Positions 1-64,000 of a DNA stretch of 64,000 bases are shown here, in pieces. Below the pieces are notes generated by a model that saw nothing but the letters and a program-made list of their open reading frames with translations, was not told the origin of the DNA and searched no databases. This DNA comes from Octopus sinensis. Lineage: Eukaryota. A program made the translations under genes and the position numbers. The number at the start of each line of letters is the position of its first letter. Position 1 is the first letter of the stretch. The DNA lies in assembly GCF_006345805.1 (NCBI RefSeq), contig NC_042997.1:199640001-199704000 (forward strand). The letters run 5' to 3'.

Positions 1-180
1 ACCAGACTCTAGTCTGATTTGGCATAGTTTCTACAGCTGGATGCCCTTCCGAACACCAACCACTTTACAGAATGTGCTGGAAGCTTTTATGTGGTACTGC
101 ACATGTGTTTTTACATGACACTGCAAGGGCATTTTTATGTGACACCACCACAAGTGCTTTTTACATAGCACTGGCCCAGG
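1..180 (-). mobile_element. SINE-like family C fragment (cut by window edge)
   Basis: Shares TTTCTACAGCTGGATGCCCTTCC...CCAACCAC and short internal GTGCTTTT repeats with copies at 15638-15960 and 42775-43033. Confidence 0.75.
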
Positions 181-199
181 ACTCTTGCAGATCAATCTT

Positions 200-650
200 C
201 ACCACTGGTGGGGACTGGTCTTAACACTTCTGCAGCAGAGTATGGGTCTTCTTGAGTTCAGCAAGGCACCAGGCATATCGGTCCTTTGTCATCTCACCTG
301 ATGGGTTCAGCATCCTGATGTCATTCTTCAGCACTTCGTCCCATGTCTTCCACTTGCATGTGCTCCATCTACTTTGAGAGATCAGCACTTCTTTATGGAG
401 CTGTTGGCATCCATCCTCATCATTTGACCAAACCAGTGCATTCTTCTCTCTTGCACACAGTACCAATTCCACTTACGCTTCTCTTCTCTCTCAATGCATG
501 ACCACTCTGTCGAACAAGTACACCAACATTACACATCCAGCAGAGCATACTAGCCTCATTTCTTTCTTATCTTTGCATATCCTCTGCATTCAGGGCCCTT
601 GTCTCACTACCATGTAGAATTGCTGTCTGTATACAATGCATCATACTATT
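200..650 (-). mobile_element. Decayed RTE-like LINE, C-terminal part of ORF
   Basis: Minus ORF 221-472 has KTWDEVLKNDIRMLN..MTKDRYAW, resembling the RTE C-terminal W..V..D...L.....DR..W pattern; homologous to 39900-40300. Confidence 0.65.
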
Positions 651-3624
651 CTTAATCTAGCTGCCATCTAATTCTTATTCTAGCTACCACACTCCGTGCA
701 TTCTTCCCCACCATTACTACTACTACAATTACTACTTATTATTATTATTGTTGTTGTTATGTTACTGCATGGTAATTCAGTTATTTTAGTCATCATCATC
801 ATCGCATGTACAATATGAAAGAAATTTATCACAATTATCTGAAAGTAAAACCATTTAACTGAAAGAAACCGAATCATCTTTAACCTTAGTACAAGAGTAA
901 CAAATACAATTCTGTAGTTGGATGCTTCTGGATCTTACGTGAAGTAAGAAATTTAATATTTCCAATTTACCAATTGTTATTAACTAAACTACTAGAATGT
1001 GCTAGTAATATACTTTTTCCTATTTTTCTCTAGAACCCTTCGGCTTGCAAAGTTTGCCTCATCTCAAAGAAAGTTATAATTCAATGTAAGCTTACCACAC
1101 ACATGCAAGACTACTGGAGATTTCTATGAATTATATTCACAAATAAAGAAAATAAAAACACAAAAAACTTTTGTACTTATGTCTCATATACTTCTAAAGG
1201 ATGAAATATATATTTGTATTCTTCCTTTCTTATGATTAGTATACAGGCCCTAATTATGTATATTTGACATGACAGACATAACTCTTCTATTTCCTCCATT
1301 GACTTACATGATTTTGATAGATCATCTATAATGGAATAGACAATCTGTTCAATTGTATACATTTCCTTTTTTACTGTCGACACACCTTTTATCTCAGTAT
1401 ATACAGTTTTAAGTTAGTAGCTTCTGAATAGTTATCATGACACTATATTGCCATAATAGGAACAGGCAAGCCAATATTCTATTTTGTTACCAGGGAATAA
1501 AACTACAGAGTTGTCTGTGAAATGTTGCTTGAAGACAATATTCATAATGATAGAAAAAAAAATCTGAGCAAAATATTGGTTTAGTTATTTTTATTCTCTT
1601 GTTTTCAGTCATACAAAGAAATTATTTATTTTACACAGTAACACATATATAAAGACACACACACACACACACAAGTATACATAAGTATGTATTTACAATT
1701 ATGTTATAAAATTAGGTGAGCCGAGTTGAACAGCATCGGGACAAAAAAGAGCAGTTAGCGGAAAAAGGCTGCAAGGAAAATACTGTTAGCAGATTAACAT
1801 TTGAAGGAAAATTTGAAAATGGAATTCTGAAAGGGCATTATTCCAGAGGAAGGAAATATGATAAAATTTTCAGGATATAGTGTCTCGGATAAATAAAATA
1901 ATGGCCGAAAAGAGTAGTACATGGGTCTGGTTTAACCTCAGATCTGCCCTGATGAAGAAGAATTATCATCAAAGACATACAACCATGATCTTCCTGTCTT
2001 TTTTACTATACCTAGGATCATGTCATCCAATATTTCATTTTTTTTTCTCAGATGATATAAGGGAGATTTGTTGGTTGTTGTTCAGTGTTGTACATCAGTT
2101 AAAGATAAGCACACACACACACACTGAGCTTATGCACAGTTCCTATCAAATTCCACTCATTAGGTATTGGTCAGCAGTGTCTTAAAGTGTGATTGAACCT
2201 GGGCCCACACCACTGTGCAACAAAACTTTTTTATCATGCAGCCTAGCCCCCTCTCATATAATTTTTCTTTCCTCATCTTTTTTCTTTTCTTTGTACATAA
2301 AACAACAAAACCATATGACTGAAATAGCTATACTGTCAGGAAAGAAGGAATAAAGTTATACTCACAGCTAGCTCTAGTTCATCAGACAAACATGAAGGTA
2401 GCTATTTAAATGCTGCTTGGGGATGTCATACAAATTCAATATATCATTTATTTCTTAACTTTCCATTACTTTTGCCAAAATGCTAAAACTACTCATTTCA
2501 CCATCATTTCTGTGATAAAAGAGGCAATTTGACAGTTGCTGCATTTGAGTCCCAAATTGGAAAAGGCAAAACTATTACTACTACTGCTTCTAAAAATAAG
2601 TTAAACTCAGAAGTAATAATCTGAAGTTAATGTTTTACTATTCTGTTAACACTCCTGGATTGTGAAGTTGTAGGCATTGGTTTTTGCACCCCAGAGCAAT
2701 TAATAATCCACATCTAATTATAAAAACATTATTTCAAGGAACTACTTAATTCATTTGACAGGCACCAGATAGGTTAATGACCTTAAATTTTATCTCATCT
2801 CAAAATGACAATAATACTGTGACAGCTATTTCAGCTAACAAAATGAGAGCAGAGTGGGCGAGAGAGGTAAATTTAGTGATATACATATATATGGAGACAG
2901 AAAAGAAGATTTTGAACAAGTGCCATCGGAATTATTTTCAAAATATATATAAATAAAATCCATAGTGCATCATAGAAAACATGACTACTGCTAAGCGAAG
3001 TTGGCATCTACTCATATTTTTTTTTGGCTATCAACATAAAAATTAAATATTGTGATGGCAAACATCCATTGTTAGGGAAACAGTCAAATATCCTGTCAAA
3101 CTGTGCTATAACACAGCATTAAATAAAAGCAAGGAATGTTAAATTACAGTATTATAGGTCCAAAATTCACATTCCTGACAACTTTAGACTGAAATATGAA
3201 TTGCTCAATTTATAGAATTTAAACTCTGACAGAAATCCACTTGAATGGAAAAAATGAAAAGATCTTGTTTGCAGATAAACTAAACTGATATACAGATATC
3301 ATATAAAAATTCAACTGGACTAAAAAATTTATAACTGTCATTCAAAAATAGCAGTACAATGCAGCAACATTAGGTTAAGGTATTAAGAAAATATTTTAAC
3401 ACATTTTTGTAAAGACAAAATTCAAGTTAACTGATTTCACATATTTGTGAAAAGAAAGGCCATCTTTCTTCAAAAATTATTTATTTTCTCTTGTACTCCT
3501 TAGAATATTACCCAAGCCTCCACCTCAAGCTAACTCTGTTTTATACAATAGAATGTATTTAATGATAGTGTTTTAAGAATGCTACACTAGTTTCTAAGTA
3601 TTGTTAAAACCACATTATATTTTA

Positions 3625-3945
3625 TTGTTTTCAATTATTTCACTCATTGGACTGCAGCCACCTTGAAGTATTTAATCAAACAAACTAATCTATATTCTAC
3701 AGGTCTCTTTTTCCGCACTGCTAAGTCATGAGGACATAAGCAAACCAGCACTGGTTGCCTAGCAGTGACAGAGGACACAGACACACAGACAACAGGCTTC
3801 TGTGCAGTTTCCATCTAGTAAATTCACTCATAAGACATTGGTTAACCAAGAGCTTTAGTAGGAGACATTTGCTTAGGGTGCTGTGCTGTGAGACTGAACC
3901 TGAAATCATGTGGTTGAAAAGCAAGCCTCTTAGGTACAGGCATGG
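3625..3945 (-). mobile_element. tRNA-derived SINE family B (CORE-like), decayed
   Basis: Reverse-complement match to head and tail of 8660-9012 and 31228-31590. Confidence 0.75.
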
Positions 3946-3973
3946 TTGTGTAGCTATCAGAACATTTTCTTAA

Positions 3974-4166
3974 CCCTTTAGCATTCAGATTACTCTATCA
4001 AATACAATGTTTATTTATTCACATAAATTTTGAATTAATCATGCATTATCTCCTACTTTTGAGGTTTTGATGATGTGAGTACTTAGTTTTGGAATGACAT
4101 TGTAGTATTAGTGTGAGAGGCTAAATCTGGCCAATTTGAACATAAAATGGTTTAAATGCCAGAGGG
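3974..4166. mobile_element. piggyBac-type MITE
   Basis: TIRs CCCTTTAGCATT / AATGCCAGAGGG flanked by TTAA at 3970-3973 and 4167-4170. Confidence 0.8.
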
Positions 4167-7100
4167 TTAAATAATTTTAAAATATTGAAACTTTAGATTA
4201 TATATTCTATATATTACACTGATATTATTTCTGAAATTTGTATTGAATCATTTCATGAGTAATATTTATAAAAGACATGAGAGTTGGTGGAGGGTGGGGA
4301 TATCATCAAGAGATTATTATGAATAGATCAGAATGGAATAGTGTAAATAAGCAGATAGTTTATAATAAGTAGAAAAACAGAAAGAAAGAAAATAGGTGAA
4401 TATGACTGATTAATAACCACCTAAAATGTCTCGTGTAAGATGTATTTACTACATTACATAACTTGGGTGTATCAATATTGAAAGCTCTTGAGATATTTTT
4501 AGAAATAGTCTAATTTAATGACTAAAGATTATTCTAAAGTTGGAGATTCTTTAAACTTTGTGGTAAGACAGCTGAAGGCGAAAGGAAAAACTGTAAGAAT
4601 GTTGTCTGCATAATTGCTAAAATCACTCAACATGTTGATATTAATGACAGTTTTGAAACAAACAAACAAACAAAAAAAAACAGAAAAGAAAGAAGAAAAA
4701 CTATTATCTTTATATTACTGTATACAAAATGTAAACAGTGAATATGTATTCTTATGGTTAATATTTCCTTTCAAAAGTTTATATTATAGTTCTTGAAACC
4801 AGAAACCTCTCCAAAACATTTATCTTGTCAATTTCAACATTAACAGCACCACTCACTTACCAACACCCAGCACTACTACAACTACTAAAAATTTAAACTT
4901 TTAGAAGCATTCCAGGAAGAACCAACAAAAAAGTGTATATAGTAAAAATTGCATCTAGATAACAACTGACTTTAAAACAATAGATACTAGATTTAAACTC
5001 CAGGATACAATATGTATATACTACTATCATTGGCAAATGTCAAATATTTTGCTATTGTTGCACTTATTTAATTTTATTTCCTAATTTTAAACTAACATGG
5101 TATGATAAATTTGTAGATTAGAAAGAATGCCTTATTCTACTGAGTACAGAAGTTAAAGGAAAGTGGAGGTGACCTTATTTTCTTTTATGTTTTGGAAGCC
5201 CATCGAGAATAAGATTAATTTACCCATATCTTGCTATGCATGTGAATCTATCTCATGTGACACAAGCTTTCAAGACAGAATTGCTCTTCCAGTTTATGCC
5301 ACCAGATCCACAAGAAACTCAAGATGAGTGAGAATGTTGCTTCTATAATAAGAGGCAAAAGATCCTTAAAAAAGTTACATCATTCCTTTAAAATATTTAA
5401 GTTTGTGTAAAAAATTTTTTTTATATGGTTAGCTTCTCTCCAAGTACAATAATTTACATAACAAAAGCCTTTGTCCAAGATTTACTGGCTGCCAGGATCA
5501 GGAATGTGCACTACACTAGTTCTGAGATCAAAGCTACTTCTTTGTAGTCAAGCTGTTTATCAAAACTTTGGAGCCACTCTCTGAATAAGGTAAAATTCAG
5601 AATCCTAAGAAACTGATACAGGTGTTTGCCAGCAACTGTTGTAATTTGGAGGGTTGTTGGGAGGTGATATACACAGTTGCCATGGCAATAGCAACCATTT
5701 CAAGTTACTGAGCATAAATGCATAGATATTAGCTCACTAGCAGTTCATGTGCATTTTAAACAGGTTTTAATTAAAATTTGTGATCTAGTCTTGTGTTGTG
5801 GAACCTTGTAGAAAGCCAGTCTAGACATTTCCTAATTTGAAGCAATGAGACTGAATGGCTGTGTACAATCAGATCTAGTGAACAAATGTGACTTTTGAAT
5901 GGTATTGTAAGGGATATGAAAAGATGATTCATTTCTCATAGAAATCCATCCAAAATTATGAATTTGAACATCATCTCATACTAGAATGGAAGCATATGAA
6001 AAATAAACAGCAGCCTAATATAGCATTCCTTTCTCATGTTGATAGTAATTCACTTAACCGTTATTAGTTATCTTGCTAATCAGTTTAATTAGCTTAGTTT
6101 CTTTCCTAAGGCATGTTTGTTCTTTTTGGCTTTATTTTCTTTGAATTACATCAGACTTTGCAGTGTTGATGAGCAACAATAAAATAGGAGAGGGTGGATT
6201 TATTGCTGAATGGCTTTAATGATTTCTGCTTAGTAGGAAGAATATTACCGAGAAGAATATTTTATTGGCTAGAATTTCAGCAGCAGAAAGTGGGGAAAGA
6301 GAAATCTATATTGTTTTGAGAAAACAAACCTGCTGATCTAATGATTATTAAGAAAAGGCAACATTTGGGCTTCAATTAATCATATCATTTTCCTGATGTC
6401 TGCAACAGTTTAATGCAACAATCATTTAAAAATAAATAAATGAGAAAGCCAAAAACAAAAGAGAGTAAAAATAGAACCAATAAACGTAACAGAGTATCAA
6501 TTATTTGTGGGCAGAAACATTAATTTAGTCAATGGCAGCAAAATAGCAGGAAAAAAGGATAATTAGATTAATTATAATGAAAACGAGAAGGGAAAATAGG
6601 GAAAGAGGATGAAAAGAAATGAAAGTTAATGAGAGTAAAAAGGAGTAAAAAATGAAAAAAAAATATAATAAAAACAACAACAAGAATAATAATGATTTCT
6701 AATATTGGCACAAGATTACACATTTTGGTAGAAGGTAGAGCCAATTATATCGACCCCAGTACTAGACTGGTATTTATTCTATTGATTTTAAATAGAAAGT
6801 CAACCATGAAGAGATCTGAACTCAAAAGAGACATCCAATACAACTGTTAATAATAATTGTAATAATTTCTAGCTTTAATACAAGGACTCAGACTCCAATA
6901 TTTGATTTGGTTAATTTTATCAACTCTGCCCACTATGTCAAAACAGTACCAATAATTTGTGCATTAGATACAATGAATTAAAACAAGAATTTAAAAAAAA
7001 ACCATTGCAGTTCCACAACTTTACACAGACTAACTGAAACAAACAACCTTACATAGCACAGGACACAGACTATTTTCAATTCAATAGTGATTCTAATAGC

Positions 7101-7205
7101 CAACACTCTACACAGTCATCTCTTATATTGTAAAAGCTTTCTCACTAAATGTGAGCATCATTGGAATGCTGCAACAATAATAAAATGAACACAGAATATT
7201 ATTTA

Positions 7206-7571
7206 CTAGCACTATAACCCGACAACACCGGGTCAGAGTGCTACTGCATGCATATACAGCTGCGTGCATGCACACATACACGCGAGTACTGTCCAAATCT
7301 CTGACGAATCACATACAGCTAGCTGGCATTCAATTGGTGTATTAAGTTTCGAGCATTTTGATTGGGTTTTGGCTAGAAAATTCACAAAAGAGTCGCTTCT
7401 ATTGATTTTTTAATGGCTCTGCGGGGTGACTGGAGAAATGTAAAGATGTGCACGACCACCCTTGGATGGTTTTGAATGACCATAGAAAGTGCGAGCCCTC
7501 TAACTGAAAAATTGTGGATTTGTATAAAGGATACACATGTACAGACATTTTGCCATTTATATATATAGAGA
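7206..7571 (-). mobile_element. Complete non-autonomous Helitron (366 bp)
   Basis: Minus strand reads A|TCTCTATATATATAAATGG...ACCCGG-TGTTG-TCGGGT hairpin-TATAGTG-CTAG|T: 5' TC, subterminal hairpin, 3' CTAG, A/T target, no TSD. Confidence 0.85.
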
Positions 7572-8238
7572 TAACACAAAAAAGATTTCACACATGTTAG
7601 AGGCACCAGAAACAGCAAAATACATAACTAAAACTATCTGACACCTTCAAAATATGTGGTAATTAATTTGGAAAAAAATAAAAGAGACATGCAGTAATAT
7701 TCAGTAATAATCTGTAGAGAGCATCCTGAGAAGAATACTATAAATGTCTGGGCATACAATAAATTAAATAATATTCTAGACAGAAAGATAAAGACAAGCA
7801 TGTCAGACACATATTTAACAAGGCTGAAATTGCTACTGAAGCGCAAGGTAGATTCCAGAAATTTAATGACAGACACCAACAGCTAGGCCACAGCAGCAAT
7901 TTGCTACAGTAGTCATCCTTAATTGGACTAAGGAGATCATAGAAGACATTGATAAAAATACCCACAACCTGAGAGAGTACAAAGCACAGCATCCATCAGA
8001 ATTTGTGGTTCTCTTGTAAATGGAATGAAAGAATGGAGATTGAAAAGTAATCAGGGTTGAAGAATGTGCTGCAAACATAGATCATTAGATTGATACTTGG
8101 CCAGTAACAAAGAACTGCTCTTGTAGTATATTTACAAAAATCAGTAACTTGCTTAAAGAGAGTATTGAGAATAACAACACTGTAGTGCACCTGAGCACTG
8201 TATACGATAAGTTCATTATTATTATTGTTATTATTAAA

Positions 8239-8620
8239 GTGGAGAGATGGCAGAAACTTTAGCACGCCGGGCGAAATGCTTAGCAGTATTTCGTCAGCCG
8301 TTATGTTCTGAGTTCAAATTCCGACTAGGTTAACTTTGCCTTTCATCCTTTTGGGGTCGATAAATTAAGTACCAGTTACGCAGTGGGGTCGCTGTAATCG
8401 ATTTAATCCCTTTGTCTGTCCCCACTATGTTTAGCCCCTTGTGGGCAATAAAAAAATTTTTTTTAAATAAAAAAAAATAACTATGTTCTGAGTTCAAATT
8501 CTGCTGAGGTCAACTTTGCCTTTCATCTTTTCAGGGTCAATAAATTAAGTACCAGTTACGCACTAGGGTTGATGTAATCAATTATGTCCCTCTCCCAAAT
8601 TTCAAGCTTTGTGCCTATAA
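8239..8620 (+). mobile_element. tRNA-derived SINE family A, monomer plus partial second unit
   Basis: Head GGCAGAAAC..AGCACGCCGGGCGAAATGC, B-box-like GAGTTCAAATTCC, core CTTTGCCTTTCATCCTTT.GGGGTCGATAAATTAAGTACCAG (resembles the Meta/MESC SINE domain, from memory). Confidence 0.85.
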
Positions 8621-8659
8621 GGAAATGCATAAATATAAGCAAAAGAAATCAAATATAAT

Positions 8660-9012
8660 TGTGTGGTGTGGAGTTTACTTCCCAAAAACTTGGTTCTAGG
8701 CTCAGTCCCACTGTGTGGCTCCTTGGGCAAGTGTCTTCTACTATATCCCATTGGGCTGGCCATGGTCTTGTGAGTGGGTTTGGTAGAAAGAAACTGAAAG
8801 AAGCCCACTGGGTGTGTGTTTGTTCCCCACTACTGCTTGACAACTGGTGTTGGTGTGTTTACATCCCCATAACAGTGGTTTGGCAAAAGAGACAAACAAT
8901 AGATACCAGGTTTTAAAAAAATTAGTACTGGGGTTGATTCATTCAACTAAAATACTTCAAGGCTGTGCTCCATCATGGCCACGGTCTAATGACTGGAAAA
9001 AGCAAAAGATAA
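8660..9012 (+). mobile_element. SINE family B
   Basis: tRNA-like head, CORE-like CCTTGGGCAAGT, central (GT)n remnant, tail CATGGCCACGGTCTAATGACTG. Confidence 0.85.
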
Positions 9013-10029
9013 ATGAAGGTTATGTAGTGAGACAGTGGAGACAGCAGAATATTATAAATGCCTATAAAATGCTCGTAGAGTGAGAGGGGGGGGGAGAGAG
9101 AGAGAGAGTGTGTGTTTACAAATCGGAGCCTGTTTGGTAAAACCATATGGCTTTATTGTGTGTGGGGAGAGCCATTCTCTTTTAGTGCCTTATTATTCAA
9201 CACACTCACTGGTTTGATTTCCACTCATTTACTTATTTATTTATTTATAGACCAGAAATAATACAATCTTGTACTTGACAGGATGAACATGCACATGTTT
9301 TGTGTGGAATTTAGAATACAAATTAAGTAATAGAGCAACAGCAACCAGATGTTCTTGTAGCAGACAAAGACATGTGCAAGTGTTACATTGTTAATGAAGC
9401 TATATGAAACAACCATAATATTGCTAGCAAAGAACACAAAAAAAAAAACTGGTAAGTATTTGAAGCTCTGATTAGAAATCTCAGGAATGTGAAACATAAG
9501 AACTAAAGCAATGCTCTTAGCTTGTCTTAATCTTGAAACACACATGCTTTTTCAATTCCTTAGGAGTCCCTTGAAGAGAAAATAGTTTGTTTTATGGGCA
9601 CCAAAATGAATAGAATAGTTACACCAAAATGAATAGAATTGTCATTTAAATATTTTTGAAATGGACATAAAACTGTAAAAGATGATAATTTCTTCATCAC
9701 ATTGTATCAGATTGAGAGTAACCTCTAAATGGGCGTGTGGTTCCTGATTCCATCTAATAATCTGATGTAAAGGCCATAAATTACAGTTATCAATTTTTTC
9801 CCTGACATGGTTGATGCATTCCACTCACTCTGAGGATTCCATATTCCCATTGAAGAATTTCAGGTAGAGTTCATTACTATCAATTAAACGTCCATAATAT
9901 TTTTGACAGATGACAAATCGTTTTTATTGCACAAAATCTAGAAGACACCTTAAAGAAATTCTTAAATGTTATTGCTCATAGATCTAGCAAAACCCAAATC
10001 CTAAACTTTGTTGTTACAACAGCGTTAAT

Positions 10030-11475
10030 AATAATTATTTCTACTATAGGCATGAAGTCTGAAATTTCAGATGGTGGGGCATTTAATTGATTACATGAAC
10101 CCTAATACTTAACTGGTACTGTATTTTATCAACCCCAAATTTGAACTCAGAATGTAAAGGATGAAATGGCATGAAGCATTTTGCTAATGTTTCTGACAGC
10201 TTGCTGTCTTAATAATCATGATTTCAAATTTTGCCACAAGGGCAGCTTCATGGAGGGGGTTAAGTCAATTACATTGACCCTAGTGCCTTGGTGGAATTTG
10301 AACTCATAACATAGTGGCAGACAAAATACTGCTAAGCATTTTCCCTGGCACGCTAAGGATTCTGCCAGCTTGCCACCTTTGCCTTAATACTAATACTACT
10401 ACTAATAATAATAATGAAGGTTATACTAAGGGGTACCTCACATATTTTACATAAGTTCATTTCCATACAAATGCAAACATTCAGTGTTATTTCAAATTCT
10501 ATGAAGAGGTTGTTTTTTTTTTGTTTTACACACAGGCATAAGTTTGTATTTCAATTGCATGGCACCTCATCTTTTTGCATCTTTAGATACAAAAGCTTGT
10601 CTCTTGATATCCCTGGAAGCTTGTATAAATTAAAGCAAAGGTAAAACATTGAAAGCAAAAAGAGTAACAGTAATTGTTTCTGATTTAGGAAAAAATTTAA
10701 AGAGTGCTGGTCAACACCATCAACCATTTGTGAGATTTGAACTGAGAATATGTACAGCTGAAACAACCACAAAACATTTTATCTGATGCTCTAATGATTC
10801 TGCCAATACAGCACACTAATAATAATGGCTTCAGATTAAGATATAAGACTAACAGCTTCAAGGGAAGAGGTTAGATGATACCAGTAGATGACTGGTACTT
10901 TGTTTTGTCAACTCTGAAAGCCTGAAATGCCAAGCTAACCTCAAAATCTATTTGAACCCACTAGAGCTGGAACAAATACCACATAGTCCAACATTACAGT
11001 GATTCTACCAGTTGACTACCCTAATAATAATTCTTTCTACTATAAGTACAAGGCTTGAAAGTTTGAAGGGGGATGCAGGGATGGGTGCTAGTCAATTACA
11101 TCACCCATGACCTTCCAGCGCTCAACTGGTAATTAGTTTACTGACTTCAAAAGAATGAAAGGTAGAGTCAACCTTAGCAGGATGCCACTAAACATTTCTC
11201 CCAGTGTACCAGCAATTCTGCCAGCTCATTGCCTAATGATAATAATGGTTTCAAATTTTTGGTGTAAGGCCAGCAAATTTTGGGGTGAGGTGGGGTTGGG
11301 GGGAAGTTGACAATATAGACCCCAGGGATTAACTGGTACTTATTTTATTAACCTTGAAAGGATGAAAGGCAAAGTTAATCTCGGCAGAATTTGAACTCAA
11401 AACATGACATTGGACAAAATTCTGCTAGGTATTTTGTCTGGCATACTAACAATTCTGCTAGCTTGCTGCTTTAAT
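10030..11475 (-). repeat. Cluster of about six same-orientation decayed family A SINE copies separated by (AAT)n
   Basis: Recurrent AACTGGTAC, GAATTTGAACTCA and TTCTGCCAGCT motifs near 10110, 10295, 10890, 11125 and 11330. Confidence 0.75.
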
Positions 11476-11929
11476 AATAATAACAACAGTAATTTCTATG
11501 ATAATAACTGATAGTAACAGACTTGTCTTTAACTGCTTGCTATGTTTATAGATGAGACACAACAGTTCCTATATTTATCCAAAATCAGTCGGTAGGTTTT
11601 CAGTGAAGATAACAAAATTTCTTAAGAGAAAATTCAATAAATTTGATTCTTCTCAGATATAGACTCTAGGCTCCTGAGAATTTAAGAATTCAAGAGCAAT
11701 AAATAATAAAATGAAAATTCAATGAATAATAAATACTTGGATATACAACTACTCACAACTGAATTTCTTATCAAAACTAAAACTTTACAACTCTTTTATG
11801 AAATTGAAATTATATATATATATTTACTCCTTTCACAAGATAGTTGAAGGCAAGTAGGGTGAAATTTTTTCCACATGATCATCATCATCCTCATCTTAGA
11901 TTCGTTTTTCTACAATTGCTTATTTTGGA

Positions 11930-12720
11930 CAGGTATTCTTCAGCATAACATCTTAACATTTATTGAGGTACTTTCTTCAAGAGGTTTAGTCTGTTTCGAT
12001 CTACCTCTACCATTTCTTCCTATGTTTTTTTTTGCTTTTCTCTTCAATAGGTTCATCCAAACGGGATTATTTGGCACTCCTGTATCAAATTTCCATCCTT
12101 TTGTATGCATTGCATGTCCTTAGAAGCACAGTCTTCTTTCTTGTATACCACAGCTAAATCTTCCTATACCCAATTTTTCTCTAACTTAACTTTGTTTTTC
12201 ACGAACAATAACATTACATATCCAGGAAAAACTAATTTCTCTTCATCACACATCCTCTACATTCATTATTCATATTTTGCTACTATGCAATAACATACTC
12301 CATACACAAGCATCATGCAATCTGTTTTCATTTGGAGAAATAATCACTGTTGTCAACAGACATAATTGCTCATTGAATTTATTCCAACCATTCTTCTTCT
12401 GGTTCTTATGCTTTTGGAGTACCCACTTCCACTGCTAGCCAAGTCACCCAAGTAACAGAATCTATTAAGTAGTCCTGGAATTTGAAAAAAATTCATTCTA
12501 TAGACTGTTCTTACTGGAAAATATTTTGCACATAAAAATATGTACAGAAATACCATTTTGTACTATTTAGTAATATGTATAAGATCTTCTTTCTGCCTGT
12601 GATCCCAGTGCTTCTCTTGTGTGCGAACAGTTTACACTGGGTCCATGGTTTACAATTCCTACCTTCTCATCCTTTTCAACATATTGATCATGATCACTTC
12701 CTAGAAGGTAGAAAACTGGC
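11930..12720 (-). mobile_element. Decayed RTE-like LINE RT fragment
   Basis: Minus ORF contains RFCYLGDLASSGSGYSKSIRTRRR (RT domain 7 YLG region); homologous to 50200-50420. Confidence 0.7.
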
Positions 12721-13042
12721 CTCTTGCATCCAAACTAATTCAATTTTAATATTATTACCTCTGTAATTGAAAATGTAATATGACTTTTATTATTCGAGTA
12801 TCTTTATGTTTCATTATGATACTCTTAATACTGCAAACACCACACTTAAAAAACTTCTTATCCAAAAGTGCCTTCAGATTTTAAGGTCTAAATTTCTGTG
12901 ACATAAGTTGCAATTGGGTGATTAAGGACATTGTGTAGTCCATCTTTCCTGTTCCAGATTGAGTGTCTTAGTCCGCCAAATACTGTAGATTCTAGCATAA
13001 TCTATCTTTTCATATCTTCTGATCTATTAGTATATTACAAGA

Positions 13043-13266
13043 AGGTGGCGAGCTGGCAGACACGTTAGCACGCTGGATGAAATGCTTAACGATATTTAGT
13101 CAGCCGCTACGTTCTGAGTTCAAATTCCGTTGAGGTCGACTTTGCCTTTCATCCTCTCGGGGTCAATTAAATAAGTACCAGTTACACACTAGGGTCGATA
13201 TAATCGACTTAATCCATTTGTCCGTCGTCTCTGTGTTTAGCCCCTTGTGGGTAGTAAAGAAATAAG
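13043..13266 (+). mobile_element. SINE family A, near full length
   Basis: GGTGGCGAGCTGGCAGACACGTTAGCACG...CCCCTTGTGGGTAGTAAAGAAATA; CpGs retained. Confidence 0.9.
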
Positions 13267-13374
13267 TATTACATTGCAAGAAACACAAACTCTGTGCTAT
13301 GTTCTTTCTCAAAACAATTCAGTTTGACTATTTATTTGCTAGGTTACTGGATATTGCCCATCATATCATTTATG

Positions 13375-13767
13375 TTGCGGAGGTGCAATGGCCCAGTGGT
13401 TAGGGCAGCGGACTCGCGGTCATAGGATCGCGGTTTCGATTCCCAGACCGGGCGCTGTGAGTGTTTATTGAGCGAAAACACCTAAAAGCTCCACGAGACT
13501 CTGGCAGAGGATGGTGGTGATCCCTGCTGTACTCTTTCACCACAACTTTCTCTCACTCTTACTTCCTGTTTCTGTTGTACCTGTATTTCAAAGGGCCGGC
13601 CTTGTCACTCTCTGTGTCACGCTGAATATCCCCGAGAACTATGTTAACGGTACACGTGTCTGTGGAGTGCTCAGCCACTTACACGTTAATTTCACGAGCA
13701 GGCTGTTCCGTTGATTCGGATCAACCGGAACCCTCGTCGTCGTAACCAATGGAGTGCTTCCATTTCC
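13375..13767 (+). mobile_element. Young tRNA-derived SINE family D with 10-bp TSD
   Basis: A box TGGCCCAGTGG, B box GTTTCGATTCCC; TSD ATCATTTATG at 13365-13374 and 13768-13777; related pieces at 54845-54960 (+) and 56610-56860 (-). Confidence 0.9.
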
Positions 13768-15270
13768 ATCATTTATGCTGCATATTTCTGGAGTTTTTTG
13801 GGGTTTTTTTCAACCTAATTTTTCTAATTATTTAGTGAATATTTTTATTTTGTGGATATTAGGGATGTGTTGTCTGCATATTTAATACCTGTGAAGTGGG
13901 CTTCACTGAATACCAAGTTCTTATCTATGTTTGGAGTAGCTATGGTAGCAGACAGAAAATTTGTATCAAATTCTTTAACAGTTACTTAAAGGTAATAATT
14001 AGTGTCTCCTTCAATACTACAGATGAAACGTGAACCATTTTCCAAATCTATGTCCCAAACTGAAGCTACAATGGCAAAGTGTCTTTGATGCCTTGAAACA
14101 ACTCTCATGTTATCATTTGAGATTTCACTGCTAAAGAAAGAGAAGACTGAAGTAAGAACTGACTAAATATTACAGAAAAATAAGGACTCACAAAACCAAA
14201 TGAGTAAAGCTAACTAGGGTAGTCCTGATCCAGAAATTGTGTCACGCTAATAAACACTGTTCCATTGCTATACACGGATCTCGCTATCAACCATACTCTC
14301 AATCAAAGAGGCTAGCATTATTCATGAAAAACAGAAGCAAAGCATACCATTCAAGTAAGTTCTGATCATTTTCTCCTCCAGGCAAACTTTGCAATAAAAA
14401 AAAAAAAAAAAACGTGCAAAAACAATAGTATATGAAAAAGAAATGCCTAAAAATAATCTGGCTGTGACATTTGAAATACAGACTGGAGGTACTTTCACAC
14501 CTTTGCTACAGCTTGAAACAGACAATGGATGAAGTATGTGTCTTACAGAAAAATAAACAATATTACAGAAAAAACCCATTGGCTAGAGAAGAAAGGTGAA
14601 ATGCCAAAATAGGAATGTTAAATATCCCTGTCAATGTTATTAAAGCATCTGATACAGAGAACTAAATGATGTAGTCAAATAACAGTAAAAGAATGCAAAG
14701 AACAAGAACATATAATATATAAGAATTACTGGAAGCTGACCTCAGAATAATAATAGTCACAACCTGTTCATTGCAATGCATAAAAATAGAGAGGAAGAAC
14801 ATAACAATAGTACAAGAAAACATAAAAACAGTAACTTAAATAGAAGCACAGCTGAGGCATTTCAATGCCAGAAAGATAATTTGGAACATTATTTTTGAAT
14901 GACATAGCTGTGTGGTTAAGAAGTTTGCTTCTCAACTTCATGGTTTTGAGTTCGGTTCTGCTACATGTCACCTTGGGCAACCGTCTTCTATTTTTGCACT
15001 GAATTTGTGAGTAGATTTGGTAGATGGAAACTGAAAGAAGGTTGGTGCATGTGCGTGTAAATATATGAAGAGATATACACAAACACATATAAATACATGT
15101 GATGAACTCAGCCATATAAGAGCCTTCAAACCAACCAGTGTTGGATTAGCTATTAAACAAAATAGCAAAAACAGCAGATGCTTAGGGCATCAAGGGAAGG
15201 ATGGCGAGACAGAAATGGTAAATAGTTCATGATACAAAAGAAATGACTTTAAACTTGCTAAAATAATATT

Positions 15271-16035
15271 CAGGGTGCCTTATCTCTACTAAGTATAGAC
15301 ACAGATGTGTGACAAGATTAATTTTGAGGATCTGATCAAAGACTTTGCAATTAAAAAAGTAGAAAACTTTTCAAATATAAATAAGGTGAATGGCATTCAG
15401 CCATAGAAACCATGCCAAATCAGACTGGAACCTGGTGCAGCTCTCCAGCTTACCAGTTCCCAGTTAAACTGTCTAACCCATGCCAACATGGAAAGCAGAT
15501 GTTAAGTGATGATGATTAGGAAGTATACAAAAATAAACATTATTTTCCATCTTACAGTTAGTTTTGTTTCTTTTTGAAAAATAAAAATTTATTTTATGGT
15601 TAATTATTGTTTATATTTTGAATTACATATATATATATCATCATCATCATCATCATTTAACGTACGCTTTCCATGCTAGCATGGGTTGGACGATTTGACT
15701 GAGGTCTGGCGAACCAGACTCCAATCTGATCTGGCAGAGTTTATACAGCTGGATGCTCTTCCTAATGCCAACCACTCTGAGAGTGTAGTGGGATTCTTTT
15801 ACGTTCCACCGGCACAAGGGCCAGTTTGGTGTTACTGGCAACAGCCATGCCCAAATGGTGCTTTTTATGTGCCACCTGCACAGGAGCTAGTCCAGTGGCA
15901 CTGGCGATGACCTCGCTCGAGTGTCTCACATGCCACCAGCACAAGTGCTAGTAAGGCGATGTGGTGCCCTATATATATAGGGCACCAAAATCTTTTTAAG
16001 TGCTTAGGGCCTCTATGGGTCTTAATCGAGCCTTG
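15271..16035 (+). mobile_element. hAT transposon 3' remnant interrupted by family C copies
   Basis: ALSLLSIDTDV then (frameshift) DKINFEDLIKDFAIKKV, like hAT dimerisation C-termini; right end CTTAATCGAGCCTTG resembles a CAGGGCCGGATTAAG-type TIR. Confidence 0.6.
15638..15960 (-). mobile_element. SINE-like family C with (GAT)n tail
   Basis: (CAT)n-TTAACGTACGCTTTCCATGCTAGCATGGGTTGG...GGATGCTCTTCCTAATGCCAACCAC; many copies in window. Confidence 0.85.
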
Positions 16036-16562
16036 CTTCAAACCTGACACAATATTGCTAGCAGTGCAGCAGCAACTCATCACTCAGCAGTATCTTGTTA
16101 TGTATGTGTGGGATAAATCTAAATCCACAACACACAAGGCCAGTATTCACTGTATTTCTGATCAGAACAATTTACTCTATATTGCTTCAGTTCACTTAAC
16201 TGTTGGAAATATTGTTCAGCTACACATTACAGATCAATACAGTTTGGCTTCGGACTACACACACACACACACACTCTTTCTCTCTCTCTCACTCCCTCTC
16301 GTTCACTCCCTCTCCATCACTCATATCATTGTGAACTTTCTCGCAGTCAAATAAAACAACTCTTTTGTTGTGGATGTTTGTGCTTGATGTGTTTAATGTG
16401 AGGTGAAATGTTGCACACCAAATATCACATCAACATTTCATTATTTTCACTTTATTCATTTCTACATTCATAAATACTTTATTCAATATTTCACTTTCTA
16501 AACAAAACCATTTCTTACTGTATAAAAAAAAAATATTTAGAAATAACACACTCACACAATAC

Positions 16563-16582
16563 CTCTCTCTCTCTCTCTCTCT

Positions 16583-16626
<44 letters not shown>
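16563..16626. repeat. (CT)n(TA)n compound microsatellite
   Basis: Seen directly. Confidence 0.95.
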
Positions 16627-16729
16627 AATATTTATTAATGTTTGTTTTTATGTTGAGTTATAATAAAAACAATTTCACATTAAGCTAAGGAATTACTCAA
16701 TATTTTTTTGTAAAGTACATATATATATA

Positions 16730-16844
16730 ATACTTTTACAAGAAGTGGGGTGATAGTGACTTCGAAGTTTCAGCCAACTAGCTTTCGTGAGACCAGTCTG
16801 ATGAAACATTGAAATCCCTGTCACCTCTCTTCTTGTAAAAGTAT
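16730..16844. mobile_element. Mini fold-back element with two degenerate hammerhead ribozymes
   Basis: Arms ATACTTTTACAAGAAG.. / ..CTTCTTGTAAAAGTAT; minus strand reads TGGT CTCACGA A AGCT AGTT GGCT GAAAC TTCGAA GTC ACTA; second copy at 18989-19098. Confidence 0.75.
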
Positions 16845-16857
16845 AATATATATACAT

Positions 16858-17710
16858 AGGCTCAAGTATGGCTGAGTGGTGAGAAGTTTACTTCCCAACC
16901 ACATGGTTCTGGGTTCAGTTCCATTGCATGGCACCTTGGGCAAGTGGCTTCTACTATGGCCTTGGGCCAACCAAAGCTTTGTGAGTGGATTTGATAGACT
17001 GGAAACTGAAAGAAGTCTACATATATGTATCATCATCATTATTTAATGTCTGCTTTCCATGCTGGCATATGTTGGACCGTTTGACTGAGGACTGGCAAGC
17101 CAGAAGGCTGCATCAGGCACCAGTCTGATCTGGGAAGATTTCTACAGCTGGATGCCCTTCCTAACACCAACCGCTCTAAGAGTGTAGTAGGTGCTTATTA
17201 CGTGCCACCAGCATGGGACCCAGTCAGACAGCACTGGCATCAACCACGCTCAAATGGTGCTTTTTACATGCCACCAGTATGGGTACCAGCCTGGCAGCAC
17301 TATCATCAGTCACAACAATGATTTCACTAGACTCAACAGGTTTTCTCAAGCACAGTATATCTCCAAAGGTCTCAGTCGCTTGTCATTGCCTCTGTGAGGC
17401 CCAATATTCAGTGGTCATGCTTCACCACCTTATCCCATATATATATTACACACATGTATATATATGTACATATATGAGTGTGTGTGAATGTATCTTTATG
17501 TCTGTATTTGTCCCCCCCACCACCACCACTGCTGCTTGAAAACCAGGGTTGGTATGTTTACATTCCTGTAACTTAGTGGTTCAGTAAAAGAGACTAATAG
17601 AATAAGTACCAAGCTTAAAAAGAAATAAGTCCTGGGTCAACTTATTCAACTAAAATTGTTCCAGGTGGCGCCCTGGCATGGATGCAGTCTAATGAATGAA
17701 ACAAGTGAAG
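16858..17710 (+). mobile_element. SINE family B with a nested family C copy (17030-17435, minus) in its microsatellite
   Basis: Head 16858-17025 and tail 17480-17710 separated by family C sequence. Confidence 0.8.
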
Positions 17711-17963
17711 GATATTCTCTCTCTCTCTCTCTCTAAGGCACACACATACATACACACATTTGGGTACATACTCTTTTACTCGTTTCAGTCATTTGACTGC
17801 GGCCATGCTGGAGCACCGCCTTTAGTCGAGCAAATCGACCCCGGGACTTATTCTTTGTAAGCCCAGTACTTATTCTATCGGTCTCTTTTGCTGAACCGCT
17901 AAGTGACGGGGACGTAAACACACCAGCATCGGTTGTCAAGTAATGCTAGGGTGACAAACGCAG

Positions 17964-17994
<31 letters not shown>

Positions 17995-18052
17995 ACATTA
18001 TTGGTGAATTGAAGAAATGGAGCTGAACGCAGATTGAACAGAAATCGTTTTA

Positions 18053-18141
18053 TTTCATTCTACACGTGTTTCGAAAGGCACAAATTACCAAAATCCGATT
18101 GAATAATGGGACCATATTGTGTCTTTCTCTTCAGGAAGAAA
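18053..18141 (-). ncRNA. Type I hammerhead ribozyme, intact core
   Basis: Minus strand: TTTCTTC-CTGAAGA-GAAAGACACAA..TTGTGCCTTTC-GAAA-C-ACGT-G-TA-GAATGAAA; stems I, II and III pair; GUA triplet; predicted cut between 18061 and 18060. Confidence 0.85.
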
Positions 18142-18311
18142 AAGGAAATCCGTTGGAAAAACAAAAACAGAACAGAGGCAGAGCAAAAAACAAATCGAAC
18201 TGTGCTCCTAAGAGCCCATGGCGAAACTCGCCATGGGCTCTTAGGAGCACAGTTCGATTTGTTTTTTGCTCTGCCTCTGTTCTGTTTTTGTTTTTCCAAC
18301 GGATTTCCTTT

Positions 18312-18399
18312 TTTCTTCCTGAAGAGAAAGACACAATATGGTCCCATTATTCAATCGGATTTTGGTAATTGTGCCTTTCAAAACACGTGTAGAATGAAA
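18312..18399 (+). ncRNA. Hammerhead ribozyme copy with G12->A core mutation (predicted inactive)
   Basis: CTGAAGA at 18319-18325; GAAA replaced by AAAA at 18380-18383; AATAAA immediately downstream. Confidence 0.75.
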
Positions 18400-18608
18400 T
18401 AAAACGATTTCTGTTCAATCTGCGTTCAGCTCCATTTCTTCAATTCACCAATAATGTTTTAATTTCAATTATCCGCACCAACGCACGGTTGCAACGCCAG
18501 ATGGTTGTACCTCCAACCGTGCTGTTCACTGCTGTGATTTTTGCTACTAAGGTATCGGTTAAACTTTTGATTAATCTACTACAAGATTATTCATCTTTCT
18601 ATTTCACA

Positions 18609-18613
<5 letters not shown>

Positions 18614-18660
<47 letters not shown>

Positions 18661-18666
18661 TATATA
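18614..18666. repeat. (TA)n microsatellite
   Basis: Seen directly. Confidence 0.95.
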
Positions 18667-18988
18667 CGACAGGCTTCTTTCAGTTTCCGTTTACCAAATC
18701 CACTCACAAGGCATTGGTCGGCCCGGGGCTATAGTAGAAGACACTTGCCCAAGATGCCACGCAGTGGGACTGAACCCGGAACCATGTGGTTGGTTAACAA
18801 GCTACTTACCACACAGAAATTACAAAATTAAGTAGTACATTTTCCAAACATACAGTTGTGAGTTCAGTCCCACTGTGTGACACTTTATGGAAGCTCTTTC
18901 CCCTATAGCCCTGAACCAATCAATGACTTGTGAGAGAATATGGTAGACATTAACTGAAAGAAACCTGGTGTGTGTGTGTGGGTGTATT

Positions 18989-19098
18989 ATACTTTTACAA
19001 GAGGGATAACAGTAACTTCAAAGTTTTAGTCTGCTATTTTTCATTAGACAGTATGAAAGAGGCTAGCAGGCCAAAACACTAAAGTCACTGTCACCCTT
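18989..19098. mobile_element. Second, more decayed copy of the mini fold-back HHR element
   Basis: ATACTTTTACAAGAGGGATAACAGTAACTTCAAAGTTT..AAACACTAAAGTCACTGTCACCC aligns to 16730-16844. Confidence 0.65.
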
Positions 19099-19551
19099 CA
19101 TCATCAACATCATAATTTAATGTTGATCTTCTATGCATGCATGGGTAGAATGGTTGACAGGAGCTGGCCAGGAAGACAATCTACTCAAGGCTACTGTGTC
19201 TGTTTTTGCAGGGATTTTATAGCTGGATGCCCTTCCTAACACCAACCACTCAGCAGAGAGGACTGAATAATTTTTTTTTATGTGGCACTAGCACAGGTGA
19301 AGTTTTGGCAAGATTTTTACGGCTGGATGTCCTTCCAGATGTCAACAAAGTTGGTTACCTAGTCAGAAAAAAGCAAGAGGAGAGAGAGAATGGCCAAAGG
19401 GAAAGAGAGAGAAAGTAGGAACCTTTCTTATAAATGTATAATAAATATGAACTCTACAAAAAACATATTGAATATTCCTTCAGTTTAATATTACATTGCT
19501 CCTATCATGTAATTCGACATATATATAAACAGAACACAAATGGGGTTTAAA

Positions 19552-19634
19552 ATTCACAACAGCTGTTTCAGTAGTATTTTATTGGTACATTCTTAGATTC
19601 AATCATGGCATAAATCTGCCATCATCAAGTAAAT
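19552..19634 (-). ncRNA. Degenerate solo hammerhead ribozyme
   Basis: Minus strand: ATTTAC-TTGATGA-TGGCAG..CTACT-GAAAC-AGCT-GTT-GTGAAT; 6-bp stem I; C3->T. Confidence 0.55.
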
Positions 19635-20593
19635 ATTAAACACACAAACAGGTATGGTAGAAACAGAAGATGACCAGTGCACCACTACCTTAGTGAAACA
19701 AGCATACTTTATTTATATATATATATAAACGAAAGTATGTATGAGTATATAAATGTATATGAGTAAGTATGCATGTGGAGATGTGTGTTTGTGAGACTGC
19801 TTACAAAAGAACTATGTAGAGCTACAAGTATAGACCGTTTGCAGCTCACCTACAAATGGTAAAGTCATCATTTGCAGATGTAGTGCAACTGGTGAAATTT
19901 GTCAATATTTTTTGTCAACAAAATCACCTACAATCACTTCACCACTCTTGTAGGTATGAGCTGGCAACAGAAAATGCTTCCAGCCAAAAATATTTCGCAT
20001 CAATACTTACTTCTACCTGAGACATATTAGCATGGAAAACAGATGCTAAAGAAAATAAGCAAAATATAAGTGTGTGTATTGTCATCATCATCATTTAGTA
20101 TCTGTTTCCCATGCTGCCATGGGTTGTATACCTATAATAATAGCAATATAAATGTAAGTCAATTTCTCCATTCATGTTTTACATCATATAGTGAGGAAGG
20201 AAGAGAAAGTATAAAAGAGAGACACAGGGTTAACATTAAGACATGCAGGATGAATGCACTACATAGGCTTAGTGACAGGCAATGAGTAAAGAAACACACA
20301 CAGTAAGAGAGAAAGAAGCATAGTCTGAAGAAAGAAAGGAGGAGTAGGAGTAAATGGCAGTAGTTATAGGAAGAGTTAGACAAATGAGAGGTTTGTTTTA
20401 CTTAATTGATTCTAAGGTAATTTAGTATTCATTTCATCATTTTGCATAAGTACAAAGAAATTTGATGGAAGCTAAATAGTAATTGTTGTACGGGTGCCAT
20501 ATTTTCTGACATTATTCAGGTTTAGGGGTCAAAAGTATACTTCAAAAATTACATGACATATGACAGGTAACATTCTAGTCTACACACACACAG

Positions 20594-20626
<33 letters not shown>

Positions 20627-20769
20627 TATTTTTAAAACTTTTTACAGTTATAAGACTGAAAGATTTTAGACAAACAAATTGACCCTAGGAACTTTTTTTT
20701 ATAAGACCCTTGCTCACGGTGTGGCTGAACCCAAAAATGTGGTTGGGAAGCAAGCTTCTTAACACACCG

Positions 20770-20818
<49 letters not shown>

Positions 20819-21689
20819 ATGATATATATATATATATAGTAACAAATGTTATGGCCATATGTTTAATACAAATGTTTTTAGTTCAGTGTGAAAATAAACG
20901 CTGGCTTCTTTGCAACCAGAGCAAAGGAGCAAATCAATAAATAATCAATTGCTTTTAACTTTCATTAAAGTCATCACCAGAATTCATTTGAAAGAGAGAA
21001 GAGAAATACTGCAAAAAAGAGATACTGAAAATTAATGATCAAATTTTTCTAAATGGCGCTACATATGGGCTACAACTAAACATCTCTGACTAAGGCAGAC
21101 CATGTAGCCCTCAGTCAAGTCTTATTGCATGGCCTAAGAATGAAGCAGAACCATGTACGCACAAAATATATTCAGTCCAGCCAGCCTTATGAGTGTGTGT
21201 GTGTGTGTGTTTATATACATCTGTGTTTGTGTGTGTTTTTGTGTAGCCTTGTCTTGACACCATGTGGTGGTTGCAAAAGAGGGTCACTGCTATACAAGTG
21301 ATATAGATTCCAGTTATCTGCAAAAAAGCATGTTTGGCTATGGGGAAATATTACCTTGCTTGGAAACAGGCATAGGTTGGTAACATGAAGAGCATCCAGC
21401 CATAAAAAATCTGCCTCAACAAACTCCATCTAACTAACAAAGTCATCATCATCATCATCATTTGATATCCATGTTCCATACTGGTACGGAGCTGAACAGT
21501 TTAACAAGATCCAGTGGGTCCAATGACTGCATTGTACTCTAGTATCTGGTTTAGCATGGTCTCCATGGATGGATGCCTTTTGTAATGCCAACCACTTTAC
21601 AGAATATATTGGATTCTTTTTTTTACATGAGACTAGCATTAGTGAGATTGCTATCTAACTTGAAGACTAAAATCACCATCAACTAGGAG

Positions 21690-23380
21690 GGGAGGCAACT
21701 TTATGCTGGGAAAAGAGGGGTTAAATATGAGAAATGAAGCCAGAGTAGAACAGGGTTTTTCACTGTAGAGGAATTACATGGCTTAACACATTAAAGAAAA
21801 GAAGATGGGATCAACTGGGGTGGAGCTGGAAAGAGACAAATAGTGATAATCAGATATCAGGGAGAAACCTCAAGATATAGGTAAGAAGAAGTGAGTTGGG
21901 GCATGATAATGTGGAACATATGGTGAATGAGATGGTTGAAGATAAGGAATGGATGAGGGGGTAGTGAATATAATGAATAACAAGTGTTGAGGAATGATGA
22001 GTAGGCAAGATAGGTAAGAGAGATTGGGTAGGGTTGAGGAATAGAAGTAGTGACTGGTGGATAGGTGAAGCAGAATGACCAATGAAACATAAGGGTTGAG
22101 AGGAGGTAAGGGAGAGTAGGAAATGACTGACAGTGCAGGAAGAAAAAAAGAGACTTGAAGCGCAACAGAATTGTAATAATGATACAGCAGACAGGGGAAA
22201 GATAAAAAAGAGAGAGAGAGGATGGGAGTATGATGTGGTTGAGTAGGTTACAAAAGTTGGGAAGAAATGTATTATGATGGAGAAGGAGACATACTTTAAA
22301 GATTCAGGATGGTGAGCAATGTAAAACATGAGTAGAGAGTATGGTATCAACAATGAAGGATGGATGTCAAGTGAAATGATTCTGAGCAGTGAGAAAGATA
22401 AGTGATATCAAGGGAAAGTGGACAGAGTAGGCAGTTCCTCAAGCATTTAATTACAGTAGTAGAATACTTATTTCTTTACTACCCACAAGGGGCTAAACAC
22501 AAGGAGGACAAACAAGGACAGACAAACGGATTAAGCCGATTATATCGACCCCAATGCCTAACTGGTACTTATTTAATCGACCCCGAAAGGATGAAAGGCA
22601 AAGTCGACCTCCATGGAATTTGAACTCAGAATGTAATGGCAGACAATATACGGCTATGCATTTTGCCCGGCATGCTAACATTTCTGCCAGCTCATTGCCT
22701 TCCATTGCAGTAGTAGAATACTGTAATTAGAGAAATGATGGGTGATGAGGATTTCTTAAGGAGAAAATTGAGTGAGGGGCACAATGATGCATACATATAT
22801 TGTACTTCTAGAATATTAGATTTATTGAAACAGGGAGGTCTTCTCAAGAACTGCATAACGCCTGTCACCTCTGTTTTTTTATTATCTCTTCCATGAGGTC
22901 CAAGGTCCTGGGATCAGCCTTTACCACTTTATATCATGTATACAAGCTCCACCCCCATTAAGCAACTGGTACTTCTTCATACAGCTGTCATCATCATTAA
23001 ACATCAGATGCCCATGCAGAACAGCTTTCTCTTTTGCACACTACACACAATTCCTTTTATGGCCAGGTTTTCTTTCAATACATTTCTACTTGCACACACT
23101 TACATTGTACATCAAGTGGACCATGATATTTTAAGTTTTTTGCTCTCCTCTCAAATCTTTGCATTCAAGGTCCTTTTCTCATGTCTCACTACTATGCAAC
23201 AACACAGTATTAACAGAAGCCTCAAACTATCTGCCCTTCACTCTGAGAAAAAAGAAAGACCTTTGTTGCCATAGAAGTAGTAGTTCCCTAAACTTTTCCT
23301 AATTTGTTCTTAACTTGGCTACTTTACTTTCAAGTAACCACCTAGAATATCATCTCTTAATACTCTAGAAGTTATGTCTT
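21690..23380 (-). mobile_element. Decayed RTE-like LINE 3' end plus long pyrimidine-rich downstream segment
   Basis: 22930-23380 resembles 200-650; 21690-22790 is purine-rich on +, mirroring 40590-41050, which follows the + strand copy. Confidence 0.5.
22469..22707 (-). mobile_element. SINE family A with 15-bp TSD
   Basis: TSD CAGTAGTAGAATACT at 22454-22468 and 22708-22722. Confidence 0.92.
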
Positions 23381-23624
23381 GGGAAGGTCCACACAATTCC
23401 TCTGTGTGTGTGTGTGTGTGTGTGGGGGGGTGTTATAATTGGCATAATGACCTTCCCAAGATGCACCAAGATTTGTTTCAATGCACGAATTCACATCGAG
23501 AATCTTGCAAATCAAATACAAAATTTCCAGAAGTTCATTTTTCGTTTAACTCCACAAGACCAAACAGAATCTGAAGAAAAACCTGCAGTAAGTCCCTGGA
23601 GAGGTTTTAATAAAAATTATTGCC

Positions 23625-23800
23625 AGGGCATGGCTGTGTGATTAGGGAGCTTGCTTCCTAGCTACATGGTTTCGGGTTCAGTCCCACTGCGTGGCACTTT
23701 GGATAGGTGTCTTCCACTATAGCCTCAAGCCGACCGGAGCTTTGTGATTGAATATTCGGTAGGTGGAAGTTACTGCCGTGTGTGTATGTGTGCGTATAGC
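23625..23800 (+). mobile_element. SINE family B 5' half
   Basis: GGCATGGCTGTGTG..GGGTTCAGTCCCACTGCGTGGCAC. Confidence 0.8.
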
Positions 23801-23885
23801 TGCTCAGTGCCTCTCCAAAAGAGAGAGAGGGAATGTGACACATTAAAATTCACCAATTAGTGACTACTATTGTCAATGAAAGCAT

Positions 23886-23928
<43 letters not shown>

Positions 23929-24891
23929 GAAACATTGCTGTTAAATGTTAAAAATATCCAGGTTTCAACAGAACATTCACTCTTTAAACATTGACTTGTA
24001 CTATAAGCATTGTTCACTTATGCGCTGGTATCATTTTAAATCTTTGGCACAGATTTAAATAAACTTCTTTTAAAGGGTGACTTCTCTTCACACGTAATAT
24101 GTTGGATTGGTAAATAAATCAGACATACCAGCAAAAGTGTCATTCTTCTCGTTTGGTTTTGTTTAAAAAAACAAAACCACTAATAAATGTAAAAGAATTT
24201 CTTCATTTTATAGGTAATTATGCATCGATTTATTATTCAGTGAATGCAGAATACATTTGTCTTATTTGCAAATTTTGTTATGAATTTCCTTTGGTAAATA
24301 TGTTTGTGGAATATATTTTGTGTGTGCATAGATGTGCTTCATATATGTACTTATGTTGTTGTTTGTTTGTGTGTGTGCTTTAATTCTTGATTGTCTGTGT
24401 AAAAGCTAACCAAAGAAGGAGAAAGGAAAAGTAAACTTGAACATTGGCAGACACTAAGGAGCCTGTAGGTAGTAATCCTGGCATTAAAACTATCATAGTT
24501 CAACTGAGTACCAAGATACAGATAGCAAATTAAATGATTTCTTCTCTGACATAGCCACATTAAATAAGAATGATACAGTATGTATTTGCTGTAGAGAGCA
24601 AAAGCTAGTCTTTTGGGTAATATCATGAGACAGGGAAATACTCTGGCTACCAAAGTCTTAAGAGTTTAATGAAAACATTGTTTGTCTAGAAACAAACAAC
24701 AAACACAGTTTTAATCAGGAAGAGTCAAACTTCCTGAAACACAACAAGGATGGGGTTGATATTCATATTTAGATATTATACACAGACAAATATTTTGCTA
24801 CATAAACTCATAAATGTATACTCATAAATATATATAACATTCATAAACAGACACACATGTGCACACACATTACATACATACATACACACAC

Positions 24892-24892
<1 letters not shown>

Positions 24893-24949
<57 letters not shown>

Positions 24950-25060
24950 CGGGAAGCTTTATGAAAATAAACAAAAGACGAAGGCAGGTGGAAAACAAAC
25001 GAACAATTGTATTAGTATGGCGCTCAGGAAATATAAATAAAACAAGTCTTTAACGTTTCG

Positions 25061-25095
<35 letters not shown>

Positions 25096-25110
25096 GTGTG
25101 TGTGTGTGTA
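24893..25110. repeat. (TA)n/(TG)n microsatellite with a 114-bp insert (24948-25061)
   Basis: Insert flanked by (TA)n on both sides; its minus strand begins TCGAAACGTTAAAGAC. Confidence 0.85.
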
Positions 25111-25430
25111 TTTATATATTAATTTACTCACACAAACACATGTGAGTCTGTGTGAATCAGTTATGAATTAGAAGAAACAAAATCTTGAATATTCCGTAGT
25201 AGTTGCTTTGTGTATTTTGACAAAAGAGACATAAGAAACATTGGAATAACATAGGCACAGGCAAGGCTGTGTGGTTAAGAAATTTGCTCCCCAGCCACAT
25301 AGATTCAGGTCAGTTCCACTGCATGGCACCTTCAGCAAGTATCTTCTACTTTAGCCCTAGAACAGCTAAAGACTTGTGAGTGGATTTGGTAGATGGAATC
25401 CCATTATGTGTATTTGTATGTTTGCATGTC

Positions 25431-25472
<42 letters not shown>

Positions 25473-25603
25473 TGTGCATAAGTGTGATTGTAATTATTTA
25501 CATTTATGCCCCTGAAAATTTCTGAGTTCGAAACAATCAACCAATTATCTGCAACTCTAGTGTATGCACACACACACGCGTGTGTATGTGTGTGGGGGGT
25601 ACA

Positions 25604-25666
<63 letters not shown>

Positions 25667-25670
<4 letters not shown>

Positions 25671-25805
25671 GTTGGCATTAGGAAAGGCATCCAGCTGTAG
25701 AAACTCTGCCAGATCAAGATTGGAGCCTGGTGCAGCCATCTGGTTCACTAGTCCTCAGTCAAACTGTCCAACGCATGCTAGCATGGAAAGCGGACGTTAA
25801 ACGAT
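25667..25805 (+). mobile_element. Family C 3' fragment after (TA)n
   Basis: GTGGTTGGCATTAGGAAAGGCATCCAGCTGTAGAAAC..GCGGACGTTAAACG. Confidence 0.85.
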
Positions 25806-25814
25806 ATATATATG

Positions 25815-26430
25815 TATGCATTCAATTTGTTAATAATAAAGCCCACTCCATGTTTTTGCTTGCTATAATCTCCATTGTACCACAATTTGTGGCTTCCATC
25901 TGTATTTGTGTCACCAAGTCCAATCTCGTCCAGTCCAGTCCACCTGACTTCAGCTAGCCCTAGGACATCCCAGGTATATCTATGAAGTTCATATGTAAGT
26001 TCCTTCATCCTTCCATTGACATATGAAATGTGGATGTTCCACATTTCAAAGATGGTATTTTCTTTGAGAAGGTTGAAGGCTGTTAGAGTAGGTGTCATTG
26101 TCACTGTTACTGTCATTCCATTTGCACATCATCGATCACTTCCACCCTGGTAGGTAGCAAGGAAGAGCAAGGTTGTTGGTTTCCAAGGTCTCAACTGATC
26201 TGGCATGTTATGATTTGATTATGTGTTTTCTTTTATGGTATTTTGGTGGGCCTTAGAAATGCTTGGTGATGCACATTTCTTGTCCAAGTGTTCAGTCCTG
26301 CAACTAGTTTAGCCTTCCAGCAGAAGCAGTTGCCAGGGTGTAGCTGTGAATGGTCTCAGAGCCAAAAGTGAGAATTAGGTGGGAACCAGTGTATCCATCC
26401 CTAAGGATGCTGTTCCTAGAAACCAAGGCA
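25815..26430 (-). mobile_element. RTE-clade LINE 5' end (AP-endonuclease N-terminus and probable 5' UTR)
   Basis: ORF has WNI..GRMKELTYELHRYTWDVLGLAEVRWTG..HKLWYNG..KHGVGFIINK, the APE domain start. Confidence 0.85.
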
Positions 26431-26439
26431 TACTCTCTA

Positions 26440-26820
26440 CCAAAACACCCCATTCTCTCTTATCAAATGCAGAACACAAAAGAAGCAGCTTTGTCAGGCA
26501 GCAAGTCAACAAATATGCTGGCAGACAGGAACCATTCCTTATGACAGTAAAAAGCTTGCCTGGTACAGTCATGCATTTCATCACAACTCCCTGCCTAAAA
26601 CCATTCTTCAGGACACAGTAAGGGAAGGCAAAAGAGAGAAACACACAGAAATTCCTGGTCTGACAACATGAAGGACTGAACAGGTCACAACATTGCAAGC
26701 CTGCTAGACAAGACAGAGGAAAGGGACCAATGGCAATGGTTGATTGCAAAAGAATATAGTGTGGCAGCCCAACAATTGGCTGCATAAGTTAAGGGACGCT
26801 GATGATAATGATGATGATAT
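26440..26820 (+). mobile_element. RTE-clade LINE 3' end
   Basis: EHKRSSFVRQQVNKYAGRQEPFLMTVK followed by decayed WYGH-like and ILQ-like motifs; ends in a (GAT)n-like tail. Confidence 0.65.
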
Positions 26821-27504
26821 GCGCATTACAATGTCACACTTAAAGATAACTAGAAACTTTACTCATCATGATATAATGTCCATCAGTGCAGAAAATATGA
26901 GAAATACATACTACACATGTAATGATTTACCTGGTGAAGGACAGATTATGTTTAGAGCTTATTTTTTTATTTACATTTTAATTTATTTATGTATCTATTT
27001 ATTTATTGGCTTAATCAAAAGAGGCACTGCAGCCTACATCTTTTCAAAGTCTCTGAGACTGGTGGTAGAGAAGCAAGGAAGTTTAACTTAGTCTGGAGAG
27101 AGGTTTCTTCTAAAAGCATTCACGGTACAGTGTGGTTGTGTTAAATCTGATAAAGGATTAAGTTTGTGACCCAATAACATCAACAGTCTCTCCAACATGC
27201 TTCCTCACTGTTTCCATCTACCAAATTCGACTCACAAGAAACTGGTTCATCTGAGGCTATGATAGAAGCCACTTGCCGAATGTGTCATGAAGTAAGATTG
27301 AGCCCAAATTAATCCTGATAGAAAAAGTGTTCTTGTATGTGGAACTGTACTTTGATTGGAATGCAAATTGCATGACCAAATTTGTCTGAAGTACACTAAT
27401 TGATTAACACATAGTGACGAGACTCATTTTCTAAATTACTTATTCTGATTGAAAAAAACAACAGGACTGAAATTTTTATTAAAATCAATACAATAGGTGC
27501 AAGA

Positions 27505-27875
27505 ACAGCCATGAAGTTAGAAAGCAGTCTTTGCAACCACATGGTTTGGGATTCAGTCCCACTTTGCAACACTTTGGAGTGTGTCTTCTGCTATAATTGT
27601 AGGTTGACTGATGCCTTCTGAGTAAATTTGGTTCATGGAAATTGAGTGGAAGTCCACCGTATGTGTATAACATATGCGAATGTGTGTGTCTGTGTATGTT
27701 GCCCACTGCATGGCATCTAATATTGGTTTGTTTATATCTGACAAAAGAAATCAACAGAATAAGTACCAAAGTTAAAAAATAAGTACTGGGATCAATTTGT
27801 TTGATTAAACCCCTGAAGGCAGTGCCCTGGCATGGCTGCAATCCAATGATTGACACAAGTAAGAGATAAAAGATA
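27505..27875 (+). mobile_element. SINE family B, decayed
   Basis: Head, (TG)n and tail motifs present. Confidence 0.75.
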
Positions 27876-30015
27876 AGGAATAAAGCCAGAAGTGAGTGAT
27901 CTTTAGCAATACAATGACATTCAAGGAGGTCAAATAAGGCTGAAAAATGTCTACAGTTATTGCTATACAGATTAAGATCAGACTCACTCCCACGGCAGTC
28001 TAGAGTAAATTTTAATTAAAACTTCAGGAAAGGATAGTATTAAATGCTAACACAGATAAACAATCAAAGTTAAATACTTCCCAAACCAGTTTTCTGTAAA
28101 ACAATAGGTCCTCATGAATTAACAAGAATCAAATCTCACTCAAGAACTACTCTGACAACTTGAAAAAGAAGAAAGGATACATTGACTAATGCATTCTTAG
28201 ATGTTTCTGAAAAGCCAGAATGGTTTGAGCTGGAAAACTTTTGGTAAAATTAGATTTCAAAAAATGACAATATCCTTTGAAAATGAACGTTATGGTATTG
28301 AACCTAAAGCCACATGACTGGGAAGCTAACTTCTCAATTACACAGCCATGCCTGCATCTATAAGTCATAACAATTAACTTTGGTACTCAGTCATATGGGA
28401 TTGAATCAGTGATCAATATATGACTGATAAATTTTGTATCAATCCTTGAAAGATAAAAGATCAAGTGAACAGAAGGATTTTAATTAACAATACATGTTCC
28501 CAATTAAGGCACAAGTCTTTGAGGAAAAATGATAATTTCTACATGGTCAAGTTCGCACATTTTGAGCGATGGTATATTCAGATTAATCTTAATACATAAC
28601 TATACTTATCTCTTCTAAAAGTAACGCCAAATTTCTCAAGTTTTATATTTCCACAAGTCAGATATTTTATTATTTTCAGTTAGTATCTTGAATCAGTAAA
28701 AGTATATTAAAACTTTTTTTCTCTTCACTATTTCAGATATGCTGTGTGTATGATCACTGATCATAACACATAACAAAAGAGCCACTAAACTACAAGCAGC
28801 AGTTTTCTGACAAGAAACTGGATAAAATCAAATTTAACATCTAAGAAAATTTAAGAAACAAAACAAAAAAAAAATCATGTTCAAATAAATAAATAAAAAT
28901 TCTAATAATTTCAAATTTATTTCACAATTTTTCAAGAAGTGCTGAATATTATTTGTAGTCATAACCTAGTGTTATTGACCTCCTTGGTTCTACTGGACAT
29001 TAAAACCTATCCTTTAGTTAAATATAAATTTACATTCATCTAAAAAATTCAAAAGGAAAATGTTTCAATATTTCTTTTTAAGGTCACAGTTTGTGATCAA
29101 CATACAATACTGCCAGTGAAATATGTTTCATATAAAAGTAATATTTCTAAAAAAAATTTAACAAAATTTTCATAAACATGCAGGAAATAATTGTCAACAG
29201 AAACAATTTATTTGATTAATGCACCAGTTGTTATTTAATATTTTTATAAAGCTGTCATCTAATATTTGTGAGTTTCAAGGAGTGGGAGCTGAAATTTCAA
29301 TAACTTCTGAAGATTAGATTTTCCTCATAACAAAATCATATGAAATGCTCACAAATTTAGTTTATTCTTCATCAGGTTTTTTAACTTGTTGAAAGTAATT
29401 TGTAGCTAAAGTAAAGAAATTTCTAGTTTATTCGTGTATTTTTAAGTGTTAGTCTAGTTGTACACAGCACCTAAGTTTACTTCAAATTTTGATAATTATC
29501 TGGTAAAATGTGCAATTCTTAAAGAATAATTATCTATATTTTAAATAACATTTGAATTTGTTTAACTTTTCTTTCCCTGTAAGGTGGGTAAATTCTTCAA
29601 CCCTGTATAAGTCCAAGACCATCACTAGTCACATTTTGAGGCCTAGTAATTATCAATAACTAGATGACCTGAAGCAACTTTAGAATAAAGGTTTCAAGCC
29701 TGGTATCATAACAAAAAAATGAAGTACCTACAGTAGATTTGAACCTATGAATAAGTAGTCCTCTACATTATCCACTTTGTGGTTGCTAAACTTGCTACAA
29801 ATAGCAGCCAAAAATTCCCTCATATCACATGTTGTAGTTATTAGAAAAAAGACATGCAGGAAACTGTTGTTCAGCATACACAATACTTGCAAAAAGTTAG
29901 AATGTCTTTGGCCCAAGATACTCTGAATTGATGCTTACTTGACAGTTAAACAACAACAGTGGTGTCTACTATAAAACTAGTAATGGTCCAGAGACAATAT
30001 AGAAGTAATAATATT

Positions 30016-30228
30016 CTTTTCAACCCTAGGCACAAAACTCACAATTTTGGGGGAGGGGGCCAGTCAATTAGATCAACCCCAGTACACAACTGGTATTTAA
30101 TTTATCGACACTGAAAGGATGAAAGGCAAAGTTGAGTGCAGTAGAATTTGAACTCAGAATGTAAAGACAGACGAAATACCGCTAAGCATTTCGCCTGACG
30201 TGCTAACATTTCTGCCAGTTCGCCACCT
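30016..30228 (-). mobile_element. SINE family A with 18-bp TSD
   Basis: TATAGAAGTAATAATATT at 29998-30015 and 30229-30246. Confidence 0.92.
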
Positions 30229-30486
30229 TATAGAAGTAATAATATTAACTCTGCTAGCTGAGTGGTTGTACGATTCAAACTAGCTCTGACCATGCAAATC
30301 TTGTTTTCCAAGTTTGTCACATTGTCAATAGGTTTAGAAGTTGTGACAATATGAGAATGTTGCATGATCTCCAGCAATCTGTTATTATATATCATTGTTT
30401 AGCAACAGGCCAGCTCTGCTTGAGTAGACCTGTAATCAAAGACATTCAAGCCATGACCATCCTGTCTTCTCACATGTAGTTTATCT

Positions 30487-30855
30487 TTTATCTTTTACTT
30501 GTTCCAATCATTAGACTACAGCCATGCTGGAGCAGTCTTCAAAAATTTTTGGTGAATGAAACAACCCCAGTACTTATTTCTAGCAGTCTCTTTTACCAGA
30601 CTGCTAAGTTACAGAGACATAAACACACTAATATCAGTTGTCAAGCAGTGCTGGGGGACAAATGCAGATACAAAGACACATACATAGATATCTGATGGGC
30701 TTCTTTCAGTTTCTGTCTACCAAATCCACTCACAAGGCTTTGATTGTCTTGAGGCTCTAAAGTAGAAGACACTTGTTCAAGGTACCACATAGAGGGACTG
30801 AACTCAGAACCATGTGGTTGGGAAGCAAACTTCTTATCACACAGTCAGGCCTGAC
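30487..30855 (-). mobile_element. SINE family B
   Basis: Full head-to-tail reverse-complement match to other B copies. Confidence 0.85.
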
Positions 30856-31227
30856 ATACATTTTATTTATTTATTTATTATTATTTTTTTTTTTAGAATA
30901 AGATGTCATTTGAAAGCAACTTGGCTATCATTTCTAACAGTCAGACAATCACTGAGAGGGTCTCCCAAGTTTTTCTGTAGGCAAGGATGGCACCAAACAT
31001 ACTTATTCCTCTGCTTTGGTATGGATACAAGCACCATATTTCAGACTAATGGTGTTATTGATTCTGCAAGCTTTGAGTTTGTCTAGAATAAGTAAGCAGT
31101 GTTCTTATGTTTGTGCACAGTAATGTATTGGGGGTATGCTAGTCATTATTTGATATGGAAGGGTGACTGAACATATAATGGCAAAAGAGTGTGAGTTAAA
31201 AGTAAGTTCAAGGATTGTTGGTTGTAT

Positions 31228-31590
31228 AGGCGCAGGTATGGTTGTGTGATAAAAAATGTGCTCCTCAACCAGAGGATTCTGGGTTCAATTCCACAGTGTG
31301 GTACCATGAGCAAGTCCTGCTATAGTCTTGAGCTGACCAAAGCCTTGTGAGTGGATTTGGTAGACAGAAACTGAAAAAAGCCTATCATGCATGTGTGTGT
31401 GTGTCTGTGTGTCCCTCCCCAGTACCTGACAATTGGTGTTGGCAAGTTTACATTCCTGAAACTTAGCAGTTCAGCAAAAATGACAGATAGAATAAGTACT
31501 CGGGTCGAATCATTCAACTAAAATTCTACAAGGGAGTGCCCCAGCATGGCCACAGGCCAATGACTGAAGCAAGTAAAAGATAGAAGATAT
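31228..31590 (+). mobile_element. SINE family B
   Basis: GGCGCAGGTATGGTTGTGTG..CAGCATGGCCACAGGCCAATGACTGAAGCAAGTAAAAG. Confidence 0.85.
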
Positions 31591-32189
31591 AACTGCAGTG
31601 GTTGGTTGCATGAAGGAAAAAAATGTGCTTGGAGGGTAATTATTATTGATAGTTTGATGAGATGTGTTGGTGTGAGAGATAAACAATTAGAAAATAAATA
31701 GTCTGAATAAAGAGTTCAAAATACAGAAAGAAAGCAGCATAGCATGTTGATTTGTATGCATGAGGAATGTGAAGGAAATGATAATGAAACAAGATGGATA
31801 TAAGACAACTGAGAAAATAAAATTGTTAATCTAATCCAAGAAAGAAATTGATTACATTAAGTTCTGAAAGTTTTGCTAAAGTCAATTATCTTAATTATTT
31901 CATGAGTAACAGGGACATTTCTTTAAAGGTGGCATTCATAATAGAAAATAATGCTTTGCATGAGAAAAGAAGATTAAGTGGTTATCAAGTTGTAAGTTGT
32001 AATATTTTTCTTTAAGGAATTATGTTGAATATGTAAACAATAAGAGAATCATGTTCAGAGCTTGTTACAAAATGAAAATCTCTGGTTGCTGATATTTCAT
32101 TAACAGCTTTCTCCTCTGTTAATGAGCAATTACTTGAAATATAAGGAACTAATAAATTATTAACATCTCTTTCTACATTTGCCCTTGCC

Positions 32190-32396
32190 TTTGCTGGTAC
32201 ATCATAAAAAGCACCCATGCTGGTGTCACATATAAAAAGTACCTGTGCTGGTACCACATAAAAATCACCCATTAGGAAGGGCATCCAGCCACAGAAACCA
32301 TACCGAAACAGATAACTGAAGCTTGGTACAGCTCTCTGGCTTGCCAGCTCCAATCCAATATGGAAAACAGATGTTAAAGGACGATGATGATGATGG
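32190..32396 (+). mobile_element. Family C fragment
   Basis: AAAAGCACC repeats, AGGAAGGGCATCCAGCC, (GAT)n tail. Confidence 0.75.
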
Positions 32397-33357
32397 CATT
32401 GTAAGAAACTCATCACATTTTTCCTTTCTTGTTTAGGCTTATGACTATGGCCAAGATAAAGTTTTAATCTCATGAAGAGAAACTATCACTATAGCATCAA
32501 TTCTCATTTTAAAGATTTTTTTCTTGTTCTGCGCAATAAAAATACAAGACTTCTATTTTTCATAATTATTTTCCCACTAAAATACGTAGGTTTCAGTCAT
32601 ATAAAGTAGGAAGAAGAAAGATACTGGAAATACTGCAGCTCAAACAACAATAGTAGATAAGATAAGCTGGTTGTGAATAGCAAAATGTTAAGCTAAATAC
32701 AAATTATATATTTTAGTAATAGTTTAAGATGGTGGCTCATGTTTTCAAACCATTCCTGTCCTCCGAGTCAGATTAATGCTGATTTCTGAAGGCATTGCCT
32801 TCTAGAGAGGAAGAAGTGAATACAGTATTAATAGAGGATGCAGTTTTTAGAAATAGTGAAGAGGATCAAGTTTTAAATTATAGTAGTATGCAATTAGAAA
32901 GCTCAAAGGGGGAGAGGTGGTTTCAGTAGTGGCATGAGAGAGGAGTCTAGGACCCCTGTTGTGTTTAAAGTTATAGATTGTTGGTGAGTTAAAACAGCAT
33001 CTTCACTTTGGATACGTCTTACTTCATCTGTATGTCTGTGTTCCATTCCACCGGTAAGGGTAGTATTTTACCATAAACTGTGTCTGTTTTGCAGACACTT
33101 AGTAGTTGTTCAAATCTAAATTATTTCATGGATCTAAGGGTCATACTTAAGAATATAAATAAATTTACAATTTCCTTTTTGTCAAGCATAAGGTAGGGTA
33201 GGTGAGTATTTGTAAACTTGGGAAACACAAGAGTAATCTACTTGATAAAATAAACTTTAAAACATTTAAAACAGTTTTTTTATCTATTTTTTTCACATTG
33301 CTCTTCTTTTCATTTAAAATATTTTAATCAAATATTCATAAAAATACAAATACAGAA

Positions 33358-34440
33358 AGGCATACAGGATATGGAGGAGAGCTGGCATCTAGACATACAT
33401 CACACTGGCATGCAGGTGTATGGACATACTCTGATATCACATGAACAATAATAAAAGATGGTCCTGTGGCTAAAGCATACAAGATATGGAGGAGAGAGAG
33501 TTAATGTTAGCTTCTAGACCAGTCCAACATTTCAGTCATTAAACTAATGTATACATTCCTATGTATCCATGAACACTGCATACATGCATTGTACTGTGTA
33601 ACCTTTGACAATGAATATTCTTACTTTAAACTATGTTGATAACAAGAACTGTACTATAAAACAATGACTTTAACAATTCATACACAATTCTTAAAATAAC
33701 CTAAACTTTTATATAGACAAATTACAAAGAAATAAATTGCCTTTTCTGTTTAATACAAATTTAACTGCAACTTTCTGAAATTCACTTCTTATCCATGTTT
33801 TTCCTGCAGCAAGTTACAACTATATTGTAATGTCTGCAAAGATCACAGATACATCTTCCTCCAGACTAAAATAATAATAAAAATAATATCAGTAAAAAAC
33901 CTACTATTACATGAATTAAAAAATATAATTAGAGATAAATCAATGAGACTCAAATATAAATCAAAATGTAGTAAGGTTTCTTGCAGTAAATACAATTTTT
34001 GTAAAATTCTACCAAAGACAATTTTTGCTCCATGTGACTGTCTCATGTCTCTCTTCATTCAGCATGCCTATTTTATAAAGGTCAGTAATTGTAGAGCTTC
34101 AAACCAAACTCTGAAAAATTCATGACTTCCTTGGTAATGATACAGCAGAGGTTTTCCAGTCTTCTGCTGGTTGATTTAAAGTCTAGTCTGTGGATTACCA
34201 GCTCTTCTGAGCTTATCTTCAAGGGACAAAGTCTATTTGACCCTTAGGCAGGAAAACCAGTTCATGTGATATCAAAGCATGTCAAAGAGCCAGCTCTCCT
34301 TTCTTCCATAACTTGTATGCTTTAGCCACAGGAGCATCACTTATTATTGTTCATGTGATATCAAAGTATGTCCATACACCTGCATGCCAGCGATCCTCTA
34401 TATCCTGAATGCCTTAGCTACAAGCTCATTTTTCATTATT
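33358..34440. repeat. Inverted repeat pair (~140-180-bp arms with internal tandem subunits, ~760-bp spacer)
   Basis: CTGGCATGCAGGTGTATGGACATACTCTGATATCACATGAACAATAAT versus ATTATTGTTCATGTGATATCAAAGTATGTCCATACACCTGCATGCCAG. Confidence 0.85.
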
Positions 34441-37400
34441 TATACCATACCTGAGACCTTTGTCAGTAACTATTACCCCAAGCCAAAGCAGACCTGAGAA
34501 AAGTGGTGACTAAGAGGTAACTCTAAATTCTCCCAAACTCCTGATTTCCGAAGCTGGAGCTTCACCACTGGATTCCTTGTTAATTTTGAGGATGGAAGTT
34601 CAGGTTTAATTCTCACATTATTGAAACATTAGAAAGATATTGAAGGACAATGTGAAAGATGGAATGCACAGATTAGAAAAAATATTTTACATGATTCTTT
34701 CAATTACTTCAATAGCAGTAACATCCTATTGATTTATATAGCTATATATAGGAAGGAAGGACATATTAGACAATGTAACCCTACTTAGATATACGAGATT
34801 GTCATGGATAGAACGTCTTTGGTTACAGGTCTCCTGAATGAGGACTGACTGAGATTAAACAACAACAGAACGATGTCACATCTCCTACAATTAAAAGAGG
34901 AATTAAATATCACAATATTCCAGAAGCCATACAGAGATTCTGCTCATATAAAATTTGATTTAAAATAGGAGTTGCATAATACTGATTGGGCCAATGAAGA
35001 ACTTTGCATAGTAATTCAATATGCTAGATATAGCAGTCAAATGTCCTTCAATTCACACCCTAACATCTTAAAATAAGAAGTAAAACACAGGAAAATATCA
35101 CCCATGAGACAGGGAAAATATGAGATAATCATGGAGCTAAATTACTCAATAAAACCTAACCTAGGGTTAAACAACAGCTTTTGATTTTTAACTTTGGCAC
35201 AAAACCACAAATGTGCAAAAATAAAAATCAGTTTAAATTCTCCCAGCCTCATTATATTACTGGTATTATTTATTGAAGTGAAGAAAATCTAAATGAAGAA
35301 AGATGAACTATAGAAATAGAAAACAAGTCACCTTCCTATTCTCTCCTGCCATCTTAAAAAGAAGGACACACTGGCTAATGTATACTAGCTGAGATAAATG
35401 TCAGGATGGTCATGGTTAGAATGCATTTGATCATAACTTTTTTCAATTGTGTCTATTCTTGGGCTAAGCAACAACATATTATATTTAAAACAGTATAAGC
35501 AATAACCATTAGCAAAAATGCAAAAATTAATAAAGCCAGAACAGAAATTACAACCCATACAAAACTGGTTTCACTGCACCAAGCAGTCAATAATGAGTAC
35601 AAGCCATGTAATAAACAGCTAAAACTAATAGCTATAAACTGAAGCACATTCAATCTATAGGAAGGAGTGAACTAATCAAAATGATTTCTATGGCAAAACA
35701 CCGATCCTCTTACCATCAATATAAATTGAGTGTTCTGCCTTGCATTAAATCCATAAATTTATAAATAACCAAACAGCACACTTCATTACACATTAATTCA
35801 AAATTACCAGAAAGACTATAAAGTCGAGTCTTTGATAACTTTTAAATAAAGTATATTCAATGCAGTGCAAGAGGAGAAAATGAGGAAAAAAAAAATACAA
35901 AATTAATTTAAACTTTTCCATATAGAATTTTTATTTTTGGAGCAGAAAATATTTTTGTATGACAGTTTTCATCATGCAACTATCATCATAGCAAATTCTT
36001 TATTCATTTACAGCTTTCGACATGAAATATTTTTATTCTTTCATTGTTGTTTTTTTTTATATCTGAAAATTCTTTCCTTAGTATTTATTTTGTATTCGAA
36101 AAATACCTCTGTCCTCATAAACATTTTTCTTAAATACATTTCATTTTCCATTTTCTTGTAAAATATATTTTCTGATAATGCGTATATTTTTATGCTAGAA
36201 TAGATTTTTCTTTCAGTGAGGTTCTTTAGTTGTTAAAATAATTTTGTCCTGCACTGCTAAGTCATAAATAACATAACCAACTAATACAATGCACACCAAA
36301 AATTATTGCATCTCTAAAAAAAATATTAGTTGTTGTTATGTGACTTAGCAAACTATAGCCATATCAAGGAGAGTAATCTGTTAATTGTGTGAAGGAGAGA
36401 TTGTTCGTAGATAAGAACATAATTCTTACACTAATCTGAGAAAAACATACAAAATATATTATAACAGAGCAATATTCTTTCTTCAGGAATTCTATCAATG
36501 CTTTAGTTGTGATGTCATAACAGACCATCAGGGATTCTCATAAACTAGAATTTGTAGTAGTTTAAAGGTGGAGGGACTAACTATGTTATCCGTGTCTAGA
36601 GAGAATATAGTGTCATACTACCATTGCTTTGTTATTTGTAGTGATTTTCTGTGTGCATTTAAAAGAAACTATGTTGCTATACCCCAACTGCAAGTCTAGT
36701 GCAAGGTACCAAGCTGTTTTCTCATTACAGATGCATGTGGTAAGTTAAATGATAAAAGGTGGTATTAAGAAAAGAGGAATTCATAAAATTAAGATGTACA
36801 AGTTTAGCATGAAGTCAAAATGGTTGCTGGAGGAGCTCTGGAGAAGCAATCGAGTAATCAGGTAGCTGGCAGAGACTACAAGCAAGCCACTGTAAAGGAG
36901 GGAAAATAAGGGAGCACAGCAGGTAAAAGGTATTAAAAATGTGAAGGAGGGATAAAAGAAAGAAATGCATGTATTCTAGTTTTTGGAGGATATTAGCAAT
37001 GGCAGATAAGTGGGACATGTTAGTGGATGAGAAATGGAAGCAGATAGATAATGCTAGCAGAAATGGTGAACACAGCCTTGAGACTTGAATAATTTCTTGA
37101 GCTACATTTCCTAATGGTCAGATTGCTTTGTTTCTCATGCTTCATGTCAATATTGATATGAAGTCAATTATCAAACACAGTCGTTTGTCCTTCTCAGTTA
37201 ACTAAAAATCACTTCTTGGTACATGCTACAATTTCATTTATCATCCAGTGAGGGTAAGTTATTATACAATATTATCTAAATTTGAGTACAAACATGTGTT
37301 TGATTATGGTGATGAATACAAATAAAATGGAAAGTTTGTTAAAAAAAAATAATGCAAAATTATATGTTAACTTTAGATTGCCAGACGAAAATGAAAACAA

Positions 37401-38499
37401 AACTTTTCTAATTTGGATATTAGAGGCCTTCACTTTACAGGCTGTAGTTTGTGGTTTAAAATATTTTTGATGGCAAAATTTAATACATGAAAAGCTGCAC
37501 TACCAAAACTAAACAAAATCAATACTGAAATATAAATAAATATCAAATAAAAAGAAAAGATTATCAATCACAAGAGAGGAAAATGAATGACATGAGATTT
37601 GATAAATGATATTTCATTTCTAATGAATAACATGATAATTTTAGTCTTAATAGTGGTTAATTATCAAGATTTTGTTTAAAAACTAAAACATCACTGAATT
37701 CCTTTTGTTGACTTCATTCAAAGCAGCCAAGTCACTTTGGCTCATGTTAGAGCCATCAATCTAAATATTTGGTCATATCATGTAGAAACAACAAAGTTTA
37801 CTGCAGCAATATATATATGATACTAAATGAGTAATAACAATTTTTTTCTGGATGCACAATAAAAGTTCATTGACTTCGTTTTTTACAGCAACAAACAACA
37901 TATCTATGATTTACCTTTACAATATGTCATAAAAGTGAACAGTGTTTACATAAGTATGAAGCAAAAATAGAATGCATTATTTGATAACTGAAATATAGCA
38001 TAGTATGGAGAGACTTGTATTAATAGAAAGATGGATGTGGAATTTCAAGATGCTAAGTTCAAAAACCTAATGTCAGAATCTGACATTTACTACCAAAATA
38101 TAGAAAATAGATGTGTAATCAATAGCTAAGTTAGTATTAAAATATTTAATACAATGGGAATCAAGCAGCTAAGTATAGATAATTATGAAGTAAAGGAAAA
38201 CAAAAGTCTTTTGTCTGACAAGTATGGGAGATAACTCTAAACATATTTTGGCCTTATCCTGATCTCAACAGGTGGTAGATTGGTTGAACATTAGAGCAGA
38301 CAAAATACTTTGAAATAACTAACCCTGGTATTTTAAATTCTGCCAAGGTTATCTTTGCCATTCAATTTCTCAAAGTTCATTAAAATAAAGCACCAGTCAA
38401 ATGTTGATGTTGATTTTATTTAACTGATACTGAAGTTTCACAGTTTTTTTTTCAAGTAAGTAACTTTGGTTGAGAATCCTCAATGGATAAGAAGTTCCT

Positions 38500-38745
38500 T
38501 TTTTCTTTATTTCCAACAAGGGGCTAAATATAGAGACGACAAACAAGGACAGACAAAGAGATTGAGTCAATTACATCGACCCCAGTGTGTAACTGGTACT
38601 TAATTTATCGACCCCCAAAAGGATGAAAGGCAAAGTCAACCTCGGCGAAATTTGAACTCAGAATGTAAATGTAAAGACAGACAAAATACAGCTAAGCATT
38701 TCACCCGGCATGTTAATGTTTCTGCCAGCTCACTGCCTTTATTAC
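38500..38745 (-). mobile_element. SINE family A with TSD
   Basis: AGAAGTTCCT at 38490-38499 and 38746-38755. Confidence 0.9.
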
Positions 38746-39529
38746 AGAAGTTCCTGTTGAAGAGATAGCCCTCATGCTAAAAACATTGGTATGCTGAGTA
38801 ACACATGGGTGTTGCATATATAGCAGTTAGCTAGTGTGGTACATGAATTTGGTACACACCAAGTGGTAGACAAACTAACATTGGCTACCAGATGCTGTGA
38901 ATGTTACATTAGAAACACAGTTCAACAACTGCAGATCTGGTTAAGCATAAAAAAAGTAGTTACAAATCTAAATCCAGAGCTGCTAACCAAAATGTTGGCA
39001 ACTTGAGAATATTAAAAAAAACTAATCTCATGGGATAACACAAACCAGCCATCAACAACCAACAAGAACTAAAGAAGCCATTCACCACTCCTTCCAACTT
39101 CTATACAATGCAACTTAGACCCCACTTTTTTTCCATGCTTACAAGTAGCCTTTATCTCATCTATTGACATGAAAATAGATTTCTGACAAAAGAATTCTGG
39201 AACATACCCCGAAGATCATTTTCTTCACATTTCAACATATGCTCCAAACACTTCATACAACCTTGAAGCAGAAAAGAAGCCAGACATGTTCAACTGTTCA
39301 CATTACTTTTCCATGCTTTCATGGGGCAGGCAAAATAGGTTGAGACAGACTTTCTATTATTAAATATGGTTCCTGTCTCTGGCTCAATTTTTTCCAAGTA
39401 AGATAACAATTCTCCATAGTCAGAAATCTTTTCACAGAAGGTTGCAAATGAAGGACACTGTTTTGTATGGCAGTGACACTTGTTTACAGCTATCGCACAA
39501 TGTCAAGACACAGAGACACTAAAACACAC

Positions 39530-41050
39530 ACACATATTATAGCCCAATTAATTAAGAACAGGATCAGACTGGATCAGATGCAGTTTGGTTTTGTGCCTGT
39601 GAGAAGTACTATTGATACCATCTTCCTTGTAGGACAACAGCAGAAGCAGTTAGCTGAAAGTAAACCATTGTACTTGGCATTCATCAACTAGGAGAAAGGA
39701 CATACAGTAAAGAGGTTTCAAATACACAAGAGGCTCCCTAGAGGTGGTAGTTATATTTTTTTCTAAGTGACCTAATTAGCAATGGGAGAAGGGTATTCTG
39801 AAAATATAGTCGCTAGAATAAGAAAAGGAAGGCATAAGTTGAGAGAGCTATTACCTCTGTTGGAAGCAAAAAGTCACTCTGTTAAAATGAGCACAGACTG
39901 TATGATGCTTGTGTATAAACAGCAATGCTATATGGTAGTATGATGGGCCCTAAAAAGAAGGACATGCCAAAGACTAGAAAGGAATGAAGCTAGTGTACAT
40001 TACTAGATGTTTAACACCAGTGTGCATGTATGACAAAGTGTAAGTGTGCTGAGAGAAAACTTGGGCATTAGAGGCATCAGATATAGCATGCAAGAGAGAG
40101 AAATCTACACTGGTTTGGATGAATGAGGAGAGCTGTATAAAGAAACCTGAACACTTTAAGTAGCTGGAACTTGTGGATGCTGGAAAGCCAGAAAGATGTG
40201 GGATGAAATTATGAAGGTAGATCTGAAGATGTTGAGCTTCATGGGGTTGATGAAGAATTGAAATGATTGTCAATCAGCTGTGCAAGAGCAGACCTGTTCA
40301 TCACAGAAGTGAAAGCCTAAAGGCAAGCTGGCAGAAATGTTAGCATGCCAGGCGAAATGCTCAGTGGTATTTCATCCGCTGCTACCTTCTGAGTTCAAAT
40401 TCAACAGACATCAACTTTTCCTTTCATCCTTTTGGGGTCAATAAATTAAGTACCAGTTATGCACTGGAGTCAATATAATCGACTTAATCCCTTTGTCCTT
40501 GTTTGTCCCCTCTATGATTAGCCCTTTGTGGGCAATAAAGAAATACAAAGTGATAGCCTAAAACTATTATGCTTATGCTTGTACATGCTGGGCCCTAAAC
40601 CAGTCTACACCATCAAGCATCCCCTTACATCTCACCTTCCTAATATCCATCCTCCCAGCACTCTTCTTACTCTGGTACAATTCAGCTGCTGTAATCATTT
40701 AAGAACAGAACTAGCACATATCTCATCCCCTATTTTGCTCTACCAGTTACCTCTATCTTCTCCTGAAACCACTTCCACTTTATTCTTAAAAGCATCCTTT
40801 CCACTGATCATCCCTTTTCTGTAGCCTGTTATTTCTGTCACCTTCTGAGCTAAATAATAAGGTCTGCCTCACTCCATATTTAATAGCTCTTATAACTGTT
40901 ATCATTCTCAACAATCTTTCATATCTGCCACTGATGTCCCACTCAACATAGCCACTCTTATGCACCTCTGACCTCCATCTCTGTCACTGTACATATCCCT
41001 TGCCACCACTCTCACACCCTGCACATCACTTCCCTACTTTCTGATCTATC
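39530..41050 (+). mobile_element. Internally deleted RTE-like LINE (RT to 3' end), SINE-interrupted
   Basis: IRLDQMQFGFVPVRSTIDTIFLVGQQQKQLAESKPLYLAFIN (RT domains 1-3), then C-terminal motifs and a pyrimidine-rich segment. Confidence 0.75.
40322..40547 (+). mobile_element. SINE family A with 15-bp TSD (1 mismatch)
   Basis: AAGTGAAAGCCTAAA 40307-40321 and AAGTGATAGCCTAAA 40548-40562. Confidence 0.9.
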
Positions 41051-41262
41051 TGCAGATATATATTACTAAAGTTTATGCTTTTGAAAGATACAACATAAAA
41101 TTTATAAATGTAAAACTTGCTTTTTATGCAAAAGACATTAAATAATAATTGTGGGTTACATTAAATGATAAAATATGAAACATTTAGAGAAGAAGGTATA
41201 ACAGAAGAATGTACATGCTGGAAGAGAATTTCATAGGAAAATGGATGATATGAAGATGCATC

Positions 41263-41267
<5 letters not shown>

Positions 41268-41323
<56 letters not shown>

Positions 41324-41362
41324 CACACACATATATATGTATATATATACATATATATATAT
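41268..41362. repeat. (TA)n microsatellite
   Basis: Seen directly. Confidence 0.95.
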
Positions 41363-41924
41363 GCATATTACACCATTGCTATTATGTTAAACTTTGTATG
41401 TTCAAATTTGGCCAAATGCATTTTTTGCTTGCAATAGCTGATTCTTTTGGTCAAACTATTGTACCTCCAGCTGCTTCAGATAAAATTTGTCAAAGTGTAG
41501 TATAACAGCTTAGCATATTTCAAAAGTATAGAAAGCACCACCAGTTTTGCAAAAAATATTTCTCACTGAAAATATCATACATGCATGTTGTTATGATTTT
41601 ATGTACAAAACAATGTATTATTGTTAAGCTGAAACCGTTGCTAATGTAAAAAGAAAGAGGATGGTGAAACTATTTCTTTATTTTCAGAAAAAGCAACATT
41701 TTGGACTTACGATACTTTTACGTAATAGCAAGAATACATGTGTGTGTGTGTATGTATATATATATATAAAAATATATATATCATTATCATCATCATCGTT
41801 TAACGTCCGTTTTCCAAGCTAGCATGGGTTTGACGGTTCGACTAGGGTCTGGGAAGCCAAGAGGCTGCTCCAGGCCCCAATCTGATCTGGAGGTGTTTCT
41901 ACAGCTGGATGCCCTTCCTAATGC

Positions 41925-42421
41925 TCCTGGACACATCACTCGTATAAAGAAGTTCATCAATTTTTCAGTGACAGTTCTCCAAAATCAGTTGATGCATTTT
42001 CATGATGTTTTCATTTGTTTAGAGGGTTGATGTTTGCCCTGAATGAGATTGGTCTTCAAGTGACAAGTGACCATTCCTAAAACATGAAAACCACTCATAA
42101 ACTTCTGCTTTGCTCATGGCAGCATCCTTGTAAGCTGTTTGAAGCATGGCAACTGTTTCAGCCACCATTTTCCCTAGCAGAAAACAAAATTTCATGGAAG
42201 CATGCTGTTCCTCTCTTTCAGCCATTGCAAAAATGGACAAACAGAGAAGAAGCATTGCAAAAAAAAAATGCACCACATGGCAGTATGCCTTTTCTCGACG
42301 ATGTTGGTTGGCAGACTGATGCCTGAAGATTGCATCAAGTGAATTCTAGTGGTGGAACCTGAACTATAGCATGCTTGTCCCACAGAGAATATTTACAGTT
42401 ACTTTTGGGTATCTCCTCAAA
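41925..42421 (-). mobile_element. mariner remnant (5' end and HTH domain)
   Basis: EQHASMKFCFLLGKMVAETVAMLQTAYKDAAMSKAEVYEWFSCFRNGHLSLEDQSHSG matches the mariner transposase N-terminal HTH pattern. Confidence 0.85.
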
Positions 42422-42774
42422 TACATACAGTACCATGCACATGTCTTCGGTCACTTTAAATTATTGTAAATTTCTACTGATTGCCAACTTATAAGTGGAG
42501 GTTTCTCATTACATTTTCTACAGATGAAACATTGGCCCCATCGAAGTCATTTCCATTTCTAATAATTATATTTTGTAGTAGAGGTAATTTTTATATATCT
42601 AATAATTATCCTCTGAATAATGGAATGTATCTATTAGTCCATTGAAATGCTGAATATTAATAACAACCTTCCTATGAAATACATTCTAAATTACAATTTT
42701 ACTATACAGTATCTAATTAATTTTCTCTCTTAACTATAGCTTTTAAATATTATAAGTAACTTTTATTTCTTCAT

Positions 42775-43033
42775 CAGCTCTGTCTGGCCCCGTGCCAGAG
42801 ACACGTAAAAGCACCATCTGTTCGTGGCCGTTTGCCAGCTCTGTCTGGCACCTGTGCGGGTGGCACGTAAAAAGCACCCACTACACTCATGGAGTGGTTG
42901 GCGTTAGGAAGGGCATCCAGCCGTAGAAACACTGCCAGATCTGACTGGGCCTGATGAAGCCTTCCAGCTTCACAGATCCCAGTTGAACCGTCCAACCCAT
43001 GCTAGCATGGAGAACGGATGATGATGATGATGA
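42775..43033 (+). mobile_element. Family C, young copy
   Basis: CpG-intact; GGCGTTAGGAAGGGCATCCAGCCGTAGAAAC; (GAT)n tail. Confidence 0.88.
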
Positions 43034-43039
43034 TTTTAT

Positions 43040-43252
43040 AAGGCAGCAAGCTGGCAGAAATGTTAGCACGATGGGTGAAATGCTTAGTGATATTTCATCT
43101 GTCTTTACATTCAGAGTTCAAATTCCGCTGAGGCTGATTTTGCCTTTCATCTTATCGGAGTCAATAAATTAAGTACCAACTGCATACTGGGGTTGATTTA
43201 ACTGGCCCCCGCCCTAAAAATTTCTGGTCTTGTGCCTAGAGTAGAAAAGAAT
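43040..43252 (+). mobile_element. SINE family A
   Basis: Head and core present; flanked by ATTTTATA repeats. Confidence 0.88.
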
Positions 43253-44099
43253 ATTTTATATCATATCTTAAATCAAGTATGTTTATTCCCATTATTCTAC
43301 TTAAATGACTACTTTATGTCCCTTAACACCTATAGCAGAAAATTTTTAAATACATCATAGTATTATAGTAAAATTTCATTCAATAATATCCCCCCACCCA
43401 CTACTTCCGCGTCCTACCATTCCTAAAAATTATTATTCCCATTGTTTAGATATTTGAAAATATCGTTCGTATCAATCTTACTCATTATTTACCATCACTA
43501 CGTAAGAAATTTCACCCTCATGAAATCTAGATACGCTGTGGAGCTCTTTTATATCTAACATAGTTTGAATTGTGATGATCCAAAGTAATTGTTCACCCAA
43601 TGGCCAAATTGAAACGTGTAGGCATCTTTTTCGATTATTTATTATGTTGATTCTGTTACTTTAAATCTTATTTGTGTTACATTATTCGATATGCATTCAT
43701 CGTGATACAAATAAAATTAAATAAGTATCCACTATATTTCTTCTCCACTTCCTTATATTTACTTAATATCGATAAATATATATATAACATTAGGCGAGTG
43801 AGATGATAATGTAGATGTGAGTATGAACTAATGAGGCATTATTATTATTAGTAGTAGTACAGAGTAGTGGTTTGACAGAAACCTTCGAATAGATGTGTTG
43901 TAGTACTTTTTCTGGCTCTTTACATTTTAACTTAAAAATTCCATTGAGGGTCTACTTTGCCAGCCATCCTTCAAGGGTGACAAAGGAGGGATGAAATATA
44001 ATACTTGTCAAATACTGGGACAATTTCATCAACCATCTCCTTTCCCACCAAATCTTTGGCTTTGCTCTTAGTTGGAAGATAATAATAATAATAGCATCT

Positions 44100-44468
44100 T
44101 TTATTCTTTATTTGTTTGTCATTGGACTGTGTCCATGCTGGGGCACTGAAAGAATTTTTAGTCAAATGAATCAACCACAGTACTTTTTCTATTTTAAAAG
44201 CTTGATGCATATTCTATTAGTCTCTTTTGCTGAACTGCTAAGTTATGGAAATGTGAACACACCAATACTGGCTATTGAGGGGTGGTGGGGTCAAAGAGAC
44301 ACAAGCACACACACACACACACACAATAGGCTTCTTTCAGTTTCCACTAACCAGATCTACTTACAAGGCTTTAGTTGACCTGAAGCTATAGAAGATACCT
44401 GTCCATGGTGCTACACAGAGGGACTGAACCTAGAATCATGTGGACTTCTTACTGCACAGCTATGCCTT
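44100..44468 (-). mobile_element. SINE family B
   Basis: Tail, (CA)n and head in reverse orientation. Confidence 0.82.
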
Positions 44469-45334
44469 GGTGAAAAATTTTTTTTAATGGGGTCTTTGAA
44501 ATTTTTTGTATCACATTCCTAGAAATAATCTCTGTAAATTCATTTTCCTCCAAACTTTTTATAAACCACAGTTGCATTTCAGAATACTGAAATACAATTT
44601 TAATATACAGAAGACACTTTACGTAAGAGGTATTTAGTCTCTAAATCAACCAGATTTGAATGCCACAAAGGACCCTCTCCAGTTTTGTATATTGTATACA
44701 CTTTGGTTATATTGCATTGTCTCTGATATTGTTAAGTGTGAAAAATCTATGGAAGCAGTACATAACTATGATGTTAATGAAACAATTTAACAATGTCATA
44801 CTGGAGAAAACTATATTTTGTATTATAATTTCCCAGACTATTAGTCTCTACAGATATATATTTATATCTGTCTATACAGCATGCTTTGATTGGTCTGACC
44901 TTCTGATGATGGTTGAAGATTGAACAGATTGAAACATAGTGTAGATATAATTATTGTAAATATACTCTTTATAGATGAGGTTAACAGTCTGGAAAGCTGT
45001 AATCTTGACAACTCATCTGAAACATTTGAATATTTACTTCGACTTTAAGAAACCTTAATTTTGAATCAAATAATTCAAAATGAGAAGTAAATTGAAAATG
45101 CCACCAAAAATATGATGACATTTATTACTTTATATCACAGTTGGTAAACAATTTTGTTATTGGTTGCCAATTTTCAATGGGCTAATCAGGGGTTCATTGC
45201 ATTTCTTACAATTACAACAGAGTGTCTATAATTTGATGGAAATATTGCTACAGACTTTGTTCAAAGAGCTGGGTTTTCTTCTTTGTTTTGTTGATGTTTA
45301 CATCTTTTGCTGATAAGCATTGATGAAAGATATA

Positions 45335-46542
45335 CAGGACATAAGGGGTATTTAAGAATGCTTTATCAGTAAATATTACTATCTTCAATTAAACAATTTA
45401 ATTTTGTTTTTCAGCTCCATGGCTGATAAAATACTAATACATGAAATGGAAAGACATGCAGTCATTGTTGCCATATGTAGAGAACTCATTGATTTAGAAA
45501 TTGCAAGATCTTATATACACAGAGTTCAGATGGAACTGGAAGCCTCTGGCAGGAATTTTTCAATGGCATCAAAGAGAAAAAAGAAAACATTCTTAACTTT
45601 TGGACACTGTAAGGTTACAACAATTCATCCAACAGGTTCAAAACATTATTCATGACGATCTCAGAAAATTAATAAAGAACTTCACCAAAGAAGAACTTCA
45701 GGTGTCAGAGTGGACTAGCAGAACTGTGCTGCACTAGGACATTTGATAGGAGTCATATGTCCTAAGGAGAGGCCTATTCATGTCTGTAAAGACACAGAAA
45801 AATCATTTGGTTCATGCCAAGCGGTTACTTGACAAGGTTAAAAAAAGACTTTGTAAACATGGCATGCTTTGATTTTTTTCTGATGAGAAAAACTATGACC
45901 AACACCAAAAGTCTAACTAGAGAAATGACAAATGGTTATGTGCAGATCCTTATGTCCCTAGAGTGATGCTTACTCAGCTTCCAGAAACTGTAATGGTTTT
46001 TAGGGGTGGTGAGTATTGAAGATCATGTAATGCCACCTGACGTCTTTGCACAAGGAATTAGAGTTAATGCTGCAGGATGTATTAAAGTGCTGGTAATTGT
46101 TAAGTTCTGGATAGGTGAAATACCAAGTGTGAAGGGCCATTTGTGTTTCAACATGACTCAGCACCTTCTCATAAAGCACTAATAATCAAAAATGAATGTT
46201 AGACAATCTTTAACACTAACACCAGATTTATGGCAAACAAATTTGCTATATTATAATCTCATAGACTACTACTTTTGGAGCATTGTTGAAAAGGAGACTA
46301 ATGAACAATTTCATAACACCATAGCCTCAATGAAGGCTACCATTGTCCAGTTAATCAATAATGGCTACATAGCAAAACCTCGTCATCGATTCTGGTCCAA
46401 CATTGAATCAGTCATCAAAGTTGAAGGTGGATTCATAAAATAATCTTATAAAAAAAGTTTATCAAGAATCTGTGCACAAATCTTTATTAAAATACATTTA
46501 GCTTTTGTTAGATTAGAGTTATTTTATTAAATTAAGACCCTG
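45335..46542 (+). mobile_element. Near full-length dead Tc1/mariner-superfamily element, DD37D/maT-like
   Basis: TA-CAGG ... CCTG-TA ends; fragments FSDEKN, VMVF/GVVS..HVMPP, FVFQHDSAPSHKA, NLIDYYFWSIVEKETN..HNTIASMKATI..IESVIKVEGGFIK; many stops. Confidence 0.85.
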
Positions 46543-49489
46543 TACATATAAACACATACACAATGAACTTCTATACACTTTCAATCTACCAAATCCCCTA
46601 CCCCCACAAAACTTATGGATACCCTGATGCTATCATAGAAGACAGTTGCTTAAAGTGTAGTATTAAACCCAGAATCATGTGTCTAGGAAGTAAACTTCTG
46701 ATCCACATTATCTTGCCTCAGATACTTACTATGTGCTGTGATATCCATCATTTTCCTATCTATATACTAACAATGCTTTATATAAACTACAAGTGTTATG
46801 ACAATACTTTCTAATTATGTATTAGCTAACAAAGATTGATCATATGACAAAATTTTAATTCCATGAAGTTAATTACTAATTAATTTCAAGCTCAGATATT
46901 AAGCTTGATTTATTTTTACATCTTGTGATTATAGTTTAGTTGAGTTTGAGCTGCTTAACTTGTGATTAAATCTTAAAGTTCTAAACCACAGATATCTACA
47001 TCTTCTACAGAAATCCTAAACTGCATGATACCATAGTTCAAACAGGGCTGTTGTTTAAGGGTCTTCTGAGAGAGAAATAAAGCTTAAGATCATTTTAGAA
47101 AGAATTTCGTAAAAGACTTCCTGTTTATATTATATATGTGCTGGATTTTTGTATTTTATGAAATACATTTCTCTAGATTTTGGCTACTATTTATTTATTT
47201 ATTTAATAATTCTTAATATGGAAATCAATACCAAAGAACTGTTATCTTCTAAATATATGTGAAAACACATGTAGTCAACATAACTGTATTCAACTTATCT
47301 GGGCAAGTTAAAGGGCATGAAAACAGACAATAAAAATCAACAAGTGAAAACCATATTCACAATACACGCCAATAATAACTATACAGTATAAGAAAATTTA
47401 ATCTAAATTCATGATTATAGTTATATTTTTATGATTTTATACTGAGCTAATTTAATTTTATCAAAATTTTCAGTTTTGAACAAGACTGAGAAATCTATTT
47501 AGAGGCAGCTCTACAGAACTAACAGTTAAAGACATTTCTTTTTGTTTAAAGAAAGACTTAATAAAATATTAGATTCATGGATAATGGTTGGTAATGAAAT
47601 TGATGAAAAGAAAGAAAAAAATGAAAAGAAATGTACAAATATGACAGTAAGATGTCAGACATGATAAGGTGGATATGTGAATATGAACTAAGTGTATAAA
47701 GAAACAGGTGATGCAATAGAAGCAGCTTTTGTTGGAAATGCATGCATATTTCATTGCAATGAATATTATTTCCTCTTACATCTTCCTGGAATTATGAATT
47801 CAGTAGAATATTAAAAAAAAGAAAACAATAGGGATTCAATATTGGGAGTTTATATTTATACACACACACACACACATATATATATATACACACACACACA
47901 CATACATACACGCCCCCACACACAAATATGCAAATATATACACACACACTAATATATGTATACACATATATACATGCATACACACACAAGCATAGATAAA
48001 CTTGAGTAACTTCTTTGGTGTAAATATTTCCAAACAATAGAAACATTTATTGGTTTTAATGCACTTTTATCTCTTCTAACATGCATTACACAATACATCA
48101 AAACATCAGCTTCAGTTTTTATTTTCTACTTGGCTTCAAAATTTCTTCAAGTAGGTTGTAAAGAATAATATATTTCCTCAATTCCCCATAAGATGTATCA
48201 TAACCTTGTAGAATGCAACAGTAATAAACTATTTTTGATATTTTCCTCATGGTAAGGAAAAGATGGTAACTTATTCTTATTCTTTGTGAACCTAAACAGG
48301 TATGGGTATCATGTTATGTATATAGGGATCATAGTGAAACCTGTTCTATATTGGAAGCTAACCTATTCAATGCAAGAAAACAAGAAGTTAAAGCTGTGGT
48401 TTGCAGTGGGAGCTGAACAAAACTACCATCTTTCAAAGAATTCATTAGTTTCCTTTTTTTTTTTTACGATCCCTTTGAATTTCTACTCCCCCTTTTTTTC
48501 CTTCTTTTCTTCCCCAAAAGAAAAGCTTTACGTTGTATTTTGTCCCCTGTGTGGCCAATAAAGAAAGAAATAGTTAAAGTATACAAACTTCTCTTTCGCT
48601 AATAGTCAAAAGCCCAAATGATCCAACCAGGTTTGATAACCATACAATGTCAGCCTAAACACAGATATACACATACATTTTAATTCATATGCCTGTGTGT
48701 TTGTGTGTAACACTTATCAAAGATTTTGTGTTTCATCATACACAACATTAAATACAGCTCATTCAAAATGATTAGAACATTTTAATAAATGCTTGTTCTT
48801 TAAAATTCATAATTGTAATGTAATTTGATGGTTCCATTAAATTTGAATAATACAAGAAATACCTTGAGAACTGAATGTCTTCCCTTAAACTAAGCAATTA
48901 ACTTTTGAGTAACACGAGCATGAAAGGTGATCAGTCAAATAACTGTAGCAATTCTGCACCAGATATCATTTATCTAATATAGTGACCACTTAATATTCCG
49001 CATATACAAGTAGGCTTATAAATCAGATGCAAGGTCTGCTAGTTTAGAGCTGACATGATGTTCAACAACTAAAATATTCTAATTACATTTGGGAAAATGA
49101 TTGAAATAACTCTTTAAAATGAAAAATTAAATTTACCAAATTTAATATGAATTATATCTAAACAGAATAAAACAAGATAACACAAAAATTTACGTCAAAA
49201 ATGTCTAAATATTCTTAAGATTTAATCATTTTTCCTTAACCGTAAATAAAAAGAAATTTCTTTAAATAATCTAGATTCTATTGAACACAATTCTTAACAT
49301 AAAATATACAATATTAACAAAAAGAAAAAATTAGCAGCAGATAAAACTTAAAATCACATCCTCAGATGAATCCTGCTTGTCGTTGTCTGTATTATTATCA
49401 TCATTTGTTCTTATATTCAGTAGGTTGAAACGCCATTTGAATGTTAAATCTACTATGGTTCACTAAAAAAAAAAAGAAATGTCTATTTA

Positions 49490-50420
49490 AAATTTTTAAC
49501 CACCAAGGCTCAGTTCTCATCAGCCCCCTCCTGTTTATCCTAGTCCTCCAGGCTCTGACAGGGGAATTCAATACCAGCTGTCCCTAGGAACTCCTCTACA
49601 CTAATGACCTTCTCATATATATTTCTTTACTATACCCACAAGGGGCTAAACATAGAGGGAACAAACAAAGACAGACAAAGGGATTAGGTTGATTACATCG
49701 ACTCCAGTGCGTAACTGGTACTTAATTTATCAACCCCGAAAGGATGAAAGGCAAAGTTGACCTCGGCGGAATTTGAACTCGGAACGTAACGACAGACGAA
49801 ATACGACTACGAATTTCGCCCTGCGCGCTAACGTTTCTACCAGATCGCCGCCTTAATGATTTTCGTATAGCTGAATCCCTACCCGACTTAGAGAAGAAAT
49901 TTCATGTGTGGAAACAAGGTCTGGAATTTAAGGGCTTTAGGGTTAATTTAGCAAAAGTAGGAAAAAAGACAAATCACAAATTCCTTCTGAGAGATGGCCC
50001 TGCTCAATATGTAAGAAGGGTGTTCATAGAAACTCCATATGTTGTATCCAGTGCAAGCTTTGGATACATAAGAGGTGCAGCAGCATCAAAGGAAGGCTAA
50101 TGGGAATATAATCTTTGTCCGTAGCAAATGTGAAGGTACAATAAGCACTAAAAATATGCAGACAATAGGCATCCTCAAATGCTCGGCTGGATCATTATAA
50201 GTAGCAGATAGCTTTTGTTACTTAGCGGACCAAGCTAGCAGTGTGGAGAGAGTACTGAAAGTATATTTACTAGGATACGAATGAGCAGGGTGAAGTTTGG
50301 AAAGCTTCTACCTTTGTTGGTAACTAAGGCCTCTCCCTCAGAGTGAAAGGCTGATTGAATGATGCCAGTGTACACACATTTATGCTACATGGCAGTCAAA
50401 CACTGACACTGACTACAGAG
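49490..50420 (+). mobile_element. RTE-like LINE RT fragment interrupted by a SINE
   Basis: Decayed QGSVLSPLLF-like and LLY.DDL-like motifs (~49500-49615), WKQGLEFKGFRVNLAK, FCYLA. Confidence 0.75.
49620..49854 (-). mobile_element. SINE family A, young copy
   Basis: CpG-rich full-length match; imperfect TAATGA..TTC..ATA flanks. Confidence 0.9.
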
Positions 50421-50869
50421 GGAAACTAGATATTAAACATGGAAACTAGATATTAAATGATGATGATGATTAAATACTTTTGCAGAAATATAGCATGAAT
50501 ACACAAAAATAAAGAAACTGTCTATGCTAGTGAAAACTTATGCATAAACTCAGCATCAGATACTTGAGGCAATCATTTAGATAGATTGTTTAAATTTTAA
50601 ATGGCTGTGATTATTCTTGTCTCTTTATGTAGAACATAGGTAGAGACAAATTTTAAAAAGAAAACTGATGAATGTACAGACATGACTGCAGAGTTAAAAA
50701 GTGTTTTCTAACCAGGTGGTTCCATGTTTCATACCACTGTTTAGTATATTGGGAGGAAGTGTTTTCTACCATAACTGCAGATTGATATATATATATATAT
50801 TGAGAATCAAATTTAGTAAATGTAAAATGTGTGGGAACTTGTAGAATACACATACACAAAGTCATTCAG

Positions 50870-51205
50870 GAAGGTGTAACATCCAAGGACTGACATAGCA
50901 GCATAATTGTTAGCTGCTGCAAGGGTAAGAGTGATACTTTAGATACAAGTAATTATAGAGGTATTGAACTCATGGACAAGGTGATGAAAATTACAGAGAG
51001 AATTATAGCCTAATTAATTAGGAGTAGAATTAAGCAAGATGAAATGTAATTTGGCTTTGTCTAGGGAAGAAGTACTACTGACACTATTTTCATAGTCAGG
51101 CAATTGCAAGACAAATACTTAGCTAAGAATAATCCATTATATTTGGCATTCATTGATTTACAGAAAGCCTACTGTGTGATATGGTGGCTCCAAGGAAGCT
51201 AGGGA
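50870..51205 (+). mobile_element. RTE-like RT fragment
   Basis: NYRGIELMDKVMKITERIIA..FGFV.GRSTTDTIFIVRQLQDKYLAKNNPLYLAFIDLQKAY. Confidence 0.8.
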
Positions 51206-52426
51206 TAGACATTTAAATATACATATGAATTTAGTCCTTCCAAATTCTGTTATGAATGAGAACCCCAAAAGATGCCACTGTCAAAAAAATTCATAAGGAT
51301 ATCTTATTTCTCTCATGCATTTGCTTTTGTTATTCTGATTCTGTTCAAATCCTATTGGATTTCTTTGGCTTCCAAACATAACATGACAGTGAAGTCATTT
51401 GATCACATTACAAAATGAGTGAGTGTGCATATTAAATCTACTTTTAAATTTATTCATAGTTATTCTTATACAGGATTTTGTTGAGTCAGGTGTTTTAACA
51501 GAACACTTACATGCTAACTGTATTAAGACATATATTTCATCGGCCATGTATTCAAATTGTCTGGACCCCTAATCAGTTACCAATACTATTATAATGTGTT
51601 TTATTGAATCCCAGTGTAGCTTCTTGTTAAATATGATAATCTCACTGCATTCTTACAAATGATTTTGTGGTAACTATTATAGGGTGAGAAATGTTTAGCT
51701 ATGAATGTAGCATCTGCCTTGCTGAAGAGTAGTTAGAAGTATGTTATACATCTACGTTCATTTCTGTTTTTATAATACCTCATCTCTATTATTAATATAA
51801 CCTTGTCCACAAATCTACTGCTAAAGCAACATTATAATACACTGGATAGTCTCAAAACTTTTCTTGTTTGTAGAAATGGCTGAAATCCTCACGAATATGC
51901 TGGTAAATTGTTTTTGATGTTTCTAGAGTGTTTAAAGGACTTTACTAATGTCACTTAAAGTTTTGAGTTTATGGAAAGGATAATAGTCCTTTGGAAAGAT
52001 TAAGAGTAATATCTCAAAAATCAACAGTCTGCTCTATGTGTATCTACATCAACATGGAAGTGAAAACTGGTACATTTAAACAGAAATATTTTCCATAATC
52101 AATGTCCAACTAAGTTATCACTTTTTACATCAATGCTCACTTCGATTTTCATATCTTATAAGAACAATGAAATAAGTACCAGACAAAATACTAGGATTGA
52201 CATAATATAGTAAACACCTTGCATGTGACAACCCAGCATGGCCACACCCTATAACTGATACATGCGAAATATGCAAAAAAAAAAGAAAGAAAACGAAACA
52301 AGTAAATTATTGTTATAGTTACTGTAACAATATGAAATGATAGTTCACAAAGCTTATATTAAAAAATAAAAAATAAACATTCTTTGTTTTGGAAAACTGC
52401 CCCCCCACCATTCAATTGTAATTATT

Positions 52427-52560
52427 TCATATAAAAATTTACAAAACACTATTAAATTTAGCAATCAATTCATTCATTAATGTTTTCAAACATTATATAG
52501 TTGCTGTTTCTGACCTGCTGTTTAGTTGCCATAATAACAGGGAAGTGTATTTGTTGTTAA
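52427..52560 (+). repeat. ~134-bp direct repeat, copy 1
   Basis: About 90% identical by eye to 55201-55334. Confidence 0.9.
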
Positions 52561-53229
52561 GTTTCATTAAGTTTATTGATTTTTAACACCCAAAAATCAA
52601 TTTTATACAAGTTTCATTTTATTGCATAGAAAATAGTTTTGGTGCAGTAAAACAAATAACTAAGAATTTGTTTTTATCTTTTAAATTTTTCTTAATTGTT
52701 GCAATTCGTGCACTTGTTTTAGCTATCCTAAATTGTTACAAATTCACAAAACTGTGTAAATTTATTTAATTCTCTTCCAATTTTTAGATCTGGTAGAGTT
52801 CAGGTGCCACTAACTTGTGATTTCTTACATTCAGGATCAATATCAATAAATAAATGAAAAGTCAATACCGCCAGTATACTGGGGTGCAATTGCAACCTGA
52901 GCACGTATGTAAGTACTATTCACTATAATAACTTATTGAAAAGGAAATATAAACAACGATTTTGGATATTGTGTATATAAGATAACTGCCAAGAGAGAAA
53001 AGAAAACTGATGTATGCAGAAAATTGTGAACCCTACAACTTGTAAAGAATTTGAAAGGTTTTAATTCTGTTGTCCAAAGTGGATGGAGTAGACAATTGTT
53101 TCCTTAATAGATGCAGTGAGTGTGTCCTTTTGTTATTCATGGAAACATAATTATCACATCTACAGTAGAGATTTCTTCTCTTTCTTCTTTTTATGCAGTT
53201 ACTGTCCATAGGGATAGTGCAGGTTCTAA

Positions 53230-53480
53230 GTTGTATGTGAATGACAACTAGAAAAGCATGAATAGTAGCATTATCTGTGTAGAAGTAAGCATTAAATAGG
53301 GGTTGATAGAAATCTGGTTATTTAATGTACAGGAGAAAGAGTAGGGGGCAGATAACTGAATCATAGGGTATACCAGACTTGATAGAAAGTACATCTGTAA
53401 AAGCCCCATCAGCACAATTTCTGTTGATGCTGACAAATAGATTCTGATCTGAGAGCCAAGAAACAAATGGAACCAATTGC
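53230..53480 (-). mobile_element. Old CR1/L2-like LINE RT fragment
   Basis: Minus translation DGAFTDVLSIKSGIPYDSVICPLLFLLYI resembles SGVPQGSVLGPLLFLLYIND. Confidence 0.65.
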
Positions 53481-54457
53481 TTCTCTGCAGTTCAGTATCA
53501 TAAAAAAGTTATACACACACAGAAATAATAACTTTAGTACAAAGTGCACAGAATAGCTGAAAGTTTCTGTATTATATAATAGTGATTGTCTTAACATCAA
53601 TTTTATCCAAGTGACAGAAAACACTTTTTAAATGATAAAATTCTGAAATAATTAGGAATATTTCAAGCTTTAGCTTGCTGTGTATTGATAAAATTTTGTC
53701 AAATGGGTTTTATACTTTCTTTAGCAGCCATTCATCACTTAATATATTGTGAAAGGTGTTATCATTCATTTTTGAATTCATAATCTGACTAACACAGAGT
53801 ATTTGATAAGTTACAGATTATTTACATCATTTCAGATTCATTACATTTATATTTATCTTTCACTTACCAGAGATAAGACTGACATTTTTTTTCTCTATGA
53901 CTGATAGCAAATTAATGCTTAACTATGGTGTTAATTGACCTTAATAATTTTCCAAGTTGATTAATTGAAAATTTAATTTTCTGCAAATACTTTTCATCAG
54001 CTGAGAAGATGAAGGAATTATGGCCAGAAGGCAAAAAAACACTTGCAATTGATATCAACCAAGTAGATTTCAAGCAAAGATGTATTGGAATAAATTTAAA
54101 CCAGATTGATAGAAATAAGACTTCTTTTACTTTCCAATATTTAAATAACATTCTAACATTTCTACTTTACAACTTCTGTTGCTTATTAGTATTTTTTCAA
54201 TTACTACATGAGCAAGAAGTTTGGGAGAAAATAGAAAAGTGAAGGTTTAGTTCAGAGATTTCTTTCGACATTTCTTTTAAAATTTAGTAACTGTGGTTGC
54301 AAAACAAAGATTGATTAATTCGGACAACTGATTGATAGTGATAAATTGAGATTAATTTGATTTCTGTTTTTACTAAACTTCTTTTTTCTCTCAGTCCAAG
54401 TGTAGCATACAATTCTGGAGAAGCTGATATGAAGACAGAAGTTATATCAGTTGAACA

Positions 54458-54471
54458 GTAGCCATGGTAAC
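54458..54471. promoter_or_regulatory. RFX X-box consensus match
   Basis: GTAGCCATGGTAAC fits GTNRCC-NN-RGYAAC; motif match only. Confidence 0.3.
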
Positions 54472-55200
54472 TGTGGTAGATAACTTGGTAATAGTAAAGT
54501 GCTTTTATAAATTAAAGTCTGAAAACATTGCTTCCTACTCCAAGATTTTGCAGCAAACAAAAAAAACAAAGGTTTACATTTTGCTCTGTCTATTTTTTTA
54601 AGGTATCAGCTTATGTAGTAAAAAACAAAATGTAATGTAGATAAATTGTTGCAAAGCAGAATTAATATATTTACTTGAGAAGTTGAATGACATGGAGCTT
54701 GAAGATAATGATTTACTATTCTGGTATGTATTTTGGAGAAGATGATGACTAAACTGAAAGAATACTAGGTTGCCAGCCAGGAGTTCAACAGTATGTGCCT
54801 TGCCAGTACCATTTTATGTTGTATATGTATTTAATAATACACGAAGGCCGATGGCTTGGTGGTTAATTGTGTTGGGCTCATGATCAAAAGTCATGGATTC
54901 AATTCCTGAACTGAGTGGCTTGTTGTGCCCTTGAGCAAAACACTTTATCCCACTTTGTTCCATCATCCTCCTAGTGCTGGTGCAACCCTCTCTCCCTCAT
55001 ATTCAGGATTTTCCTCTGGGTCAAGGGTGGCAAGAGTTGATATCATGTCTTTCACTGTTAGGACTAGATTTGTGGACAAGGTTATTATATTAATAATAGA
55101 GATGAGGTATTATAGAAACAGAAATGAACATAGATGTATAACATACTTTTAATTACTCTTCAACAAGGCATATACTACACTCATAACAAGGAATTTTTTG

Positions 55201-55334
55201 TCATATAAAAAATTTCAAAACACTATTAAATTTGGCAATCAATTCATTCATTAATGTACTCAGACATTATATAGTTGCTGTTTCTGATCCGTTGTTTAGT
55301 TACCATAATAACATGGAAGTGTATTTGTTGTTAA
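55201..55334 (+). repeat. ~134-bp direct repeat, copy 2
   Basis: Matches 52427-52560. Confidence 0.9.
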
Positions 55335-56609
55335 TGGTAGATGTAACAAACAATACTCATTTGCAAGTCACAGCTGTGGTTAATGACACATGACTATCAG
55401 AGCAAATGACTAAAAGTAAATTAGAAACATCAGGTGTGAATAATTTACTGCAGTGGATATATTGAAAAATTGACAACTATGAATGCTGAAATGGCCCTGT
55501 GGGTGAGGAAGTTCACTTTACAATAATGTTTGCACTTTAGGCAAATGTCTTCTATCATAAACTTAGGTCAATCAATACTCTGAGTAGAATTTGGTTGATG
55601 GAAACTGTGCAGAACCTTGCTGTGTGTATATATGTGTGCATGCATGTCCTATATTGATGTATTGTGGTGAGGATTATAATCATCAATGAGAAAACTGAAA
55701 CACTTCATTTATAAAATGAATGAAGTCCCTTGAGATATTGGTTCTCAACTGATTTACAGACACTCCAGTTTCACTGCTGCTTGATAGAAAAGTGTCAGAA
55801 AAGCAGTGCAACTAGTGTTTGACCAATTGGAAATCTTTACTAAATGATGCTGTTGTTCAAAAGTAGGTTATTAACTACATTATTATTAAGTGAAAGTGTT
55901 AATCATTGGTGTTGCCACTGGTCTTGACAGTAAGTCACTCGAATTAATCATTAGTTGGTGTTGTACGATAACTGACTCAATGATTTGACAGATTAACTAA
56001 GGAAGGAAGTAAGGATTTATGTTAGAGTGAAGTGATAGCATTTCTAATATACAAGAATGATTTCATCAATGATTTGTCTGCAAATTTAGACATGCTAAAG
56101 AAAACTGTCAAAAGATAAAGGAATTTTACTCCTAAAATAAATCAGATATTATTGAGGCACAGTTATGGTAGGTTTGGGGTTTAGTCCTACAGTGTGGCAT
56201 CGAGGGCAAATGTCTTCTACTATAGACCTTGGTCAAAGCCTGGTGAGTGAATTTAGCATGCAGAAACTGAAAAGAGCAGATTTTTTTGTATGTGTACATG
56301 TATGTGTGTTGGATTACATTTGCACTTTACAAAACTCACTGTGAGTGGTGGTGATGTTATAACTTCTCCTGTCAACAAATCAAGAATAAATAAGAGACCC
56401 CCTTACTTAGAAACAAGTAAGGATCAGTGACAGGAAGAGCATCTGGCTACAAAAACAATGCTTCAGTTGTACATACAACTAATCTATGCTAGCACAGTAA
56501 AAAATGGATGTAAAATGAACAACAGTTAATATAGTAAATTCATTTGGAGCTGTAAGAGAGAGAGAGAGAGAGAGATACTGGATTAATATTAAATTCCTTA
56601 TGTGGTCTG

Positions 56610-56860
56610 GCTCTCTATTGGTTATGACGACAAGTGTTCCAGTTGATTCAATCAACAGAACAACCAGCTTGTGAAATTGACATGCAAGTGGATGAGTACA
56701 CCCCCAGACATACATACCCTTACTGTATATCTCAGGGAATTTCAGTGTGACAAGGGGTGGCTCTTCTGAATTACAAGTACAACCCATTTTTGCCAGCTAA
56801 GCAGACTAGAGCAATGTGAAATAAAGTGACTTGCTCAGCATGCCACCAGGAATCAAACTC
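56610..56860 (-). mobile_element. Decayed family D-related SINE
   Basis: GGTTATGACGACAAGTGTTCCAGTTGATTCAATCAACAGAACA is the reverse complement of the 13700-13750 tail. Confidence 0.7.
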
Positions 56861-56931
56861 AATTAGTTAATTAATAAAATAAGGTTCTACTGTTTTAGTA
56901 GAATTGAATTGTTTTGAAAGAAAATAGTGAA

Positions 56932-57150
56932 GTAAAAATTCTTTCCTGGCATCCGAAAGACCTGACATTGGAACAGATTATAGAGGCTATACAAATACAG
57001 AAAGCAGACTTCCCCTCACTCAAACTCAATGAAGAATGGATGACTTAGCACAGTAATACAAAAATAACTACCATAGAGACATCACTCTAAAATCTACCCA
57101 TTGAGAAGGTTACAGATTTGGTGGTGGAAACTATGCTTGGCGAAATAAAA
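56932..57150 (+). mobile_element. Penelope-like element 3' remnant (GIY-YIG C-terminus, degenerate HHR, AATAAA)
   Basis: 56932-57048 translates VKILSWHPKDLTLEQIIEAIQIQKADFPSLKLNEEWMT*; then CCA-TTGAGAA..GAAAC..TGG and AATAAA. Confidence 0.55.
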
Positions 57151-57984
57151 ATATATAAACAAAACAATGAGTGAACATGTTTACAGGCCAAAATATAACA
57201 ATATTTAAACGTTACTACTTTTGAAGAGGCTGGTGGAAAATGAAGACTTCTAAGTATAAATTCAAAGAAAATGTGAAATAATTCTAGAGAAAAGTAAATA
57301 GGTTATTTATGAAATAGTTTGAAATTCTTTGCAAACAATTATATACTTCAACAAATTTTCACATTCATAGCTTAGATAAAACTTTTTATTGAACATTATC
57401 ATAGGTTTATGGAAAATAAATTATGTGATAACTAGGTGGATATATTTTTACTTGACTTTATTTCCATAATTTTCTTATTTGGTATTGGCAATTTAAAAAC
57501 TTGCATACTAAATAAATTTTCAGTGTGAAATAGTTTTGAAACCATCAGAAACTAAAAATAAAAAAAATAATAGTTAAAACAATACATATAGTTCAATGGA
57601 TTTTCGGATGTTTTTATAGAGACGTTCAAATATCTAGGGAACACTTGTATGAATATATTTCAATTTTATTTATATCACCTCTGTGTTATAAAAATATTTT
57701 GCCAAAATTTTGAAAACCAATATTTTACAGCAAATTGTTCAATGTAATGTTAAACAATATCAAATTAAAAGCAGAACCCATATTTTGATAGTCTTCCACG
57801 TAGATTAGGCTAATTAATTAATGTACATCATGTGAGTGTGTGTGAGAGTATGTGTGTGTACCTTTTAATGTTTATAATTTTGTTTTTATTCATAATTTAT
57901 TTGTTTAACTATTTGGTGGCTGTTCTACATTTTGTGTTGCATTTATATATTTTCTTTTAATATTTGGAGGAAATATTTGGTTGG

Positions 57985-58400
57985 TGTGACATAGCTTTGT
58001 ATAGAAGTTTGCTTTCACAGCCATGCAGTTTTGGTTTCAGTCATACTGAACGACACTTGAGACAAGTGTCTTCTGCTACAGTGTTGGGTTGACCAAAGCC
58101 TTGCAAGTTTGTTTGGTAGATGGAAACTGAAAGAAACCCTATATGTATATATTCTTTATTCATTTACTAGTTTCAGTTATTTGACTGTAGCCATGTTGGA
58201 GCACAACCTTGAAGTGTTTTAACTGAATAAATTGACCTCTGGACTTAATTCTTAAGCCTAGTACTTATTCTATTGGTCTCTTTTGCTGAACCGCTAAGTT
58301 ATCGGTACCTAAACACACCAACACCAGTTGTCAAGAGGTGACGGAGGGAGACAAGCAGAGACACAAAGACATGCATACGCACACATACACACACACACAT
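57985..58400. mobile_element. Family B head (+, 57985-58150) abutting a family B tail (-, 58155-58400)
   Basis: Motif matches to other B copies. Confidence 0.75.
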
Positions 58401-58414
58401 GCAAATGTAGAGAG

Positions 58415-60070
58415 AGAGAAACTACGGAGAGAAAGGATTCTAAAACCTTCTATGACGGCCTCAAGAAAGCGCATGGTCCTCAAGAGCACGGTGTTACTCC
58501 TATTTTTTCATCGAATAGAGACACTGCTGACGGACAAATATGACATCTTGAAACAATGGAAAGACCACTTTGGAGCCGTGTTGAACTCCACCTCAGTCAC
58601 TAATGATAACGTCATAACGGCTATTCCACAGCACACTGAAATATTGGAAATATCTCTGGAGGCAACCTTCCTGGAAGTGGTGAACCCCATTAAACAGATC
58701 TCCTCAGGTAAAGTGCCTGGCAGGGATACTGTCCTGCCTGAAATCTAAAAGCATGGTGGACAGAAGCTTTTCAAGAAATTGCATGACCTCTTCATAAATA
58801 TCTGGAGGGTAGGCTGTGTACCACAGTACTTTAAGGATGCCTCAATTCAACATCTTTATAAGAACAAAGGAAACAGAAGTGTCCATGATTAGGCAGCAAG
58901 CTGGCAGAATCGTTAGCACACCGGGCAAAATGCTTCACGGTATTTCGTCTGCCGCTACATTCTGAGTTCAAATTCCACCGAGGTCGACTTTGCCTTTCAT
59001 CCTTTCGGGGTTTATTAAATAAGTACCAGTTACACACTGGGGTTGATTTAATTGACTTAATCCGTTTGTCTGTCCTTGTTTGTCCTCTCTGTGTTTACCC
59101 CCTTGTGGGTAGTAAAGAAATAGGTATTTTGTCTGCCGTTACGTTCTGAGTTCAAATTCCACTGAGTTCGACTTTCATCCTTTCAGGGTCGATAAATTAA
59201 GTACCAGTTACACATTGGGGTCGATGTAATCAACTTAATCCCTTTGTCTGACCTTGTTTGTCCCCTCTATGTTTAGCTCCTTGTTGGCAATAATGAAATA
59301 AGAAGTGTCCATGATAATCATTGTGGGTTATCACTTCTGTCTTTTGCTTGTAAGATTCTTGCTCGACTCATTCTTGACAGGATCATCAAACATGTTGTAA
59401 ATGACATCTATCCAGAATCACAGCACAGATTTCGTTCTGGTTGTAGCACTATCAAGATGATCTTTTCTCTCTGTCAGGTCATTAAAGAGGTACAAGAGAA
59501 AAATCAAGAGTTGTTCAAGGTGTTTGTTGACCTTACTAAGGCCTTCAACACTTAACTGACAAGTATTTTGGAAAGTTCTGAAAAAGCTTGGTATACCTGA
59601 GAAGACGTTGAATGTTATTTCCTTTCATGAAGGAAGGAATCTTGTTGTCATGTCCAGCAGGAAAGTTTTGGCTTCCTTCAATGTTACAAATGGCACAAAG
59701 CAAGGTTGCGTTATGGCCACTGTATTTTTGCACTTTTTTTTTCAGTGGTGCTGAGGCATGCTTTTGGTGACATACAAAGTGGTGTCAAATTCCAGTTTCG
59801 AATAAGTAGTGGACTATTCAATCATCAGTGTTTCAAAACCAAAACATTGCTATTCACCAGTACCATTCGTGATCTGTTTTTTGCAGATACTGCATGAGTG
59901 ATGACCTCCTTAGAGGAAGCTCAAGGACTTCTAGACCAGTTTTTTTCTTGAATGTAAAGCCTCTGGTTTGACCATCGCCCTACTGCTAAGCAAATTCGAG
60001 GTGTCAATCAGAAGCCACCGGTTCACAATTTCCCTGACACTCCTATACAGGTTTAAAGGAAAAACCTGAA
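58415..60070 (+). mobile_element. RTE-clade (BovB-like) LINE RT region, pseudogenised
   Basis: LLTDKYDILKQWKDHFGAVLN..IKQISSGKVPGRD..PEI*KHGG..PQYFKDASIQHLYKNKGNRS/NHCGLSLLS..YPESQHRFRSG..FVDLTKAF..NGTKQGCV..IRDLFFAD. Confidence 0.92.
58890..59300 (+). mobile_element. Dimeric SINE family A insertion with 15-bp TSD
   Basis: AGAAGTGTCCATGAT at 58875-58889 and 59301-59315 encloses a full unit plus a 5'-truncated second unit from ~59123. Confidence 0.93.
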
Positions 60071-60071
60071 G

Positions 60072-60391
60072 TTTTCGTACAGAGATATAAAAATTCATGC
60101 AAATTCATGGTTGAATTAAATTAATTATATATCACTATACTCTTCAGTGCAAGAAGTATAAACAAAATTTTTATAAAGGACTTGAGAAAGGAAAAAGCAG
60201 AATAGGATCTAGGATACGTATTTATCCTTATGAGAAAAAGAGATGCGAGTCCAGTTAGGTATTAACTATAACGAGTTATAGTTAAATTTTGTTCATACTT
60301 CTTGCATTGAAGAGTACAGGGATATATAATTAATTTAATTCAACCATGAATTTGCATGATTTTATACCTCTGTATGAAACGATCATCTCCA
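60072..60391. mobile_element. Fold-back element with ~98-bp arms carrying two hammerhead ribozyme remnants
   Basis: Arms 60073-60170 and 60284-60379. Plus strand: TGCA-TTGAAGA-GTACAGGGATATA..TATACCTCTGTAT-GAAAC-GATC-ATC-TCCA. Minus arm keeps CTGAAGA..GTAC-GAAA. Confidence 0.8.
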
Positions 60392-60722
60392 TGAATTAAA
60401 ATTCTCTTATACATTTTAACATCTTCTCTTCTCCATTTTTAGCTAAATTGTTGAGTTTTATGGGATTTCTTTCCATAAATTCACAACACATCATATACAA
60501 GAATTATTTTCATATTCGTAAATTTATACCTGTAAACTACCAGCAAAATATGAAGAATCAATATTAGAAATCTTTTTTGGAAACCTCTAAATTAAAGGAC
60601 GAATCTAATTCAACCTTTTTACACCCATATATTACTATATATATGCCCTACTCTTGCATGCATGGAAGATTGATGTTAAACGATGATGGTGTGTGTGTGT
60701 GTGTATATATATACATACATAC

Positions 60723-61465
60723 ATATTGAATCATCCCATTAATAAAGCGGTTTTCTCAATTGCATGAACTAAAAGTCGGAGGGGGACAGGATAAACTACC
60801 TGCATCAACTTGCTATAAAAAACAGGTAGTAATTTTACCAAGTACTTATTCTTAGTGCAAGTTTTGAAGAGTGCAGTTTGATTTTATTTTTTCAAAGCTA
60901 TAATGGAGATGACAAAGGAGAATATTCAGCATATTTTGCTTTTTGAGTCAGATAAAGGCAACAACACAACAGAAACTGTGAGGAATATTAATGCAGTATA
61001 TGGGGATTAGACAATAAGCGTAAGAGTCAAAGATAATTCCAGAAATTCCGAGCCGGAAACTACTGCCTAGAACACAATCCTCATTCAGGAAGATCTGTAG
61101 AGCTCAACATGGACATCCTGCAAACTCTGGTGGAACAAAATCAAATCGTAACCATTGAGGAACTAGCAGAAAAGATTGGATATGGTCATTCAACTAATCA
61201 TTTAATGTCAATGCTAGAAGAAAAACAGCCATCTTTGGTTTCAAGATGAAAGGTGTTCTTCCATCAGGACAATGCTTAGCCACATACAGCCAGGATGACT
61301 TTCCAAAGGTTGGAGCAGTTTGAATGGGAAACAATGCCCTACCCACCATATTCACTGGACACTGCTCCATCCGATTATCATTTATTCTGCAGTCTTCAAA
61401 TTCATTTGGATGGGAAAAATATGAATTCTGTAGACGAGGTCAGAACAGCACTGGAGGAGTATTTG
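60723..61465 (+). mobile_element. Internally deleted mariner (DD34D) remnant
   Basis: ENIQHILLFESDKGNNTTETVRNINAVYG (HTH); FHQDNA*PHTA..MPYPPYSLDTAPSDYHLFCSLQ. Confidence 0.9.
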
Positions 61466-62499
61466 GAAGAGCATTGTATTTAACTGCTATTACATGCAGG
61501 TTCAGCAACCAAATAGTGGTTCCCTTTTTGGTACCGAGCCCATTATATATATATCAAAATCATCACTTAACATACATGCTGGTATGGATTGGATGGTTTG
61601 ACAGAATCTAGTGGATCAAGGACTGCAGCTTACACCAGACTCTTCTTTGGTGTGGTTTTTATGGTTGCGTTTTCTTCCTAATGCCAACCACTTTAGGGCA
61701 TGTATTTGGTGCTTTTCTCATACCACCAACTTGCAAGACTACAAACCCTGTGAGAAGTGGCTTTGTGCTAGAAGATGAGGTATCGTACAGTTTTTGCCAT
61801 GAAACCAAAGAGGCTCCTTGGCAGATATCCCTCCTGGTAACAACCAATCATTGCCAATACAGTTCCCATGGAAAGATTTTGCATGTGCTCTCTGGATGGG
61901 CTGAGATGGTTACATCTCAGTGTATTCTTGGCAAAACCAAGGATTGTACAGCATCAAGCCTGGTTGAATTTGCAGCAGACCATAACCAGTGGTTATCTCA
62001 TAATTCCACCTGATGAGGCCTACAAACCTAGGTGAATCCCTTTTCTCTGTACCATCTTATGTGTGAGACCCAACTTTTATAAATTATTGTCTTCTTAACA
62101 ATGATTTGTTTCAATGTCATACTGAACTACACAATAAATCTATAGATTTTGTCAGCACTTTAAATAATAAACACCTGCGTTTACATTTTATATCTCATAA
62201 ATACTTTACCTTTAATTCATGAACATAAAGAGATGAATCAACCAGGTAGGTTTTAGTTTTGCATTGGGATTTTGTCAGTAATCAGGTGCTCTCTTAAACT
62301 ATCCACAGAAATATACATTTATAATGCACTCCTGGTAGCTTGTTTGCTCAATAACATATAAATTAATAGTGTTAACCATTAAATACCAACTCAGAACTGA
62401 AACTAGAGTGCTTGACTTTTTTTCTGTTTACAAAAATATTATATACAGGTGATAACAGTTGCCTATACTTAGTTTTGAATTTAAAATCTATAGATAGGC

Positions 62500-62878
62500 A
62501 CATGTGTAGCTGTGAAGCTTGCTTTTGAACCATGTTGTCTTGGTTCAATCCTATTGCATGGTTTCTTGTGAAGAGTCTTCTATTAAAGCCCTAGGCTGAC
62601 CAAAGCTGTGTGAGTGAACTTGGTAGCTGGAAACCATGAGAAATCCATCGTATATGCAGGTGTGTGTGTGTACCCTTATCTAGATATTAATTGATGGTTG
62701 TGGATGAGCAGCATTGTCATACAAGCAAAGTTTGTTGCCAGTCTTCGGTTTAACAACAGGAATATATTATCTCACTTAGAAACAAGAAGATTGGCAACAA
62801 GATAAACCAGTAGTAGAAAATGTCTCAATAAATTCTGTCCAACCCATGCCAGCATGGAAAAGTAGATGTTAAATGATA
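62500..62878 (+). mobile_element. Family B-head SINE variant with a family C-like tail
   Basis: B-type head, then CCAACCCATGCCAGCATGGAAAAGTAGATGTTAAATGA; similar tails at 21200-21470 and 56340-56525. Confidence 0.65.
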
Positions 62879-63775
62879 TTCTATAGTTGAATACAGCTTT
62901 GAAACGAAATACTAAACACCAGTAACCTATAAATTGAACTGGTTGTAAAGAAAGTGTTATAATTAGTCTATCCGGTTTACATATACCTTGATTAGAACAG
63001 GGTCTATAAGCATAATCACTGCAGATGAAGGCATCCTCAGTCACAGATGAAATTACAACACAAGATTAAAATTACTGTGGTTATTCAGTGCTTTTCTGTT
63101 CACAAAGATATTAAAGACAAGGCATTTACATCTGTAGACATAATATTGGCTAACACCTATAGATATACTCTGTAGTTCTGTATTGCATTAACTTTTATTA
63201 TTACATATAAAACTTGGTTTAAACCAATGTTGACAATAGCAAATGACAGAAGGAAATTAATTATTAATGGTTATTTCAAAATTGTGTAAGTGCCAACTAT
63301 AATCAACACTAAGTTCTATCACAGCTAATAACATAACTTTACATTATATATACATATATATATAGTGTCATATACAAGCAATGTCTAACATATTTGCCAT
63401 CTAGTTATTGCCTTTAATTTCTCAACTAGTCATTTCCTTGGAGATTTTCAGATCCATAACCTCTTACCATACTGATTGTTTAGACGTGCCAACCATTTCT
63501 GTCTTTGCTTAGAGAAGCAAGGCAATATCACTTTGTTTCTTAGCACTCACTCAATTTGGAAGAAGGAACAGATAAATATAAATTGGGATATGCTGAGATG
63601 TATTCCAGGTTTTATAGAAAGGGAATTATCTTCCTTGTTATCTCCAGCACATAAAAGGAACTGAGGAAGGACATAAATGGTCTCCTGGATGTGTTGGGAG
63701 GAATTTCTGCTACGCGGTTCACTGTGGTACAGCAGAACTCAGATATTGATACACAAAGTTCATTGTAGCATCCCT

Positions 63776-63960
63776 TCATCATCATCGTTTCCACTAATGT
63801 CTGCTTTCTATACTGGCATATGTTAAACAGTTTGACTGAAACTGGTAAGCTGGAGAGCAGCTACAAGTTCCAATCTGATTTAGCATGGTTTCTACGGTTG
63901 AATACCCTTCTTAATATCAAGCACTCAAAGAGTGTAGCGGGTGCTTTTTACATGCCTGGA
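63776..63960 (-). mobile_element. Family C fragment
   Basis: (CAT)n followed by family C motifs. Confidence 0.75.
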
Positions 63961-64000
63961 TAGCATCCAAGGTCATAACTTGTTGACGTGAACCCTCTTC

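Follow-up and report, generated by a model that had tools for sequence, protein, structure and literature searches.

Four head-to-head inverted repeats in a 64-kb window

Inverted-repeat calling and alignment identified inverted repeats at all four places in the window, i.e., the whole 64-kb stretch of DNA analyzed here, at which a preliminary description had reported fold-back elements. The arms are divergent, with a hammerhead (HHR)-type motif on the minus strand in the left arm and on the plus strand in the right arm, and transitions predominate among the arm-to-arm differences. The proposed division into three mutually unrelated families was confirmed, with no cross-family match obtained with blastn or nhmmer. 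With the same programs, no further copies of families 1 to 3 were found within the window; no direct-repeat (head-to-tail) copies lie beside any of the four elements, and scanning gave no HHR match in the other long inverted repeats of the window (33405-34390, 41808-43016, and repeat pairs).

Family 1 is represented by copies 1a and 1b, which are 75% identical across 72 nt. The inverted repeat of 1a spans 16720-16854. Its left arm (16730..16791, minus strand) contains a type I minimal HHR with a palindromic helix III and one core substitution, the core reading CTCACGA; a 6-nt head-to-head junction (16792..16797) lies within the 5' strand of helix I; and the right arm (16798..16848, plus strand) retains an intact CTGATGA, carries no tail and, by alignment to 1b, lacks about 15 nt of helix II. 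A decayed optional 3' extension, the Penelope-like element (PLE) "tail" (16696..16729, minus strand), is present on the left side of 1a only and may extend to 16690 or beyond. The inverted repeat of 1b (18989-19100) consists of a tail-less left arm with a decayed HHR (18989..19047, minus strand), located 10 bp from a (TG)n run, a 5-nt junction (19048..19052), and a right arm (19053..19098, plus strand) with a decayed HHR whose helices I and II still pair and whose outer end has been replaced by another repeat; both arms have at least two core changes each. The 6- and 5-nt junctions coincide in position in the 1a-1b alignment once a deletion in 1a is allowed, although the arm-versus-arm alignment of 1a slightly favors a center with no deletion (score 56 versus 52). 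As the preliminary description had noted, the two family 1 copies share the left terminus and, in this alignment, the position of the center; the junction sequence of the family is not fixed.

Family 2 (17994-18458) has arms of approximately 231 bp around a 3-nt loop, differing by one CpG transition and two 1-nt indels. Its left end abuts a (TA)n run (17976..17993), the probable target, and its left arm (17994..18224, minus strand) holds the sole intact HHR core in the window (18134-18061), with a 55-nt helix II and a CACGTG helix III. The junction (18225..18227), which is the loop of a perfect hairpin, is separated by about 90 nt from the HHR cores downstream of it; in the right arm (18228..18458, plus strand), the CpG transition changed GAAA to AAAA in the HHR (18319-18391). 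Beyond the right arm, up to the next (TA)n run, 18459..18611 (plus strand) has no mirrored counterpart and may, judging from its sequence only, hold a tail. When family 2 was compared to Rfam miRNA models, its scores were below their gathering scores; identity as a microRNA hairpin was rejected, since these matches reflect hairpin shape only.

Family 3 (60073-60379) has arms of about 97 bp with 6 differences and about 113 bp unmirrored between them. Its left arm, an inverted partial copy (60072..60170, minus strand), retains CTGAAGA, a long helix II, and GAAA, at which it ends, without helix III or the cleavage site. This left copy adjoins a decayed LINE reverse-transcriptase fragment. The unmirrored spacer (60171..60261, plus strand) is the upstream part of the direct copy. 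A 24-bp hairpin (60262..60285; folding z of -4.5), resembling the palindromes of 18 and 38 bp located 5'-terminally in Adineta pseudo-LTRs (pLTRs) (PMC3846280), forms the inner start of the direct arm (60284..60395, plus strand, with a provisional right end), which contains a decayed HHR (60299-60395) with a TTGAAGA core, a long helix II, and a mismatched helix III (CGATCA).

Hammerhead motifs and sequence surroundings

The HHR signal in the window exceeds chance. It comprises one zero-mismatch core and three matches with a perfect palindromic helix III of at least 6 nt; the corresponding values for 60 Markov-shuffled windows were a mean of 0.03 and a total of 0. A relaxed scan gave three additional matches outside the palindromes, which is at chance level (shuffled mean of 1.4). 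An HHR had been proposed for every arm; recognizable remains do occur in the arms, but only one of the eight, the left arm of family 2, passed the strict scan. The terminal-repeat HHR, of the type I minimal form, is intact in this arm and survives as remnants in the other seven, where the motif is mutated, deleted, or truncated. In the window, no Rfam hammerhead family was found at the gathering score or among matches up to an E value of 10, and a covariance model built here yielded nothing significant (best E value of 0.33).

As the preliminary description had noted, three of the four elements adjoin dinucleotide runs: one end of each lies no more than 10 bp from such a run, compared to a background of 3.25% of positions (P of about 0.001). 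The TA run at 1a, however, is mostly its own decayed tail, and without it the association is reduced to two of four (P of about 0.02). Family 3 lies approximately 300 bp or more from any dinucleotide run. Around the four elements, no unique target duplication was found, only (TA)n. No PLE reverse transcriptase or GIY-YIG fragment was detected in the 59 open reading frames (ORFs) scanned among the 218 in the window, as expected for truncated copies, and no parent PLE ORF or parent element was found for family 1, 2, or 3.

Junctions of family 1 and of an analogous family

Family 1 is a dispersed repeat, with 207 and 264 contigs in two genomic runs and 9 records in run X16, which is only guessed to be RNA and whose contigs show no ends. 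Copy 1a was recovered in one piece in run X13, under another organism code (record 11; 6 substitutions, 3 gaps), and the family 1 terminal motif gave 0 matches in metagenome and viral contigs. Two classes of ends were observed. Loose ends before 16732 share one consensus in 13 (X1) and 19 (X13) contigs, with agreement of 0.62 and 0.58, and by eye this consensus resembles the left flank of 1a; the 19 and 23 contigs whose loose ends stop before 16730 show diverse sequences there (agreement of 0.45 to 0.46), and several other family 1 contigs align through to 16690. In the consensus of the loose ends, CTGAYGA is restored, along with an unpaired A and a helix II that is short and closed by G-C. 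This is the layout described for the PLE minimal HHR (PMC4209133), which likewise has an unpaired nucleotide 5' of helix II.

The fold-back junctions of family 1 cluster just 5' of the HHR core without one fixed sequence. Their lengths are 5, 6, and probably about 10 nt, with a possible class of about 10 nt that recurs, and two of the three junctions seen in single records resemble the 5-nt junction of the window. The majority sequence of the family 1 contigs fails directly after the 5' strand of helix I, and no fixed internal structure across copies was found. In simulations with 28 contigs, both diagnostic letters were lost in 0.2% of cases if half of the copies shared one in-register junction and in 2.6% if 40% did.

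The same head-to-head HHR architecture was found in unrelated AT-rich metagenome contigs, whose loci are analogues rather than homologues of the window families and were retrieved with a pattern that detects only centers of 2 to 14 nt. Among 93 such loci, a strict HHR core occurs in 43, of which 16 have it in both arms and the rest in one; the GC content of each of these 43 is ≤0.50, and none of the 31 loci with a GC content of >0.55 has a strict core. The largest cluster comprises 23 loci at 18 places with 15 different centers, 2 to 14 nt long. A tail of about 30 nt is on one arm only in 13 of the 13 places resolved, with sides assigned by hand, and most tails contain an ATG; the arm ends are uniform, at about 80 and 110 nt. 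In 10 of the 13 resolved places, the whole palindrome is enclosed by its own target duplication of 7 to 15 bp, with flank words of at least 7 nt shared in 10 of 13 places versus 7 of 156 cross-locus controls. Helix I covariation was evident, with 78.8% of cells paired in a selection of 20 of the 34 listed arms, a level reached in 0 of 500 shuffles. Two pairs of places have identical or near-identical arms but different centers (6 versus 12 nt for L019/L059 and 2 versus 13 nt for L062/L070), each place with a separate target duplication, and L001 and L079 have one center in common.

Relation to PLE insertions and alternative readings

Published work places the HHR in the PLE pLTR and shows that the main template is uncleaved RNA, that two internal sites of this RNA, which lie downstream of the HHR and bound the tail, serve as start points of reverse transcription, and that both target strands are cut and extended. 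In the published anatomy, an inverted 5' copy stands head-to-head, the junction carries a palindrome, and HHRs are paired on opposite strands; insertion units of endonuclease-positive (EN+) PLEs (Penelope/Poseidon, Neptune, and Nematis) consist of a pLTR, an adjacent inverted 5'-truncated copy, and a one-sided tail of 30 to 40 bp (PMC8557442; PMC3846280). The window elements share with these units the head-to-head inversion of an adjacent 5' copy, the junction palindrome, the tail at one end (optional in family 1, and seen in the analogous family), the AT-rich or microsatellite setting, and, in family 3, asymmetric arms. They differ in that the repeats enclose no ORF, that no unique target duplication was observed in the window, and that helix II is unusually long in families 2 and 3. 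A type I core, a short palindromic helix III, and opposite-strand pairs are also shared with PLE minimal or dimeric hammerheads; in Schistosoma mansoni, dual motifs on opposite strands about 100 to 700 bp apart were attributed to truncated PLEs (PMC4209133), whereas the family 1 cores are only 5 to 6 nt apart, closer than that range, and most window copies are decayed.

We consider it probable (about 75%) that each of the four palindromes is a very short insertion, truncated at its 5' end, from one of three unrelated PLE families, and that at every insertion the enzymes of the element wrote the pLTR twice, head-to-head. Since the anatomy described above matches that published for PLE insertions, the junction was most likely made anew each time. 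Reverse transcription from the sites bounding the tail would run for just about 65 to 230 nt. A second copy, without a tail and in the opposite direction, would then be made, either through snap-back of the cDNA or through priming on the other target strand. The data do not discriminate between these routes, and a comparison of arms within versus between metagenome loci favored neither snap-back nor two-template priming. Writing the terminal pseudo-LTR twice would leave the HHR motif once on each strand. Junctions of the family 1 type cluster a few nucleotides upstream of the HHR core, the probable start of the template RNA, and inserted copies would afterwards decay neutrally. Of the two explanations first offered for these elements, the data support the fold-back step in PLE-type reverse transcription, which has been published before (Arkhipova 2013, PMC3846280; Cervera and de la Pena 2014, PMC4209133; Craig 2021, PMC8557442).

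The other, then favored, was that the palindromes spread as such, and this was not supported. A palindrome that is itself mobile, either MITE-like or as an RNA-hairpin element copied whole from palindromic masters, could account for the terminus, the junction position, and one right-arm-only letter common to 1a and 1b, and for the recurrence of a similar 5-nt junction and possibly of a class of about 10 nt. We nevertheless regard it as very unlikely, because the majority sequence is lost after helix I, the junctions differ, and target duplications are separate in the analogues; the tail, moreover, is one-sided, the analogous family combines identical arms with different centers, and the HHR cores decay. 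Variable inversion points, named at the outset, together with mapping of all copies to termini of known autonomous PLEs, as evidence against spread in this form, were found in the analogous family and partly in family 1. MITEs and fold-back DNA transposons are short, palindromic, noncoding, and dispersed. The window elements are alike in these respects, but their one-sided tail and variable junction, together with the variable-length target duplications of the analogues, point to retrotransposition. Still less credible are inversions arising after insertion, by repair or replication fold-back in AT-rich DNA, or assembly artifacts. Family 2, an almost perfect 465-bp hairpin beside microsatellites, invites this explanation; against it, the arms stop at the element ends, 1a occurs whole in a run under another organism code, and the target duplications in analogous loci flank the entire palindrome.

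A variant of the PLE reading is that the template of family 1 was a mini-RNA of about 100 nt without an ORF, comprising the HHR and PLE start signals and mobilized by a PLE in trans, with the head-to-head arrangement still made at each insertion. The loose ends of family 1 show no common upstream sequence past helix I, the arms of the analogous family have uniform ends, and animal retrozymes are reported as nonautonomous PLE derivatives (bioRxiv 10.64898/2026.07.22.740005). Given a fixed RNA 5' end, however, the pLTR of an autonomous element would look identical, the two family 1 copies are not in tandem as retrozymes are, and the ATG in most analogous tails is also found in the pLTR-plus-tail of Adineta Pen2a; we therefore think such a template rather unlikely. 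Equally tentative is the broader idea that family 1 and its analogues in other eukaryotes form an unnamed class of ORF-less HHR mini-retroelements of about 100 nt, SINE-like parasites of PLEs. Their RNA would begin a few bases ahead of the ribozyme core, and they would insert as head-to-head micro-palindromes. If so, the cloud of junctions would map PLE RNA 5' ends genome-wide, and snap-back could be tested against two-strand priming.

Like the window elements, non-LTR (animal) retrozymes are noncoding and carry type I HHRs, and they are related to PLE pLTRs, as the window elements probably are. Retrozymes form head-to-tail tandems with same-strand HHRs (bioRxiv 10.64898/2026.07.22.740005), whereas the window elements are single head-to-head units. 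Head-to-tail same-strand units, expected of a retrozyme, are absent beside all four elements. The portions consulted of Kojima 2018 and of Arkhipova and Yushenova 2019 add nothing on palindromic PLE derivatives.

Under the preferred reading of truncated PLE insertions, the value of these elements is chiefly for annotation: a short palindrome bearing a ribozyme motif on both strands is a recognizable footprint of PLE insertion and is easily mistaken for a MITE or a microRNA hairpin. The formation of tandem and inverted PLE structures has been described as undefined (PMC8557442); micro-insertions that lack an ORF and show a tail, a target duplication, and a junction immediately upstream of the HHR offer a simple natural readout of the template RNA start and of second-arm synthesis, and the clustering of junctions is a modest, testable hint about the RNA 5' end. 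A read-through transcript is predicted to form a single long hairpin hiding the ribozyme; the units, if transcribed, would be long double-stranded RNA and not active ribozymes. When the HHR regions were folded in isolation as single strands, they were unremarkable except for that in the right arm of family 3 (z of -2.2).

Inverted hammerhead elements in the window

The window is animal DNA, AT-rich and dense in repeats, and its short repeats resemble octopus SINEs; between 26 and 70% of the words sampled from 16400-19400 were present in public runs of five organism codes. Inverted repeats had been claimed at four places in the preliminary description, and inverted-repeat searches of the window recovered all four: the two copies of family 1 (1a, 16720-16854, and 1b, 18989-19100), which are 75% alike across 72 nt, family 2 (17994-18458) and family 3 (60073-60379). 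Family 2 folds almost perfectly into a hairpin around a loop of 3 nt, and a single CpG transition plus two indels of 1 nt each are all that distinguishes its arms. Because about 113 bp of unmirrored DNA separates the arms of family 3 (about 97 bp, 6 differences), this element represents a partial copy in inverted orientation rather than a hairpin formed by fold-back. The adjacency to microsatellites also described earlier was seen by distance for three of the four elements (P of about 0.001) but for two of four without the tail belonging to 1a itself (P of about 0.02).

A strict scan of both strands of the window detected one intact type I hammerhead ribozyme motif (HHR), in the left arm of family 2. 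With one core mismatch allowed, six matches were obtained, namely both arms of family 2, the left arm of 1a and three elsewhere, compared to means of 1.4 and 0.03 matches at one and zero mismatches, respectively, in 60 trials with shuffled windows. All three in-element matches contain a perfect palindromic helix III of at least 6 nt, found in none of the 60 shuffled-window trials. By eye, the right arm of 1a is short of about 15 nt in helix II, each arm of 1b carries several core changes, and family 3 is altered in the core and helix III on the right and stops at GAAA on the left; an Rfam search of the window returned no hammerhead match. An HHR had been assigned to every arm, and while the architecture is real, only one of the eight arms looks intact.

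Family 1 copies and analogous palindromes

Of four runs aligned to 16690-16856 at 80% likeness, three contributed contigs (207, 264 and 9) and the fourth, of raw reads, contributed none, which makes family 1 a dispersed repeat; 1a was also recovered unbroken from a run of another organism code. Past 16770, the letters of other copies rebuild a core of regular form in which an unpaired A precedes a short helix II, the minimal-HHR layout of Penelope-like retroelements (PLEs) according to Cervera and de la Pena (PMC4209133). At 16754, in the helix I 3' strand, about two-thirds of the aligned depth carries C versus T in 1a, and the remaining third may mark a family-1 subfamily. The outer ends fell into two classes: the flanks before 16730 were diverse (19 and 23 contigs), and those before 16732 had an extension in common (13 and 19 contigs). 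The left flank of 1a is similar to this extension, unlike its right flank, and this is the one-sided PLE tail.

The family-1 consensus collapses directly past the helix I 5' strand. With a single in-register junction carried by half of 28 copies, a rough simulation lost both diagnostic letters in 0.2% of trials; with 30% of them carrying it, the figure rose to 13%. Among the rows listed (18 of 190 loose-end rows), three single records crossed the junction, two of them resembling the 5-nt junction of 1b and the third possibly a 10-nt palindromic one. A deletion in 1a that would bring the two family-1 junctions into line is favoured by the 1a-1b alignment, not by the 1a arm-to-arm score.

Metagenome contigs were searched for pairs of divergent cores with a spacing of 2-14 nt, a limit set by the pattern, giving 93 loci that serve as analogues of the window families and have at most a presumed link to an ORF. 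Strict HHR completion was obtained in at least one arm of 43 loci and in both arms of 16; GC was at most 0.50 in all 43, the 31 GC-rich loci contributing none. Covariation was seen in helix I, a part on which the pattern placed no condition, over 20 arms chosen from 34 listed; the window arms went undetected by a covariance model built on the metagenome arms. The 43 loci are head-to-head minimal-HHR micro-insertions in at least a dozen sequence clusters on AT-rich contigs, their DNA is probably eukaryotic, and they offer ready material for the study of PLE junctions and target duplications.

The largest cluster comprised 23 loci, reduced to 18 places by removal of 5 loci that duplicated a place already counted, and these showed 15 different centres of 2-14 nt, the only range the pattern allowed. 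In the 13 places where it could be assigned by hand, an extension of about 30 nt lay on one arm only, and an own 7- to 15-bp duplication flanked 10 of these 13 versus 7 of 156 cross-locus controls. Two loci with an identical arm (L019 and L059) have centres of 6 versus 12 nt, and two with arms 97% alike (L062 and L070) have centres of 2 versus 13 nt; L001 and L079 have one common centre. Tail, target duplication and a newly made junction thus occur together in these analogues, which is what separate PLE insertions would be expected to give.

Origin of the palindromes

We consider the palindromes to be remnants of head-to-head PLE insertions (probability of roughly 0.75), with families 2 and 3 placed by anatomy alone; the window elements are a real feature and fresh members of an already described kind. 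Inverted PLE structures are abundant, with palindromes at the junction and head-to-head as the commonest arrangement, target duplications measure 8-10 bp, and solo pseudo-LTRs (pLTRs) exist (Arkhipova 2013, PMC3846280), while dual minimal HHRs on opposite strands, about 100-700 bp apart, are probably related to truncated PLEs (Cervera 2014, PMC4209133). Retrozymes, in contrast, are arranged in tandem (Li 2026). O. vulgaris has 31 recently active Penelope-like families, and the accessible portion of that main text mentions neither ribozymes nor palindromes (Bonar 2026). In a largely open-access literature without Repbase, no listed title or opening abstract had HHR-bearing micro-palindromes, or a gathering of junctions at the HHR core, as its main subject.

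For a Poseidon PLE, Frangieh (2024) describes both strands as cut and extended at AT-rich DNA, reverse transcription as beginning inside the RNA at two sites bounding the genomic tail, the HHR as lying just upstream of those sites at the ORF start, and the template as mainly uncleaved RNA. A short reverse-transcription run from those start sites would produce an arm containing the HHR, and a second, tail-less arm would then be joined head-to-head via snap-back or other-strand priming; both arms would contain an HHR simply because synthesis, on its way from the start sites to its end, passes over it. That family-1-type junctions gather immediately 5' of the core would be best explained by RNA starting there, so that a shared centre would need no palindromic master, i.e., a pre-existing palindrome copied whole. 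In family 2, synthesis would have halted about 90 nt further upstream; the predicted transcript across it folds as one hairpin, which would hide the ribozyme. In family 3, the direct copy is longer and a 24-bp hairpin stands at the start of the mirrored part, placed as the hairpin or palindrome of Adineta pLTRs.

Spread as a palindromic unit, the second alternative of the preliminary description, is very improbable, given the loss of the family-1 consensus past helix I and the varying centres of the analogues. The question of fixed or variable inversion centres raised there was answered for the analogues, where they vary, and in part for family 1, in which the resemblance of two of three records to a 5-nt junction stands beside the lost consensus. 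That family 1 is instead an ORF-less mini-element appears unlikely, if less so than unit spread. Against our reading as PLE remnants, no parent ORF was found among the 59 of 218 window ORFs scanned, and no unique target duplication was found around the elements within the window; the negative result of the metagenome covariance model and the 1a arm-to-arm score also count against it.

Other repeats of the window

A decayed LINE reverse-transcriptase fragment on the plus strand (58395-60071; PF00078, E of 5e-8 at 59277-59552), which we take to be RTE-like by its motifs, is broken by another repeat near 58865-59300 and ends at the start of family 3, with no continuation seen to the right of that element. 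Within family 3, the loop of the long helix II (60330-60347) holds a 12-nt AT-rich word directly ahead of ATG; the word also precedes ATG in the tails of three metagenome loci (L001, L048 and L079) and may be an ORF-start mark or chance. An inverted pair of a common repeat (41808-43016; 82% over 117 bp) encloses a Mos1-transposase HTH fragment on the minus strand (42022-42345; PF17906, E of 3.6e-10), which is a mariner remnant. Inverted arms of 97 bp at 33405-34390, which are 92% identical, lie about 800 bp from each other and occur once in the window, had no match in the HHR scan and possibly represent a non-autonomous DNA transposon. A perfect 26-bp palindrome with a short TA run at its centre lies at 15962-15987. 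Abundant SINE-like repeats form inverted pairs at 30475-31597, 17535-17940, 18670-18967 and 15393-15756, a potential source of double-stranded RNA if transcribed.

Follow-up and report, generated by a model that had tools for sequence, protein, structure and literature searches.

Several peculiarities of insertions made by Penelope-like elements (PLEs) are already in print, namely an inverted pseudo-LTR (pLTR) with a tail and head-to-head palindromes (PMC3846280), inverted 5'-truncated copies with a tail and a bias toward (TA)n (PMC8557442), and pairs of hammerhead ribozymes on opposite strands, 100-700 bp apart (PMC4209133). The minimal hammerheads of PLEs have been proposed to pair as dimers, and their activity in vitro is low (PMC4209133). 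The PAc protein, encoded by a Poseidon PLE of Anolis carolinensis, acts on AT-rich DNA, both strands of which it cuts and extends; it uses two internal reverse transcription (RT) start sites whose spacing equals the tail, is predicted to form a dimer, and is associated with a protein-assisted ribozyme whose cleavage is unneeded for insertion (PMC11167929). In Penelope of Drosophila virilis the pLTR contains an internal promoter of the Inr/DPE type (PMC2377424). Head-to-head palindromes have been explained by self-priming on an antisense template, a matter left open by Arkhipova and colleagues (PMC3846280, Discussion), and both the formation of inverted copies and the purpose of the hammerhead are stated to be open questions in PMC3846280, PMC8557442 and PMC11167929. 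In O. vulgaris, PLEs account for 6.83% of the assembly (PMC13282606, supplement).

The locus described here lies in a window of 64,000 nucleotides of Octopus sinensis (contig NC_042997.1), the whole stretch of DNA that was analysed, and all coordinates refer to that window. It is one of thousands of copies of a described kind, and its value is that of a clean record of PLE integration. We consider it highly probable that it holds one recent insertion of a high-copy hammerhead repeat, likely the pLTR of a PLE, in which a shorter inverted copy and a longer direct copy stand head-to-head in the (TA)n tract of a SINE.

An inserted palindrome with a one-sided extension

The inserted unit is 620 bp long and contains a palindrome of 465 bp, with arms of 231 bp each (17994-18224 and 18228-18458) on either side of AAC at 18225-18227; alignment returned the coordinates that an earlier, sequence-only reading had given. 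It is the sole near-perfect long inverted repeat in a window-wide inverted-repeat comparison, at 97.7% over 473. Four more repeats have arms no further than 300 bp apart, and these reach 69-78%. By alignment the left part is an inverted, shorter copy of the element on the minus strand (17994-18228, comprising the arm 17994-18224 and an apex at 18225-18228), a cDNA likely primed at the left cut end. The direct copy, on the plus strand, consists of a portion mirrored by the left arm (18228-18458) and an extension of 154 bp, or tail (18459-18612), that only this copy possesses. Translation of 18501-18557 on the plus strand gives a possible ORF start in the tail (ATG, 17 codons), with a putative donor-like AAG/GTATCG behind it at 18552. 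Mirror symmetry stops at the element boundary. The equal terminal inverted repeats and discrete target-site duplication (TSD) of a MITE/TIR element are not found, the 154-bp extension lying outside the repeat and the junctions being variable. Elsewhere in the window, 60073-60379 is a 307-bp AT-rich MITE-like element with long imperfect terminal inverted repeats (77%).

In the alignment the arms differ by one substitution, C at 18072 against the base at 18380, and by an indel of one base in each of two homopolymers (18082; 18314). The substitution turns G12 of a hammerhead into A at 18380, at a CpG site; the sequence-only reading had recognised it correctly and had left the two indels out. At 0.0036 substitutions per site per million years, a rate quoted in PMC13282606, the arms would be 0.6 My old (0.02-3.4) from the one substitution and 1.8 My old (0.4-5.3) from all three differences.

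Both flanks are halves of one minus-strand SINE. Its 3' part (17769-17976, minus) forms the left flank and ends in a (CA)n run, and its 5' part (18667-18816, minus), identified by BLAST comparison with paralogues, includes a B-box-like GGTTCAGTCC at 18776. Between these halves and the element lie the left (17977-17993) and right (18613-18666) parts of a (TA)n target tract, a microsatellite that gives no readable separate target-site duplication. Five of the six SINE paralogues tested in the window continue straight from the left-flank into the right-flank sequence, joining the two halves within 10 bases, and the sixth consists of the left part only. This empty site places the 620-bp unit as an insertion in the internal (TA)n tract of the SINE, and both element ends lie in (TA)n, the AT-rich target expected of an EN+ PLE. 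Insertion into (TA)n had thus been read rightly from the letters. The supposed youth of the SINE is not supported, its paralogues being only 61-80% alike. The host SINE presumably resembles the common octopus SINE. Older partial SINE copies, in inverted orientation and about 69-76% alike, flank it on both sides (17535-17712 and 18841-18967) and could add dsRNA in a read-through transcript.

The hammerhead ribozymes

Each arm carries a hammerhead that faces away from the centre of the palindrome. The minus-strand copy (18053-18141) has the CUGANGA / GAAA / UH core, the three helices and the open helix I of a type I hammerhead, with CUGAAGA at 18134-18128, GAAA at 18072-18069 and a GUA site at 18063-18061, after which (3' of 18061) cleavage is predicted. 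Its stem II has 11 bp, one A-C mismatch and a 33-nt insert, its stem III 2 bp with the loop ACGU, and its stem I 3+4 bp with a bulged U. A hammerhead descriptor matched the window once, here, and had 0 matches in each of 30 shuffled windows. The core, stems and GUA site are those that the sequence-only reading had proposed, along with a type I hammerhead in each arm. The plus-strand copy (18312-18399) departs from the type I core at G12 (G12A at 18380) and, by alignment, is one base short at 18368/9 in the stem II region; it is predicted to be near-inactive, G12A slowing cleavage 500-fold to a million-fold (PMC2553840).

A search with the Rfam hammerhead models, the check suggested in the sequence-only reading, did not call the ribozyme. 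The Rfam scan gave no match at the gathering score. Over 17900-18700 a hammerhead was absent at E<=10 as well, and the matches that did appear, all under the cut-off, were to generic hairpin (miRNA) models. Applied to a 116-nt stretch alone, RF00163 gave a weak alignment of 14.8 bits against a cut-off of 34 (E 0.44), with all 45 model positions aligned, and the shortfall arises because stem II contains a 51-nt insert.

The self-complementary ACACGUGU at 18062-18069 (A15.1 to U16.1) is predicted to form an 8-bp intermolecular helix III (duplex -10.3 kcal/mol), and two copies of the hammerhead cofold at -45.3, against -33.0 for two monomers, by pairing through it. The palindromic helix III and loop 3 that permit a dimer in PLE minimal hammerheads are therefore present, and the extra base between 9 and 10.1 is absent, stem II following directly after CUGAAGA. 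In the monomer fold stems I and III have a pairing probability below 5%, and the active fold costs 3 kcal/mol. The hammerhead as a whole is not unusually stable (z -0.22; the stem II domain stands at 15 of 300 shuffles). Cleavage would accordingly require a dimer or the help of a protein, and would take place in RNA begun at the apex or from other copies.

A second, older fold-back flanked by (TA)n occurs at 16720-16854, with arms of about 60 bp that are 78-82% alike and a CTGATGA..GAAA-like stretch at 16798-16814. It has a single-arm relative at 18989-19056 and is possibly the decayed end of another PLE family.

A young and abundant repeat family

Sampled words of 18228-18612 were present at 63-93% in 20 of 24 listed public sequencing runs, from 10 studies, and the contigs of four of the 20 (X1, X13, X7 and X18) were aligned to 18192-18612. 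X1 alone gave 6,023 contigs, 4,576 of them at least 95% alike, with a summed depth of about one million over 18297-18600, tail included, summed contig depth being a different quantity from copy number. The element is plainly a young, abundant repeat family. A unique tail of about 155 nt had been read at this locus; the one-sided extension is real, at 154 bp, and belongs to the same high-copy element. The family ends 3' at about 18607-18612, as seen from an X13 contig that ends at 18607 and a drop of X1 depth at 18612, and an X18 contig that enters (TA)n behind 18609 represents a second copy with a (TA)n 3' end. In the other direction, X1 summed depth falls about tenfold from 18297 to 18237, most copies stopping short of the apex. 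BLAST found no second copy in the 64-kb window, and exact element patterns had no match in metagenome contigs, viral contigs or prokaryote genomes.

G12 is the family state (598,311 of 602,434 of summed depth in X1 and all of X13, X7 and X18), and G12A is private to this plus copy. The extra T of the left arm near 18368 is the form also found in X13, X7 and X18. The family is too young for stem covariation to show: no variant reaches 5% in the core or stem II, the one diverged copy being a single contig, and none of nine common family substitutions falls in the 47 bases of the core and of stems II and III; since this is expected by chance at 0.31, the conservation is not evidence of selection. 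One diverged X13 contig (depth 2.1) has ATAT in place of ACGT in loop III, still palindromic, which is a hint only.

Near-identical sequence of 18228-18612 appears in runs under eight organism labels, X13 and X18 holding the family in 2 and 4 contigs, respectively, at depths under 15. Trace host DNA fits this distribution as well as horizontal transfer does, and no transfer is claimed. That X7 and X18 are RNA is a guess, none of the listed runs with the sequence being recorded as such. In X7 a diverged sister family shares a 39-bp block, 18529-18567, with a donor-like AAG/GT inside, and differs on both sides of it; such a block suggests a conserved cis element, for example an RT binding or start signal.

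Upstream sequence and probable relationship to PLEs

In three of the four runs (X13, X7 and X18) one contig each continues upstream of 18228, with an identical 30 letters that translate as PVLNIH, two stops and TV. The GIY-YIG domains of Nematis and Poseidon end in P-x-LN (PMC8557442, supplement Fig. S7), and the upstream frame resembles the end of a Penelope GIY-YIG protein. These six codons and two stops, read from 30 letters at the contig ends, are the one link to a coding element. The hammerhead core starts about 95 bases after the candidate stops and, if the ORF reading holds, occupies the position of a pLTR hammerhead, in sense and downstream of the stop codon. An inverted, 5'-truncated copy head-to-head with a direct pLTR, as in EN+ PLEs, is likewise found.

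RT or GIY-YIG sequence was not otherwise seen, the upstream contig ends showing 30 letters, and a Pfam scan of 85 of the 106 window ORFs of at least 75 aa (most of the other 21 lay in SINEs or in overlapping frames) found no PLE domain. A 36-aa peptide from the tail had no protein relative, and a 41-aa version compared with longer proteins gave three candidates, none at E<=10, a result that weighs little either way. The window does hold remnants of other mobile elements: a decayed non-LTR reverse transcriptase at 59277-59552 (plus; RVT_1, E 5e-08) and 58290-58748 (plus), with the neighbouring frame RTE-like by eye, and a Mariner/Mos1 transposase HTH fragment at 42022-42345 (minus; HTH_48, E 3.6e-10).

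Three named elements were considered as the identity of this family and rejected: Naiad_Ovul, with its 'HHR_half_core' end, against the published consensus; Naiad_Obim, likewise a different family; and Hydra-1_Obim, which has a different hammerhead. The element's motifs were absent from two paper supplements, in which FASTA line breaks can hide matches.

The insertion behaves as that of a PLE pLTR and very likely is one; an RT-EN link would make its membership formal. A recent, non-coding, PLE-derived insertion with a minimal hammerhead of the dimer type, as the sequence-only reading had it, is supported by the family, the fold, the upstream frame and published PLE features. The element is a further PLE of the described sort, its inverted pLTR with tail, palindromes, hammerhead pairs and (TA)n targeting all having been published; the 154-bp tail, the long insert in stem II and an apex that possibly marks a start site set it apart from the described cases.

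The apex and a proposed route of insertion

The three bases between the arms, read from the letters as a loop, are no spacer and are templated by the element's own next upstream bases. The family reads ACAGTT and then TCGCC at 18228, and the window apex, AACT, is the reverse complement of AGTT, which means that the inverted copy extends 5' of the mirrored part by four bases and that the 'loop' is element sequence. On the minus strand 18225-18228 accordingly gives AGTT, the family's own upstream bases by contig ends in three of the four runs, and the A at 18228 would be the candidate +1 of an initiator-like CAGT, 3-7 bases after the candidate stop codons. At +28 to +32 from that position AGTTC (18251-18255, plus; mirror 18201-18197, minus), found post hoc, fits the DPE consensus RGWYV. 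Initiator and DPE spacing of this kind occurs by chance at 12 of 533 CAGYY sites in the window (about 2%), and the Inr/DPE consensus is that of Drosophila (PMC1538597).

Six X1 contigs join 18226-18229 to 18318, 18369, 18432 or 18522, which makes them other head-to-head junctions with the same end of the inverted arm. In one of them the two parts are separated by 12 letters; 10 of these are sense 18232-18241, the trace expected of a snap-back and a subsequent jump. These junctions were perhaps listed only because the reference included the left arm, and they could be later deletions from palindromes; a junction hotspot at 18226-18229 is not proven, a few junctions per 4-base window being expected with thousands of copies. 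Among the longest pieces listed no contig crosses the exact apex.

A route modelled on PAc would account for the architecture as follows. The element's RT-endonuclease, supplied in trans, would cut both strands of (TA)n, and each 3' end would prime cDNA synthesis from an internal position on a short RNA begun at the pLTR's own promoter. The two RT starts would lie near 18458 on the left and near 18612 on the right, the difference between them being the tail. The left cDNA would run to the RNA 5' end (+1 = 18228), and a single base of microhomology, or a snap-back, would link it to the right cDNA, giving a head-to-head palindrome with a one-sided extension, and the hammerhead would be inherited cargo.

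The main rival, which we regard as possible but on the unlikely side, keeps the same PLE origin and attributes the palindrome to self-priming on antisense RNA, as proposed in the Discussion of PMC3846280, or to host repair after insertion of a single cDNA, with the apex a random 5' truncation. The one-base microhomology fits any joining route, and the family's depth declines gradually toward the 5' end, as with random truncation. Against this rival, the apex lies 3-7 bases past the stops, on an Inr-like CAGT with RGWYV at +28, six further contigs end at the same four bases, and the single enzyme that has been tested needs no more than sense RNA as template when it extends both strands (PMC11167929).

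The two-cDNA route from sense RNA can be taken one step further, tentatively and as a proposal we hold to be quite doubtful: the apex would record the transcription start of the PLE internal promoter, short RNAs started in the pLTR having been copied twice at one double-strand cut and the cDNAs joined at the RNA 5' end, and the palindromic helix III would pair both template RNAs for a dimeric enzyme, cleavage being unneeded. If true, this would account for PLE head-to-head palindromes without antisense RNA and for the SINE-like flood of ORF-less copies. No printed two-cDNA or cDNA snap-back model for PLEs was found other than in the papers cited here, in a literature search that covered few subscription papers.

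It is improbable that the palindrome, or a circular RNA, was the mobile unit of an independent non-autonomous element of the retrozyme or MITE type. The non-coding 385-bp unit with its type I hammerhead does match animal retrozymes in size (bioRxiv 10.64898/2026.07.22.740005), and copy number is very high; against this, the locus is without tandem monomers, the upstream neighbour in three runs is an ORF-like end in place of the unit's 3' end, the junctions differ between copies, and the ends are unequal, in (TA)n, with no discrete TSD.

Potential read-through RNA

If the locus were read through, a hairpin would form, and RNA of either strand is predicted to fold at about -440 kcal/mol. The sequence-only reading expected self-cleavage to compete with ADAR or Dicer in such a transcript, an expectation that is not supported: synthesis of the complement precedes that of the ribozyme, and all but one of the 89 bases of the intact copy (88) pair with the other arm. 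In minus-strand read-through the fold model has the bases of the intact ribozyme pairing with the other arm already as they emerge, and in plus-strand read-through the only sense hammerhead is the G12A copy, which is also made after its complement. Because the sense hammerhead follows its complement in the RNA of either strand, there is little room for the proposed competition, and the hammerhead would be buried in the hairpin.

That the locus has a regulatory role, as a dsRNA whose fate is set between self-cleavage and ADAR or Dicer, is very improbable. The hairpin and the presence of family sequence in the two runs guessed to be RNA (X7 and X18) speak for it; against it stand the complete pairing of the ribozyme, the low probability of stems I and III in the monomer, contigs that cannot tell which copy is transcribed, and nothing that suggests selection at the locus, which itself most likely has no function. 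Long dsRNA is relevant to RNA editing in the host group. Insertions of this kind would be ready-made long dsRNA wherever they lie within a transcript, which for this locus is a prediction.

An assembly or library fold-back artefact is the least probable reading, for although homopolymer indels, a common error of long reads, make up two of the three arm differences and the exact apex is unspanned among the listed contigs, the mirror symmetry ends exactly at the element with two different SINE halves beyond, the apex is built of element bases missing from the direct arm, and similar junctions occur in independently assembled contigs.

Comparison with known systems

A close parallel is Penelope (EN+) of Adineta vaga, which shares a head-to-head inverted pLTR shorter than the direct one, a one-sided extension and an AT-rich or (TA)n target (PMC3846280; scheme in PMC8557442). 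The octopus insertion differs from it in being without an ORF, in its tail of 154 bp as opposed to 30-40 bp, and in a palindrome whose 231 bp run right to the apex (PMC3846280). Hydra-1_Obim, Naiad_Obim and Naiad_Ovul, probably from the same host group, share the (TA)n preference and have another hammerhead, 3' sequence and protein C-terminus (PMC8557442, supplement).

With respect to the ribozyme, the octopus copy agrees with metazoan PLE minimal hammerheads in its type I form, G10.1-C11.1, long helix II, palindromic 15.2-16.2 plus loop 3 and occurrence as opposite-strand pairs, and is set apart from them by a stem II of 11 bp with a 33-nt insert and by the lack of an extra base at 9/10.1 (PMC4209133). 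Animal non-LTR retrozymes are similar in being short, non-coding, PLE-related units with a type I hammerhead; they differ in forming a head-to-tail array, where the octopus locus has a single unit and an upstream neighbour other than the unit's 3' end (bioRxiv 10.64898/2026.07.22.740005).

With a family so young and so abundant, and an apex that can be read, both PLE questions, the formation of inverted copies and the purpose of the hammerhead, become testable by junction counts in one genome. PAc is a further parallel: internal RT starts define its tail, as they would here, its target is likewise AT-rich, and its cutting and extension of both strands would account for the octopus palindrome, while its ORF starts inside the hammerhead and the octopus candidate ATG lies 110 bases past the cleavage site (PMC11167929).
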